Shown one piece after another: positions 1 to 64,000 of a stretch of 64,000 nt of DNA. Position numbers and translations under genes: made by a program. The notes beneath the pieces are model-generated. The model worked only from the letters and a program-made list of their open reading frames with translations. It did no database searches and was not told where the DNA came from. Every line of letters begins with the position of its first letter. Within the stretch, counting starts at the first letter, position 1. Location of the stretch: NCBI GenBank assembly GCA_963751275.1, contig CAVVTZ010000009.1, forward strand, positions 512,001 to 576,000, read 5' to 3'. Origin of the DNA: an uncultured Gemmatimonadaceae bacterium. GTDB taxonomy: Bacteria; Gemmatimonadota; Gemmatimonadetes; Gemmatimonadales; Gemmatimonadaceae.

Positions 1-787
1 CGACCTCGTGCTGCATCCGTCGAACCTCTGGCTCACGATCCACGAATCGATCGCCCACCCGACGGAGCTCGATCGCGCGATGGGATACGAAGCCAACTAT
101 GCGGGCACGAGCTTCGTCTCACCGCCGGAGAAGATGCTCGGCAAGTTCAAGTACGGCCCCGAGGTCATGAACATCCAGGGCGACCGCAAGCAGCCCGGCT
201 CGCTCGCGGCGCGATCGGCTGGGACGACGAGGGCGTGCGCCCGACACCTTCGACATCATCAAGGACGGGATCGTGAACGACTACCAGACCACGCGCGAGC
301 AGGCGCTCGTGGCTCGAGTGGTGGTACAAGAAGCAGGGCAAGCCCGGTCGCTCGCACGGCTGCTCGTACGCGCAGATCTGGTCCGACGTGCAGTTCCAGC
401 GCATGCCGAACGTCTCGCTCTTCCCGGGCGAGAAGGATACAGTCGTGGGACGACCTGATCTCGGCGACGGACCACGGCATCGCGATCGTCGGCGACGGAT
501 CGTTCTCGATCGACCAGCAGCGCTACAACGCGCAGTTCGGCGGCCAGTTCTTCTACGAGATCAAGGGCGGCAAGATCACCGGCATGCTCAAGGACGTCGC
601 CTACCAGATCCGGACGCCGGAGTTCTGGGACTCGATGGACATGATCGGCGGCAAGAGCAGCTACCAGCTCGGCGGCGCGTTCGACGACGGCAAGGGGCAG
701 CCCGCGCCAGTCGAACGCGGTGAGCCACGGCTGCGTGCCCTCGCGCTTCAAGCAGGTCAACGTCATCAACACCGGGAGGAAAGCTGA
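1..787 (+). CDS. tldD: TldD/PmbA family metalloprotease (TldD-type), 5'-truncated by window, frameshifted
   Basis: HESIAHxxELDR motif; FQRMPNVSL and SHGCVPSRF segments in alternate frames; close paralog of 2176..3811. Confidence 0.85.
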   Translation, partial: DLVLHPSNLWLTIHESIAHPTELDRAMGYEANYAGTSFVSPPEKMLGKFKYGPEVMNIQGDRKQPGSLAARSAGTTRACARHLRHHQGRDRERLPDHARAGARGSSGGTRSRASPVARTAARTRRSGPTCSSSACRTSRSSRARRIQSWDDLISATDHGIAIVGDGSFSIDQQRYNAQFGGQFFYEIKGGKITGMLKDVAYQIRTPEFWDSMDMIGGKSSYQLGGAFDDGKGQPAPVERGEPRLRALALQAGQRHQHREES

Positions 788-791
788 ACTC

Positions 792-2176
792 ATGACGCCG
801 CGCTCGCTGTACGACTCCCGAGAACGCGCCGCTCTCGCGCGACGAATGCGCAGGCGCTCGCCAAGCGGACGATCGCCTTTTCGAAGGCGGAGCAGGTGCG
901 CGTCACCATCCGCAACGGCTCGCAAGGCAATACGCGCTTCGCCGTCAATCAGGTGAGCACGGCCGGCGACATGAGCGACACGTCAGTCTCCGATGCACGG
1001 TGTCGTTCGGCAAGCGCGCGTCGAGCGCGAGCACCAACAAGCTCGACGACGCCTCCCTCAAGAACCTCGTCGCGCTCTGCCGAGCGACTCGCGCATCTCG
1101 CTCCCGAGGATCCGGAGCTCATGCCGGAGCTTGGGGCCCAGCAGTACGTGCCGGCCGACGGCTGGAGCGCCATCGACGGCCAATCTCGACGCGGCGGGGC
1201 GCGCGGCGGCGGTGCGCAGCGTCGCGACGCCGGCGCTCGATGCCGGCTTGGTCGCCACCGGCTTCATCGAGGCCGACGCCGACGTGCTCTCGGTCGCGAA
1301 CACGAAGGGCCTCTTCGCCTACGGCCGCCTGACCGGCGCGACGATGACGACCACCGTGCGCACCCCGACGGGCGCGGCAGCGGCTGGGCGGGCGCCTCGC
1401 ACTACGGATTCGACCAAGATCGATCCGCGGCGCGCTCGGCGAGCGCGCCGTCGAGAAGGCGCAAGGACTCCGTGGACGCGGTGGCCATCGAGCCGGGCAA
1501 GTACACCGTCGTGCTCGAGACCCGCCGCGGTCGGCAATCTCGTGCAGCTCCTCGGCTTCGCGCTCAACGGGCGCAGCGCCGACGAGGGCCGCAGCTTCTT
1601 CTCCAAGCCGGGCGGCGGCAACAAGATCGGCATGAAGGTGGTGGACGACCGCGTCACGCTCTGGTCGGATCCCGCCGATCCCGACGCGCGCGCGTACCCG
1701 TTCGCTCCCGACGGCCTCGCGATCGTCCAGCACGCCGTGGATCGACCAACGGCGTGTGCACGAATCTCTCGTACGACCGCTACTGGGCGCAGAAGCAGGG
1801 GAAGGAGCCGACGCCGTTCAGCCGCTCGCTGCACATGGCCGGCGGCACGTGCTCGGTCGAGGATCTCGTCGCGTCCACGCAACGCGGCATCCTCGTCACC
1901 CGCTTCTGGTACATCCGCCCCGTGGACCCGCGCACGATGCTGTTCACCGGGCTCACGCGCGACGGCACGTTCCTCATCGAGAACGGGAAGGTGACGCGTC
2001 CGATCAAGAATCTGCGCTTCAACGAATCGCCCGTGTTCATGCTCAACAACCTCGAAGCGATGGGCGAGTCCGTTCGCGTCGCCGCCAGCGAGGACAGCAG
2101 TCCCGGAGCCGCCATCGTCGTCCCGCCGATCAAGGCGCGCGACTTCACGTTCACCAGCCTGAGTGACGCCATCTGA
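792..2176 (+). CDS. TldD/PmbA family protein (TldE/PmbA-type partner), frameshifted
   Basis: [21 protein letters not shown] and [14 protein letters not shown] segments spread across three frames; ATG at 792. Confidence 0.8.
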
Positions 2177-3811
2177 TGACTGACCGCCGAGAATTCCTCA
2201 AACATAGCGCGCAGGTCGCGGCCGCGATCGCCGCCGCCAATGCGTGGAAGGTGACGGGAGGCGCGGGGCAGCTGCTCGCCGCGTCGGCCGCGCCCGCCGC
2301 GCCGCCGCTGCCCGATGCGACCATCAAGGCCCTCATGATGGACGCGCTCAACGCCGCGAAGTCCGCCGGGGCGAGCTAGGCCGATGTGCGCATCGGACGC
2401 CAGCAGCAGAATTTCGTCTTCACGCGCGACGACCATATCAACAACGTCGTGGACACCGATTCGGTGGGCTGCGGCGTGCGCGCCCTCGTCGATGGCGCCT
2501 GGGGCTTCGCCGCCACCCGGAACCTCACGACCCGCCGTCACCGCCGCCGCGAAGGAAGCGGTCGCCATCGCGAAGGCGAACAAGATGGCGCTCGACCGCG
2601 CGGCGGTGCTCGCGCCCGCGCCGGTGCTGCCCAGCGCCATCTGGAAGAGCGCCTACAAGACCGATCCGTGGGACGTCTCGGTGGAAGAGAAGGTCGACCT
2701 GCTCCTCGCGCGAACGCGGACGCACTCAAGACGCCCAGCGTGAAGTACGTGAACTTCAGCGGCCTCTTCTTCGTGAAGGAACAGCGCGACTACGCCAACA
2801 GCGACGGCTCGGTCACCTCCCAGACCGCCATCCGCAGCTGGCCGCTGATGCAGATCACCGCCGTCGCGCCGGATTTCTCGGACTTCCAGAACCGCGGCAA
2901 CGTCGTGCCGCCCCATGGGACGCGGCTGGGAATACGTCCTCGGCGCCGACCTTCCCGGCAACGCGGCCAAGTGGGCCGACGAGGCCGCGCAGAAGCTCAA
3001 GGCGAAGCCGGTGGAGCCGGGCAAGTACGACCTCGTGCTGCACCCGTCGCACCTCTGGCTCACGATCCACGAGTCGATCGGCCATCCCACGGAACTCGAC
3101 CGTGCGCTCGGCTACGAAGCCAACTACGCCGGCACGAGCTTCGTCGCGCCGCCGGAGAAGGTGCTGGGCAAGCTCAAGTACGGGCCCGAGTTCATGAATA
3201 TCCAGGGCGACCGCTCGCAGGAGGGCGGCCTCTCCACGATCGGGTTCGATGATGACGGCGTGAAGCCCAACGACTTCCTCATCATCAAGAACGGCATCTT
3301 CAATGACTACCAGACCACGCGCGAACAGGCGGAGTGGATCAGCTGGTGGTACAAGCAGAACAACACGGAGACGCGCTCGCACGGCTGCTCCTACGCGCAG
3401 GGCTGGGACAACGTCCAGTTCCAGCGCATGCCGAACGTCTCGCTGCTCCCCGGCGAGAAGGACCTGGTGTGGGAGGACCTGATCGCCGCGACCGACAGCG
3501 GCATCGCCATCATCGGCGATGGATCGTTCTCCATCGACCAGCAGCGCTACAATGGCCAGTTCGGCGGCCAGACCGCCTGGGAAGTGAAGGGCGGCAAGAT
3601 CGTCGGCATGCTCAAGGACGTCGCGTACCAAATGCGCACGCCCGATTTCTGGAACAGCATGGACATGATCGGCGGCAAGCGCGGCTATGAACTCGGCGGT
3701 TCCTTCTTCGACGGCAAGGGCCAACCCGGCCAGGTCAACGCCGTGAGCCACGGCGCCGTGCCCTCGCGCTTCAAACAGATCAACGTCATCAACACCGGGA
3801 GAAAAGTATGA
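2176..3811 (+). CDS. tldD: TldD-type metalloprotease with Tat signal; in-frame TAG at 2377 and frameshifts
   Basis: MTDRREFLK twin-arginine N-terminus; HESIGHPTELDR; DGKGQPGQVNAVSHG. Confidence 0.85.
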
Positions 3812-5213
3812 GCCGCCGCACTCGACCCCTCAGCCTGATCGAGCGCGACGCCCCCGCGGAATCGGCCGTGCTCTCGTCGGACGAATCGCAGCGCATCATC
3901 GAACGCTGCACGAAACTGTCGAAGGCGGACAGCATCGAGATCCAACTCGGATCGAACATCACCGGCAATACCCGCTTCGCGGCGAACCAGATGTCCACGT
4001 CGGGCAGCGTGTCCGATGTGCAGCTGGTGGTGCAGAGCAACTATGGGCCGAAGCACGCCGTGGTCGTGACCAACGAATTGTCGGACGACGCGATCGCGGC
4101 CGCTGTCAAGCAGTCCGAAGCCCTCGCCAAGCTCGCGCCGGATGATCCGGAGGCGATGCCGCCGTTGGGCCTGCAGAAGTACCTGCCCGTCGATGCGTGG
4201 TTCGACTCGACGGCCAAGCTGACGCCCACCGACCGCGCGAAGGTCGCCTTGGTCGCTCTGAGCAAGGCGCGCGCCGCGGGCGATCTCATGGCCTCCGGTT
4301 TCCTGCTCACGGGCGCGCAGTCCACGGCGCTCGGGAACAGCAAGGGGATGTTCGCGTACTTCCGCTCGACGAGCGCGAACTATCAGCTCACGGTGCGCAC
4401 GTCCGATGGGTCCGGCTCCGGCTGGGCCGCGCAGGACACGCAGGACTGGGCGCACTTCGATTTCAAGGGCGTCACCGAGCGAGCGACCGAGAAGGCGATG
4501 CTCTCGCGCAGCCCGGTGGCCATCGAGCCGGGCCGCTACACGGTGATCTTCGAGCCGCAGGCCGCCGGCGACCTGATCCAGCTCATCGGCAACCAGGCCG
4601 ACGCGCGCTCCGTCGGACGAAGGACGCAGCCCCTTCTCCAAACAGGGCAAGGACGGCGGCAACAAGATCGGCGAGAAGATCATGGATGAACGCGTCACGA
4701 TCTTCGCCGACCCGCAGGACCCGCAACTCCGCTCGCAACCCTTCGATGGCGACGGTCTGCCCCTCGGCCGCCAGGTGTTCATCAACAAGGGCGTGCTCAA
4801 CGAGCTGTACTACTCGCGCTTCTGGGCGAAGAAGATGAACAAGCCCGCCACCGGCCAGCCGCAGGCCATGAAGAATGGCCGGCTCCACGACCGGCACCAC
4901 GGTGGATGATCTCATCAAGTCCACGCCGCGGGGCATTCTCGTCACGCGGCTCTGGTACCTCCGTCAGGTGGACCCGCGCACCATCCTGTACACGGGCCTC
5001 ACCCGCGATGGCACCTTCCTGATCGAGAACGGCAAGATCAGCAAGTCGATCCGGAATTTCCGCTTCAACGATTCGCCGTTGTTCATGCTCAACAACCTCG
5101 AGATGCTCGGCACCGCCGAGCGGATCGGCGGCACGGAGCAGGGCGGCGACATCGTGATGCCGGCGATCAAGGTGAAGGACTTCAACTTCACGTCGCTGTC
5201 GGAAGCGGTATAA
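3808..5213 (+). CDS. TldE/PmbA-type protein, frameshifted
   Basis: ATGA overlap with tldD; AIEPGRYTVIF and [14 protein letters not shown]; paralog of 792..2176. Confidence 0.8.
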
Positions 5214-5225
5214 GAACCTGTTACA

Positions 5226-5283
5226 CGGGAATCGGGAATCGGGAATCGACAACGCAGTTTCGATTCCCGACTCCCGACTCCCG
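5226..5283. repeat. Inverted pair of (GGGARTC)x3 heptamer repeats
   Basis: cgggaatcgggaatcgggaatcga ... tcgattcccgactcccgactcccg. Confidence 0.8.
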
Positions 5284-5295
5284 AGAAAGAAGAAA

Positions 5296-5325
5296 AGGCC
5301 GGACGAGCAGTCGCTCGTCCGGCCT
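5296..5325. terminator. Probable bidirectional intrinsic terminator
   Basis: 13-bp stem aggccggacgagc/gctcgtccggcct with A-rich and T-rich flanks between convergent genes. Confidence 0.7.
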
Positions 5326-5351
5326 CATTCATTTATGACTGCAGTCGTTCC

Positions 5352-5507
5352 CTACGCTACACGCTTTTTGGTCGTCGGCGCCGGCAGTTCCGGCACTGCG
5401 CTCCACTCATAAGCCCAGAACAACGGCGGAGTCTCGTCGCGGTCTCCATTGGAGATCACAATGCCGAGGGGCTCAGGGGACTGGTGCATCTCTTTGCGTG
5501 CGGCCAT
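5352..5507 (-). CDS. Small hypothetical protein (51 aa)
   Basis: GAGGAG SD upstream of ATG 5507 (MAARKEMHQSPEPLGIVIS...); terminator downstream. Confidence 0.5.
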   Translation of the reverse strand: MAARKEMHQSPEPLGIVISNGDRDETPPLFWAYEWSAVPELPAPTTKKRVA

Positions 5508-5695
5508 GGGAACTCTCCTCGAGGGAAAAGCCCCCGGAACGGTTCGAGGGCTCGCCGAGGTATAAAGCATCCCCCATGCCACGGAACAGCTAATTCGTAT
5601 GTAGTTGTCCTGGCAGTAGTTAGCGTCAGTCCTCAGTCTTCAATCGGCGTCCGCCGTTGCATTAAGACACGTCGCCCCAGCGCGATTCCGTGTCT

Positions 5696-6466
5696 TTACG
5701 CCACCTGTTTGCGGGCGAGGAAAGTCTCCGCACTCGTCCCGCCGCGCTCGATGGAAACATTCCAGCCGCGGTACACCGCACGCAGTTCCTCGATCGGCAC
5801 CAGCCGCACGCCGTGCGCGCTCGTCTCCACGAGGTGCACGCCACCGGCGGTCGTCGCGCTCTGCAGCAGCGCGATCGCGCGGCGCCGCTCATCGTCGGTC
5901 AGGCCGGAGAACGCGGCCGCCGCGCACACCACCGCGTTCAGCGGCATGTCGGGCGACCAGCTCGAGAGGTCCGCCACCAGGCCGCGGATCCGGCTCGTCA
6001 GCCCCACCTCGGCGGCCGCCGCATACACGCGCTCCATCGCTTCCTCTTCGCGGTCCAGCGTCGTCACGTCGCAGCCGTTCGCGGCGAGATAGAGCGTCGG
6101 ACCGTCCGCGCTCGCACCGGCCACGAGGATGTGCCCATCGGGGGAGCGCTTCACTTCGCGCACGAGCGCGCTGTCGGCGCGCATGCCCCAGCGCTCGGGC
6201 CGCTGGAAATCGGCGAGCGCCTTCACGCGCCGTTTGCGCCACGCGTCATAGCTGGGAAGGCGGAGCCGTGCCTTCACGATCCGGTCCACCTCGGCGCAGA
6301 GCAGCAGTTCCGTCAACGCGAGCTGCGCGGCATCCTCGAGCGCCTTCACTGCCTCGTCGCCAATGGCGAGGATCACGCGGCGCGGAACGGACTCCTTATA
6401 GTTCTCGATCTCGCGCTCGACGAAGATCTCGTACTCGTGCTTGAGCGACTGTTGGCGTTGGGCCAT
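5696..6466 (-). CDS. Hypothetical protein with degenerate class I SAM methyltransferase-like C-terminal domain
   Basis: LYLAANGCDVTTLD, VADL, LQSATTAGGVHL resemble TehB-like Rossmann motifs. Confidence 0.6.
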   Translation of the reverse strand: MAQRQQSLKHEYEIFVEREIENYKESVPRRVILAIGDEAVKALEDAAQLALTELLLCAEVDRIVKARLRLPSYDAWRKRRVKALADFQRPERWGMRADSALVREVKRSPDGHILVAGASADGPTLYLAANGCDVTTLDREEEAMERVYAAAAEVGLTSRIRGLVADLSSWSPDMPLNAVVCAAAAFSGLTDDERRRAIALLQSATTAGGVHLVETSAHGVRLVPIEELRAVYRGWNVSIERGGTSAETFLARKQVA

Positions 6467-6537
6467 TAGCACCGCGTGAGGTGTGGGCCGACAAGTCAAG
6501 CTATATCAATCTATTAGCCGCGCAAGAGATTGCGCCG

Positions 6538-7432
6538 CTACGCCGGCTCCACGTGAACGAGCACATCGCTGGCGCCAAACTGTTGCGATACGCGCCGCTC
6601 GACCTCATCGGCGACGACGTGCGCATCCGCCACGCTCGTCGCCGCGCCGACACCGATCGTGATCTCCGCGCTCATCAGCCCCGACGCCAACCGCCGCGAA
6701 CGCGCCGCGCGCACGTCGATCACGCCCGCCACCTCGAGCGCTGCGCGACGCAATTCCTTCGCGTCCACACCGCGCTCATCGACCAGCACCGGCACCGAGC
6801 CGCGCACGATCCGGTAGCCGTTCCACGCGATCACGAGCGCCACGAGGATCGCGAGCGCCGGGTCCACCGCGCCCCAGCCGAATCGCGTGAGCACCAGGGA
6901 GCCGAGCGCCGCCGCCGTGACGTAGATGTCGCTGTTCGTGTGCGCGGCATCGGCGAGCAGGAAGGGACTCGCCAACTCCTCGCCGCGCCGGCGCTCATAG
7001 CGCACCACGAACACGTTCACCGCCATCGTGCCGCCGATCAGCAGCAGCGAGGCGAGCGATGGGCTCTTCGGCTGGTCGCCCGAGATCAGGTGCCGCACCC
7101 CTTCACGCAGCAGCTCGAAGCACGGAGATGGACAGGAATCCAGCGATGCCGAGCGCGCCGAGCGTCTCGAACTTCGCGTGGCCGTACGGGTGGTCCTCGT
7201 CCGGCCCGCGCGCCGCGAGTCCCACCAACGCGATCCCCACCACGTTGTTCAGCAGATCGAGCGATGACTCCAATGCCGCACCGAGCACCGACAGCGCATC
7301 GGTGCGCACGCCGACCACGATCTTCACGCCCACGACGAGTGCGTTGAGCACGAGGATGAGCAGCAGCGTCGAGCGCACCGCGCGCGAGCGCGCGGCGTCG
7401 TCGGGGCGGGGAGCGGTGATGGGCTCGGGCAC
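6538..7432 (-). CDS. Cation diffusion facilitator (FieF-like), frameshift near 7100
   Basis: PDEDHPYGHAKFE, LLADAAHTNSD, HVVADEVE, LVHVEP motifs. Confidence 0.85.
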
Positions 7433-7522
7433 GCGCGAAGTGTGCCGCGGCGGCGGGTGGCGGTCAACTGCGGGCGCGGCCGCGCGGTTGACCTTTGCGC
7501 GCCGGCCGCCGAGCGTTCAGCG

Positions 7523-8302
7523 ATGCCGGAGCTCCCCGAGATCGAGGCGGCCGCGGCGCAGTTGCGCGCGGCATTGCAGGGCGGCACGATCGCGATGATC
7601 GAGGTCGCGCACCCGGCGTTCGCGCGCCGGCTGCCGGCAAGAGCCGCGGGTGCACTCGCCGGCCGCGCCGTGGACGGCGTCGAACGGCGCGGCAAGCACC
7701 AGATCATCCGTCTCGCCGGCGGCGGCGTGGTGCTCGTGCACTTCCGGTTGAACGGCGAATGGGAGGTGGGGCGCGCCGGCGACGCGGTGCCGCGCTTCTC
7801 GCGCGTCGCGATCACGCTCACCAACGGCACGCGCGTGTCGCTCGTGGATTCGCGCGCGCTCTCCACGCTGGAGTTCGCGGCGACCGCCGAGGGGAAGCTG
7901 CCACGCATGGGACCCGAGGCCACGGATGCCGCGTTCACCGCCGACGCGCTCGGCGCCGCGCTCGCGCGGAAGAAGGGCGCGATCAAGCCGGCGCTGCTGG
8001 ACCAGCGCGTCGTGGCGGGGCTCGGCAACATCTACGCGGCGGAGGCATTGTGGCTCGCGCGGATCAGCCCGCTGGCGCCGGCGGCGAAGCTCGGCGCCGC
8101 GCGCCGCGCGCGATTGGTGAGAGCGGTCCGCGACGTGCTGCGCCGTGCGCCGTCCGGGCGCTACTGGATGAGTGACCGCGTCACGAATTGGCGCGTGTAC
8201 GACCGGGAAGGGGACCGCTGCCGCCGCTGCGGCGGGCGGATCCGGCGCATCGCGCAGGCAGGGCGCTCGACGTTCTATTGTTCATCGTGCCAGCGCCGTT
8301 GA
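7523..8302 (+). CDS. mutM: Formamidopyrimidine-DNA glycosylase (Fpg/Nei family)
   Basis: MPELPE N-terminus, RRGK, LLDQ..AGLGNIYA.E, C-terminal CxxC..CxxCQ zinc finger. Confidence 0.9.
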   Translation: MPELPEIEAAAAQLRAALQGGTIAMIEVAHPAFARRLPARAAGALAGRAVDGVERRGKHQIIRLAGGGVVLVHFRLNGEWEVGRAGDAVPRFSRVAITLTNGTRVSLVDSRALSTLEFAATAEGKLPRMGPEATDAAFTADALGAALARKKGAIKPALLDQRVVAGLGNIYAAEALWLARISPLAPAAKLGAARRARLVRAVRDVLRRAPSGRYWMSDRVTNWRVYDREGDRCRRCGGRIRRIAQAGRSTFYCSSCQRR

Positions 8303-8326
8303 ACCGTATCGAACCCGGAGGCCGTC

Positions 8327-8965
8327 GTGCGTAAATGGATCGCTCCGCTGCTGATCGTGGTGAGCGTCGTCTTCACCGCCGCCGTCTACAGCCAGCTGCC
8401 GGACCGCATCGCCACGCATTTTGGCGTGAATGGTCCCGACCGTTGGTCCGGCAAGTTCTTCGGCGCTTGGCTGTTCCCCGCCATCGCCTTCGGCATCTGG
8501 GCGCTTCTCATCACGATCCCGCGCATCGACCCGCACCGCGCGAACTACGCGAAATTCCAGAGCGCATACGACACGATCGTGATCGCGTCGGTGCTCGTCA
8601 CCGTGCTCGTACAGATCGCCGTCCTCGGCTCCGCGCTCGGCTGGCCGATCCGCGTCGAGACCATGGTGCCCCTCGCCGTGGGCGGACTGTTCATCGTGAT
8701 CGGCGAACTCCTGCCGCGCTCGAGTCCCACGTGGTTCTTCGGCATCCGCACGCCGTGGACGTTGTCGAGTGACACCGTCTGGCACCGCACGCACCGGGTG
8801 GGGGGATTCCTGATGATCGTCGCCGGTCTGCTCATCATGAGCCTGGCGTTCCTGCGGTCGCGCGCGGCGGTGTACACGGTGATCGCACTCACCGCGGCGC
8901 TGATCCTGGCGACGGTCCCGTATTCGTATTTCGTGTACCGCTCCGTTGGCGGGAGTGGGAAGTAG
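8327..8965 (+). CDS. DUF1648/SdpI family membrane protein
   Basis: LPDRIATHF, FFGIRTPWTL, WHRTHRVGG; multiple TM helices. Confidence 0.85.
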   Translation: MRKWIAPLLIVVSVVFTAAVYSQLPDRIATHFGVNGPDRWSGKFFGAWLFPAIAFGIWALLITIPRIDPHRANYAKFQSAYDTIVIASVLVTVLVQIAVLGSALGWPIRVETMVPLAVGGLFIVIGELLPRSSPTWFFGIRTPWTLSSDTVWHRTHRVGGFLMIVAGLLIMSLAFLRSRAAVYTVIALTAALILATVPYSYFVYRSVGGSGK

Positions 8966-8978
8966 CAATGCCGAAGTG

Positions 8979-9080
8979 CCTGACAGGATGAACATGATGG
9001 TCATGATGAACGGCCTGCCCGGCTTCGGTGGCATCGCTGCGCGCACGGTACATCATGACCATCATGTTCATCCTGTCAGG
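8979..9080. repeat. Perfect 30-bp inverted repeat with 9-bp internal periodicity
   Basis: 8979-9008 cctgacaggatgaacatgatggtcatgatg is the exact reverse complement of 9051-9080. Confidence 0.9.
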
Positions 9081-9097
9081 GAGTTCGTTCCCACGAA

Positions 9098-10261
9098 CTA
9101 GTCCATCGCCTCCACGAGCGCCCCCTTGAGATATCCCGACTCGGGGATCGTGAGCACCTCGGGATGGTCCAGCGGCTGGCCGCGGACCTCGCGCAGCGCG
9201 ATGCGGCGGCCGCTGTCGGCGGCGGCGCTCTCGAGCATCTCGAGGAAGCCGGCCTTCGAGAGATGGAAGCTGCAGCTCGCCGTGAACATCAACCCGCCGC
9301 GCTCGAGCAGCCGCATGCCGCGCAGGTTGATCTCCTTGTAGCCGCGGATCGCGGCCGGCAGCGCGCTGCGTGATTTCGCGAAGGCCGGCGGATCCAGCAC
9401 GATCGTCTCGTAGCGCGCGCCGGCCTTCTCCTGCGCGCGGAGGAACTCGAACGCGTCCGACTCCACGAAATCAATGTTCGTGAGGCCGTTGCGCTCGGCG
9501 TTCGTGCGCGCCCGCGCGAGCGCGGCGGTGCTCGTGTCGAGCGCCGTGACCCGAGCCGCACGCGTCGCGAGGTGGAGCGCGAACGAGCCATGGTACGCGA
9601 AGCAGTCGAGCGCGCGCCCGCGCGCGAGCGTGCCGATCAGCACGCGGTTCTCGCGCTGGTCCAGGAACGCGCCGGTCTTCTGCCCCTCCCAAGGCGCGGC
9701 GAGATACTTCACGCCGTGCTCGTTCACCTCGATCTCGCGCGGCACGTCGCCGGCGAGCACCGCGGTCTCGCGCGCGAGCCCTTCCTTGTCGCGCACGTGC
9801 GCGTCGTTGCGCGCGAGGATCCCCGCCGGCCGCACGACCTCGGTGAGCGCGCTCACGATCTCCGCACGGTATCGTTCGAGTCCGGCGCTCAGCAGCTGCA
9901 CCACGAGCCACCGGTCGTAGCGGTCCACCACGAGCGACGGACACCCATCGGCCTCGCCGTGCACGACGCGGTACGCGTTCGTCTGGCCCTCCAGCGGCGT
10001 GCGGCGCACCGCCGCCTGCGCGATCCGCGCGCGCCACCACGCCGCATCGATCGTCGCCTGCGGATCGCGGTCGAGGCGCCGCAGCACGATCTCCGACCGC
10101 GGACTCCACAGCGCCCAGCCCAGCACCGCGCCCCCCTTCTCGCGCACGCGCACCGCGCCCGGCGGTTCGCCCGGCTCCGTCACGAGATCGCTGCGGAAGA
10201 TCCACGGATGTCCCGCCGCCCACCGGCGCGCGCCGCGCGCGGACACCACCGCGTCGGTCAC
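9098..10261 (-). CDS. rlmI: RlmI-like SAM-dependent 23S rRNA methyltransferase
   Basis: GHPWIF PUA-like start, GQKTGAFLDQRENR, IVLDPPAF, SCS, YLK. Confidence 0.85.
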   Translation of the reverse strand: MTDAVVSARGARRWAAGHPWIFRSDLVTEPGEPPGAVRVREKGGAVLGWALWSPRSEIVLRRLDRDPQATIDAAWWRARIAQAAVRRTPLEGQTNAYRVVHGEADGCPSLVVDRYDRWLVVQLLSAGLERYRAEIVSALTEVVRPAGILARNDAHVRDKEGLARETAVLAGDVPREIEVNEHGVKYLAAPWEGQKTGAFLDQRENRVLIGTLARGRALDCFAYHGSFALHLATRAARVTALDTSTAALARARTNAERNGLTNIDFVESDAFEFLRAQEKAGARYETIVLDPPAFAKSRSALPAAIRGYKEINLRGMRLLERGGLMFTASCSFHLSKAGFLEMLESAAADSGRRIALREVRGQPLDHPEVLTIPESGYLKGALVEAMD

Positions 10262-10884
10262 GCCGGTCCCTCCATCGCGGCGCGCAAGGCACGCGCCGCC
10301 GCCTCGGGATCGCGCGCGCCCATCACCGCGCGGATCACCGCCACGCCGGCCGCTCCCGCGATCATCGCGGCCGCGGCGTTCCGCGCCTCGATCCCGCCGA
10401 TCGCGACCGCCGGCAGCCGGCAGGCACGCGCCAGCCGCGAGAACGCCACCGGTCCGATCGCGCGCCCCGCATCCGCCTTCGAACTCGTGTCGTACAGCGG
10501 TCCGATCCCCACATAGTCCGCGCCACGCGCGAGCACCACCTCGGCATCGCTCCCCACACTCGCGCCGATGAGGAATCCCGGAGGCACCAATCGCCGCGCC
10601 GCGGCCGCGGGAAGGTCATCCGGTCCCACGTGCACCCCCGCTGCGCCCGCCACCAGCGCCACATCCAGCCGGTCGTTCACCACGAGCGGCACGCCGCGCG
10701 GCAGCGCCACCGCCATCGCGCGCGCCACTTCCACCAGCGAGCGCGCATCCGCATCTTTGAGCCGCAGCTGGATCATCGTCGCGCCGCCGCGCACCGCGGC
10801 CAGCGCGCGCCCGATGAGCCCCGAAGTGCCGTCGCGCAGATCGTCGGTGATCGCCACCAGTCGCAGCGTGTTCGCGTCCATCAC
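10258..10884 (-). CDS. thiE: Thiamine-phosphate synthase
   Basis: IQLRLK, VNDRLDVA, GVHVGPDD, GADYVGIGP, AIGGI. Confidence 0.9.
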   Translation of the reverse strand: MMDANTLRLVAITDDLRDGTSGLIGRALAAVRGGATMIQLRLKDADARSLVEVARAMAVALPRGVPLVVNDRLDVALVAGAAGVHVGPDDLPAAAARRLVPPGFLIGASVGSDAEVVLARGADYVGIGPLYDTSSKADAGRAIGPVAFSRLARACRLPAVAIGGIEARNAAAAMIAGAAGVAVIRAVMGARDPEAAARALRAAMEGPA

Positions 10885-10895
10885 ACCGCCCCGCC

Positions 10896-11270
10896 ATGAT
10901 CGAGCGACACGTTCGCGCCATTCGCGGCGCCACCACGGTGAAGGAGGACACGGCCGCCGCCATCAACGCCGCGACCCAGACGCTCCTGCGCGAGATCGCC
11001 ACGCGCAACAACATCGCGCCAACCGATGTGATCAGCGCGCTCTTCACCGTCACCTCCGATCTGCGCAGCGAGTTCCCCGCGCGCGCCGCGCGCGAGCTCG
11101 GCTGGCTCGACGTACCGCTCCTCTGCACCGTGGAGATCCCCGTGCCCGGCGCGCTCCCGCGCTGCATCCGCGTGTTGTTGCACATCGAGACGCACCGTCC
11201 GCGCGGCGCCATCGAGCACGTCTATCTCGACGGCGCGCGCTCCCTCCGCCCCGATCTCCTCCGCGACTAG
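10896..11270 (+). CDS. aroH: AroH-type (Bacillus-like) chorismate mutase
   Basis: VRAIRGATTV, FTVTSDL, FPARAAR, LPRCIRVL, HVYL.GA..LRPD. Confidence 0.9.
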   Translation: MIERHVRAIRGATTVKEDTAAAINAATQTLLREIATRNNIAPTDVISALFTVTSDLRSEFPARAARELGWLDVPLLCTVEIPVPGALPRCIRVLLHIETHRPRGAIEHVYLDGARSLRPDLLRD

Positions 11271-11284
11271 CGCCGCCGCCGCGC

Positions 11285-12286
11285 TCACGGCTTCTTCGCG
11301 CGCGCGCGCCGCGCCAGGCGCACGGCCTCGGAATGCGCGCGCGAGTTCGACCGGAACTCGTGGTGCCCATCCGGCATCGCCACGAAGTAGAGGTACGGCA
11401 CCTTCGCCGGATACAACGCCGCCTCCAGGCTCGCGCGCCCCGGTGACGCGATCGGTCCCGGCGGCAGTCCCGGGTACTTGTACGTGTTGTACGGCGAATC
11501 CACGAGCAGGTCGCGGTAGTACAGCCGGTCGCGGTGCAGCCCCAGCGCGTACTGCACGGTGGGATCCGCCTGCAGCAGCATGTGCTTCTTCAGGCGGTTG
11601 AGATACACCGCCGCGATCACCGGCCGCTCCTCGGGCAGCACCGCCTCCTTCTCCACGATCGACGCCAGCGTCACGATCTGGTTCCGGCTCATGCCGAGCT
11701 CGACCAGGCGGTCGTTCCACGCCGGGTCCCAGACGCTCTCGAAGCGCCTGGTCATCTCGCGCACCGCCGTGCGCGGCGCGGTGCCATACCCGAAGATGTA
11801 CGTGTCCGGGAACAGATACCCCTCCAGTGTGGATGCGGGCACGTCGAGCTCGTTGCGCAGCGCGGTGTCGCGCACCGCGGCGTCCACGGAATCCTCCGGC
11901 GCGCCGAGCGCCTGCGCGAGCGCCGGCACGATCGCACTCAGCCCCCAGCCCTCGGGGATCGTCAGGCGGTTCTCGATCCCCTCGCCAACGCGCAGCGCGC
12001 GCACCAGCGCGGGCCAGCTGATGTCCGTGTGGATGGCGTAGTTGCCCGCCTTGATGTCCTTCGAGCCCCCGCTCATCCGCGCATACCAGCGGAAGAGGGT
12101 CGCCGAGGAGACCACGCCGTACTTCGCGAGCGAATCCGCGGTGGAGCGCAAGCTGGCGCCCGCCGGGATCGTCACGTGCGCCACCGGGCCCGTCAGTGGC
12201 CCGCTGCTGCACGCCGCTGCCGCGAGCATGCACGCGGCGCCGTAGGCCAGCGCGCGCCGCGCGCTACTCGGCGAGCCGGAGCGCAT
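11285..12286 (-). CDS. mltG: Endolytic transglycosylase MltG
   Basis: [44 protein letters not shown]. Confidence 0.92.
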
Positions 12287-12698
12287 GCTGAAGGAGGATG
12301 GTGGCGGCCAATGCATCCACGTCGCCTTTGCGTCCGCGCGTCGAGCCGCCCATCTCGCGCACCGTGCGCAGCGCCGCGGCCGTGGTGTATCGCTCATCCA
12401 CGAGCGCCACCGGCAGCCCGGTGCGCTTCTCGAGCTCGGCGGCGATCGCGCGAACCTCAGTGGCCCGCAGCGTGTCATCGCCGCGCTCATCCAGCGGCAG
12501 CCCGATCACGAACGCGCTCGCCTCGTGCGCCGCGGCGCGCCGCACCAGTTCGGCCACCGGCGCGCGCTTCCCCGCGCGGCGCACGATGTGCCCCAGCGGC
12601 GACGCGATCATGCGCATCGGATCGCTGAGCGCGAGTCCCACGCGCTTGTCGCCATAGTCGATCGCGAGGATCCGGCCCGGCTCGGTGGCCACGCTCAC
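12264..12698 (-). CDS. ruvX: RuvX/YqgF pre-16S rRNA nuclease
   Basis: [44 protein letters not shown] overlap with rho stop. Confidence 0.9.
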
Positions 12699-13980
12699 GC
12701 CTCGTGCATCATGTCGAAGAATTCCTTGTTCGTCTTCTGGCGCGCCATCCGCTTGATGAGGAACTCGATCGCCTCGGCCTCCGGCCTGTCGCCGAGGAAA
12801 TTGCGGAGGAGGTACATGCGGTTCAGCTCTTTTTGGTCCAGCAGGAGTTCTTCCTTCCGCGTGCCCGAGCGGTTGATGTCGATCGCGGGATAGATCCGCC
12901 GCTCGGCGATCGCCGCGGTCGAGCACGAGCTCCATGTTGCCGGTGCCCTTGAACTCCTCGAAGATCACTTCGTCCATGCGCGATCCGGTCTCGATCAGCG
13001 CCGTGGCGACGATCGTGAGCGAGCCGCCGCCGTCGATGTTGCGCGCGCTGCCGAAGAACCGCTTCGGCTTCTGCATGCGCGCTGGAGTCCACGCCGCCCG
13101 AGAGGATCTTCCCGCCGTGCGGCATCACCGTGTTGTGCGCGCGCGCGAGGCGCGTGATCGAGTCGAGCAGGATCACCACGTCCTTGCCGTTCTCGACGAG
13201 CCGCTTCGCCTTCTCGATCACCATCTCGGCGACCTGCACGTGCCGGCTCGCGGGTTCGTCGAAGGTCGAGCTGATGACCTCGGCCTGCGGCACCTGCGCC
13301 TTGAAGTCGGTGACTTCCTCGGGCCGCTCGTCGATGAGCAGCACGATCAGCGTGACCTCGGGATGATTCTCGACGATCGCGTTCGCCATCTTCTGCAGCA
13401 GGATCGTCTTGCCGGCGCGCGGCGGCGCGACGATCAGGCCGCGCTGTCCCTTGCCGATGGGGGCGATGCAGGTCGATCACGCGCATCGAGAGATCGTCGT
13501 GCTTGCGATTCGAGACGCAGGCGGCGGTCGGGATAGCGCGGGCGCATCGTGTCGAACGTCGGGACGGACCTTCATCGTCTCCGGATCGGAACCGTTCACC
13601 GACTCGACCTTGAGCAGCGCGAGATAGCGCTCGCCCGGCTTCGGCGGCCGCACCTGGCCCTCGATCGTGTCGCCGGTGCGCAGGCCGAAGCGCTTGATCT
13701 GCGACGGGCTCACGTAGATGTCGTCCGGTCCGGCGAGGTAGCTCCAGTCGGGGCTGCGCAGGAAGCCGTAGCCCTCCGCGAGGATCTCGAGCGTGCCCTC
13801 GGCGCGCAGCATCGTATCCGTCTTGAGCAGCGCGTGCTCGATGCGAAGGATCAGGTCTTGCTTCCGAAGGCCCGAGACGCCGGCGATATTCAGGCCGGTG
13901 GCCATCGTCTGCAGATCGGGAACGGATTTGCGGCGGAGTTCAGCGATGTCCACGGCAGCGGGCGGGGGCGGGATCGTCAC
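12695..13980 (-). CDS. rho: Transcription termination factor Rho (frameshifted)
   Basis: [54 protein letters not shown]. Confidence 0.92.
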
Positions 13981-14100
13981 GGCGCGGGAACGGATGCACG
14001 CGGAGCGCGTGCGGCGCGGGACGGCGGGAGAGCGACGGGCGGGGGAGGGGCGGAGGGTGGCGCACGGCCAAGCTATGTCGGAGCCGATGGAGGGTCAATA

Positions 14101-15030
14101 GTGGACGAAGTCGAGATCGTGGAAGCGGAGCCTGAAGAAGAGTGGGAGTGGCAGCCGCCGCGCGAGCGCTGGTGGCTGCACGGATTGCTCTTCGCCATCA
14201 CGCTCCTCTCGATGACCGTCGCGGGGGTGACGATCGCCGGGCACGGCTTCGACTGGAGCGCGCTGTCGCCGGCGTCGCTGCGACTCGGGCTTTCGTTCTC
14301 GCTGCCGGTGGCCGCGATCCTGCTCGCGCACGAATCCGGGCACTACTTCGCGGCGCGCCGATATCGCGTGGATGCGAGCCCGCCGTATTTCATCCCGTTC
14401 TGGCCCGACTGGAACCTGCTCGGCACGCTGGGCGCGTTCATTCGGATCCGCTCGCCGATCTTCGACCGGCGCACGCTGTTCGACATCGGCATTGCGGGCC
14501 CGCTCGCGGGCATGGCGGTGGCGCTTCCGGTGCTCTTTCTCGGCGTGGCGCTGAGCACGCCCGCGATGATGGCGGGCCGTCCGCTCGCGGATCAGATCAT
14601 CGTGTGGGGCGGCACGCCGCTCTACTTCGGCGACTCGATCATCATGTCGGTGGCACGCGCGGTGGCGGGGGTGCATGGGACGCTGATGCTGCATCCGGTG
14701 GCGGTGGCCGGCTGGGTGGGCCTGCTCGTCACGTCGCTGAATTTGCTGCCGCTCGCGCAATTCGATGGCGGCCACATCCTGTACGCGATGAGCGGGCGCG
14801 CGCAGCGTCTCACCGCGATCTACGTGTGGATCTCGCTCCTGGGATTCGGATTCCTCTGGCCGGGCTGGTGGCTGTGGGCCGTGGTCGCGATGGCGGTGGG
14901 GCGGGGCAGACTGTCGCATCCCGAAGTGCTCGCGCCCGCGATCCCGCTCGATCGGAATCGGCTGATCCTCGGGTGGGTCGCGATCGCGATCTTCGTCATC
15001 ACCTTCGCGCCGATGCCGATCGCGGGGTAG
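14101..15030 (+). CDS. Site-2 protease (M50 family)
   Basis: HESGH, DIGIAGPLAG, LNLLP...DGGH; multiple TM segments. Confidence 0.88.
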   Translation: MDEVEIVEAEPEEEWEWQPPRERWWLHGLLFAITLLSMTVAGVTIAGHGFDWSALSPASLRLGLSFSLPVAAILLAHESGHYFAARRYRVDASPPYFIPFWPDWNLLGTLGAFIRIRSPIFDRRTLFDIGIAGPLAGMAVALPVLFLGVALSTPAMMAGRPLADQIIVWGGTPLYFGDSIIMSVARAVAGVHGTLMLHPVAVAGWVGLLVTSLNLLPLAQFDGGHILYAMSGRAQRLTAIYVWISLLGFGFLWPGWWLWAVVAMAVGRGRLSHPEVLAPAIPLDRNRLILGWVAIAIFVITFAPMPIAG

Positions 15031-15050
15031 AGCGGGCGTTCGACCTGGCG

Positions 15051-15641
15051 CTACTCTCCCTTCCGGCGCTGCTCCCTCCACATTTGCCCGCTGATCGATG
15101 TGACGGCGCTCGATTCCTCGGCGGTCAGATGGCGGAGTGGTTCCGCGGCCTTGTCGGGACTCTCCCTGTCCAGGTCGGGGAGTGTGATCACCCAATCGCG
15201 AAGAGTCGAATCGACGTCGAGATCATCGGGGTAGAACTTCAACGGTTTGTCCTTCGCCCGACTGGGCACGAGAAGAATCCACCGACCGGGGCCGGGGCCC
15301 TCGTCGCCACCGTCACCACCACCCGCGCGGAACCCCAAGATCTCGTCGCGCCGCAGCCGCCGGGGCTTCACGGGAAACGCGTCCCGAACCTCGATCGCAT
15401 CTTTGGTGAGAATCAGCTGCCACCGGGCCACATGCTGAAAGGTCCAGAACGCTCCCGCGAGGAGCAGCAGCCAAGTTCCTTCTAGTACTGCCAGTAGCGA
15501 GCCGCGGGGATGCTGGGTCTTCGAGAACAGAATGCCGGCTCCCAGGCCGATGACGAAGATGCTCGGCACCACTCGCAACACGATGCGGTTGGAGCGGCTC
15601 TGCCGGTACGTGTGCGGGGATGCGGCGGACTGAGATTCCAC
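15051..15641 (-). CDS. Hypothetical membrane protein (2 TM plus possible PH-like domain)
   Basis: Two hydrophobic segments followed by a soluble domain; start uncertain. Confidence 0.5.
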   Translation of the reverse strand: MESQSAASPHTYRQSRSNRIVLRVVPSIFVIGLGAGILFSKTQHPRGSLLAVLEGTWLLLLAGAFWTFQHVARWQLILTKDAIEVRDAFPVKPRRLRRDEILGFRAGGGDGGDEGPGPGRWILLVPSRAKDKPLKFYPDDLDVDSTLRDWVITLPDLDRESPDKAAEPLRHLTAEESSAVTSISGQMWREQRRKGE

Positions 15642-15739
15642 GATGCTGTCGACTCGGCGCGATGGAGTGTGACAGCATACGTAGGCCACGCTCTGCCGTC
15701 CAGCGCGGGCACGGTGCCGCGGCAATATGCGCGATGCAC

Positions 15740-15771
15740 GAAGCCCCGCCCGTTGTTCCGGGCGGGGCTTC
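15740..15771. terminator. Hairpin downstream of tRNA-Arg(CCG)
   Basis: gaagccccgcccg/cgggcggggcttc 13-bp stem. Confidence 0.6.
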
Positions 15772-15788
15772 TGATCTCGATCGCGGAG

Positions 15789-15862
15789 TGCGCGAGGAGG
15801 GATTCGAACCCTCGACCTTCGGCTCCGGAGGCCGACGCTCTATCCAGCTGAGCTACCCGCGC
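15789..15862 (-). tRNA. tRNA-Arg(CCG)
   Basis: Cloverleaf; anticodon arm TCGGC-CTCCGGA-GCCGA; GGTTCGAATCC. Confidence 0.93.
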
Positions 15863-15902
15863 TCAACGCTTACCCGGAGCGGTCCACTGCTCCGTTCACA
15901 TA

Positions 15903-15980
15903 TGGTCGGGGCGAGTGGATTTGAACCACCGACCTCCTGGTCCCGAACCAGGCGCGCTAACCGGACTGCGCCACGCCCCG
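15903..15980 (-). tRNA. tRNA-Pro(CGG)
   Basis: CGGGGCG acceptor, CCTGG-TTCGGGA-CCAGG, encoded CCA. Confidence 0.95.
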
Positions 15981-16013
15981 CCTGTGCCACCTCTCCATTC
16001 GATCGGTGGCGAA

Positions 16014-16090
16014 TGGTGCGCCCGGAGAGACTCGAACTCCCAACCTTCTGATCCGTAGTCAGATGCTCTATCCAATTGAGCTACGGGCGC
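16014..16090 (-). tRNA. tRNA-Arg(ACG)
   Basis: TCTGA-CTACGGA-TCAGA anticodon arm, encoded CCA. Confidence 0.95.
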
Positions 16091-16211
16091 CCGTCTGGAA
16101 CTTTCGATGTGCAAGCTACGACGGCGGCTGCGTCCGCATTGCAACGGACACACCCGCCGTTGGACTGCAAACTAGCGGCGCGCGAATGCGCGGTCAAGCG
16201 AAATTCACGCT

Positions 16212-16274
16212 CGGGAATCGGGAGTCGGGAATCGCCAGCGACGCAGGGAGTCGATTCCCGACTCCCGATTCCCG
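16212..16274. repeat. Inverted (GGGARTC)x3 heptamer repeat pair
   Basis: cgggaatcgggagtcgggaatcg ... cgattcccgactcccgattcccg. Confidence 0.8.
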
Positions 16275-16284
16275 GGGTCGTTCA

Positions 16285-16358
16285 TGGGCGGTACAAGACT
16301 CGAACTTGTGACCTCCACGATGTCAACGTGGCGCTCTAACCAACTGAGCTAACCGCCC
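16285..16358 (-). tRNA. tRNA-Val(GAC)
   Basis: CCACG-TTGACAT-CGTGG anticodon arm; GTTCGAGT T-loop. Confidence 0.95.
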
Positions 16359-16497
16359 GGCAGTTGTCTAAACGCTAACGACTAACGACTCCCTAACAAC
16401 TGACGACTTCCTAACGTCCAACCACCGGTGTTCGCTGCCCGGCCCGCCGACAACCCGCAGAACAAAACGGGTGTCCAATACGTAGTAAATGTAGCGA

Positions 16498-16570
16498 AGC
16501 GGGAAACGGGACTCGAACCCGCGACCCCAACCTTGGCAAGGTTGTGCTCTACCAACTGAGCTATTCCCGC
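16498..16570 (-). tRNA. tRNA-Gly(GCC)
   Basis: GCGGGAA acceptor; CAACC-TTGCCAA-GGTTG. Confidence 0.95.
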
Positions 16571-16624
16571 GTTGACGCCGTTCCCATGTGGGAGGAACGA
16601 GGCCCGAGATGCACGATCGGCCAG

Positions 16625-16697
<73 letters not shown>

Positions 16698-16926
16698 TGG
16701 AGACCACCCGGATTCCGCCGGGAACCTCTAAGGCTAGGTATGGGTATATGGTCTGTCAAGCAATCTCAAGATCCGACTCTGGCGGAATCGCCAAAAAAGT
16801 GTATGTTAGCACGGCTCTCCCGACCCGCGAGTCAGTTAGGGGTCCCGAGGCCACAGCTTCCGCCGATCGTGACAGTCCACCGTCACTATCTAAATAGATG
16901 CACCACCGCAAGTTGAGGTTCCCACA

Positions 16927-17814
16927 ATGACCGAAGTCAAGCGCCGCCGCCGTCGCACGACCCCCGCCGGGATCGCGCCGAACGAGCCTGATCGCGATAT
17001 CCTCGACCAGTACCTCTACGAAGTCTCCACCTACCCCCTCCTCAAGGGCACGGCGGAGTTCGACCTCGCCCGCAAGATCCGCGCGGGCGACCAGGAGGCC
17101 CTTCAGGAGCTCGTGAAGCGCAACCTCCGCTTCGTGATCTCGGTCGCCAAGAAGTACCAGAACCGCGGCCTTCCCCTCATCGATCTCATCGGCGAAGGGA
17201 ATGTCGGACTGCTCACCGCTGCGCGGAAATTCGACCCCGACCAGGGCGTCAAGTTCATCTCGTACGCGGTGTGGTGGATCCGCCAGGCGATCCTCTCGGC
17301 GCTCGCGCGCCAGGGCCGCACGGTCCGCGTTCCGCTCAACCGCACGGCCGACCTCTCGCGCATCATCAAGGCCTCCGAGATCCTGCGCCAGAAGCTGCGC
17401 CGTGAGCCGAGTCCCGAGGAGCTGGCCCAGCTCACCGGACTCAGCGTGGACGTCGTGCAGTCGCTCGCCGCACTGAACACCGGCGACGTGCGCCTGGATG
17501 CTCCGATGGATCCCGACGGCGATCGCTCGCTCATCGAGCGCTTCGTCGCCGACGAAGTCCCGGATCCGGAAGAGGAAGCGATGAACCGCTTCGTCACCGA
17601 CGAGATCGAGACCGCGCTGGGCACGCTGCCGGCGCGCGACGCGAAGGTCCTGCGTCTCTACTTCGGTCTCGACGGCGGCCGCGAGCACACGCTCGAAGAG
17701 ATCGGCGCGATGCTCGGCGTCACGCGCGAGCGTGTCCGCCAGCTCCGCGACCGCGCCCTCAAGCGCCTCCGCGAAGGCGACGTCGGCAAGGCACTCGGCT
17801 CCTTCGCGGCGTAG
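16927..17814 (+). CDS. RpoD/SigA-family sigma-70 factor lacking region 1.1
   Basis: NLRFVISVAKKY, DLIGEGNVGL, KFISYAVWWIRQAI, TLEEIG..GVTRERVRQ. Confidence 0.92.
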   Translation: MTEVKRRRRRTTPAGIAPNEPDRDILDQYLYEVSTYPLLKGTAEFDLARKIRAGDQEALQELVKRNLRFVISVAKKYQNRGLPLIDLIGEGNVGLLTAARKFDPDQGVKFISYAVWWIRQAILSALARQGRTVRVPLNRTADLSRIIKASEILRQKLRREPSPEELAQLTGLSVDVVQSLAALNTGDVRLDAPMDPDGDRSLIERFVADEVPDPEEEAMNRFVTDEIETALGTLPARDAKVLRLYFGLDGGREHTLEEIGAMLGVTRERVRQLRDRALKRLREGDVGKALGSFAA

Positions 17815-17838
17815 TTCTTCAGGAAGTAGGTAGTCAAG

Positions 17839-17875
17839 GCGGCGCGGGATCTCAGATCTCGCGCCGCTTCTTTTT
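17839..17875 (+). terminator. Intrinsic terminator
   Basis: gcggcgcgggatc/gatctcgcgccgc stem followed by ttcttttt. Confidence 0.75.
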
Positions 17876-17924
17876 CATCGCCCGGTCGCGGGTCGGCCGC
17901 GGCTCCGACGCCTACGCGCTTACA

Positions 17925-18230
17925 CGCTTCGAGCCTCGCGGCTGAACTGCGCCGCGAGTCTCTCGCTACGCGCGACGGCGCCTTCGCCGCACCCGCCCCG
18001 CTCGCCGACGATGTCCCTTGAACCGCACGCGGAGCCGCAGTTTGCCCGCGCCTCCTCCTCTCCGAAGAACAAGGTGCCGCGCGTCTCCTGGCGGAGCCGA
18101 AATCAAGGCGCGGCCGGCACTCCTCGTGAACGCGGTGCCTCTAGATCTCCCGGCGGGCGGCGCGCTCCCGAGCGCGGCCTCAGCGAAAAGCGAGAGACTC
18201 GCGGCGCCGTTAGCCGCGAGGCTCGAAGCG
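17925..18230. repeat. Inverted pair of ~43-bp REP-like palindromic units
   Basis: 17925-17943 pairs with 18212-18230 and 17949-17967 pairs with 18189-18207 (both 19/19); each arm is itself a hairpin. Confidence 0.8.
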
Positions 18231-18326
18231 GTTTGAGCGTCGGCCGCTGCGAGGGAGTGCGCCGCCCGCCGGACCCGCGCGATGCACCGATGCAGTTGTA
18301 GTTCCCCCGCCGCGCGCCGAAGGAGA

Positions 18327-19835
18327 TCAGTGCGACGTCGTATCCGATGACGCCGCCGGCGGCTTCTTCTTCGGATGGATCTTTCCATGCACGGTCCAGA
18401 TCAGGATCGTGCCGCACGCCGACTGCGATCCCTGGTACTGGATCGGCGTCGTCGTCGCGCTGTTGTACACCTCGATCGCCTCGACTTCGCTCGGCAGGAA
18501 CAGCTCGTCCGGGTTGTCATCGGCCGTCATGTTGTACTGCGTGCCGTCCACATACCACTGCGCCGATGAGCACGTCTGGTTCAAGCGGTTGGCCACCACG
18601 GTGTACTGCCCGTTGACGAACATCACCTTCATGCCGGGCGCCTGCCGGAAGATGTCGGTGATCGCGCCGTCATTCGCCGCATCGATCTGCTTCTTCGTGA
18701 AGTACGTGCCCAGTCCCGCCGCCTTCCGCTGATCGAACCCGGGGATGTCCGACGTCTCCTGCGCGCTCACCACGACCGGATCGAGCACCTGCGCGCGCGT
18801 ATCGAGGACCACGCTCAGGTGCGCCGCCTTCGCCGGCGTGAGATTCACGACGTACGTCTTCATCTGATAGGAGAGCAGCCGCACCTCCACCTTCTGCGTG
18901 CCGGCCGGCAGTCCGGTCATCTTGAAGTTCCCCTTGTAGTCGGCCTTCGCCGACCGCGACGTGCCCACCAGCAGCAGCTGCGCGCCCTCGAGCGGCTGTC
19001 CTTTTCCGTCGACGATGGAACCGGTGAGGACGCTCTTGCCGAGCGGCGCGTCCGGCGCCGCCGCCGCGCCGGCCACCGCTGCCGTGCCCGCGGCCGCACC
19101 CGTGCCCGGCGCCGGCGCGGCCGCCGCCGTTTGCGGCCGGTCGCCCACGAGGAATTCCTGCACCACGACGCCGTTCGGCTGGAGCAGGAGATCGATGAAG
19201 CCGCTCATCTTCGGCCGCTTGCGGGCTTGCGCGCGCAGCGGCAACTGCGCCGGCACGCCGCAGATCCGGTAGAGCCCGTTCGAATCGGCGAACACGCTCG
19301 CCGCCTGCGGCAGTCTCGAGATCGTGCTGTTGCCGATCGTCATCGCGGCCCATTGCACCACCACGAGCGCACCGGGCAGCGGCTTGTCGGCGTCGGCGTC
19401 ACGCACGTCGCCCATGATCAGCGTGCGATCGCCCCCGTTCGGGCTCGGCTGGCAGAACATGTCCACGATCGTCCGCCCCGACGGCACTGCGAGATCGACG
19501 ATCGCGGAGACGCCCTTCTCGAGCATCACGGAACGCGGCGGCGCGGCGATGCCGAGGGTATCGATCGCCGGATGGAAGAAGGAGAAGAGCCGGCGTCCGG
19601 TGCCGAGGCTGTCGAGGGGAATGCTGTAACGGCCCGCGCTGTCGCTCGTGGCGGTCAGCGTGATCCCCTCCACCACGATGGTCGCGCCGCGCAGCGGCCC
19701 GCCGTGCAGGCTGTCGTACACCGTGCCACTCACCGTCGGCGACGACGGAGCCGCGGCCGCGGCACCCGGACGCGCTTGCGCCGCCGCGCTGCCGGCGGCG
19801 GTCACGAGACACAGGAGCGGGATCAGTCGGCGCAT
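18327..19835 (-). CDS. Secreted protein with repeated carboxypeptidase-regulatory-like domains and a C-terminal TonB plug-like domain, no barrel
   Basis: Signal peptide; repeated VSG.V.D..PL.GA.V motifs; EVEAIEVY...CGTILIWT. Confidence 0.7.
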   Translation of the reverse strand: MRRLIPLLCLVTAAGSAAAQARPGAAAAAPSSPTVSGTVYDSLHGGPLRGATIVVEGITLTATSDSAGRYSIPLDSLGTGRRLFSFFHPAIDTLGIAAPPRSVMLEKGVSAIVDLAVPSGRTIVDMFCQPSPNGGDRTLIMGDVRDADADKPLPGALVVVQWAAMTIGNSTISRLPQAASVFADSNGLYRICGVPAQLPLRAQARKRPKMSGFIDLLLQPNGVVVQEFLVGDRPQTAAAAPAPGTGAAAGTAAVAGAAAAPDAPLGKSVLTGSIVDGKGQPLEGAQLLLVGTSRSAKADYKGNFKMTGLPAGTQKVEVRLLSYQMKTYVVNLTPAKAAHLSVVLDTRAQVLDPVVVSAQETSDIPGFDQRKAAGLGTYFTKKQIDAANDGAITDIFRQAPGMKVMFVNGQYTVVANRLNQTCSSAQWYVDGTQYNMTADDNPDELFLPSEVEAIEVYNSATTTPIQYQGSQSACGTILIWTVHGKIHPKKKPPAASSDTTSH

Positions 19836-19969
19836 GGGCGAAATCTCATGGCGGGGCCGTGCGATTGTCGAGGGGCGCTCACTCCGGCACGCCGCATCGC
19901 ATACGTACTACCCCGCTGCGGCGCTGGAGTGCGGTTTGCCGGGATGACGCCCGCGAGCCACATTGAGGG

Positions 19970-20746
19970 GTGATCGAATCTATCGGACGCGCGGTACGGC
20001 AGCAGGTCATGTCGCTGGGTCAGGTGGGCGAGTTCATCGCCGAGTCCGCCCGCGGGGTGCCGGAGTTCAAGACGTGGACGGTGAATGCCATGCAGCAGGC
20101 CCGCCGGCTCGGCGTCGACTCGATGCCGCTCGGCTTGCTCATCGCGGCCTTCACCGGCATCGTGCTGGCCCTCCTGGCGAATTACGCGCTCACCGGCGCC
20201 GTGCCGCTCTACTTCGTGGGCACGCTGCTCGAGAAGACCATCACGCTCGAACTCACGCCCGTGCTCACCGGCCTCGCGCTCGCCGGCCGCGTCGGCGCCA
20301 ACATCGCGGCGGAGATCGGTACGATGCGCGTCACCGAGCAGGTCGACGCGCTGGAGACGCTCGCCTACGATCCCTACGCCTATCTCGTGGTGCCTCGCGT
20401 GATCGCCGGCACCCTGATGTTCCCGATCGTCGTGGGCTGCGCCATGGTCGTCGCGATGATCGCCGGCTACATTGCGGCGCTCGGCATTGTGGGCCTCACC
20501 ACCGCCGAGTTCGAGCAGGGGGTGCGGCTGTTCTACGGGAATTTCGATGTGGCCTACGGGCTCGTGAAGTCGGCCAGCTTCGGATTCGCCGTGTCGCTCA
20601 TCGGCTGCATGGCGGGGTTCAAGGCGCGCGGCGGCGCGGAAGGGGTGGGGCGTGCCGCCACGAACGCCGTCGTCTACTCGGCCGTGATGATCCTGGTGCT
20701 CGACGCCTTCTGGGCGATGACTTGGCTGCAGGCGAGGTCCCATTGA
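19970..20746 (+). CDS. mlaE: MlaE family ABC permease
   Basis: ELTPVLTGLALAGRVGA.IAAEIGTMRVTEQVDAL, GAEGVGRA. Confidence 0.9.
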   Translation: MIESIGRAVRQQVMSLGQVGEFIAESARGVPEFKTWTVNAMQQARRLGVDSMPLGLLIAAFTGIVLALLANYALTGAVPLYFVGTLLEKTITLELTPVLTGLALAGRVGANIAAEIGTMRVTEQVDALETLAYDPYAYLVVPRVIAGTLMFPIVVGCAMVVAMIAGYIAALGIVGLTTAEFEQGVRLFYGNFDVAYGLVKSASFGFAVSLIGCMAGFKARGGAEGVGRAATNAVVYSAVMILVLDAFWAMTWLQARSH

Positions 20747-21519
20747 TCCGACTCGACAACATCTACAAGTCCTTCGGCGAGAAGAAGGTGCTGCAGGGAT
20801 TCTCGCTCGACGTGAATGAAGGGGAGACGGTGGCGCTCATCGGCTTCTCCGGGAGCGGGAAGTCGGTCACGATCAAGCACATCGTGGGCCTGCTCGATCC
20901 GGATTCCGGCACCGTGACCGTGGACGGACAGGACGTGCCGAACCTCCCGCGCAAGGAGCTCTACGCCCTGCGCTCGCACATTGGCTACGTCTTCCAGTTC
21001 GCGGCGCTCTTCGATTCGCTGAGCATCGGCGAGAACGTGGCGATGGGGCTCCGCAAGCAGGGGACGCTGACCGAGCCGGAGATCAAGCAGCGCGTGGGCG
21101 AGGCGCTCGCGCTGGTCGATCTGCCCGACACGCAGGAACGCTTCCCCGCCGAACTCTCGGGCGGCATGCGCAAACGCGTCGGCATCGCGCGCGGCATCGC
21201 GCTCCGCCCCAAGTACATCCTGTACGATGAGCCGACCACCGGCCTCGATCCGGTCACGAGCGCGGTGATCGATGAGCTGATGATCCGGATGCAGAAACAG
21301 CTGGGCGTCACCGGCGTGGTGATCACGCACGACATGCGCAGCGCCTACCGGGTGGCGTCGCGGATCGCGATGCTCTACGAGGGGAAGGTGCAGCAGGTGG
21401 GCACCGTGAAGGAGATCCAGGAGACGAAGGACCCGATCGTGCGCCAATTCATCGAAGGCCGCGCCAGCATCGACCAGGAGAACGCCGCGCGGACCGGAGT
21501 GCCCGGAGGAGCGAAATGA
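20743..21519 (+). CDS. mlaF: MlaF family ABC ATPase
   Basis: GFSGSGKS, LSGGMRKRV, ILYDEPTTGLDP; TTG start overlapping mlaE stop. Confidence 0.9.
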   Translation: MIRLDNIYKSFGEKKVLQGFSLDVNEGETVALIGFSGSGKSVTIKHIVGLLDPDSGTVTVDGQDVPNLPRKELYALRSHIGYVFQFAALFDSLSIGENVAMGLRKQGTLTEPEIKQRVGEALALVDLPDTQERFPAELSGGMRKRVGIARGIALRPKYILYDEPTTGLDPVTSAVIDELMIRMQKQLGVTGVVITHDMRSAYRVASRIAMLYEGKVQQVGTVKEIQETKDPIVRQFIEGRASIDQENAARTGVPGGAK

Positions 21520-22526
21520 GACGCCAGGATGATTTCGTCGTGGGACTCGTGGTCATCGCGGCGGTGGTCGCGGTGACCGGCATGGCACTCTGGCTGAGCC
21601 GCGCGCAGTTCGGCGCCCGCTCGGCGCCCGTGGTCGCGCGGCTGCGCGAGGTGGGCGGCGCGCAGGTCGGGTCGCCGGTCGTCATCCGCGGCGTGGCGGC
21701 GGGGCGCATCACCGGGATCAACCTCGACGAGAAGACCGGCTGGGTGCTCGTGAAGATCGCCCTCGACAAGGGGATCACGCTGCCGCTCAATCCGGTGCTG
21801 CTCCTGAGCGAGGCGAGCATGTTCGGCCAGTGGCAGGCGACGCTCGAGGAACGCAGCGCCGCGCCTCCGAACACCGACGTGCAGGCGCAGCTCGATGACC
21901 CCGCGGCCCGGCTCAACGGCGCGATCCCCGGCGCCGTGCTTCCCGGCATTGGCGAACTGTCGGTGGTGGCGGGCCGCATCGCCGGCGACGTGGAGGCGGT
22001 GGCGCACCGCTTCGGCACGGCGTTCAGCGACAGCGCCGCGCGCGAACTGCGCGCCACGATCAAGAACATCAACAACACGTCGACCACGCTCAACGGCACC
22101 GTTCTCGAGCAGTCGAAGAACCTGGACAAGATCGCGGTAGAGTTGCAGCGGACGATCCAGACGATCGGCTCGGCCGCCGATGCGATCGACCGCACGGCGA
22201 GCCGGATCGACTCCTCCACGGCGAGCGGCCAGATCAAGGAGCTCGTCACCAATGCGCGACTCGCCTCCGCGGATCTGCGCGAGATGGCCGCGCGCCTGAA
22301 GAAGTCCGCCGGCCAGATCGACACGACGTCGCAGAGCTTCCAATCCACGATGACCCACCTCGACTCGGTGCTCGTGAAGGTCAATCGCGGGCAGGGGACG
22401 CTCGGGCTGTTGATCAATGACCCGCGCATGTATCGCGATGCGGACTCGCTGTTCGTCGCGCTGCGGGGCCTCGCCACCGACGTGAAAGCGCATCCCTCGC
22501 GCTATGTGAACGTGAAGATCTTCTGA
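21516..22526 (+). CDS. mlaD: MlaD/MCE family protein with helical extension
   Basis: N-terminal TM, GSPVVIRGVAAGRI, GTLGLLIND. Confidence 0.85.
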   Translation: MRRQDDFVVGLVVIAAVVAVTGMALWLSRAQFGARSAPVVARLREVGGAQVGSPVVIRGVAAGRITGINLDEKTGWVLVKIALDKGITLPLNPVLLLSEASMFGQWQATLEERSAAPPNTDVQAQLDDPAARLNGAIPGAVLPGIGELSVVAGRIAGDVEAVAHRFGTAFSDSAARELRATIKNINNTSTTLNGTVLEQSKNLDKIAVELQRTIQTIGSAADAIDRTASRIDSSTASGQIKELVTNARLASADLREMAARLKKSAGQIDTTSQSFQSTMTHLDSVLVKVNRGQGTLGLLINDPRMYRDADSLFVALRGLATDVKAHPSRYVNVKIF

Positions 22527-22948
22527 TGCCGGCGTCGCGGACGCGCGAGGAGACGTCGGCGGGGGGCGTGGTGTACCGGATCGCCGGCGGGGCGCCGCAT
22601 TTCCTCCTCATCCGGGACAGCTACCAGAACTGGGGATTCCCGAAGGGTCATCTCAAACGCGGCGAGGCGCCCGCCGACGCGGCCGCGCGCGAGACGCGCG
22701 AGGAGACCGGGCTCCATGGACTGGCCCTGCGTGGCGAGCTCGGCGCGATCGATTGGTGGTTCCGTTTCCGCGGCCGCCGGATCCACAAGCTGTGCCACTT
22801 CTTCCTGTTCGAGAGCGCGGATGGGGAGACGACACCGCAGCGCGCGGAAGGGATCACGGAATGCGAGTTCCTGACTACCGACGAAGCCTTGTCACGCCTG
22901 TCGTACGCCAACGCTCGCGATGTGCTGACGCGCCGTCGAACATCGTGA
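22526..22948 (+). CDS. NUDIX hydrolase (Ap4A hydrolase-like); 3' end may be frameshifted
   Basis: SAGGVV, WGFPKGH, GE...AAARETREETGL Nudix box. Confidence 0.85.
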   Translation: MPASRTREETSAGGVVYRIAGGAPHFLLIRDSYQNWGFPKGHLKRGEAPADAAARETREETGLHGLALRGELGAIDWWFRFRGRRIHKLCHFFLFESADGETTPQRAEGITECEFLTTDEALSRLSYANARDVLTRRRTS

Positions 22949-22962
22949 GGGCGCGTCTAGCG

Positions 22963-23091
22963 ACTAGTACCGCTGGAGAGCGCGTCTGGCAACTGAGCGT
23001 ATGGTACGCCAACGCGGGAGTAGCGGCCGCCACTCACGCCTAGGCGTACCATACGCTCAGTTGCCAGACGCGCGGTTACAGCGGTACTAGT
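22963..23091. mobile_element. MITE-like palindromic element (129 bp)
   Basis: Outer 13-bp perfect IR (actagtaccgctg) and inner 31-bp perfect IR (22980-23010/23043-23073); CTAG at both ends. Confidence 0.6.
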
Positions 23092-23174
23092 TTCTACACG
23101 CGCTCCTTGCAGTTAGGGAGTCCTTGTGACATTTTTCACAAGCTGGAACACGACCTCAATCTGAACTCCGAGTT

Positions 23175-24760
<1,586 letters not shown>

Positions 24761-24763
24761 CCC

Positions 24764-25627
24764 ATGGCCAGCGGACGGGAGCTCAAGGGACGGATCAAGT
24801 CCTACGAGGGCATGCGGAAGATCACGTCCACCATGGAGAAGGTGGCCGCGAGCAAGCTCAAGCGCGCGCTCGACCGCGTGGTCGCGGCGCGCCCGTACGC
24901 GCGCGCGCTGGCGGCGGTGATCGCCGATCTCTACACGCCCGCGCTCGCCGAGCAGTTCCCGCTGCTGCGCCAGCCCGTGAAGGTCAAGCGCGCCGCCGTG
25001 CTCGTGATCACGTCGAATCGCGGCCTCGCCGGCGCGTTCAACGCGAACCTCATCCGGGAAGGGATGACGCAGCTGCGCCGTCTCGAATCCGAGGGCGTCG
25101 AGGTGGAGCTGCACGTGGTGGGCCGCAAGGGCGCGGGCTACTTCCGCTTCGTGGGCCGCGCGCCCGCGAGCACGCGCACCGACATCGGCGACCGTCCCAC
25201 GTACGAGCAGGCCGTGGAGCTCGCGTCGCCGTTGACTGATGCGTTCATCGCGGGCCGTCTCGACGCGGTGTACGTCGTCTACTCCAAGTTCAATTCGGCG
25301 ATCTCGACGCCGCCCACCAGCGACCTCGTGCTCCCCGTCACGCCGCCCGCCCGCACCGGACCGGCGCGCGACTATCTGCTCTTCCCGGACGCGCCGGCGA
25401 TCCTGTCGGAGCTGCTGCCGGCCTATGTGCGCAACGCCGTCTATCGCGCGCTCGTGGAAACGGCGTGCGGCGAGCAGGGCGCGCGCCGCACCGCCATGAA
25501 GAACGCGACCGACAACGCAGGCGACCTGCTGGACATTCTTCGCCGTACTTACAACCGCGCCCGCCAGGCGCAGATCACGCAGGAGATCGCGGAGATCGTC
25601 GGCGGCGCCGAGGCGCTGAAGGGCTGA
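24764..25627 (+). CDS. atpG: ATP synthase F1 gamma
   Basis: [40 protein letters not shown]. Confidence 0.95.
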
Positions 25628-25668
25628 CGCCCTTCGCGCGATACGCAGCACTCAAGGGGATCCGAACC

Positions 25669-27088
<1,420 letters not shown>

Positions 27089-27096
27089 GAGCGTTC

Positions 27097-27354
27097 GTGC
27101 TGACGATCTCGGTGATCTCCCCCGAACAGACCCTGTATGAAGGGAGTGCAACTTCCGTCGTGGCTCCCGCGTATGACGGGGAAGTGGGTATACTTAGCGG
27201 CCACGCACCGCTCATGACGCTGTTGGGCAGCGGTACATTGCGCGTCATGAACGGCGCTGTGGAGGAGCGGTTCACCATCGAAGGTGGCTTCCTGCAGGTC
27301 GTGGACAATGTCGTCCGCGTCGTGACCGAGAAGGCGAGTCTCGCCACACGGTAG
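27097..27354 (+). CDS. atpC: ATP synthase epsilon (N-terminal domain only, 85 aa)
   Basis: VISPE, GEVGILSGHAPL, GGFLQV; position after atpD. Confidence 0.88.
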   Translation: MLTISVISPEQTLYEGSATSVVAPAYDGEVGILSGHAPLMTLLGSGTLRVMNGAVEERFTIEGGFLQVVDNVVRVVTEKASLATR

Positions 27355-27382
27355 CATCACAACGTTCTCTGGAGACGATACC

Positions 27383-28018
27383 ATGTTGATTTCCCGCACT
27401 CGTACGCTGGCCGCGCTGGCGATCGGCGCGCTCATCACCCTTGCCGCGCCGGCGCGCGCGCAGGCGTGGCACTACCCCGCCATGCAGCCGGCCTCGCAGG
27501 AGCCCAATGAGGTCAACGTCCTGATCGCGGGCTTCGGCGGTGACTACGGCGAGTCGTTCGTCGGCCAGTACCGCTGGACCATGGACAAGCGGACGCAGCT
27601 GTGGGCCGACGTCGGCGTGTCCACGCCCACCGGCTCGACCCTGTTCGACATCGGCATCGCGGGCGGCTGGATGCTGCTGACGCCCACGCCCGACCGGCCG
27701 ATCGACCTGATGGCGACGCTCGGCGTGTACGGCGCGTTCGGCGACGGTTCCATCTGGCGCATTCCGATCGGCCTCAACGTCGGCCACACGTTCATCCTCG
27801 ACAACAAGCACGCGCTCAAGATCTTCGGGTTCCCGCGCCTCTCGATCGATTTCTGCTCGAGCAACTGCGGCACGAACGCGAACCTCAATTTCGACGCCGG
27901 CGCGAGCTATGACATCACCAGCGCCATGAGCGGCCGCGCGGCCTTCACATTCGGCGCGGTCGCCGAGGGCAGCTCGGACGCGGGCTTCGGGATCTCGCTG
28001 GCGTTCAAGACCAAGTAA
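27383..28018 (+). CDS. Putative outer-membrane beta-barrel protein
   Basis: Signal peptide ending ARA; alternating amphipathic strands; ends FGISLAFKTK. Confidence 0.6.
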   Translation: MLISRTRTLAALAIGALITLAAPARAQAWHYPAMQPASQEPNEVNVLIAGFGGDYGESFVGQYRWTMDKRTQLWADVGVSTPTGSTLFDIGIAGGWMLLTPTPDRPIDLMATLGVYGAFGDGSIWRIPIGLNVGHTFILDNKHALKIFGFPRLSIDFCSSNCGTNANLNFDAGASYDITSAMSGRAAFTFGAVAEGSSDAGFGISLAFKTK

Positions 28019-28036
28019 CGCTCTACACGCGCGATC

Positions 28037-28073
28037 AAAGGGAGCGGGGCGCACGGCGCTCCGCTCCCTTTTT
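28037..28073 (+). terminator. Intrinsic terminator
   Basis: aaagggagcggggcg/cgctccgctcccttttt. Confidence 0.75.
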
Positions 28074-28084
28074 CGTTCTACAGA

Positions 28085-28490
28085 CCCCGAACGCCGTTAT
28101 TCGTCCCCCGAACTCCGTGAGGCGTGAGGCGTGCGACGAACTGACTGTACGGCGTCATTGGAGACCCTAACGCCGTGAGTCGCGACCCGAGCTCCGTGAT
28201 TCGTAACCCGAACACCGTTAGTCGTGAGTGCACTCACGGTGTTCGGGTGACCAATGACGCCGTACAGTCAGTTCGTCGCACGCCTCACGCCTCACGGTGT
28301 TCGGGTGACCAATGACGCCGTACAGTCAGTTCGTCGCACGCCTCACGCCTCACGGCGTTCGGGGGACCAATGACGCCGTACAGTCAGTTCGTCGCACGCC
28401 TCACGCCTCACGGCGTTCGGGGGACCAATAACGCCGTACAGTCAGTTCGTCGCACGCCTCACGCCTCACGGCGTTCGGGGGACCAATAAC
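28085..28490. repeat. Gene-free inverted/tandem array: 21-bp modules, one inverted copy, then ~4.4 tandem 58-bp units
   Basis: Units start 28235, 28293, 28351, 28409, 28467; inverted copy at ~28107-28161. Confidence 0.92.
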
Positions 28491-28509
28491 GTGATTTGGG
28501 GGTCGCCGT

Positions 28510-29804
28510 TCAGGTCTCGCCGCGCATGAGTTCGAGTACCATCTCGGTTGACCTTGCCGCCGCGCCGAGCCCGGCCCGCACCATTTCTCGCGCCGCGGCA
28601 CCCGCCGTTTCGCCGGCGCCCGTTCCACCGAGCCACGACACCAAGCGCGCGCCCAACTCATCGGAGCTCGCTGCGCTCGCTCCGCCCCCGCATTGGATCA
28701 ACAGGCGCGCGTCGCGGCTCATCACGAAGCGCGGCCCGAACGCCACTGGTGCGCCGTACGCCGCCGGCTCCAGCACCGAGTGCAGTCCGGCCGCATGGAA
28801 TCCGCCGCCCACGAATGCGCCCGTCGCGAGTGCATACAACTCGCCGAGTACTCCCACGCGGTCCACGATCACGACGTCTGCCGCACCCGCGCCCTCGGCG
28901 CTGAGGCGCGCGGTGCGCAGTCCCTGCTGCGCGGCGAGGCGCTCGAGTGGTTCGAGGTGCGCGGCCGTCGGTTCGTGCGGCGCGATGATCAGGCGGGCCG
29001 AGGGGATCGCCGCGCGCACGATCCGCCACGCGCTGAACAGGGGGGCCTCGTCCGCCGGCCAGGTGGAGCCCGCCACCAGCGTCGGCCGCGGGGAGACGAG
29101 CGGCGCGAGTAGCGTACCGCGCCGGTCGGCCGCGGCCGCGCGCATCCAGACCTGATCGTACCGCGTGTCGCCGGTGACCCGCACGCGTTCCGCTCGCGCG
29201 CCGAGCGCCGGTGAGCCGCGTCGGCATCCGCTTCATCGATCGCGCCGATCGCATCGAGCCGTGCGTACGCATCGCGCAGCACCGCGCGCGCGATCGGCGA
29301 GCGGCGCCCCGACGCGTCGCTCAGCGTCGCGCTGATGAGCCCCACGCGCACGCCGCGCGCCGCGGCCTCGCGCGTGAGCGTCGGCCACACATCGAGCTTG
29401 CTGAAGACGAGCGCGCGCGGCCGCAGCGCATCGAGCATCGCGCGCCCGTCGGCCGCGCGATCGAAGGGCAGATAATCCGCGCCATCCACGTCCAGCGCGC
29501 GCGCGAACGCCTCCGCGCTCGGCGAGAAGAACGTGTAGGCGATCTGCGCATCGGGGCGCTCGCGGCGGATCCGTTCCAGCACGGGCCGCGCCTGCAGTCC
29601 CTCGCCCACCGATGGCGCGTGCACCCAGAGCAGCGGCCGCGCCGGATCGCGCCGGTCCTTCGCCCACCGCTCCCATCGCGCGACCAGTCCCTTCCGCGCG
29701 GCGAACGTGCGCCGCGTCTTGCCGTCACCCGCGGGGGCGAGCTGCGCGCCGAGCTGCGCCGCGCGCGCCGCTCCCTCGTACAGCAGCTCGACCAGCGGAT
29801 GCAC
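28510..29804 (-). CDS. waaA: 3-deoxy-D-manno-octulosonic acid (Kdo) transferase (frameshift near 29200)
   Basis: LWVHAPSVGE, TFFSPS, YLPFD, VTGDTRYD, VAGSTW, HSVLEPAAYG. Confidence 0.88.
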
Positions 29805-29815
29805 GAAACTGCGCG

Positions 29816-30454
29816 CTACGGCTTCGCGGCCGAGCGGGCGAGCGCGTCGTCGAGCGCCTGGCGGAAGACCGAGATCCCCGCCGCGCCGGCGAGCTTGCGG
29901 CCCCCGATCAGGAAGGAGGGCGTCGAGGTCACGCCCTGCTCCTTGGACTTGTCGATGTCGGCCTCGATCGTGGGCGTCATTGCGCCGGACTTGATGCACG
30001 CGTTCATGTCGGCCACGTTGACGCCCGCGCGTTTCGCGAGCGACTCGAACGCCGGCGCGGGATCGGCGAGACCTTCCCACGAACCCTGATTGTCGAACAA
30101 CAGGTCCGCCATCGGCCAGAACTTCCCCTGCGCCGCCGAGCACATCGCCGCCTGGGCGGCGGGCATCGCGTTCCGGTGCATCGGCAGCGGGAAATTGATG
30201 TACGCGAGGCGGATCTTGCCGGTGTCCACGTACTCCTTCTTCACGGCGGCGTACGTCGAATCATGCCACATCTTGCAGTACGGGCACTGGAAGTCGCTGA
30301 TCTCGATGAGCCACACCGTGGCCGTGGGGCTGCCCTCGATGCGCGCCCGATCGGCGCGGCGCGCCATGGAGTCGGCGGCGGCGTTCTGTGCGGCGGCGGG
30401 CGCCGCGGCGGTGAGCACGAGGGTGGCGGCGAGCAGGAGATGGGTTCGGGTCAT
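29816..30454 (-). CDS. DsbA-family thioredoxin-domain protein
   Basis: Signal peptide; SDFQCPYC; GVTSTPSF. Confidence 0.88.
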   Translation of the reverse strand: MTRTHLLLAATLVLTAAAPAAAQNAAADSMARRADRARIEGSPTATVWLIEISDFQCPYCKMWHDSTYAAVKKEYVDTGKIRLAYINFPLPMHRNAMPAAQAAMCSAAQGKFWPMADLLFDNQGSWEGLADPAPAFESLAKRAGVNVADMNACIKSGAMTPTIEADIDKSKEQGVTSTPSFLIGGRKLAGAAGISVFRQALDDALARSAAKP

Positions 30455-30460
30455 CAGGCC

Positions 30461-31678
30461 TCAGAAATCGGAATGGAGCCGCCGGAGCGCGTTCGTGCGG
30501 CCATCGAGCAGATAAGTATAGCTGTCCGTGGACACGATGCTGGCCGCGAAGCCGAGCTCGCGCGCGACGCCAATGGTGACGAGCGCGCTCCCGCGGAGAT
30601 CCACCACGTAGACGCCGTCGGGGCCAGCCGCGACGAACATCCGGGAACCCGCGATCGACACGTCATACGTGAAACGCGCGACGGTCCACGCATGCCCCGC
30701 CACCGGGTGCGCGGGATCGGTGACGTCGAACATGCGGACGCCGCGCTCGCCCACGGCGACGGCCACGCGGTTGCCAGCGGCGGCGATCTTGCGCGCGCCG
30801 CCGTCGATCCGCGACACCGAGAGCCGGACGAGCGAGTCGCCGTTCAAGCGGAGCGCGAAGAGCGAGTCATCGGTCGCGGCCCACACGATGCTCCGGGCGG
30901 TGTCGAGCGCGAGCGCGCGCACTGGCGCCGCGAGGGTCACGCCCGGCCACGCGAGCTCGCTGTCCGCATTCACCGGCGTGATGCTCACTCGGTCCCCGCT
31001 CGCCGAGATGACGTGCCCTCGCGTCGCGACCGCCGCGGCCACCTCGCCGGACAGCACGAGCAGGCCGGGCCCCTGCCGCGGCGGGAAGAGGTAGAGTCCG
31101 CTGCCAGTCCCCACGGAGAGCCACTCGGTTCGCGGAGAGATGGCCAACGTGGTGATCCCGATCAGTCCGCGCGCGCGCAGGTCGCCCGGGAGCAGGCTGT
31201 TCCGGGAGAAGAACGTTTGCACGCCCTCGCTGGTGCCGACGTCCACGAGCGAGTCGCGCGCCGTGAGCGCGATCGGATCGCCCGTGACGTCGATCCGGGT
31301 GCTCCCGACGGAGAGCGGACGCACACCACGGAATTGCACCGCATGGATCTCATCGTACTGTTTCCCGAGCAGGTAGCCGCCGAGGCTGCCGAGGATCAAG
31401 CCGCCGACGACGACCGAGTACGCGGTCGGTTTCTGCGACGAGCCGATGGCGAGTCCGACGCCGAATCCGACGAGCGCGCCGACCACGGCCATGGACTTCT
31501 TTCGAGGCGTGCGCCCCTGCTCCATGTACACCGTGTCGTTCTGCGCACGCGCCGGCGGCGCCGAGGCCGCGAGGGTCGCGGCGCAGACGAGGGCGACGGC
31601 GGTGTTCCGGCGGAGGGAGGGGCGAGCCGGGAGGTGCCGGCGGGAGCGGTCGACCGGGGGGTGACGAAATAGGATCAT
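30461..31678 (-). CDS. Hypothetical secreted beta-propeller protein (LVIVD-like repeats)
   Basis: Signal-like segment; VAVGERGVRMFDVTDPAHP and VAAGPDGVYVVDL; start uncertain. Confidence 0.6.
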   Translation of the reverse strand: MILFRHPPVDRSRRHLPARPSLRRNTAVALVCAATLAASAPPARAQNDTVYMEQGRTPRKKSMAVVGALVGFGVGLAIGSSQKPTAYSVVVGGLILGSLGGYLLGKQYDEIHAVQFRGVRPLSVGSTRIDVTGDPIALTARDSLVDVGTSEGVQTFFSRNSLLPGDLRARGLIGITTLAISPRTEWLSVGTGSGLYLFPPRQGPGLLVLSGEVAAAVATRGHVISASGDRVSITPVNADSELAWPGVTLAAPVRALALDTARSIVWAATDDSLFALRLNGDSLVRLSVSRIDGGARKIAAAGNRVAVAVGERGVRMFDVTDPAHPVAGHAWTVARFTYDVSIAGSRMFVAAGPDGVYVVDLRGSALVTIGVARELGFAASIVSTDSYTYLLDGRTNALRRLHSDF

Positions 31679-31796
31679 TCGGTGGGCTGGGGGTCGGAGG
31701 CGGTCGTACAGTATAGTAGGGAGCGTCGCGATCGGCGGACGATGGGGCCGTCCATTGGGGTAGTGTCCAATGCCGTGGACATCTTCTGACTACTTC

Positions 31797-31825
31797 TTGA
31801 CACACCCCGCACCCGTTCCTATACT
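31797..31825 (+). promoter_or_regulatory. Sigma-70 promoter for susC1
   Basis: TTGACA-17 bp-TATACT. Confidence 0.75.
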
Positions 31826-32060
31826 CGGAAGACAAGGCAGTAGGTCCGAACGGTTTGGCAGCCCGGGTCCACGGATTCCGGCGGCCAACTGGTGGGCCTG
31901 TTGCTCATCCTCGTATTTCTGCTTTCGGACTCAACCAGGGAGGTGCCCCGGAAGTCGCGAGCCCGGTCAGTTGGCTGCGACGCGAGTGCGCGCAGCTTGG
32001 TTCCCACGGATGGATCGCAGATCCACACGTTCATTGGAACGAAGATCGAAAGGAGGAAGC

Positions 32061-35000
32061 ATGGGACGTCTTGTCAAGTCAGTTCTCGCGATCGTTTGCG
32101 CGCTGATCGCGTTGCCCGCATTGGCGGCAGCGCAGGAAGGCGCAACGATCAGCGGGCGCGTGACGAGTGAGGCCGGTGCACCACTGAATTCCGCCAACGT
32201 GTTCCTCGAAGGGATGAACATCGGAACGCTGGCGAAGGAAGATGGCCGGTACACGTTCGTCGTGCCCGCAGCCCGCGTGAAGGGCCAGCAGGTGACAGTG
32301 ACCGCCCGCTTGATCGGCTACCGCGCGAAGTCGGCGACGATCACGCTCGCGGCCGGTGCGATCACGCAGGATTTCGTGTTGGCGACCAATCCGCTCCGGC
32401 TCGGCGAAGTCGTCGTGACGGGTGCCGGTACGGCCACCACGGTCGGCAAGCTTGGCGTCGTGATCAACAACGTCGACTCGACGGCGATCGCGAATTCGAG
32501 CGAATACAACATCGTGAACGCGCTGGCGGCGAAGGCGCCGAACGTCAAGGTCAATAGCCAGGCGGGCGACCCGGGCGCTTCGTCGTACATCCAGATCCGC
32601 GGGCTCCGGTCGCTGTCGGGCACGGGGCAGCCGCTGTTCGTGGTCGACGGCACGCCGATCGACAACCAGACGAACTCCACCACGGGCTCGACGGGCGGCA
32701 CGGTGGCCCCGAACCGCGCGGCGGACATCGATCCGAACGACATCGAGTCGGTGGACATCCTGAAGGGTTCGGCGGCGGCCGCGATCTACGGTGCGGCGGC
32801 GTCGGACGGCGCGATCCTGATCACGACGAAGTCCGGTAAGTCGGGCGCGACGCGCTTCAGCTTCTCGTCGCAGCTGCAGGTGAACGGTGTGAGCCACGAG
32901 GTCCCGCTGCAGACGGACTACGCGCAGGGCAACGGCGGGGTGACCGATAAGTGCGCCGCGAACCTGACGACGGGCTGCACGGCGACCAGCATCTCCTACG
33001 GCGCGTCGCTCGCGGGCGGCACGACGACGTACGATCACTACACCGAGCTGTTCCGCGAAGGCGATCAGTGGAACAACAACCTGATGCTCTCCGGCGGCAA
33101 CGATCGGACCACGTACTACCTGTCGATGGGGTATTCGAATACCCAGGGTGTCATCACGGGCCCGAACAACTGGTACGACCAGTACAATCTGCGCGTGAAG
33201 GCGTCGCAGCGGCTGGCTGACCGCGTCGTGGTCAGCGGCAACATCGCGTACGTCGACACGCACGGGTCGTTCATTCAGCGTGGTTCCAACGTGTCCGGCC
33301 TCTTGCTCGGCGGATTGCGCACGCCGCCGGCGTTCAACAACCAGCCGTACCTCGACACGATCACCGGGTTGCAGCGCTCGTACCGGCATCCGGCGTACTG
33401 GCCGGGTTCGCAGGTGTCGTCGCGCGGCTACGACAATCCGTTCTTCGTGCTGAACTCCGATCCGGCGACGTCGCAATTGAATCGCGCGTTCGGCAATGTG
33501 GCCGTCGACTGGGAAGTCAACGACTGGCTGTCCGTCAAGGACAACCTGGGCGCGGACTACTACAACGACCAGCGCACGGAAGCGCTGGCGCAGTCGTCGT
33601 CCGGGTTCCCGACCGGTCTGGTGACCGTCGGCAACTATTCGGTCTACAGCATCGACAACTATCTGACCGCGACCGGCACGAAGACGTTCAATCCGGACTT
33701 CAGCGGGTCGTTGACGCTGGGCACGGACGTGCAGTCGAACAGCCAGACGCAGAACTTCACGCAGGGCCAGACGCTGGTCGCGCCGACGCCGTACGCGATC
33801 ACGAACACGGTGACCTACGTGCCCTCGACGTACAGTTCGCTCATCCATTCGCTCTCGTACTACGCGCATGCGACGGCGGACCTGTTCAATCAGCTGTATG
33901 TGACGCTCGGCGTTCGCCGCGACGGGTTCTCGACGTTCGGTGCGAGCGAGCCGTATGCCTGGTATCCGCAGGCCAACGTGGCGTGGACGTTCACGAACGC
34001 GTTGGGCAACACGGAACAGAAGGGTGTGCTGAGCTTCGGCAAGGTACGCGTCGGTTACGGCGAGACGGGCAAGCCGCCCGCTCCGTACTCCACGCAGACC
34101 GTGCTGGCGGCCGGCGCCTCGACGTTCTATGGGTCGGGCTACGGCGACTTCCTCCTCGGTTCGCAGAACGGGCATGGCGGTCTGTTGAGCGGGGCGAATC
34201 TGGGCAACGACAACATCCTGCCCGAGCGTGAGAAGGAACTGGAAGCCGGTCTTGATTTCGGCTTCTTCAACCAGACCGTCGATGCCGGCATCACGTGGTA
34301 CAAGGAGAACTCGACGGACGTCATTCAGGCGCTGCCGATCCCGCCGTCCACCGGCTACACGGGCGCGCTGTCGAACGCCGCGGCGATCGAGAACAAGGGC
34401 TTTGAAGTGACCGCGAATTGGCGTCCGCTGACCACGGCGAAGACGTCGCTGGAGTTCGGTGTCACGTGGGGCCAGAACTTCACGAACGCCACGAGTCTGG
34501 GCGGCGCGCAGTTCTACTACATCGCCGGCGGTACGTTCACCGGCGCCGTGGGTGCCATGTACCTGAACAACGGCATCGTGATGCAGGGGCAGGACTTCGT
34601 CCGCTGCGGTAAAGGTCTCGAGGATGCTACCGATCCGACCATCGCGTCGTACTGTGATGGCGCGCCCAAGAACGCGCTGTACATCGATGCGAACGGCTTC
34701 CCGATCACGGATCCGAACCAGCAGATCATCGCGAATCCGAATCCGAGCTGGATCGGTGGGTTCCATGGTTCGCTGCGCTTCGACAAGCTCACCGTGACGT
34801 TCCTGGTGGATCACAAGCAGGGCGGCCAGGTGTGGAACGGGACGCAGGGCGCACTCGAGTACTTCGGAACGCACAAGATCACGGATCTCCGCAACACGAA
34901 CCAGACGTTCGGTACGTCGGGCTGGTTCCCGGGCGCCGTCGTCGGTCCGGGCGCGGGCACGTCTGTGCTGATCGATCAGAATTGGTTCGAGGGCGACGGC

Positions 35001-35288
35001 TCAGGCTTCAGCGGTCCGTCGGCTCAGAACGTGGAAGACGGCACGTACACCAAGCTCCGCGAGATCGGCCTGCAGTACACGCTGGCCGGACGCTGGGTCA
35101 CGCACAATCTCGGTCTTTCGAGCGTGGACCTGCGCTTCGCGGGACGCAACCTGTACACCTGGACGAACTACACGGGCGTCGATCCCGAGACGAACCTCGG
35201 CGGAGCCGGCGTGACGTTCCAGGGCGTCGACTACTTCAACAGTCCGCAGACCAGGTCGTTCGTGTTTTCCATCGGCCTGAACCGCTAG
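32061..35288 (+). CDS. SusC/RagA family TonB-dependent receptor
   Basis: GGAGG SD; QPLFVVDG, DIDPNDIESVDILKGSAAAAIYGA, YTGVDPE, PQTRSF; followed by SusD. Confidence 0.92.
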   Translation: MGRLVKSVLAIVCALIALPALAAAQEGATISGRVTSEAGAPLNSANVFLEGMNIGTLAKEDGRYTFVVPAARVKGQQVTVTARLIGYRAKSATITLAAGAITQDFVLATNPLRLGEVVVTGAGTATTVGKLGVVINNVDSTAIANSSEYNIVNALAAKAPNVKVNSQAGDPGASSYIQIRGLRSLSGTGQPLFVVDGTPIDNQTNSTTGSTGGTVAPNRAADIDPNDIESVDILKGSAAAAIYGAAASDGAILITTKSGKSGATRFSFSSQLQVNGVSHEVPLQTDYAQGNGGVTDKCAANLTTGCTATSISYGASLAGGTTTYDHYTELFREGDQWNNNLMLSGGNDRTTYYLSMGYSNTQGVITGPNNWYDQYNLRVKASQRLADRVVVSGNIAYVDTHGSFIQRGSNVSGLLLGGLRTPPAFNNQPYLDTITGLQRSYRHPAYWPGSQVSSRGYDNPFFVLNSDPATSQLNRAFGNVAVDWEVNDWLSVKDNLGADYYNDQRTEALAQSSSGFPTGLVTVGNYSVYSIDNYLTATGTKTFNPDFSGSLTLGTDVQSNSQTQNFTQGQTLVAPTPYAITNTVTYVPSTYSSLIHSLSYYAHATADLFNQLYVTLGVRRDGFSTFGASEPYAWYPQANVAWTFTNALGNTEQKGVLSFGKVRVGYGETGKPPAPYSTQTVLAAGASTFYGSGYGDFLLGSQNGHGGLLSGANLGNDNILPEREKELEAGLDFGFFNQTVDAGITWYKENSTDVIQALPIPPSTGYTGALSNAAAIENKGFEVTANWRPLTTAKTSLEFGVTWGQNFTNATSLGGAQFYYIAGGTFTGAVGAMYLNNGIVMQGQDFVRCGKGLEDATDPTIASYCDGAPKNALYIDANGFPITDPNQQIIANPNPSWIGGFHGSLRFDKLTVTFLVDHKQGGQVWNGTQGALEYFGTHKITDLRNTNQTFGTSGWFPGAVVGPGAGTSVLIDQNWFEGDGSGFSGPSAQNVEDGTYTKLREIGLQYTLAGRWVTHNLGLSSVDLRFAGRNLYTWTNYTGVDPETNLGGAGVTFQGVDYFNSPQTRSFVFSIGLNR

Positions 35289-35298
35289 GAGACCCCAG

Positions 35299-36717
35299 GT
35301 GCATAAACTCATAAAGATCACACTCGCGGCCGCGCTGCCCGTTGTCTGGGCAGCCGGTTGCAGCGACTTCCTGAAGGGCGGCGAGTTGACGAACAACCCC
35401 AACAACGCCACCCAGGGGAGCGCCACGAACGACAACCTGTTCATCCCGATCCAGGTGAACCAGATCGCGCAGCAGAATTCCGAGGTCGCGTGGGGGATCG
35501 CCCAGTGGTTGCAGTCGCTGTACGGGCACGCGCGGCAGCAGGTCGGGACGTACAACTATCTCAATGCACAGCTGGGTACGGCCGGGTGGGACAACGATTG
35601 GAACACCATCTGGACCGGAGGCGGGCTGACGGATATTCGCCAGCTCGAGGTGCAGGCTCTGGCCCAGAGCGTGCCGGACCACAAGTACAACGGCATCGCG
35701 CTCATCATGGAAGCCTGGATGATCGGCAACGGGGCTGACTGGTGGGGTGCTCTGCCGTACTCGCAGGCGAATAACTACTTCGTGTACCCGACCCCTGCGT
35801 TCGACTCGCAGCAGGTGGTGTACGACAGCGTCCTCTCGAAGCTCGATCAGGGTATCAGCGAGCTGGCGATTGGCGGTGTCGGTCCCGGACCCGGCGTAGA
35901 CCTCGTCTACAACGGGAGCTCGGCGAAGTGGACGGCGTTGGCGCACACGCTCAAGGCGCGCTTCATGCTGCACGAAGTGCTCGCCGGGGGCGCGACGTAT
36001 GCCAATGTGCTCACGGAAGCCAACCTGGGTATCGCGTCGAACGCGGGCGACTACAACTCGTACTTCGTCGACGGCATCCAGAACTCGTCGAACAACTGGT
36101 GGCAGGAAATGGATGGCGGCGGTGGCACGGGCCGGTCCGGCGACATCATCGCAGGCATTGCGACGTCCTCCCCGGGCGGCGTGGCGCATGACACGGCGAA
36201 GATCGTGAAGTTGCTCCGGGCCGCCAGCGATCCGCGTCTCCTCGAGTACTTCGACCCCGCCAATGACAACGAAGCTTTCCTGACTAAGTTCCGGCTCAGC
36301 GCTGGGTTCCCCCAGCCGCTGGTCACGTACAATGAGAACCTGCTCATCAAGGCCGAGGCGCAGTTGCACACCGGTGATGCTGCCGGCGCGCTGACGACGC
36401 TCAGGGCGGAGCAGGCGGCGTGGGCTGCTACTGGCGTGCCGTGGCATAACGCGCTCACCATCACGCCGGCGTCGGTCGCCAACGACAGCACCATCGGAAC
36501 GGAGAAGTACTTCACGCTGTTCCAGAACGTCGAGTCCTGGAACGACTGGAAGCGCCTCTGCTTCCCGAAGCTGCTTCCCGTTGCGGCGAATCCAACGTTC
36601 GGGAACACGATCCCGTCGCGTATCCTGTACCAGATCACGGAGCTCCAGACGAATCCGAACGTGCCGGCGAACGGTCCGTTCAACTGGAACGACACGCGTA
36701 AGGGTTGCACCAGCTGA
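35299..36717 (+). CDS. SusD/RagB family lipoprotein
   Basis: Lipobox AAGC; NNPN; WGALPYSQA; ENLLIKAEA; ESWNDWKR. Confidence 0.88.
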   Translation: MHKLIKITLAAALPVVWAAGCSDFLKGGELTNNPNNATQGSATNDNLFIPIQVNQIAQQNSEVAWGIAQWLQSLYGHARQQVGTYNYLNAQLGTAGWDNDWNTIWTGGGLTDIRQLEVQALAQSVPDHKYNGIALIMEAWMIGNGADWWGALPYSQANNYFVYPTPAFDSQQVVYDSVLSKLDQGISELAIGGVGPGPGVDLVYNGSSAKWTALAHTLKARFMLHEVLAGGATYANVLTEANLGIASNAGDYNSYFVDGIQNSSNNWWQEMDGGGGTGRSGDIIAGIATSSPGGVAHDTAKIVKLLRAASDPRLLEYFDPANDNEAFLTKFRLSAGFPQPLVTYNENLLIKAEAQLHTGDAAGALTTLRAEQAAWAATGVPWHNALTITPASVANDSTIGTEKYFTLFQNVESWNDWKRLCFPKLLPVAANPTFGNTIPSRILYQITELQTNPNVPANGPFNWNDTRKGCTS

Positions 36718-36764
36718 CGGCAGGCGCTTAACAGCTGGCTGGTAGGGTAGTCGAAAAAGTAAGG

Positions 36765-36795
36765 CAGCCCGGCCCGGAACGTTCGGGCCGGGCTG
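36765..36795. terminator. Hairpin after susD1
   Basis: cagcccggcccg/cgggccgggctg stem. Confidence 0.6.
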
Positions 36796-36902
36796 TCGTA
36801 CATCTAAGGGATGCGCCACACGCGCGGCATCGTGCCTTGACGAAGTGCCGCAACGTGAGCCAACTTCAAGCACCCGATATTCTTATCACCCCAAAGGATT
36901 CG

Positions 36903-37343
36903 ATGCGCCGATTCGCCCCGTTCGTCCTAATCGTGGCTTTGGCGGGTTGCTATACGTACGCGCCACTCACGCCGCCCACACTGACGCCGCCGCCAGGCAA
37001 GGATTTGCGCGTGCAGCTGACGCTCACCGGCGGCGATTCGCTCGCGCGCTTCGTGGGCCCCAATGTGGCCTCGATCGACGGGCGCCTCGTTCTCACGAAC
37101 GAGGACGGCCTCGAGATCGGCGTCAAGCAGGTGACGATGCACGACGGCATGGAGCAGTACTGGAAGGGGGAGACCGTCATGATCCCCAAGCAGTACATTG
37201 CATCGATCGAGGGAAGGAAGTTCTCGTGGCCGAAGACGGGGTTGCTCGCGGGGGTCGTGGTGGTGTCGCTGCTCGCGCTGCAGGCTTCGGGCGCGGTCAG
37301 CGGAGTATTCGGCAGCGGCGGCAGCGGCGGACAGCCCAAGTAG
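36903..37343 (+). CDS. Hypothetical lipoprotein with C-terminal hydrophobic segment
   Basis: MRRFAPFVLIVALAGC lipobox. Confidence 0.65.
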   Translation: MRRFAPFVLIVALAGCYTYAPLTPPTLTPPPGKDLRVQLTLTGGDSLARFVGPNVASIDGRLVLTNEDGLEIGVKQVTMHDGMEQYWKGETVMIPKQYIASIEGRKFSWPKTGLLAGVVVVSLLALQASGAVSGVFGSGGSGGQPK

Positions 37344-37471
37344 CCGGCCGCGGAGCAGTCGGAGAACGTCCGGCCGGGATTTGACTTCCCGGGTAGGTTG
37401 CGAGTCTTAGGTATGGCTCCCGCCCTCGGTGGGGGGCCCTGTTCCGTTCCATTCCTGTTTGTGGAGGCCTC

Positions 37472-38692
37472 ATGCGCACGATGCGGTCGGGTGTCAGGCT
37501 CGTCGCCGGCGCACTTACGCTCCTGATCGGCGGCGCGTTGAGCGTTGCTGCACAGGCGCCTGAGGGAACCGGGATCACGCCGACGCCGTCCTATCCGGCG
37601 ACGCTCCGTTATGGCACCGGCCTGGTGGACATCCCCGTGGCCTGGATCTCTCCCTATAACGGCGACGTCTGGATCAACATCTCGGGCACGGACATCCCCG
37701 CATGCGGGAGCCCGTGCAATCTGAACGGTGATGAGAAGTGGAATTCGAACCTCTCGATCGAGACGCACTGGATGCAGCGTTTCTCGTTGGGGCTCTCGAT
37801 CTACAGCAATAATCCCGAATGGGGATTCTACGGGCAATTCCTGGCGCTCACCGAGAAGGAGGGAAGCGCCCGCCCCGCCATCGCGATCGGGTTCCGCAAT
37901 CTGGGCCCGTACACGCACGAGGAACGGCTGCTGATCGGTCACGACGTGGCCGTCGATTCGAACGGTGGCACGACGCCCATCAATCCGACATGGTCGGAGG
38001 GGTTCAAGACCGCACCGACCTTCTACGGGGTTGCGACGAAGAATTGGCACGTAGGCAGCACCGGCACGATCGGCGCGACGCTCGGGTACGGCACCGGCCT
38101 CTTCAGCGACAACGGGAATCTCGGCACGGCCTACAACGACAAGGGCACGATCGTGAAGGGACTCTTCCTGGGCGCGCGTTACGCGTTCCGCCCGTCGGAG
38201 AGCACCACGCTCAACTTCATGCTCGAGAACAATGGGTGGGACTGGAACGCCGGCGTCGTGGGCGACTGGAAGGGGATCTATCTCGGCTTCTACGCGACGG
38301 AGCTCGAAGAGGGCGGCATGTCGCCCACGAAGGGTGCGTTGTACCAGGTGTACAACTACACGAAGTTCAGCATCGAGATCGGGCTCTCGACCAACATCTT
38401 CCTCGCGAAGGAGGGGACGGTGCTGCGCTCGCAGGTGGCGGATCTGCAGCGCGAGCAGGCGCAGTTGAACGCGTCCATCGCGCAGAGTAACGCGAAGATC
38501 GAGGACCTGCAGAAGCAACTGACGAAGGCGCAAGCCGGCGGTCTCGCGGAGGTCTCGAAGCGGCGCGAGCAACTGGACGCGCAGATCCAGGAAGAGAAGG
38601 AATCGATCCGCCGGGCCGAAGAGCGGCTGCAGCAGTTGCAGGGCGCACAGAAACCGACCCCGCCGCCATCCGGCGGCACACCGCCGCGTTAA
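37472..38692 (+). CDS. YjbH-like outer-membrane beta-barrel with C-terminal coiled coil
   Basis: Signal peptide; YGTGLVDIPVAW; PAIAIGFRN; beta-strand pattern; heptad-rich tail. Confidence 0.6.
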   Translation: MRTMRSGVRLVAGALTLLIGGALSVAAQAPEGTGITPTPSYPATLRYGTGLVDIPVAWISPYNGDVWINISGTDIPACGSPCNLNGDEKWNSNLSIETHWMQRFSLGLSIYSNNPEWGFYGQFLALTEKEGSARPAIAIGFRNLGPYTHEERLLIGHDVAVDSNGGTTPINPTWSEGFKTAPTFYGVATKNWHVGSTGTIGATLGYGTGLFSDNGNLGTAYNDKGTIVKGLFLGARYAFRPSESTTLNFMLENNGWDWNAGVVGDWKGIYLGFYATELEEGGMSPTKGALYQVYNYTKFSIEIGLSTNIFLAKEGTVLRSQVADLQREQAQLNASIAQSNAKIEDLQKQLTKAQAGGLAEVSKRREQLDAQIQEEKESIRRAEERLQQLQGAQKPTPPPSGGTPPR

Positions 38693-38704
38693 CCCAGGTG
38701 CACC

Positions 38705-39919
38705 ATGAATAGGAACGCGACGAATTTCACGGTGGGGGCGGCGCTCGTGGCGCTGGCGGCGTTCGCGCCGCGCGTGGGCGCTCAGTCCTACCCGCAAACG
38801 CTCTATTGGGGCGCGGGGCTGATCGACATCCCGGTGGCCTGGGTGGCGCCGGTGTCGGGAGACTTCGCGATCTCCTTCTCCGGGCAGACCTTCAACAGCG
38901 CGGTGGCCTCGCCGCAGCTCGCGGCGCTCGACGGCTTCAACACGAACGGCGCCTTCTCGCTGTCGTTGTGGAGCCGCCTCGAGCTCGGGTTCGCGATCTA
39001 CTCGAACAATCCCGAATGGGGATTCTTCGCGAGCGGCCTCGTGCTGAACGAGGAGAGCTACCGGATGAACACCGGCGCTTCGCACTGGATCCCGAGCCTC
39101 TCGCTGGGCGTCCGAAACGTGGGTCCATACGATCACGTGGACCGCTACACGATCGGGTACGAACTCTTCCCCGGGCCGCCGTCGGGACCGGCCGTGGTGC
39201 ATGAGCCCGACTCGCTGCACCAGAACTTCAAGACGGCGATGACGCTGTACGGCGTCGTCACGAAATCGTTCGCGCTCAACGAGATCAAGCCGACGTGGGG
39301 GATGACCAACATCAGCATCTCCCTCGGCTACGGCGACGGCCTTTTCTCCAATGATGGCGGCCTCGGCCGGGCATACTCCAACCAGTCCACCGGCGGCCTC
39401 TTCGGGGGCGTGAAGGTGGATCTCTATCCGACGTCGTCGAGCACGCTGTCGTTCCTGCTCGAGCAGAACGCGTGGCAGTGGAACCTGGGCGCGAACTACG
39501 ATTTCCGCGGGATCCGCATCGGCGCCTACTGGATGAACCTCTTCCCGGGCCAGGCGGACACGGGCGTCGCGGCGCAGCTGTACAACTACAGCAAGTTCGC
39601 GCTGTCGCTCAGCTGGCAGAGCAATCTCCTGGGCATCGTGCACGGCGACTTCCTGCAGAAACAGCAGGCGGAGCTGACCCAGCAGGTCGCGACGCTCAAC
39701 GGCGAGATCGCCGCGCGCCAGCAGCGCATCGCATCGCTCGAACTCGAGATCCAGCGCTACGAAGCGCAGAACCTGCTCGAGCTGGAGCAGCGGCGCGCCG
39801 CCGCGGAACAGGCGCTGCGCCAGGAGAAGGACGCGCTGCGCTCGCTCGAGGAGCGCCTGCAGAAACTGGAGCAGAACGCGCCGCCGCCCACGACCCCGGC
39901 GAAGCCGCCCCAGGGATGA
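38705..39919 (+). CDS. Paralogous YjbH-like barrel with C-terminal coiled coil
   Basis: YWGAGLIDIPVAW, IYSNNPEWGF and YNYSKF shared with the upstream gene. Confidence 0.6.
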   Translation: MNRNATNFTVGAALVALAAFAPRVGAQSYPQTLYWGAGLIDIPVAWVAPVSGDFAISFSGQTFNSAVASPQLAALDGFNTNGAFSLSLWSRLELGFAIYSNNPEWGFFASGLVLNEESYRMNTGASHWIPSLSLGVRNVGPYDHVDRYTIGYELFPGPPSGPAVVHEPDSLHQNFKTAMTLYGVVTKSFALNEIKPTWGMTNISISLGYGDGLFSNDGGLGRAYSNQSTGGLFGGVKVDLYPTSSSTLSFLLEQNAWQWNLGANYDFRGIRIGAYWMNLFPGQADTGVAAQLYNYSKFALSLSWQSNLLGIVHGDFLQKQQAELTQQVATLNGEIAARQQRIASLELEIQRYEAQNLLELEQRRAAAEQALRQEKDALRSLEERLQKLEQNAPPPTTPAKPPQG

Positions 39920-40641
39920 GGATCCCCCCCGTGCACCTCCACGCAGTCTCGCGCGCTCTCCGCATTCTCGGCGTCGTCGTGCTCGTTCCGGCGGCGATGC
40001 CGGCCCAGCAGACCGACTCGTCGACCATGCAGCAGGCGTACGAACAGCGGCGCGTCGAGCTGCTGAAGGACCTGCAGCAGACGCAGGATTCGCTCGGCTC
40101 GCTGCGCTCGCAGCGCGTGCGCCTCGAGTCGCACATCGACAACGTGCTCGCGCAGAGCACCGAGCAGCGCGCGCAGCAGCTGCTCATCAGCGGCGACCTG
40201 AACGCGCTGCTGCAGCTGGACGCGGTGCTCGCGCAGGCGCAGGAGAACATGACCGCGCAGCGCGACCGGATGACCGCGCTCGGCGACGCCGTACGCAAGC
40301 GGGCCGGCGCGGTGCTGGTGGTGCTCTTTCGCGCCGACTCCTCGCCCGATGGCGCGGTGACGGCACTCGAGCTCTCGATCGACAACACCGGCGCGGCGAC
40401 CCGGGCGTACTCGCCGACGATGGCCCATGCGCTGAGCCAGGGCGCGGTGGATGAGCTGTATAACGCCGAGATGCTCCCCACGGTGCACACGGTGGAGGCC
40501 AAGACGACCGTGGGCGGCCAGCCGGTGACGGCGGCGCTCAACGTTCAGACGGCCGCGAACATGGTCACGTATGTCCAGTTCAGCGCGAAGGATGGCAAGG
40601 TGACCTCGTCGACGTGGACGAGCCAGGGCACGACTCCCTGA
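39916..40641 (+). CDS. Secreted coiled-coil plus beta-domain hypothetical protein
   Basis: ATGA overlap; signal peptide; LELSIDN..ATRAYS..AHALSQGAVDELY. Confidence 0.65.
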   Translation: MRIPPVHLHAVSRALRILGVVVLVPAAMPAQQTDSSTMQQAYEQRRVELLKDLQQTQDSLGSLRSQRVRLESHIDNVLAQSTEQRAQQLLISGDLNALLQLDAVLAQAQENMTAQRDRMTALGDAVRKRAGAVLVVLFRADSSPDGAVTALELSIDNTGAATRAYSPTMAHALSQGAVDELYNAEMLPTVHTVEAKTTVGGQPVTAALNVQTAANMVTYVQFSAKDGKVTSSTWTSQGTTP

Positions 40642-40658
40642 GCATCCGGCTGCGGTCC

Positions 40659-42863
40659 ATGCGCGTCCTGACGCTCTGTGCAGTCGTCGCGCTGGGAGCG
40701 GCGTCGCCGCTCCCCGCGCAGCAGCCTGCGCCGGCGCGTCCCGACAGCGCGCCCAAGCCCGCCGCCTCGAACGCCTCGCTGCTGCCGCCCGTCACTCCGG
40801 CGCCCGACCAGGCGCGCGGCGTGGACGCGGAACTGCGTGCGGCGCTCTTCGATCTCGTCGCGAACCGGCCGCTCACGGCGCTCAGCCGCCTCGAGTGGCT
40901 GTCGTCATCCAAGAACGCGATGAACGTGACGCCGGCCGCCGGCCAGCGCACCCGCGAGGACCTGCTCTTTCTCCTCGCCGAGTCGTACTACCGGCTGGGA
41001 CTGAGCGCGAGCTTCCGGAGCACCTCGGCGCAGTTGGTGAAGCTCGCGCCGGCCGGGCGCTATGTGCCGCTCATCCAGTTGCAGCTCACGCTCGATGCGT
41101 ATCGCCGTGGCGACTATGCGGGCGCGCGGGCGGAGGCGGCGAAGGCAGCGGGTGCTCCCGACGCGTCGCTCGCCGATTTCGTGGGCGGGCTGGCCGCGTA
41201 CCAGGGCGGTGACATCACGGCCGCGCGCGCATCGTTCGCGAAGGTGATCGCAGCGGCGGACCCGGCGTACGCGCCGTACGCGAAATACATGGATGCGATC
41301 GCCGCGATGCAGGGCGACACCGCGCGCGCGGCGGCGGCGCTCGAGGCGCTGCGCCCGCTCGCCGCCAGCGCGACGGGGCCGTTCGGCGACCAGCTGCGGC
41401 TTGCCGCGGCGCGGCTCGCCTTCCAGACGGGCCGGTTCGACGTCGCCGCGCAGCTCGCCGCGCAGGTGCCGGCCACGAGCGGGCTCGCGCCCGACGCGAC
41501 CCTGGCGCGCGCGTGGTCGCTGTACCGCGCCGGCCAGTACGATTCCGCGGCGGCGTTCTTCGCCGACTTTGCGACGAAGTGGCCGCAACTGCCCGGCCGC
41601 GATGAAGCGCGCCTGATGCACGGGCAGATCCTGCTCGAGCAGCATCACCCCGCCGACGCCGACGCGTACTTCACGCAGGTGGGCGATTCGCTCGGTGCCG
41701 AGGTCGTGGCGCTGCAGAGCAAGCTGAACGCCGCGATGGCGGCGGCCGCGCATGGCCTGGTCGCGGCCCGCGCGTCGGGCGCGCTCTTCGTGCGCGAGGC
41801 GGCGACGGGCAAGTCGATGGCGCTCGCCCCCGATGCCGGGGCGGAAGGGGCGGTGCTGGTGGCGGCCTTCGCCGGCGCGCCGGCGCCCGCGCGCGCCGAT
41901 TCGACGCCGCCGTCGCTCGTCACCGTGGGCGATCTCCAGGCGCGGTTCTCCACGGTGACGCCGGCACTGCCCGCCGACATCACGATGCGCCCGCTCTACG
42001 CGAACGCGTCGGCGCCTACGGCGTACGGCGATTTCCTGCAGCGCGACCAGAACCTGCTGGCGGCCGACCTCAATGCCGCCATCGCGCAGTATCGCCTCCG
42101 CGCGGCCACCGGCGACTACGCCATGCGCATCGCCGCGCTCAAGAACCTGCAGCTGCTGATCACCGAGGGGACCGCGAATCTCACGGAGATGAACAAGCAG
42201 ATCGCGTTCACCCAGGATTCGCTCACGCGGATGACCGCCCAGCTCGCCGCGGCGCGCGAGCAGATGCGGCGCGCGCTGCTCGTGCAGGCGGCGGCCACGG
42301 CCAGGGCGGCGACGGTGAACATGGCGCGGCTCGACAGCGTCAAGGCATCGCTGGACGGGAGCGTGAATCCCATCGACGCGGACATCCTCGCGACCGAGGC
42401 GCAGACCGCCGCCATCTACCGCCGGCTCGCGGACCAGGTGACGCGCAGCGCCGACTCGGCGATCGGGCGGCACCCGGCCTTCGCGCTCAAGGATTCGCTC
42501 GGCGTGCGGCTCGTGCGCGCGCGCGCCCTCTCCGCGCAGGGGCAGCAACTGCTGGCGGCGAACGGGGTGCTCGTGTCGGCGGAGCTGGTCCGGCTCAATG
42601 CCACCGAGGGCGACCGGACGCGCGGCGCGCGCCAGCAACTCTCGGCCGCGGAGCAGAGCCGCGCGATCGCCGAACTGCAGATGTTCTCGATGCTGGATAG
42701 CGAGTTGCGTGCGCGCGCCTCGCAGATGCTCGACGCGCTCAAGGCCAGCCGCGAAGCGGCGGACTACGGCTCCGCGAGCGCGGCGTTCTTCCTCGCGATC
42801 GACGCGAAGGCCTCCGGATCCGCTGGCGGATCCGCGGCGCCGGCCGCGTCGCCGGAGAAGTAG
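40659..42863 (+). CDS. Secreted TPR / coiled-coil protein
   Basis: Signal peptide; FLLAESYYRLG, LARAWSLYRAGQY TPR motifs. Confidence 0.75.
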   Translation: MRVLTLCAVVALGAASPLPAQQPAPARPDSAPKPAASNASLLPPVTPAPDQARGVDAELRAALFDLVANRPLTALSRLEWLSSSKNAMNVTPAAGQRTREDLLFLLAESYYRLGLSASFRSTSAQLVKLAPAGRYVPLIQLQLTLDAYRRGDYAGARAEAAKAAGAPDASLADFVGGLAAYQGGDITAARASFAKVIAAADPAYAPYAKYMDAIAAMQGDTARAAAALEALRPLAASATGPFGDQLRLAAARLAFQTGRFDVAAQLAAQVPATSGLAPDATLARAWSLYRAGQYDSAAAFFADFATKWPQLPGRDEARLMHGQILLEQHHPADADAYFTQVGDSLGAEVVALQSKLNAAMAAAAHGLVAARASGALFVREAATGKSMALAPDAGAEGAVLVAAFAGAPAPARADSTPPSLVTVGDLQARFSTVTPALPADITMRPLYANASAPTAYGDFLQRDQNLLAADLNAAIAQYRLRAATGDYAMRIAALKNLQLLITEGTANLTEMNKQIAFTQDSLTRMTAQLAAAREQMRRALLVQAAATARAATVNMARLDSVKASLDGSVNPIDADILATEAQTAAIYRRLADQVTRSADSAIGRHPAFALKDSLGVRLVRARALSAQGQQLLAANGVLVSAELVRLNATEGDRTRGARQQLSAAEQSRAIAELQMFSMLDSELRARASQMLDALKASREAADYGSASAAFFLAIDAKASGSAGGSAAPAASPEK

Positions 42864-42864
42864 C

Positions 42865-45800
42865 ATGATGCGCGCCCGGGTGATCACGGTCGCGGCGGCC
42901 GCCGCGCTGTCGGCGGCGCGCATCGCGCCGGCGCAGACGGCCGCGCCCGCGCCCGCGTCGGCGCAGCTCGCGAGCGCGAATCCCGCGCCGCCGGCGGCGC
43001 CGTTGGATAACGCGATCGAGAAGCTCACGACGTTCACCACGCGCTATCCCGCGAGCCCGCTCCGCCCGGACGCGCTCTTCCAGCTGGGCGAGCTGTTGAT
43101 CCGCCGCGCCGACGAGAATTTCGCGGCGTCGCAGCGCGCCTCATCGGGCGGCGCCGGAGCGCTCGACCGGCCGGACTACGACCCGGCGATCGCGCGCTAC
43201 GTGGAACTGATCACGAAGTATCCGAAGTTCGACCGGATCGACGCGGCCGAGTACACGCTCGGCACGCTGTACACCGCGATGCAGAGGTTCGCCGACGCGG
43301 CGAAGATGTTCACCGCGGTCACGATGCAGCCGGCGTCGCACTTCCGGCCCGAGTCGTTCTTCCGGCTGGGCGATGCGGACTTCGAGCTCGCCGCCAAGGC
43401 GCGCGGCGACGCGCGCAAGGCGCTCTTCGTGCAGGCCGCCACCGCCTACGACAGTGCGACGCACACCGCGCCCGCCGGCGGCGACATTCTACTTCCTGGC
43501 GCTCTACAAGCTGGGATGGTCGTACTACAACCAGGCGACCAAGGCGATGCAGCCGGAGTACTCGCAGGCCGTGGATGTCTTCGGCCGGCTGGTCACCGAG
43601 TACGACCAGCTGACGCCCGCGCAGCAGGCGCGGCTCGGCCTGCGCCGCGAGACCATCGATTACATGGCGGTATCGCTCACGCAGGTGGGCGGCGCGGCGG
43701 CGAGTGACAAGTACTTCGCGGCGCACCCGGCCGCGGGCACCACGTTGGAACTCACCGTGCTGCGGCGTCTCGCCGGCAGCCTGCGCGACCAGGGCGATTT
43801 CGGTAAGGCCGTGCTCGCGTACAAGGAGATCCAGCAGAAGGCGCCGCTCGACTCCACGGCGCTCGGGGTGCAGTCGGACATCATCGACATCTACCAGAAT
43901 CGCGTGCTCGAACCCGACAGCGCGCAGACCGCGCGCCTGGCGCTCGTGAACGACTTCGGGCCGAACACGGATTGGGCGAAGGCGAACCCGACCCTGGTCG
44001 CGGCAGCGAACGCGAAGCGGGAGCAGGCGCTGCGGCAGAGCGCGGAATACGCACTCTCGGTGGCGCAGCGCAAGAAGCCCAAGGACAAGGTGCCGGCGAA
44101 GACGCGCTACGCGGAAGCGGCCGCCCTCTACGGGCGCTACCTCACCGAGTTCGCGGCGTCGGACAGCGCGCAGGTCATGGCGTTCTACGAAGGCGAGGCG
44201 CTCTTCGGCGCGGGCGATTATCCGGCCGCCGGCCAGTCGTACTCGCTCGCCGCCTACTTCTACAAGACCGCGGACGCGAAGCTCGGCGACAAGGCGGGCC
44301 AGGACGCGATCGTCGCCTACGATTCCGCCACGGCGCACGGCCGCGGCGACCGCGTGCAGCAGGATTCGCTGTTCGCGAGCGTGGACCGCTACGTGAGCGC
44401 GTTCCCGGAGAGCCCGGTCGCGAAGACGGCGCTCATCCAGAAGGGCAAGCGCGCCTCCGAGTCGAAGCGCTGGGACGTGATGGAAGCGACGTTCCGCCAG
44501 TACGTGGACAAGTATCCCACCGACGCGTACGTCCCGACGGCGCAGAAGCTGATCGGTGACGCGATGTACAAGCAGGGCGAGTACGGCAAGGCGCAGGCGC
44601 AGTGGGAGGCGGCGGGCGCGCTCGCGATGAAGTCGGGCAAGAAGGCGCTGGCCGATTCGATCACGCGCATCAGCAACGCGGCCACGGTGTCGTTCGGCGA
44701 TTCGCTGGTGAAGGCGGGCGACTACAACCGCGCCGCCGAGGAAGTGTACATCGCCTACGCCGACCGGAATCCCAAGTCGGACAAGGCGCCGGACGCGCTG
44801 CGCAACGCGGTGGAAGTGTACATGCTGGCCGACAGCGCGGCGCGCGCGAAGAACGATGCGGCGGCGTCGCAGGCGGCGCGGGAGCACGCGCTCAACCTCG
44901 CCGATCGCATCACGCGCGATTACCCGGCGTACAAGTACAAGATCCAGTACCAGGCGCTGCAGGCGCAGCTGCTGGGCGAGCTCGGCCACCGCGACAGCGC
45001 GATCGTCGTGCTCTCCACGCTCGTGAAGGAGAACCCGTCGTGGCCGGGGCGCGCCGACGCCATGGTGCGCATCGCGGTGGATCTCGACTCGCTTGGCAAG
45101 AAGAAGGAAGCGGCCGACGCGTACGAGCGCTTCGCCGCGGCGTATCCCAAGGACAAGCGCGCTGCCGACGCGCAATACAACGCGGCGGCCACGTACCTCC
45201 AGGCGGGCGACAGCGCGAACGCCGCACGCGCCCTCGGCGGCTTCGCGCAGATGTACCCGCGCGACAAGCGCACGCCGGATGCGAACGCCGAGCGGATCGT
45301 GCTGCTGAAGGCGACGGGTGCGAACGCCGCGGCCGACGCCGAACTCGCGAAGCTCTGCGGCCATCCGACGGCGCCGCTCAAGGCCGAGTGCGCCTCGCGC
45401 GCCGGCGCGGCCGCGTTCGCGACGGGGCAGGCGCTGTGGGGCAAGTACCAGTCGCTCACGCTCGTGATCCCGAAGAAGATCAACCTGACGCGCGCGGGGG
45501 TGGCGCGTCTGTCGCAGCCCAAGAAGGATCTGCTCGCGAAGATGAACGGCGATTTCGCCAAGGCGATCGAGACCGGCTCCCCCGAGTGGGTGTCGGCGGG
45601 CAGCTACTATGCGGGGCTCGCCCAGTGGGAGTACGGCAACTTCCTCGCGAATGTAACGCTTCCGTCAGACTTGTCGCCCGAAGAGAGCCAGGCGGCGCAG
45701 GCGGGTGCGGCGAAGCAGGCGGAAGCGTACTATCAGGCGGCGAACAAACTCTGGAAGGCGCTCGTGGACAAGTCGGTGAAGGAGCAGTTCACGAACGCGT

Positions 45801-45922
45801 GGGTCGATCGCGCGAAGGCGGCGCTCACGGGCAAGGTGGACGCGGCGCCGGGTTCGACACCGGCGGCTCCGACACCGGCCGCGCCAGCGCCCGCGAAGCC
45901 GCCGGCGGGAGGTGGACGATGA
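42865..45922 (+). CDS. Large secreted TPR protein (GltD/AgmU-like), frameshift near 43490
   Basis: DALFQLGELL, YTLGTLY, SFFRLGD, ALYKLGWSYY, AQYNAA repeats. Confidence 0.75.
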
Positions 45923-46698
45923 GCACCATGGCGCGGAGCCGAACCGTCGCGGTCGTGTCCGTCGTGCTGGCGCTCCTTGCCGCCGGCGCGCTGACGGCGC
46001 GCGCGCAGGGGCAGCAGCCGCCCGCGAAGAAGACGACGACGGGGCAGACGATCGAGATCCGCGGGCAGGCGCCCACGCCGCAGGTCGTGACCGTGCGTCC
46101 GCGCGAAGTGCCGGTGTACAAGCCGGCGGCGCTGCCGGGCGCCGTGATGACGTCGGGCGCGTGGCCCTCGGTGACCGCGGCCTACGCGATCACGCCGTCC
46201 GACCAGCTGGCCGGCCATCTGCCGATCGACACGTCGGCCGCGGGACTCGCCCGCGGCGGCGCGATGCTGGGCACCGTGGCGGTCACGGGCGCGGCGGCGC
46301 ACGGTGCGGCCGCCGGCGGCGCCGGCGCCGCGGGCGCCCCCGTGCCGGGCGGCAGCGCGGCGGAGATCGAAGCCATGCGCAAGGAGCTCGCGATGCGCCG
46401 GGCGCGCCTCGATTCGCTCCAGAGGGCGCTGAACGAGAACGCGAGCCGCCAGACCGAGCTGGGCGCGCCGCCGGTTGCCGCGGGTGCCGCGGGCGCCGCG
46501 CACGTGTCGGCCGCCGACTCGGCGGCCCGCGCGGCCGAGATCGACGCGATCCGGCGCGAGTTGAATTACCGGATGCAGCGGCTCGACTCGCTGCAGCGTG
46601 AAGTGAATACCCTGGGCCGGGCCAAGACGCTGCCGCCCGTGAAGGCCGACACCACGAAGAAGGCGCCGCCGGGCAATACGCCGCGCGGCTCCCGTTGA
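45919..46698 (+). CDS. Secreted low-complexity protein with GltF-like motif and duplicated coiled segment
   Basis: Signal peptide; TIEIRGQAPTPQVVTVRPR; AAEIEAMRKEL..RLDSLQR present twice. Confidence 0.6.
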   Translation: MSTMARSRTVAVVSVVLALLAAGALTARAQGQQPPAKKTTTGQTIEIRGQAPTPQVVTVRPREVPVYKPAALPGAVMTSGAWPSVTAAYAITPSDQLAGHLPIDTSAAGLARGGAMLGTVAVTGAAAHGAAAGGAGAAGAPVPGGSAAEIEAMRKELAMRRARLDSLQRALNENASRQTELGAPPVAAGAAGAAHVSAADSAARAAEIDAIRRELNYRMQRLDSLQREVNTLGRAKTLPPVKADTTKKAPPGNTPRGSR

Positions 46699-46738
46699 AC
46701 CCTGACCGCGTTCGAAATCCTACGGAGGATCCGCGTCG

Positions 46739-47377
46739 ATGAACTTCATCCAGTATTTCCGGAACGGCGGCCCGATCATGTATCCCATCCTCCTGACCGC
46801 GATCGTGGGGGCTGCGATATTCTTCGAGCGCTTCTACACGATCGTGATCCGGTCGAAGATCAACGGCCGCGCCTTCATCGAGCGCGTGATCCAGCTCGTG
46901 CGAGCGGGCAAGACCGAGGATGCGATCAAGCTCTGCCAGCAGTCGAAGGCCGTGCTGCCGGACATGGGCATGCTCATCCTCCGCAGCCGGAGCCGCGATG
47001 AGGCGGATCTCCAGAACGTGGCCGACGCGGCCGCGCTCTCGGTGCTGCCGCGGCTGACGCGGCGGCTGCACTATCTACCGATGCTCGCGAACGTCGCGAC
47101 GCTCATCGGGCTGCTCGGCACGATCTTCGGCCTGCAGGCGGCCTTCGCGTCGGTGGGGCTGGCGAGTGCCGCGGCGCGCAGCGGCGAGCTGGCCAAGGGC
47201 ATCTCGGTGGCGCTCTACGCCACCGGCTTCGGGCTGCTCACCGCGATCCCGCTCTCCGTGGGGCACGCGTATCTCGTGAGCCAGGCGGAAGGGATCATCG
47301 AGCAGGTGGACGAGTTCCAGGTGCGGTTGATCAATGCGTTGATCGACCGGCCGGACGTGCGGATCGGGAACCGGTAA
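46739..47377 (+). CDS. MotA/TolQ/ExbB proton channel
   Basis: GGPIMYPI, LIGLLGTIFG, ISVALYATGFGLLTAIP. Confidence 0.9.
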   Translation: MNFIQYFRNGGPIMYPILLTAIVGAAIFFERFYTIVIRSKINGRAFIERVIQLVRAGKTEDAIKLCQQSKAVLPDMGMLILRSRSRDEADLQNVADAAALSVLPRLTRRLHYLPMLANVATLIGLLGTIFGLQAAFASVGLASAAARSGELAKGISVALYATGFGLLTAIPLSVGHAYLVSQAEGIIEQVDEFQVRLINALIDRPDVRIGNR

Positions 47378-47444
47378 TGACAGTGTGCACGCGCGGCCGC
47401 GGCCGGCGTCCCACTGTATGACGACTCACGTGAGCTGAGCCGAT

Positions 47445-47975
47445 ATGGCCTCGCTATTCCACCGATCCACGAACCGGCGCAAGGCGGCCGCGCCGTTGAC
47501 GGCGCACGGGAACATCAATCTCGTGCCGCTGGTGGACATCCTCACGTCCATCGTGTTCTTCTCGCTCATCACGCTGCAGAACGCGGACGTCGCCCAGCTG
47601 ACGAGCTTCGATCTTTCGCTGCCGCCGGTGGTGGTGACCACGCCGGAGCAGCTCAGCAAGCTCAAGGCCGACCAGGCGCTCGACCTGCTGCTCACGGTGC
47701 GCGTGGACAACGATCATCTGCTCATCGAGCATTCGGAGGAGGGCGGCTTCAAGCGGCAGATCAACGGGCTCGATTCGGCGTCGCTGGCGTCGCTGCAGGC
47801 GCTGATGACGGAGATCCGCCAGAAGTATCCGCAGAACAGCGATGTGACGGTGATCCCGGATGACGACGTGAGCTACGACAACATCGTGCACGTGCTGGAG
47901 CGGCTGAAGCTCGCGCGCTTCACGGGCATCTCGCTTGGCACCCGTTCGCGCGGCGCGGCCGCGCCGGGAGCGTAG
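47445..47975 (+). CDS. ExbD/TolR family protein
   Basis: INLVPLVDIL TM with Asp; PDDDVSYDNIVHVL. Confidence 0.88.
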   Translation: MASLFHRSTNRRKAAAPLTAHGNINLVPLVDILTSIVFFSLITLQNADVAQLTSFDLSLPPVVVTTPEQLSKLKADQALDLLLTVRVDNDHLLIEHSEEGGFKRQINGLDSASLASLQALMTEIRQKYPQNSDVTVIPDDDVSYDNIVHVLERLKLARFTGISLGTRSRGAAAPGA

Positions 47976-47976
47976 T

Positions 47977-48558
47977 ATGGCCGCCCGGGGCCGTGACGCC
48001 CGCGCGCAGCGGCGCGCTCAGCAGTTCGCGAAGTTCCGGATCACGGAACTGAATCTCGTGCCGCTGGTGGACACCTTCGTGTCGATCGTCTTCTTCGCGC
48101 TCACGAGCGCGACGGTGGGCGAACTGGCGCCGGTCGCACCCGGCGTGCGGCTCCCCGAGGCGTCGGTGGGCAGCAGCGCGCTCCAGGAACTCACGCTGGG
48201 CGTGGGCCGCGACATCACGCTGGGCGGCGCGCGCGTCACCGGCACGCTGGACGCGGCGGCCGCGGCGTCCAATGATCCGACGCAGCCGCTGCTCATCCCG
48301 GTGCTCCTCACCGCGCTCAAGGAAGCGGGCGATTCGATCAAGACCGCGCACGGGCTCGCCGCCGACCAGCCGGTGGATGCGCCGCTCGCGATCCAGGCCG
48401 ACAAGAGCATGCGCTACGATCTGCTCGCGCGGCTGATGCAGACATCGCGGCTCGCGGGATTCAAGAACATCTCGCTGCAGGTCAAGCGCACGGGCGAAGC
48501 GGCGCCCGTGGTGGACAGCACCGCCGCGCCGCCGGCGGCTCCGACGGGAGGGCGCTGA
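47977..48558 (+). CDS. ExbD/TolR family protein
   Basis: LNLVPLVDTF; IQADKSMRYDLL..LMQT..AGF. Confidence 0.88.
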   Translation: MAARGRDARAQRRAQQFAKFRITELNLVPLVDTFVSIVFFALTSATVGELAPVAPGVRLPEASVGSSALQELTLGVGRDITLGGARVTGTLDAAAAASNDPTQPLLIPVLLTALKEAGDSIKTAHGLAADQPVDAPLAIQADKSMRYDLLARLMQTSRLAGFKNISLQVKRTGEAAPVVDSTAAPPAAPTGGR

Positions 48559-48559
48559 G

Positions 48560-49507
48560 ATGAACAAGCCGCCGCCGCGCCCGCCGGACATCCGCAAGCG
48601 CGTGGACGAAGTCTCGTTCACGCGCAACATGCGCTTCGAGATCGCGGACGCCGAGGAGCGCGCGCTGATCTGGAGCTACGTGTTGGCCGTGTCGATGGGA
48701 TTGGTGTGGCTGCTGCTCGTCTGGTTCGGGCCGTCGCCGCAGGCATCGATCAGCCTGCTGCCGCCGGAGGAGACGCCGGTGGAGGTGAAGTTCGACGACG
48801 CGAAGCCGGCGCCCACGCCCACGGCGGCGCCCGCCGCGGCGCCGGCCGCGGCCGCCCCGAAGCCCGCGGGCGGCAATGAGGGCGCGAATCAGAAGAACAT
48901 CAAGAAGATGGGCGACGCGTTCGGCGGCGCCTCGAAGGGCGGCGGCGGCATGGTGGGCGACGTCTCCAACGCGCTGCGCGGCGTGGACGTGAGCTCGTCC
49001 AGCGGCGGTTCGCCGGGCATGCAGGGGAAGGCGGTGATCGGCTATGGCCAGGGCGGCCAGGGCTCGCGCACGCCGGGACGCGGCGGCCTCGGCACCGGAC
49101 TCGGCACCGGCGGCGGCGGGATCGGCGGCGTCGGCGGCAATGGCGTCGGCTACTCGGGCACGCTCGTCGGCGCGCCGCAGGTGATCCACGCGACGAACGC
49201 CGGCGGCCCGGGCCGCAACACGTCGGACCTCGGCAATTACGTGCGCGGCCGCGATTCGCAGCTGCGGTTCTGCTATGAGGAGTACGGCCTGAAGGTGAAT
49301 CCGTCGCTCGCGGGGTCCGTCACCGCGGCGGTGACGCTCACAGGGCAGGGGAACGTGACGGACGTCACGATCTCGGATCGCACCTGGAGCGGCGCTGGAT
49401 CATCCGAGGCGGAGAATTGCATCAAGCAGCGGATCGCGGGGTGGAGATTCCCGCCCTCGGAAGCAGGGGGAGGGACATACTCCTTCTCCTTCTCGTTCTC
49501 CAAGTAA
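48560..49507 (+). CDS. AgmX/PglI C-terminal domain (TonB-like) membrane protein
   Basis: Single TM, Pro/Ala and Gly-rich linker, QLRFCYE..LKVNPSLAG..C..WRFP. Confidence 0.8.
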   Translation: MNKPPPRPPDIRKRVDEVSFTRNMRFEIADAEERALIWSYVLAVSMGLVWLLLVWFGPSPQASISLLPPEETPVEVKFDDAKPAPTPTAAPAAAPAAAAPKPAGGNEGANQKNIKKMGDAFGGASKGGGGMVGDVSNALRGVDVSSSSGGSPGMQGKAVIGYGQGGQGSRTPGRGGLGTGLGTGGGGIGGVGGNGVGYSGTLVGAPQVIHATNAGGPGRNTSDLGNYVRGRDSQLRFCYEEYGLKVNPSLAGSVTAAVTLTGQGNVTDVTISDRTWSGAGSSEAENCIKQRIAGWRFPPSEAGGGTYSFSFSFSK

Positions 49508-49529
49508 GTACGTAACTGCGTTCGTAGAA

Positions 49530-49935
49530 CCCCGAACGCCGTGAGGCGCACCCCGAACGCCGTGAGGCGTGAGGCGTGCGAGGAACGGACTGTACGGCGT
49601 GAGCCGAACCCCTGACAGCGTGATTCGCGACCCACGCTCCGGCATTCGTCCCCCTAACGCCGGCGTGGGGTGCGCCTCACGCCTCACGCCCGTTCGTCGC
49701 ACGCCTCACGCCTCACGGCGTTCGTGCGCCTCACGCCTCACAGTCCGTTCGTCGCATGCCTCACGCCTCACGGCGTTCGGGGTGCGCCTCACGCCTCACA
49801 GTCCGTTCGTCGCACGACTCACGCCTCACGGCCTTCGGGGTGCGCCTCACGCCTCACAGTCCGTTCGTCGCATGCCTCACGCCTCACGGCGTTCGGGGGG
49901 ACGAACGACGGGGTTCGGGTCTCGCCTCACGCCGT
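49530..49935. repeat. Gene-free inverted/tandem array of the same 7/21/58-bp family
   Basis: 58-bp units start 49741, 49799, 49857 plus a degenerate unit; inverted copy at ~49552-49600. Confidence 0.9.
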
Positions 49936-50522
49936 CAGTCGTTGATCCGCAGCGTGTCCGTCCGGTCCGCGATGATCTCGACTCTCCGCGGCGTCCCGAC
50001 CGATTCTCCGCGCTTGCCGAGTGCGATGATCCACCATGTTCCGGCTCGCAGGGTGAGCAATGCTCGCTCATTCACGATCTTCGCGCGCGCGAGTTCCCGT
50101 CCGCCGGCCGCGGCTTCCTTCTCGAGTTCGCCCGTGTCGACCGCGCGCACCGGCCCCTCGTGGTGCCGCAGCGTATCCCGGCGGATCCGGAGACTCTCGG
50201 CATTCGCGGCATCGCGGGTGAACGCGGCGTACGCGTCCGCGTAGGCCGGTGTGCGGCGGTCGGTCTTGTCGAGGGAATCGGCGCGCGTGTTGAGCCGCGT
50301 GCGCGCTCGCTGGTACTCGGCGTTCAGCGAATCCGCGGCGTGATGCGCGGGGTCGTTCACAATGAGGAGCGAGGGATCCACCGGCGCGGCGAGCACTTCC
50401 ACGGCTCCCGGCACGGTGGTAGAATCCAACGTGACGCGCAGCGTGCCGCTGCGCGCGCACGCGACGGCCGCGAGGAGCACGACGGGAGCGGCGCGCCGCA
50501 GTCTCCCAACGAGGGCGCACAC
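49935..50522 (-). CDS. Hypothetical lipoprotein
   Basis: RRAAPVVLLAAVAC lipobox-like; start uncertain. Confidence 0.55.
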   Translation of the reverse strand: MCALVGRLRRAAPVVLLAAVACARSGTLRVTLDSTTVPGAVEVLAAPVDPSLLIVNDPAHHAADSLNAEYQRARTRLNTRADSLDKTDRRTPAYADAYAAFTRDAANAESLRIRRDTLRHHEGPVRAVDTGELEKEAAAGGRELARAKIVNERALLTLRAGTWWIIALGKRGESVGTPRRVEIIADRTDTLRIND

Positions 50523-50525
50523 TGA

Positions 50526-51335
50526 GTGTGGCATAGAGCGCTGCAAGGTATCGGCGCCCTCTGGGTGCTGCAAGGCACGATGCCGGCGCTGCCGGAGCCT
50601 CGCGGCTACGTCAACGACTTCGCGAACGTCATCCCCGCGGAGCAGGCCGCGCGCATCGCGAGCATCATCGACGCCGTGCGCACGCAGTCGGGTGGCGAGA
50701 TCGTGGTGGTCACGCTGCCGAGCATCGGCGACGCGAGCGTGAACGACGTCGCGCTCCAGATCGGCCGGCAATGGAAGGTTGGGAAGAAAGCGGCGCCGGG
50801 CGATCCCGCGCGCAACACCGGCATCATCATCCTCGTGGTGCCGAAGGAGACGAGCGCCGACGGCCGCGGCCACGTCGCGATCGAGACGGGCTCCGGCACC
50901 GAGGGCTTCATCACGGATGGCGACGCCGGCCAGATCCGCGACGAGGCGATCCCGCTCTTCCAGGAACGCGATTACGGCGGCGCGATCCTGCTCATCACCT
51001 CGCGCGTCGCCGAACGTTATGCGTCGGAGTTCCACTTCTCGCTGGACTCGTCGCTCGCGATCACGCCGCCGCCCATCCGCATTCCCCGCCCGCAGATGCC
51101 CCACATCGATCCGATCTGGGTCTTCTTGGCGTTCATCGTTTTGGTTAACCTATTGCGGGTGCTTTCGGGCCGCGGCGGGTGCTTCGGCTGCGCCGCGCCG
51201 CTGTTCATCGGTGGCGGCCGCCGGGGCGGCTGGACCAGCGGCGGTGGCGGCGGCTTCGGCGGCGGTGGAGGAGGCTTCGGCGGTTTCGGTGGTGGCGGCG
51301 GGTTCAGCGGCGGCGGCGCAAGCGGGAGCTGGTGA
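50526..51335 (+). CDS. TPM (DUF477) domain protein
   Basis: GYVNDFANVI, EIVVVTL, IETGSGTEG.ITD, Gly-rich tail GGFSGGGASGSW. Confidence 0.88.
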   Translation: MWHRALQGIGALWVLQGTMPALPEPRGYVNDFANVIPAEQAARIASIIDAVRTQSGGEIVVVTLPSIGDASVNDVALQIGRQWKVGKKAAPGDPARNTGIIILVVPKETSADGRGHVAIETGSGTEGFITDGDAGQIRDEAIPLFQERDYGGAILLITSRVAERYASEFHFSLDSSLAITPPPIRIPRPQMPHIDPIWVFLAFIVLVNLLRVLSGRGGCFGCAAPLFIGGGRRGGWTSGGGGGFGGGGGGFGGFGGGGGFSGGGASGSW

Positions 51336-51336
51336 C

Positions 51337-52053
51337 ATGGCCAAGATGACACTCGACGCACTCGTCTCCCAACTGAAGCTCGCCTTCGGCGCCGAGCTGC
51401 GCGCTGTGGTGCTATACGGCTCCGCGGTGCGCGAGCCGTCCGGCGCACTGCGCGGCGGCCACAACGTGCTCGTCGTGGTGGAGCACATCACGATGGACAC
51501 GCTCGCGCGTGAAGCCGCGATCGCGGCGGCGTGGACCGAGGCCGGCAATCCGCCGCTCCTCACCATGACCTCCGACGAGTTCCACGGATCGGCCGACATC
51601 TTCCCCATCGAATACGCCGACCTGCTCGACGCGCACCGCATCCTCCACGGCTCATTGGCCATCGACGGCATGCAGGTGGAGCGCAGCGACCTGCGGCTGC
51701 ATCTCGAGCACGAAGCGATGGGCAAGCTCCTTCGCTTGCGCCGCGGCATCCTCGCGGTGGGCGGCGACCGCAAGCGCCAGATCGCGTTGCTCGCCGAGAG
51801 CGTGGGCGCGTTCGTCGTGCTCTTTCGCGCATTGCTGCGCGTGCATGGCGATGCGCCGCCGGCCGACGCCGCGGCGCTCATCACCTCCGCGGCCGCGCGC
51901 GCCGGCTTCGACGCCGCCCCGTTCCAGGCGGCGCTGCATCACGCGCGCGGCGACGAGAAGATCCCCCCGGCCAACGCACCGGCCGTGCTGAACGCCTACC
52001 TCGCGGGCGCCACGCAACTGGCGCATCACATCGATCGCATGGGAGCATCATGA
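51337..52053 (+). CDS. Nucleotidyltransferase-like domain protein
   Basis: AVVLYGSA, NVLVVV, ADIFPIEY; typical context between TPM and LemA genes. Confidence 0.7.
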   Translation: MAKMTLDALVSQLKLAFGAELRAVVLYGSAVREPSGALRGGHNVLVVVEHITMDTLAREAAIAAAWTEAGNPPLLTMTSDEFHGSADIFPIEYADLLDAHRILHGSLAIDGMQVERSDLRLHLEHEAMGKLLRLRRGILAVGGDRKRQIALLAESVGAFVVLFRALLRVHGDAPPADAAALITSAAARAGFDAAPFQAALHHARGDEKIPPANAPAVLNAYLAGATQLAHHIDRMGAS

Positions 52054-52538
52054 AACGACTCGCGCTCTTCCCGCTGGCGCTCGGCTTCGCGCTCGTCCTC
52101 GCGGCCTGTCCCAAGGAGAAGCCCAAGCCCGCGCCGGTCGCGGCGGACACGACACCGCTCAACCTCGATTCCGTGAAGACGGCCATCGCCCCCGCGGCGC
52201 CGGACACCTTCACGCCGATCAAGGCGGCCGAGCAGATCCCGCCGGCGCCGCCGGCGCTGCTGGACGCGGTGCAGCGCGAGCAGTCGTTCAGCAAATTCTG
52301 CTACCAGGAATTCGGCCAGAAGGCGGATCCGTCGCTCGCGGGCGGCGTGGCGATGGTGGTGACCGTGGAGTCGAGCGGCATCACCGACGCGCACGTGCGC
52401 GCCGACTCGTGGACCTCCAAGGCGGGAAAGGCCGTGAACACTTGCCTCAATGAAAAGGCGCCGCTGGCGTGGAAGCCCGAGCCGGGATCCGTGAAACCGG
52501 GCCGCTACATCGTGCAACTCGCGTTCCGTCCATCGTGA
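52050..52538 (+). CDS. Lipoprotein with AgmX/PglI-like C-terminal domain
   Basis: LAAC lipobox; KFCYQEFGQKADPSLAG..W..NTCL aligns by eye with the C-terminus of 48560..49507. Confidence 0.7.
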   Translation: MKRLALFPLALGFALVLAACPKEKPKPAPVAADTTPLNLDSVKTAIAPAAPDTFTPIKAAEQIPPAPPALLDAVQREQSFSKFCYQEFGQKADPSLAGGVAMVVTVESSGITDAHVRADSWTSKAGKAVNTCLNEKAPLAWKPEPGSVKPGRYIVQLAFRPS

Positions 52539-52576
52539 CCGACGCTCGCCCCATTCTCTGATCGGGAGACCGAACG

Positions 52577-53197
52577 ATGCGCAAGAATAGATGGCTGGTG
52601 CTGTTGCTCCCGCTCTCGCTCGCCGGCTGCGGCTACAACCGCATCCAGACGATGGATGAGGCGGCGAATTCCGCGCGCAGCCAGATCGAAGTGCAGCTGC
52701 AGCGGCGGGCGGACCTGATCCCGAATCTCGTGAGCACCGTGAAGGGCTACGCGGCGCACGAGGATGAAGTGTTCACCAAGGTGGCGGAAGCGCGCACCGC
52801 GCTGATCGGCGCCATCGGCACGCACGATCCCGAGCAGATGGCCGCGGCGAACGCGCAGACCACGAGCGCGCTCGGCCGGCTGCTCGCGATCTCGGAGAAC
52901 TATCCGAACCTGAAGGCCGACCAGAGTTTCATCCGGCTCCAGGACGAACTGACGGGCACCGAGAACCGGATCGCCGTCTCGCGCAGCGACTACAACCAGG
53001 CGGCGCAGGCGTACAACGCGTACATCCGCCAGTTCCCCATCGTGCTCACGGCGAAGGTGATCGGCGCGAAGGCGAAGCCGTACTTCGAGACGTTGACGCC
53101 CGGCGCCGCGACCGCGCCCACGGTGGATTTCTCGAAGCCGGGTGCGGCGCCGCCGGCGCCGCCAGCGCCCGCGCCGGCCCCGACGAAGGTTCCATAA
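52577..53197 (+). CDS. lemA: LemA family protein
   Basis: CGYN, QRRADLIPNLV.TVKGYA.HE, ENYPNLKA, ENRIAVSR. Confidence 0.92.
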   Translation: MRKNRWLVLLLPLSLAGCGYNRIQTMDEAANSARSQIEVQLQRRADLIPNLVSTVKGYAAHEDEVFTKVAEARTALIGAIGTHDPEQMAAANAQTTSALGRLLAISENYPNLKADQSFIRLQDELTGTENRIAVSRSDYNQAAQAYNAYIRQFPIVLTAKVIGAKAKPYFETLTPGAATAPTVDFSKPGAAPPAPPAPAPAPTKVP

Positions 53198-53248
53198 TCA
53201 AAGAAGGGCATGCGTGAGGCGTGAGTCGTGCGTGACGGCGTGACTCGT

Positions 53249-53841
53249 ATGTGGTGCGTCAGGGCGTGCGCAACGGCGTTCGCGGCGGCGGTGATCGCCG
53301 CGTGCGCCGGAGGGCCGCCGCCGGGCTCCCCGGGCGCCCCGGCGCCGGTGATCAAGATCCTCTTCCCGCTCGTGATCGATTCGGTGCGCTTCACCAGCGG
53401 GTGGGGCGACGATCGCGAGGGCGGCCGCCTGCACCACGGGCAGGACATGTTCTGCCCGAAGTGGACGCCCATCATGGCGGTCGTGAACGGCACGGTGGAC
53501 TGGATCCTCACCTCGCCACCGAAGCAGCCGAAGGGATATCACATCCTGCTGCGCGGCGATGATGGCAACGTCTACCTGTATGAGCACCTGAACAACGACG
53601 ACCCCGGCACGAGCGACAACAAGGGGGCGCCGCGCTATGCGTACGCGCGCAATCTGAAGAACGGCGACCGCGTGGAGGCCGGCGACATCATCGGGTACGT
53701 CGGCGATTCCGGGAACGCCGAGAAGTGGGGGGCGCATCTCCACTTCGAGATCCATATCGGGAAGTGGGGCAACCCGATCGACCCCGCGCCCTCGTTGCGC
53801 GCCGCCCTGGCGCGCCGGCGCGCGAATTCGGGGATTCTTAG
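53249..53841 (+). CDS. M23 family peptidase lipoprotein (true stop uncertain)
   Basis: IAAC lipobox; HHGQD, YEHL, IGYVGDSGNA, HLHFEI. Confidence 0.75.
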
Positions 53842-53881
53842 GGAACCCTGTAGGGGATCCTTACAATATGTCGGGACGTTC

Positions 53882-53910
53882 TTGACAGCCTTGTTACGGG
53901 GCCGTAAGCT
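53882..53910 (+). promoter_or_regulatory. Sigma-70 promoter for susC2
   Basis: TTGACA-17 bp-TAAGCT. Confidence 0.65.
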
Positions 53911-54070
53911 CGCGCTGACAGACCCGCTCCAGGCCGATCGCTCGCGCCGGAAATCCCGGCGCGTTCGTCGTACTGGACCTTGGAAAGGGAGGTGCGGCGA
54001 ACTGGACTTGCTACACGAACGTTCCGCAAAGGTTCCGTCAGCAGCACGATCTCCAATTCAGGAGGCGCGT

Positions 54071-57000
54071 ATGAAGTGGCGAGTTCTGTCAGTACTCGCA
54101 GTCCTCGCGTTGATGCCGCTCGCGGCATCGGCGCAACAGCAGGAAGGCTTGATCACCGGGAAAGTGACCAGCGACGCCGGGGCCCCAGTGGCCGGCGCGC
54201 AGGTCTACATCGAGAAGATGAATCTCGGGACGCAGACCAAAGATGACGGCACGTACCGGATCGTGATCCCCGCCGGCCGCGCCAACGGCCAGCAGGCGTC
54301 GCTCAGCGTGAAGCTCATCGGCTTCAAGCCGAAGTCCATCCTGGTGTCGCTCAAGCCCACCACGCAGACCATGGACTTCGTGCTCGGCGCGCAGGCCGTG
54401 GTGCTGCAGCAGGTCGTGATCACCGGAGAAGGGATCATGACCACGAACGAGAAGCTCGGTGAGACCGTGAACACCGTGCACTCGGACGCGATCACGGGAT
54501 CGAATGAGTCGAACCTGACCAACGCACTGTCGGCGAAGGCGCCGAACGTGCAGGTGCAGTCGTCCTCGGGCGACCCGGGTTCCTCGACGTCGATCCAGAT
54601 CCGCGGCCTGAAGACGTTCTCGGGCGACGGCCAGCCGCTGTTCGTCGTGGACGGCGTGCCGCTGGACAATTCGTCGGTCGGCACCGACCAGTACGCCGTG
54701 GGCAACCAGGGGCAGGGTGTCGTCACCTCGAACCGCATTGCCGACGTCAATCCGAATGACATCGAGAGTGTGACGATCCTGAAGGGCGCCGCCGCGGCCG
54801 CGATCTACGGCGCGCGCGCGTCGCAGGGCGTCGTGCTGATCACCACCAAGAGCGGCAAGTCGGGACAGACGCGCTACTCGTTCACGAGTTCGCTGTCGCT
54901 GAACGACGTCACGCAGGGCTACCCGCTGCAGACGACGTACGGACTCGGCGCCAATGGCATTGCGGCCACCTGCGACGCGACCTCCCTCCCGGGCAGCACG
55001 GACGGGGGCAGCGACTGTCTCGTGAGCACCGCGCGTTCGTGGGGCCCGGCCTTCGCGTCGGGCACCACCACCTACGACCACTTCGGCGGAATGTTCACCA
55101 CGGGGACGCTGTGGGACAACATCCTGTCAATGTCGGGGGGCGATGACCGCCGGAGCTTCTACTTCTCGGCGGGCTACTCCGCCAACGCGGGCAATGTCAC
55201 CGGCAACCAGAACGACTACAATCGCGCGACGTTCAAGCTGAAGGGTTCGCAGATGGTCACGGACCAGATGCAGATCTCGGCGAACTTCAACTACGTGAAC
55301 GTCACCGGCAATTTCATCCAGCGCGGCGACAACGTGGACGGCATCATGCTCGGCTCGCTGCGCACGCCCGCGAACTTCAACAACTTCGTCTATCTGGACA
55401 GCGCGTCCGGCCTGCAGCGGTCGTACCGTTATCCGAACCCGAGCGCATTCTCGACGACCACCAGCCGCGGATTCGACAACCCGATCTGGGTGGCGAACTC
55501 GATGCCGGCGACGCAGGACCTGAACCGGTTCTACGGCAACTTCATGTTCAACTGGACGCCGCAGGACTACCTGACCGTCCAGTGGACCCCGGGCGTCGAC
55601 TATTACGCCGACCAGCGCCTGGAAGCGTTCCCGCAGACGTCCTCGGGCTTCCCAACGGGGCAGATCTTCCGCACCGACATGAACAGCTTCATCGTGTCGA
55701 GCCTGCTCACGGTGATCGGGTCGCACACGTTCAACCCGAATTTCTCGGGCACGTTGACCCTCGGCAACGAGCTCAACAGCCAGCAGTTCAACCAGAACTT
55801 CGTGCAGGGCTTCACGCTCATCACGCCGCAGCCCTACACGATCTCCAACACGGTCAGCTGGTTCCCGAACGACGATGAGACGCTGGTGCACCGCCAGTCG
55901 TACTTCGCCCAGGCGACCGCGGACCTGTTCGACCAGCTCTACCTGACGCTGGCGATCCGCAACGACGGCTTCTCGACCTTCGCCCAGAACGATCCGCGGG
56001 CGTGGTACCCGAAGGCCAGCGCCGCGTGGACGTTCACCAAGACCACGGGCGCCACCAACTGGCTCCAATACGGGAAGATCCGCGCGGCGTACGGCGAGAC
56101 GGGGAAGGAGCCGCAGGCGTACTCGACGCTCAACAACTATCAGGTCAACAAGATCTACGAGTACGGCGGCGTCGGGTTCCTGAACAGCGTGTATGAAGGG
56201 ATCCCCGGCCTCACGTCGTCGACCCGCGTCGGCAACGATGCGCTGCAGCCGGAGCGCTCCAAGGAGTGGGAAACGGGCTTCGACCTGGGCTTCTTCAATG
56301 GCATGTCGGACCTGAGCTTCTCGTACTACAACAGCAACACCACGCAGGTGATCTTCCAGGTGCCGCTGCCGCCCTCGAGCGGTTACCAGAGCCAGGTGCA
56401 GAACGGCGCCACGATCTCGAACAAGGGTTACGAGGTCCAGCTGAACTTCAACTCACAGGCGCAGGCGAAGCTGCAGTGGTCGCTCGGTCTGCTCTGGGCC
56501 CAGAACCGGAACAACGTCGAGGCCATCAACGGCGCATCCATCGTCTTCCTGCCGAATTCGATCGTGAATGCGGTGGCGAAGGTCGGTTCGCCGGTGGGTT
56601 CGATCTACGGATATGACTTCTACCGCTGCGGCAAAGGCGAGACCGTTGCCGGCGTCGACATCGACACCACGCCGACGACTGGCGGCGGCTGCGGCTCGGG
56701 CTACGCCAAGAACGCCATGTACATCGGCGCCGACGGCTTCCCGATCATCAACACCGATTCCAATATCGTGCTGGGCAGCGCGCAGCCGAACTGGACGGGC
56801 GCGATCCGCGGCTCGATCACGCCGTACAAGAACCTCCAGTTCTCCTTTCTGTTCGACATTCGCAACGGGAGCCAGGCCTACAACGGCACCCGCGGCGCGC
56901 TGTACGTGTACGGCACGCACAAGGACACCGAGGTCCGCGGCCAGCACCTGGTCTTCGGCACCTCGATCGATCCGGGCGCCGTGGCCGGACCGGGCGCGGG

Positions 57001-57329
57001 GTCGGCCGTGCTCATCGAATGCGAACTGGTTCCAGGGCGACGGCGGGTCGTTCGGCAACAACACCGCCAGCTTCGTGGAAGACGCCGGATTCACCAAGCT
57101 CCGTGAGATCGCCCTCGCGTACACGTGGGACGGACGCTGGGTGACGCACAATCTCGGCCTGAGCAGCCTCCAGCTGCGCGTGGCCGGCCGCAATCTCTAC
57201 ACCTGGACCAAGTACACCGGCATCGACCCCGAATTCAATCTCGAGGGCGTGGCGCTGGTGCAGGGGGTGGACTGGTTCAGCAATCCGCAGACGCGCTCCT
57301 TCGTCATGTCCATCACTCTCAACCGCTAA
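54071..57329 (+). CDS. SusC/RagA family TonB-dependent receptor (frameshift near 57020)
   Basis: GGAGG SD, own signal peptide MKWRVLSV; NPNDIESVTILKGAAAAAIYGARA; PQTRSF. Confidence 0.9.
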
Positions 57330-57344
57330 CCAGAGGTGAGCACA

Positions 57345-58799
57345 ATGAAGAAGCAACTCAAGCTCGCACTGGCGGCGGCGACTTCGGTGCTGCTGCTGGC
57401 AGGCTGCACGGACTTCCTCAAGGGTCCCGGCCTGAGCACCAACCCCAACGTGCCGACGACCGCTTCGGCCGACCAGCTGTGGGTCGGATCGCAGGTGGCC
57501 GTGATGGCGCAGTGGGAGAATTACCCGTTCATGCTGTTCTTCCTGTGGGCGCAGCAGATCTCCGGCGTGAACCGGCAGTGGCAGAACTACGCCCGCTTCC
57601 AGGCCGGGACCGATCAGAACGCCGCCGACGGCGCCTTCAACCAGACGTACGGCCCCGGCGGGCTCGTGGATCTGCGGCAGGTGGATACAATGGCCACGCA
57701 TGCCGGCAATATGAAGATGCGTGGTGAATCGGAAGTGCTCGAAGCGCTGTACATCGGAACGGCCGCCGATATCTTCGGCTCCGTCCCGTACAGCACCGCG
57801 CTCACTCCCGTGCCGACGTACGACACGCAGGCGGACGTGTATGATGAGGTGCAGACGACGCTGAACAACGCGATCAACGACCTCAACAGCGCGCCGTCAT
57901 CGACGAACGCCGGTCCGGTGGCCGACTTCTTCTTCGGGAACGACTACACGAAGTGGATCGCGGCCGCGAACACGCTCAAGGCGCGGTTCTTCATGCACAC
58001 CGCGCGCACGGGCGCCACGACGTACAGCGCCACGATCCTCGACTCCGTGATCAAGTACACGCAGATCGGGATCTCGAGCTCGGCCGGTGATCTGTCCACG
58101 ACCCACACGGGCACGCCGGGGGAGCAGAATCTGTTCTACAGCTTCCTCTTCAGCCGCGCGGGCGACGTGGAACCGGCCGCGATGCACATCAATCTGTCCA
58201 AGCAGGCGGGCGAGGCGGCGATGCTCACCCAGTATTACCTGCCGAACTCGATCGACAGCATCGTCGGTTCCGGCCCGGATGCTTCATCGCCGGGCGTTTC
58301 CGCGTTCGCTACGCAGCCCACGACGCCGGTGCCGATCGTGACCTACGTCGAGAACCAGATGCTGCTGGCGGAAGCCAACCTCATCAACGGGACCTCCGTT
58401 GGCGGGACGCCGCTGGCGATCCTGAACGCGTATCGCGCGACGGTGGGTGCGGCGGCGCTCGGTTCCTCGGGCGCGGTGCTCCACCAGAATATCATCCGCG
58501 AGAAGTACATCCACATCTTCTTCAATATCGAAGTGTGGGATGACTATCTCCGGACCTGCTATCCGAACGTTCCGATGACGGCTCAAATGCAGTCGCCCGG
58601 CGGAAGCGCGGGGCCGTACGTGCCCGCGCGGCTGCCGATCGGCATCACGGAACAGTCGGCGAACCCGAACGTCCCGGCGACCATCCCGGGCGGCCAGCCA
58701 ATGAACGGCAACGACGCCGCGAACCCGACCAATCCAAAGAATCTGGTGGATCTGGTAGGGGCCGCGTGCGCCGGACAAGTGAATCGGCCGGGGACTTGA
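57345..58799 (+). CDS. SusD/RagB family lipoprotein
   Basis: LLAGC lipobox; TNPN; FGSVPYS; ENQMLLAEA; EVWDDY. Confidence 0.88.
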   Translation: MKKQLKLALAAATSVLLLAGCTDFLKGPGLSTNPNVPTTASADQLWVGSQVAVMAQWENYPFMLFFLWAQQISGVNRQWQNYARFQAGTDQNAADGAFNQTYGPGGLVDLRQVDTMATHAGNMKMRGESEVLEALYIGTAADIFGSVPYSTALTPVPTYDTQADVYDEVQTTLNNAINDLNSAPSSTNAGPVADFFFGNDYTKWIAAANTLKARFFMHTARTGATTYSATILDSVIKYTQIGISSSAGDLSTTHTGTPGEQNLFYSFLFSRAGDVEPAAMHINLSKQAGEAAMLTQYYLPNSIDSIVGSGPDASSPGVSAFATQPTTPVPIVTYVENQMLLAEANLINGTSVGGTPLAILNAYRATVGAAALGSSGAVLHQNIIREKYIHIFFNIEVWDDYLRTCYPNVPMTAQMQSPGGSAGPYVPARLPIGITEQSANPNVPATIPGGQPMNGNDAANPTNPKNLVDLVGAACAGQVNRPGT

Positions 58800-58822
58800 T
58801 ACTCCCGACGGTTGCCTGACGT

Positions 58823-58860
58823 GAAGAAGCCCGGGTCAATGTCGACCCGGGCTTCTTCAT
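58823..58860 (+). terminator. Intrinsic terminator
   Basis: gaagaagcccgggtc/gacccgggcttcttc. Confidence 0.75.
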
Positions 58861-58889
58861 TTCCGCAACGCCAGGTCCGTACTTGGTGC

Positions 58890-59642
58890 CCCGAACGCCG
58901 TGAGTCACGAGGCGTACGTCGAACTGACTGTGCGGCGTGACTCGCAACCCGAACACCGTGAGTCGAGACCCGAGAGCCGTGACTCGTACCCCCAACGCCG
59001 CGAGTCACTCGTCAGCCCTCGGCGTGGGCGGGAGCGGGGGCTTCCCGGGACTTGCGGAGCATCACGCGCAGGATGCGCGAGATCGCCGAGTGGAGGCCAA
59101 TGCGCGAGTTCGCGACGGAGGGACTCAGTTGGTCGCGTGCGCGGTAGTACCACTCGCGGGACTCGCGCGCCGAACCGAGCGCATACTCGTAGAAGCGGGC
59201 GCGGTCGCGGCGGCCGAGTCGGCTGTATCCTTCGGCGATGTTCACGCCGCTCGATGCCGTGGCGCGTTTGAGTTGGTCCGCGACCTGCGCGGACTGGGGA
59301 TGCGCAATCAGTCGCTCCGCGTCCCGTGCCCCGAGCTCCGCGGCGTAGAGCGCGGCACGGTAAACGCGCATCCCCCAGATCGCATCACCACGGATCGCGA
59401 CTGGCACCAATGCTTCCCACATCTCGTATTTCACCGCTCGCCTCCGTACACGCAGGGGGCGGAACGATCGTGACGGACTGCCTACTCGCCATCACCGATT
59501 CGTTTCAACCGGAATCCCCCCGCCGCACTCACGGCGTTGGGGGTTCGAGTCACGGCTCTCGGGTGTCGACTCACGGTGTTCGGGTTGCGAGTCACGCCGT
59601 ACAGTCAGTTCGACGTACGCCTCATGACTCACGGCCTTCGGG
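58890..59642. mobile_element. Four-helix-bundle gene cassette 1 bounded by 116-bp inverted repeats
   Basis: 58890-59005 vs 59527-59642: 110/116 identical by manual comparison; mobility is inferred. Confidence 0.6.
59012..59434 (-). CDS. Four helix bundle protein (23S-IVS protein / bAvd-like fold)
   Basis: DQLKRATASSGVNIAEGYSR..DRARFYEYALGSARE. Confidence 0.88.
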   Translation of the reverse strand: MKYEMWEALVPVAIRGDAIWGMRVYRAALYAAELGARDAERLIAHPQSAQVADQLKRATASSGVNIAEGYSRLGRRDRARFYEYALGSARESREWYYRARDQLSPSVANSRIGLHSAISRILRVMLRKSREAPAPAHAEG

Positions 59643-59643
59643 T

Positions 59644-60529
59644 CTAGTCCGGGATAGCGGTTCCCGGGAGAACGTACGTCAACGGGTCCACCGCGCGGCC
59701 GTTCACGTGGATCTCGTAATGCGAGATGCGGCCCCGTCGAGAGCCCCGTGTTGCCGATGTTCGCGATCACCTGGCCGCGCTTCACCTTCTGGCCGACCCG
59801 CACGACGATGCGCGAGCAGTGCGCGTACTTCGTGGTGATCCCGAAGCCGTGGTCGATCTCGAGCACGTTGCCGTAGCCCGTTTCCTTGCGCACGGCCGTG
59901 ACGACGCCGCCGGCGGGGGCGACGATCGGCGCGCCCATGGGCGCGCTCACGTCGATCCCCTCGTGCGGGCGCGCAATGTGCAGAATGGGATGGAAGCGCG
60001 AACGGCTGAACGTGCTCGAGAGCCAGCCGGCGGTGGGCATGATGCTCGGGATCGACTGGAATTTCGCGGCACCGGCGCGCAGCGTATCGGAGACCTCGGC
60101 GAAGCTCGCCGAGAGTGTTTTGGCGCGCGCGATCATGCCGTCGATGTCGGGCTCATCGCTGGCGAGTCCCAGCGCGGTGAGATCCCGCCTCGTGGAATCG
60201 TGGCGCGCGGCGTAGGTGTCATCCGAGGACAGCCCCGCGAGCAGGCGGATCTCCGTGTCGCGGCGGTCGATCTCCTCGAGCGTGGTGCTCAGCGTGTCGA
60301 TCTGCGCGCGGAGGGTGCCGACGGCCACGCGAAGGCTCGCGTCGTCCTGGCCGCGCAGGTAGCGCGAAATGGAATACGCCCCGATCCCGAGCCCGACCAG
60401 CGCCAGGACCGCCAGCGTTCCCACGCCATACATGGCCCAACGCGCGCCCCGCTCCGAGACATGGAGCTGGCGCGGCGAATCGGCCCCATGGGGGACGAGG
60501 AGGAGGGTCCAGCGGAGGGGAGAGGGCAA
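59644..60529 (-). CDS. M23 family peptidase with TM and coiled coil (frameshift near 59720)
   Basis: HEGIDV, GYGN, TKYAH, GNTGLSTGPH; alternate frame ends VDPLTYVLPGTAIPD*. Confidence 0.85.
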
Positions 60530-60536
60530 AGGACTT

Positions 60537-60662
60537 GGGAGTCGGGAGTCGGGAATCGAGGGTCTAAACCTACCCCTTTAAGACTCCCGGCGGGAGAGTG
60601 CCGTCACGGCCCTAATTGGGGTCCGAAGGCGCAGTTCCCGATTCCCGACTCCCGATTCCCGA
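60537..60662. repeat. Inverted (GGGARTC)n heptamer repeat pair
   Basis: gggagtcgggagtcgggaatcg ... ttcccgattcccgactcccgattcccga. Confidence 0.75.
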
Positions 60663-60671
60663 ACTTTACGC

Positions 60672-61340
60672 CTACTGGTAAAGCGCGGGAAACTCTTTCT
60701 TCAGCGCCTCGACCTTGGGTATGTCGTTGTAGACGATGTACGGCTGGTCCGGGTGCTTATCCAGGTAGCCCTGATGGTAGTCCTCGGCCGCGTAGAACTT
60801 CTTGAGCTGGGAGACTTCCGTCACGATCGGCGCCGGGTAGACCTTCGCGGCAGTGAGCTGCGCGATGTACGCCTTCGCGAGCTTTGCCTGCTCGGCGTTC
60901 GTGTAGAAGATGGCCGAGCGGTACTGCGTGCCGTGGTCGGGGCCCTGGTAGTTGAGCTCGGTGGGGTTATGCGCGACCGAGAAGAAGACCTTGAGCAGTT
61001 CGCCGTAGGTGATCTTGCTCGGATCGTAGATGACCTGCACCGATTCGGCGTGGCCGGTGGTGCCGGTGCTCACGAGTTCGTAGCCCGGGTCGCTCACTGT
61101 GCCGCCGGCGTAGCCGGAGGTGGAGGAGATGACGCCCTTCACATGCTCGAACACGGCCTGAACGCCCCAGAAGCAGCCGCCGGCGAACACGGCGGTGTCG
61201 CGCGCGGGGGCGGAGGCGAGGGCCGCATTCTGCTCGGGATCGGGCACAGGAACCGTCGCGCCAGCGTTGCCGCAGGCGATGGCGAGAGCAAGGGGGAGCA
61301 TCGCGATCATCATCGCGAGGTGGGGAATCGTGCCGCGCAT
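60672..61340 (-). CDS. msrA: Peptide methionine sulfoxide reductase A, exported
   Basis: FAGGCFWG, GYAGG, GHAE, QYRSAIF, AEDYHQ; N-terminal signal. Confidence 0.92.
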   Translation of the reverse strand: MRGTIPHLAMMIAMLPLALAIACGNAGATVPVPDPEQNAALASAPARDTAVFAGGCFWGVQAVFEHVKGVISSTSGYAGGTVSDPGYELVSTGTTGHAESVQVIYDPSKITYGELLKVFFSVAHNPTELNYQGPDHGTQYRSAIFYTNAEQAKLAKAYIAQLTAAKVYPAPIVTEVSQLKKFYAAEDYHQGYLDKHPDQPYIVYNDIPKVEALKKEFPALYQ

Positions 61341-61417
61341 GGTAGGTCTCCTTCGGTGGTGTGTTCAAGTTCATTGAACCAATACTTCGTGATCATGCGA
61401 GTTCCGTGACTGCGAAC

Positions 61418-62101
61418 CCCGAACTCCGTACTTGGTCACCCGAACTCCGCCATTGGCAACTGAGGCATGGTCACGGCTCAGGCGGTGCTAGCAAGGGGCG
61501 GGCGCGTGGGGGAATGCGATGTCGCGTGAAATGGGACGGTGATGAGAGGGGGTCGGCGATACGTGATCATCATTCATCGTCGGCCGGAGGAATCAGTGAG
61601 CTACGAAGCGTGGGAAATGTCGGTGCCCGAACACATCAAGACCGATCCGTTGTGGGGACTTCGCGTTTATCGTGCTGCCATGTACGCCGCCGAGGTCGGG
61701 CGGCGCGACTCGGCGTGGCTGGCGAGAAAACAGGGATTCGAGGAACTGGCGCAACAACTGAGACGATCGACGTCATCGATCCCCGCGAACATGGCGGAGG
61801 GCTACAGCCGCAATGGTAAGCGCGATCGGAATCGCTTCTACGAATACGCCCTGGGCTCCGCGCGCGAATCGCGCACTTGGTACTATCAAGCGCGTGATGT
61901 GCTCGGCCCCAACGCCACGCACTCCCGCATCGCCCTGCACACCACCATCGCCCGCATTCTCGCAGTCCTTGTTCGCCGAGACCGCGAGGCAGCCGTGCCC
62001 ATCACCGAACCCGAACCATAACGATTCCCATATCCGCACAAGCCGTGACTACGCCTCAGTTGCCAATGGCGGAGTTAGGGTGACCAAGTACGGCGTTCGG
62101 G
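61418..62101. mobile_element. Four-helix-bundle gene cassette 2 bounded by 61-bp inverted repeats
   Basis: 61418-61478 vs 62041-62101: 57/61 identical; lies between msrB and msrA; mobility is inferred. Confidence 0.6.
61596..62021 (+). CDS. Four helix bundle protein, paralog of 59012..59434
   Basis: GGAGG SD then GTG; QLRRSTSSIPANMAEGYSR..RFYEYALGSARESR. Confidence 0.88.
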   Translation: MSYEAWEMSVPEHIKTDPLWGLRVYRAAMYAAEVGRRDSAWLARKQGFEELAQQLRRSTSSIPANMAEGYSRNGKRDRNRFYEYALGSARESRTWYYQARDVLGPNATHSRIALHTTIARILAVLVRRDREAAVPITEPEP

Positions 62102-62102
62102 T

Positions 62103-62705
62103 CTAGGAAGTCTTCACGAACTTGAGAGCGACCGAATTGATGCAGTATCGAAGCCCCGTGGGTTTCGGCCCGTCTTCGAATACATGCCCTTGATGCGCAT
62201 CGCACCGCTTGCATTTGATCTCCGCCTTCGCGCCGTAGCCGGTGTACGGCGTCTCGAGCACGTTGTCCTGCGCGATCGGCTGCCAGAAGCTCGGCCAGCC
62301 GGTGCCGGAGTCGAACTTGGCGGCCGAGCTGAACAGCGCGGTATCGCAACAGATGCACCGGTAGATCCCGGCGTCGTGGAATTCGTCGTACTGGCCGGTG
62401 AAGGCGCGCTCGGTGCCTTCCTGCCGCGTGATGTAGTACGATTCCGGCGACAGCTGCGCTTTCCATTCCGCGTCGGTCTTCATGATCTTCGGCACCTTCT
62501 TCGCGCCGAGGTTCTTGCCGGCGGCGGAGAATTCGACGATGAGCACGTCGGTCATGGCAGTCATTGCGTCGAGGGGCGGGAGGTTCGTCTTGCGGCGGAA
62601 GGCGGCGAGCATCGCGGTGGCGGCGGCGACGCCGCCGGCCGCGAGGAACGCGCGCCGCGAACTGGGCGCGAACATGAAGTCGCTCCCCGGATCGGTCTTG
62701 GTCAT
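62103..62705 (-). CDS. msrB: Peptide methionine sulfoxide reductase B with Tat signal
   Basis: SRRAFL; GTERAF, Cxx[22 protein letters not shown]. Confidence 0.92.
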
Positions 62706-62803
62706 GGTTGCGTTGGGTTGTGGTGCCGGTACGCCATATGAACCTGTACGCGCCGAATTGGTTCCCGGATTGACATTAAGCGAACTTCCTCCGAAATCAT
62801 ACC

Positions 62804-64000
62804 ATGCAGATTAGAATCGGAACCATCGCCGTAGCGCTGTGGCTGGCCGCGGGCACGAGTCCGTCCCTCGCACAGACCCCGCCGGCAACAGTCGCCAGTC
62901 GACAGTCGACGTCTGCCGTTGTCGTTCTCGCATTCGACGGCTTCGCCCGCCGTTACCTGGACCAGGACTCCGCGCCCACCTTCCACATGCTGGCGCGCGA
63001 GGGGGTGCTGGCCGACGCGATGATCCCCAGCTTCCCGACTCTCACCTTCCCGAATTTCTACACACTCGCCACGGGATTGTACCCCGCGCATACGGGGATC
63101 GTGAACAACCGATTTTGGGACCCGTCGTTCAACGCGATGTTCATCTACACGGGGGCGATGGCCAAGGAGGCGCGATGGTGGGGCGGGGAACCGATCTGGG
63201 CCACCGCGCAGAAGCAGGGGCTGCGCAGCGCGTCGATGTTCTGGGTGGGGAGCGAGGCGCCGATCGAGGGGATCCAGCCGACGATCTTCATTCCCTTCGA
63301 CAAGCGGATCCAGTTCGAGTCGCGCGTGGTGCAGATGCTCAGCTGGCTGTCGCTGCCGGATTCCGTGCGGCCGAACCTGATCATGGGGTACTTCGAGGAG
63401 CCCGACCATACGGGGCACGACTTCGGCCCCGACGCGCCGGAGACGGCAGCGCAGGTGCTGCGCGCGGACAGCATGCTCGCGATGTTCGTGAACGGGCTGC
63501 GCGCGCGCGGGCTGTACGACAAGGTGAATCTCCTCGTGCTCGCCGACCACGGGATGGCCACGATCTCCAAGGATCGCGTGCTGTATCTGGACGACGCGGT
63601 CGATTCCGCGAGCGTGCGGGTGGTGGGAGAGACGAGCCCCGTGCTCACGATCAGCGCGCGCGATGGGAATGATTCTGCGCTCGTGCGGCAGCTTCGCACA
63701 CTGCCCCATCTCACCGTGTGGCCCAAGGACAGCATTCCCTCGCGGCTGCATTTCTGCTGCAACGCGCGCATCACTTCGGTGGTCGCGGTGACGGACGACG
63801 GCTGGAGCATCACGTGGCGGCACGCGAAGCCATCGAAGCAGCGGGGCGCGCACGGCTATGACAACGCGGACCCGAACATGCGGGCGCTGTTCATCGCGCA
63901 CGGGCCGGCGTTCAAGGCGGGCACGACTCTGCCGGCGTTCGAGAATGTGAATGTCTACTCGCTGATCGCGGATCTGCTCGGTGTGACGCCGGCGCCGAAT
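62804..64000 (+). CDS. Ectonucleotide pyrophosphatase/phosphodiesterase (alkaline phosphatase superfamily), runs off window
   Basis: [51 protein letters not shown]. Confidence 0.85.

Follow-up and report, generated by a model that had tools for sequence, protein, structure and literature searches.

The window, as we call the whole stretch of 64,000 nucleotides that was analysed, contains loci at which arms built of short repeats face each other, in some cases around a gene for a four-helix-bundle protein and in others around no gene. How did such arms reach several places, and does the protein have a part in it? An earlier note, made from the sequence alone, proposed that protein and hairpin spread together, with gene-bearing and empty copies as in RAYT/REPIN systems.

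Hairpin loci in the window

All four loci of the note (28.1, 49.5, 58.9 and 61.4 kb) were found where it had placed them. Those at 59 and 61 kb bear a gene, those at 28 and 49.5 kb do not, and the 7-nt and 21-nt periods of the arms were confirmed. The three core sequences named in the note are present in both arms of their loci, but the cores at 28 and 59 kb are identical, so that these two loci are not separated by their core. A fifth hairpin, located at 23 kb and absent from the note, contains TGGCAACTGAG as well. The 61-kb locus belongs to family 0 (50 copies), and those at 28, 49.5 and 59 kb belong to family 3 (28 copies). The features are listed below, with strand for the genes; "master" denotes a gene-bearing cassette whose arms match a hairpin family.

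8972..9087, gene-less 9-mer hairpin of family 2, GxxExxY-linked class
16212..16274, heptamer hairpin of family 13 beside a tRNA cluster; second copy at 5226-5284
22960..23095, gene-less hairpin of family 1; its master is a four-helix-bundle cassette on C10
28084..28505, gene-less hairpin of family 3; three inner 21-mers in the left arm (about 28084-28225), 4.5 tandem 58-nt units in the right arm
49529..49935, gene-less hairpin of family 3 between convergent genes; right arm of 4.1 tandem 58-nt units
58890-59005, left arm of the 59-kb cassette, family 3; 116 nt, 95% complementary to the right arm
59012-59434, minus strand, four-helix-bundle gene; TIGR02436 and PF05635 above cut-offs; clade of the C2:57 kb master
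59527-59642, right arm of the 59-kb cassette; 116 nt, starting right after the TAG stop (59644-59646) of an M23 peptidase gene
60537..60662, plain heptamer arms of family 13, on either side of a spacer that is conserved and lies upstream of the M23 gene
61418-61485, left arm of the msrB-msrA (61-kb) cassette, family 0; 68 nt, 90% complementary to the right arm
61596..62021, plus strand, four-helix-bundle gene; likely GTG start at 61596, open frame from 61539; TIGR02436 and PF05635 above cut-offs
62034-62101, right arm of the 61-kb cassette; 68 nt, directly after the TAG stop of msrB (62103-62105)

The outer right end of the 28-kb hairpin adjoins the stop codon of a convergent kdtA-like gene, and the 61-kb four-helix-bundle gene lies antisense to msrB-msrA. 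No Rfam family was found for the arms; only tRNAs were matched in the window. Contigs of mixed relatives from four DNA runs indicate an assembly error near 59723, where the sequence has an extra base. A contig joint skipping 61449-62070 was not counted as evidence, as it matches gene-less family-0 copies elsewhere and the contigs come from mixed relatives.

The two open reading frames scored 52.9 and 65.3 bits against TIGR02436 (cut-off 24). A structure model (pLDDT 95) was most similar to 2gsc and 2rld, and the likeness to the DGR accessory protein bAvd that the note had asserted was borne out by PDB 4dwl (TM 0.62 by query and 0.79 by target, rmsd 2.4; 9% identity, E 0.46). No recognised catalytic fold was found in these structure matches. 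Residues Q54, N65, E68 and E91 of the protein are invariant. In the sources consulted, bAvd and the Xanthomonas protein are described as pentamers. The gene is under purifying selection, with a dN/dS of 0.03-0.44 in 11 of 11 pairs and of 0.21-0.23 for the 59-kb gene against congener members of its clade. Family matches to PF05635 were present in 35 of 41 related genomes.

Genome-wide hairpin families

The link between gene and arms holds throughout the genome. In G000, the assembly to which the window belongs, 342 long intergenic hairpins in 21 families were identified, the window loci among them. Families whose sequence matches the arms that flank a PF05635 gene, either in G000 or in a congener, account for 216 hairpins and all have periods of 7, 14 or 21 nt or derivatives of these, while 86 hairpins match GxxExxY loci and have periods of 8-9 nt. 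For 164 of the 342, the four-helix-bundle master lies inside the G000 assembly itself (83% complete); families without a master there gave no clear sign of greater or faster decay. The arms matched 120 places in a search of the whole genome, and two related high-GC genomes with neither PF05635 nor GxxExxY had 0 comparable hairpins in 200 and 232 kb. The hairpins are thus not a product of chance.

The cross-genome test comprised five genomes, including the fragmented assembly G028. Genomes with PF05635 but without GxxExxY, RT and Y1 had 18 and 5 hairpins in 200 kb, and the gene arms of G026 match 11 places in the sample of that genome. G016 has eight PF05635 genes, yet 0 hairpins in 200 kb. GxxExxY was rejected as a trans-acting nuclease required for heptamer hairpins, since G021 and G026 have hairpins without it.

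The repeat ends of REPIN-RAYT systems carry a GTAG or CGTC tag. At the hairpin ends, GTAG was not enriched (99/684 against 226/1916 in the background), nor was CGTC (130 for 684 ends, 424 for 1916 background sites); AAC[GT][AG]C was (239 for 684 ends, 117 for 1916 background sites). Only 11 of 340 junctions hold two families, so co-occurrence does not demonstrate a targeting of old hairpins.

The note had also held that arms match their own partner better than other loci and that this pairing is actively maintained. The effect is real but weak: in family 3, the arms of one element are closer to each other than shuffled pairs (0.126 vs 0.183, p<0.001), but the own partner is nearest in only 2 of 17 elements. 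Active maintenance is weakly supported by this family; family 8 was without effect. Adenine mutagenesis of the DGR type was absent from the arms, where variation at A (0.10-0.15) does not exceed that at other bases.

Search for a mobilising enzyme

The search for an enzyme acting in trans, which the note had proposed, yielded no RT, Y1/RAYT or IS110 in any of the six genus genomes (63-89% complete). There were 0/6 matches each to PF01797, NF047646, the reverse transcriptase profile PF00078, IS110 and DUF559, and 0/5 to PF01797 and PF00078 in five further genomes (at least 95% complete). GIY-YIG matches lay mostly in frames of 380-1200 residues and were taken as repair genes. DDE transposases were rejected as sporadic: on the two profiles used, PF01609 was present in 2/5 and PF00665 in 3/5 genomes, and neither in G002 or G005. 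No hairpins were found within 3 kb of the two G000 DDE matches.

Conserved junctions with changing content

We compared G000 with three congeners, G002, G004 and G005, that are about 85% identical to it. The proposal that protein and hairpin spread together was not supported in that form: six of the seven gene-bearing sites are also gene-bearing in congeners, only the one at 59 kb being new, a result not far from the fixed cassettes that the note itself had named as counting against its proposal. Nor do the empty copies mark new sites, as gene-less hairpins occupy conserved junctions with replaced content. Congener hairpins lie at junctions where G000 has one in 33/38, 27/31 and 26/28 cases, compared with 9/170, 12/189 and 4/117 for other junctions; new junctions are almost never occupied by them.

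Within the window, the 28-kb junction carries a gene-less hairpin with different arm motifs in all three congeners, the 49.5-kb junction family 16 in G004 and G005 and family 0 in G002, and the 23-kb junction a heptamer hairpin in two congeners and almost nothing in one. At 60537..60662, G004 has a whole family-0 hairpin in place of the right arm. Among the four genomes compared, G000 alone has a gene at the 59-kb junction, which is gene-less in the three congeners. The 61-kb site is gene-bearing in all four; in G005, both the allele and the arms are different.

These changes are concerted. Motif A occurs 80 times in G000 (in 28 elements including the C2 master), but in the congener DNA (1.12 Mb) it occurs 0 times. 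Motif B occurs 0 times in G000 and is found at motif-A junctions of the congeners and in the three congener C2 masters. Arms were nearer to a paralogue than to the orthologue in 22 of 27 cases, in a test that sets the best of many paralogues against at most three orthologues. Between G002 and G005, which are 93% identical, 15 of 32 hairpin junctions were less than 80% alike, compared with 9 of 68 controls. At master sites, gene and arms were exchanged jointly: among the three congeners, gene identity is 88-99% where arms agree (five sites) and 60-74% where they differ; same-arm alleles can diverge too (83% at C11:13.7 kb, 76-91% at C11:7 kb). A best-master test on whole elements gave 101 own versus 98 other in G000, 6 versus 16 in G005 and 5 versus 13 in G002. 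Changes from family 3 to family 16 may represent descent instead of replacement.

Alternative explanations

Could such changes be passive? Hairpins selected by the host as 3' ends or insulators might be homogenised by ectopic gene conversion and slippage, with the gene as passenger or regulator. This would fit their placement: hairpins adjoin stop codons, with 166 of 398 stop-facing ends within 15 nt as against 7 of 286 start-facing ends, and convergent gaps are enriched (112/342 hairpins vs 191/1312 gaps). Arm variation is a mosaic of few recurring alleles, the tandem expansions of 58 and 37 nt look like slippage, and the lack of a mobilising enzyme in the genus genomes searched points the same way. 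However, conversion that depends on homology cannot exchange one family for an unrelated one at the same junction, an exchange that was found between G002 and G005 (1 vs 6, 11 vs 8, 12/21 vs 5). It cannot fill a hairpin-free junction, and two clean empty sites were detected, nor can it put a whole 9-mer hairpin into the loop of another family, an arrangement seen among the nested and orphan-arm intermediates. The match of most families to the arms of one or the other of two gene families would also be left unexplained. We consider passive conversion unlikely.

We give still less credence to gene and arms moving jointly as a transposase-free mobile cassette, of which empty copies would be deletion derivatives. 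The 59-kb site can be read in this way, as can C11:13.7 kb, which is gene-bearing in G002 and G004 and holds a gene-less family-8 hairpin in G000, and at 28 and 49.5 kb a single arm retains the inner 21-mers, which is what a deletion would produce. Against it stand the gene-bearing sites common to congeners and the near absence of new junctions; moreover, none of the G000 genes is a near-identical copy of another (66% between 59 kb and C2), gene-less copies hold no clear remnant of coding sequence, and target-site duplications were not found (5-mer duplications 1/73 vs 1.7 shuffled).

Finally, a system at the RNA level like the 23S rRNA intervening sequences, in which transcript arms pair, RNase III cuts and the protein binds stems to tune processing or stability, is brought to mind by the PF05635 family gene within an RNase III-cut stem in Coxiella 23S rRNA (as far as described in PMC4990558), by the action of bAvd on RNA (in the part of PMC6182149 that treats it) and by long stems placed after stop codons, but is very improbable here, since G·U pairs on the transcribed strand are not in excess over A·C (193 vs 170, p=0.25) and give no support for a hairpin specifically of RNA, 168 of 342 hairpins lie between convergent or divergent genes, the gene runs against the gene downstream of it at 21 of the 23 loci that could be called, and an RNA role alone leaves the replacement of DNA unexplained, with no RT in 11 genomes.

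Proposed mechanism

Judging from sequence comparison, we put the probability at about one half that the master protein recognises its own arm sequence and that host recombination or repair enzymes copy these arms into existing hairpin junctions. The master genes are few and mostly fixed, and their arms match those of the genome-wide families. A lineage would acquire a new master allele, gene together with arms, probably by horizontal allelic exchange; gene-less copies would then gradually be rewritten to the arms of the new master, and old arms would persist as orphans or outer shells. In rare cases the gene itself would be copied with the arms (59 kb), or it would disappear (C11:13.7 kb). Probably the hairpins are tolerated by the host or serve it as 3' structures downstream of stop codons, and this would account for the persistence of the junctions. 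We infer the protein as the cause, its binding to folded DNA, and cutting and joining by host enzymes.

A wider reading is possible, if rather doubtful: PF05635 proteins might be to another class of intragenomic replicators, unrelated to REPINs, what RAYTs are to REPINs. In this class, a sequence-specific non-transposase pentamer would direct the insertion and overwriting of its cognate hairpin DNA at existing junctions, and GxxExxY nucleases might run a parallel 9-mer class in the same junctions.

Comparison with known systems

The analogy to RAYT/REPIN drawn in the note holds, in that families of intergenic hairpins are tied to a rare cognate gene. REPIN-RAYT systems of Pseudomonas are described as intergenic inverted doublets, with several families per genome and a rare cognate gene flanked by the repeat (PMC3116915, in part). 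The elements found here are likewise high-copy intergenic inverted doublets with a rare cognate gene that is flanked by the same repeat and under purifying selection, and what the conserved spaces hold varies together with the cognate gene, although the whole-element best-master test was equivocal. Unlike in REPIN-RAYT systems, the cognate gene encodes a four-helix-bundle protein and not an HUH transposase (no RAYT/Y1 in six genus genomes), and the arms are 7-mer-periodic, 25-140 nt long and without a GTAG/CGTC tag. For REPINs, the REPORTH preprint (10.1101/2024.10.14.618302) reports different repeat types within conserved spaces, in 13 of 20 spaces that are fully conserved, and suggests overwriting upon RAYT exchange. 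Junction conservation in our genus is far higher than in REPIN-RAYT systems, at about 87-93% of congener hairpins across species. The pattern resembles the REPIN overwriting proposed for RAYT systems, but without a RAYT.

The 23S rRNA intervening sequences (S23p/PF05635; Coxiella, PMC4990558 in part) are similar in that an ORF of the family is enclosed by a long terminal stem, and in that insertion positions are fixed and content is sporadic. In contrast to these, the present loci are outside rRNA, with protein genes as neighbours to which the gene is mostly antisense, the gene is under purifying selection, and hundreds of gene-less copies occur beside it. The protein has the fold of bAvd (PDB 4dwl; PMC10053308 and PMC6182149, both in part), but unlike in DGRs there is no RT in the genus genomes and no adenine-specific arm variation. 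The Xanthomonas GGGAATC heptamer repeats (PMC4692102) are also intergenic arrays with convergent pairs near stop codons, and the unit of family 13 is nearly the same; the available part of that paper treats them as quadruplex-forming and gives no link to a gene family. Like MITEs, the hairpins are short, non-coding and multi-copy, with inverted ends and rarer gene-bearing relatives; unlike MITEs, they lack target-site duplications, their long form is without a transposase and the same junctions are reused.

Implications

We found no link of PF05635/TIGR02436 or GxxExxY to intergenic hairpin families in the literature outside most subscription journals and bioRxiv supplements; the part of PMC4679880 available to us does not mention the PF05635/TIGR02436 family. 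The findings offer a candidate, testable role for a very common protein family of unknown function, and a candidate origin of the 7-nt repeats of bacteria, which have lacked an explanation. Natural swap pairs also exist in the genus: masters that are alleles of one site but carry different arms (families 0/19; 3/16; 15/18/20; 6/12), and from these the hairpin to be bound by each protein can be predicted. If replacement is driven by the protein, this would be a site-reusing route of DNA writing that belongs to none of the transposase classes known, and the overwriting that has until now merely been suggested for REPINs would have a second case. Should the wider reading of PF05635 proteins as RAYT equivalents be true, bacterial heptamer repeats and rRNA intervening sequences would be products of one DNA-writing mechanism, which could do without a known transposase, recombinase or reverse transcriptase belonging to it.

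Hairpins in the window and in the genome

The loci at 28, 49.5, 59 and 61 kb are as the earlier note described them. TIGR02436/PF05635 four-helix-bundle genes sit inside two of them, the cassettes at 59 kb and 61 kb; those at 28 kb and 49.5 kb have no gene, and one arm of each is expanded to about four 58-nt units. The arm family of the 61-kb locus differs from the one common to the other three. Additional hairpins were found at about 5.2, 9.0, 16.2, 17.9, 23.0 and 60.5 kb. A six-tRNA cluster (15789-16697) has a heptamer hairpin within it. An orphan family-3-like arm lies at 53211-53260, after the gene 52577-53197, whose orthologue is surrounded by weak inverted arms in the congeners G004 and G005. 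A spacer between heptamer arms upstream of an M23 gene (60537-60662) is kept in all four genomes; it is possibly the promoter of that gene, in which case the arms would flank a regulatory sequence. Completeness of the assembly is 83%, and frameshift errors are present. Frameshifts occur at 28989-30143 (kdtA-like gene) and 59723 (M23 gene); the latter is not present in any of four sequencing runs compared and is thus likely an assembly error.

Long inverted repeats were sought across the source genome without regard to family. Of the 359 elements recovered, 342 form 21 families with at least two members each, and none had more than half its length in coding sequence. Seven elements, spread over six families, contain a four-helix-bundle gene. 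Families matching the arms of such a gene comprise 216 hairpins (congener loci counted in); gene-bearing cassettes whose arms match gene-less hairpins are called masters here. A further 86 hairpins are in families linked to GxxExxY genes (PF13366, L091-L093), and the remaining 40 are in neither class. Families 10, 11, 13, 17, 22 and 23 have no gene linked so far.

GxxExxY genes and the larger family 10 repeat
C7:943262-943597, GxxExxY gene
C7:952096-952431, GxxExxY gene
C12:52281-52604, GxxExxY gene
Window 17945-18211, larger composite inverted repeat of family 10, 11 copies

Two of the three GxxExxY genes are enclosed by 9-mer arms, which match about 60 gene-less hairpins; the third sits outside an entire family-9 hairpin, immediately downstream, as in G004 (L095).

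Hairpin ends lie within 15 nt of a stop codon in 166 of 398 stop-facing cases, and within 15 nt of a start codon in 7 of 286 start-facing cases. The motif AAC[GT][AG]C is enriched at hairpin termini (239/684 ends vs 117/1916 background windows). Where a stop codon is adjacent, the motif frequently overlaps it (67/231 adjacent stops vs 107/2176). Neither GTAG/CGTC tags at hairpin ends nor target duplications were found in this genome. At 49935-49937, 59644-59646 and 62103-62105, the host-gene stop codon, at some sites with the last codons, changes along with the hairpin between species.

Conserved junctions with changing content

Syntenic DNA (320-400 kb each) was compared from G002, G004 and G005, congeners that are 85-86% identical to the source genome and 92-93% to one another; the more fragmented assemblies of G001 and G003 contributed single loci only. 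Hairpin junctions, i.e. intergenic gaps with a hairpin, are conserved: 33/38, 27/31 and 26/28 congener hairpins are located where the source genome has one, against 9/170, 12/189 and 4/117 for other mapped junctions. With a stricter score, 26/40, 21/41 and 20/27 source hairpins were matched, and several apparent absences in congeners are decayed hairpins. Junction reuse may reflect targeting, or there may be few places where a hairpin is tolerated.

Hairpin content turns over in concert. The family differs at 12/30, 12/23 and 16/31 shared junctions, some pairs (3 vs 16) being related families. One family-3 motif occurs 80 times in the source genome and not once in the congener regions compared; its counterpart, absent from the source genome, is found in congeners at the same junctions and in the arms of their master gene. 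Arms were closer to a paralogue than to the orthologue in 22/27 cases, in a test that favours paralogues. Between G002 and G005, 15/32 hairpin junctions are less than 80% alike (9/68 controls), unrelated families are exchanged at single junctions, and two sites are clean of any hairpin. Five source loci look like intermediates: one has a 9-mer hairpin nested in the loop of a family-6 hairpin, and four have a new hairpin beside an orphan arm. Junctions mixing two families are few (11/340 rows). When whole elements were assigned to their best master, the source genome gave 101 for the own master vs 98 for another, G005 6 vs 16, and G002 5 vs 13. The REPORTH preprint (10.1101/2024.10.14.618302) describes mixed REPINs in 13/20 fully conserved spaces and suggests overwriting as RAYTs are exchanged.

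Four-helix-bundle genes

Of the seven gene-bearing sites, six also carry a gene in at least two congeners (the C10 site is anchored by one flank only), the exception being the 59-kb copy; conversely, the source genome has a gene-less hairpin at one site that is a master in congeners. A tree built from 20 subfamily sequences groups the genes by site. Where G002, G004 and G005 share arms, their genes are 88-99% identical at five sites, but 83% and 76-91% at two others; identity drops to 60-74% at sites where arms differ. Gene and arms are thus exchanged jointly at fixed sites. The dN/dS values of 11 gene pairs range from 0.03 to 0.44, and the neighbour is convergent to the gene at 21/23 callable loci (35 examined; not all independent). 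The predicted protein model (pLDDT 95) matches 2gsc and 2rld, and the DGR accessory protein bAvd more weakly; Q54, N65, A67, E68, G69 and E91 are invariant across 38 sequences. In the family-3 master C2:57227-58139, whose arms best match empty copies, the gene is frameshifted, which on this error-rich contig may be decay or assembly error.

Mechanism

We propose, with a probability of about one half, that the four-helix-bundle protein recognises its own arms as folded DNA, and that host enzymes would copy the recognised arms into junctions already occupied by a hairpin. Passive conversion accounts for the homogenisation of hairpins, but leaves the exchange between unrelated families unexplained and is unlikely. 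Somewhat less probable still is a mobile cassette of gene plus arms. The earlier note had protein and hairpin spreading together in gene-bearing and empty copies; the gene gain at 59 kb fits, but the masters are fixed, with most gene-bearing sites shared. A role in RNA processing is improbable, as its strand signature is absent: arm mismatches on the transcribed strand have no G·U excess (193 vs 170, p=0.25).

No adenine-specific variation was seen in the arms. Active maintenance of arm pairing, also suggested by the earlier note, is weakly supported: agreement between own partners exceeds that of shuffled pairs in families 3, 0, 1, 2/4, 6, 7 and 5, but not in family 8, and just 2/17 family-3 elements have their partner as the nearest arm. 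Active repair would produce such agreement, and so would the copying of symmetric units as wholes.

An RT, HUH or DDE enzyme acting in trans gained no support. Searches for RT, Y1, RAYT, IS110 and DUF559 gave no hit in any of the six genus genomes (63-89% complete), nor did those for RT and Y1 in five further genomes (at least 95% complete); the two DDE families searched are sporadic, and neither occurs in G002 or G005. PF05635 is present in 35/41 genomes (a tally including the unpublished G012, which enters no other result). Samples of 200 kb contained 0 hairpins in two genomes lacking both PF05635 and PF13366, and 18 and 5 in G021 and G026, which have PF05635 and not PF13366. G016 (L023, L144-L153) has eight PF05635 matches, one of them with imperfect non-periodic arms, and no long hairpins in the 200 kb sampled, which counts against a simple gene-hairpin rule.

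Relation to known systems

23S rRNA intervening sequences (PMC4990558) have the same gene-in-stem layout, but sit in rRNA, unlike the hairpins here. Related literature covers bAvd (PMC10053308, PMC6182149), heptamer repeats (PMC4692102), REPIN-RAYT (PMC3116915) and further work (PMC4679880, PMC8700078, 10.1101/2021.07.10.451892). A literature search, with subscription journals largely outside its scope, found no paper tying PF05635 proteins to intergenic hairpin families. Since both RAYT and tag are missing, the hairpins are not members of the REPIN-RAYT group, although they would work in like manner. Comparison across species adds evidence for masters that stay at their sites and for overwriting in place. 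The hairpin/four-helix-bundle system is real and, within the literature searched, apparently unpublished: a REPIN-RAYT-like system, whose mechanism is so far a proposal.
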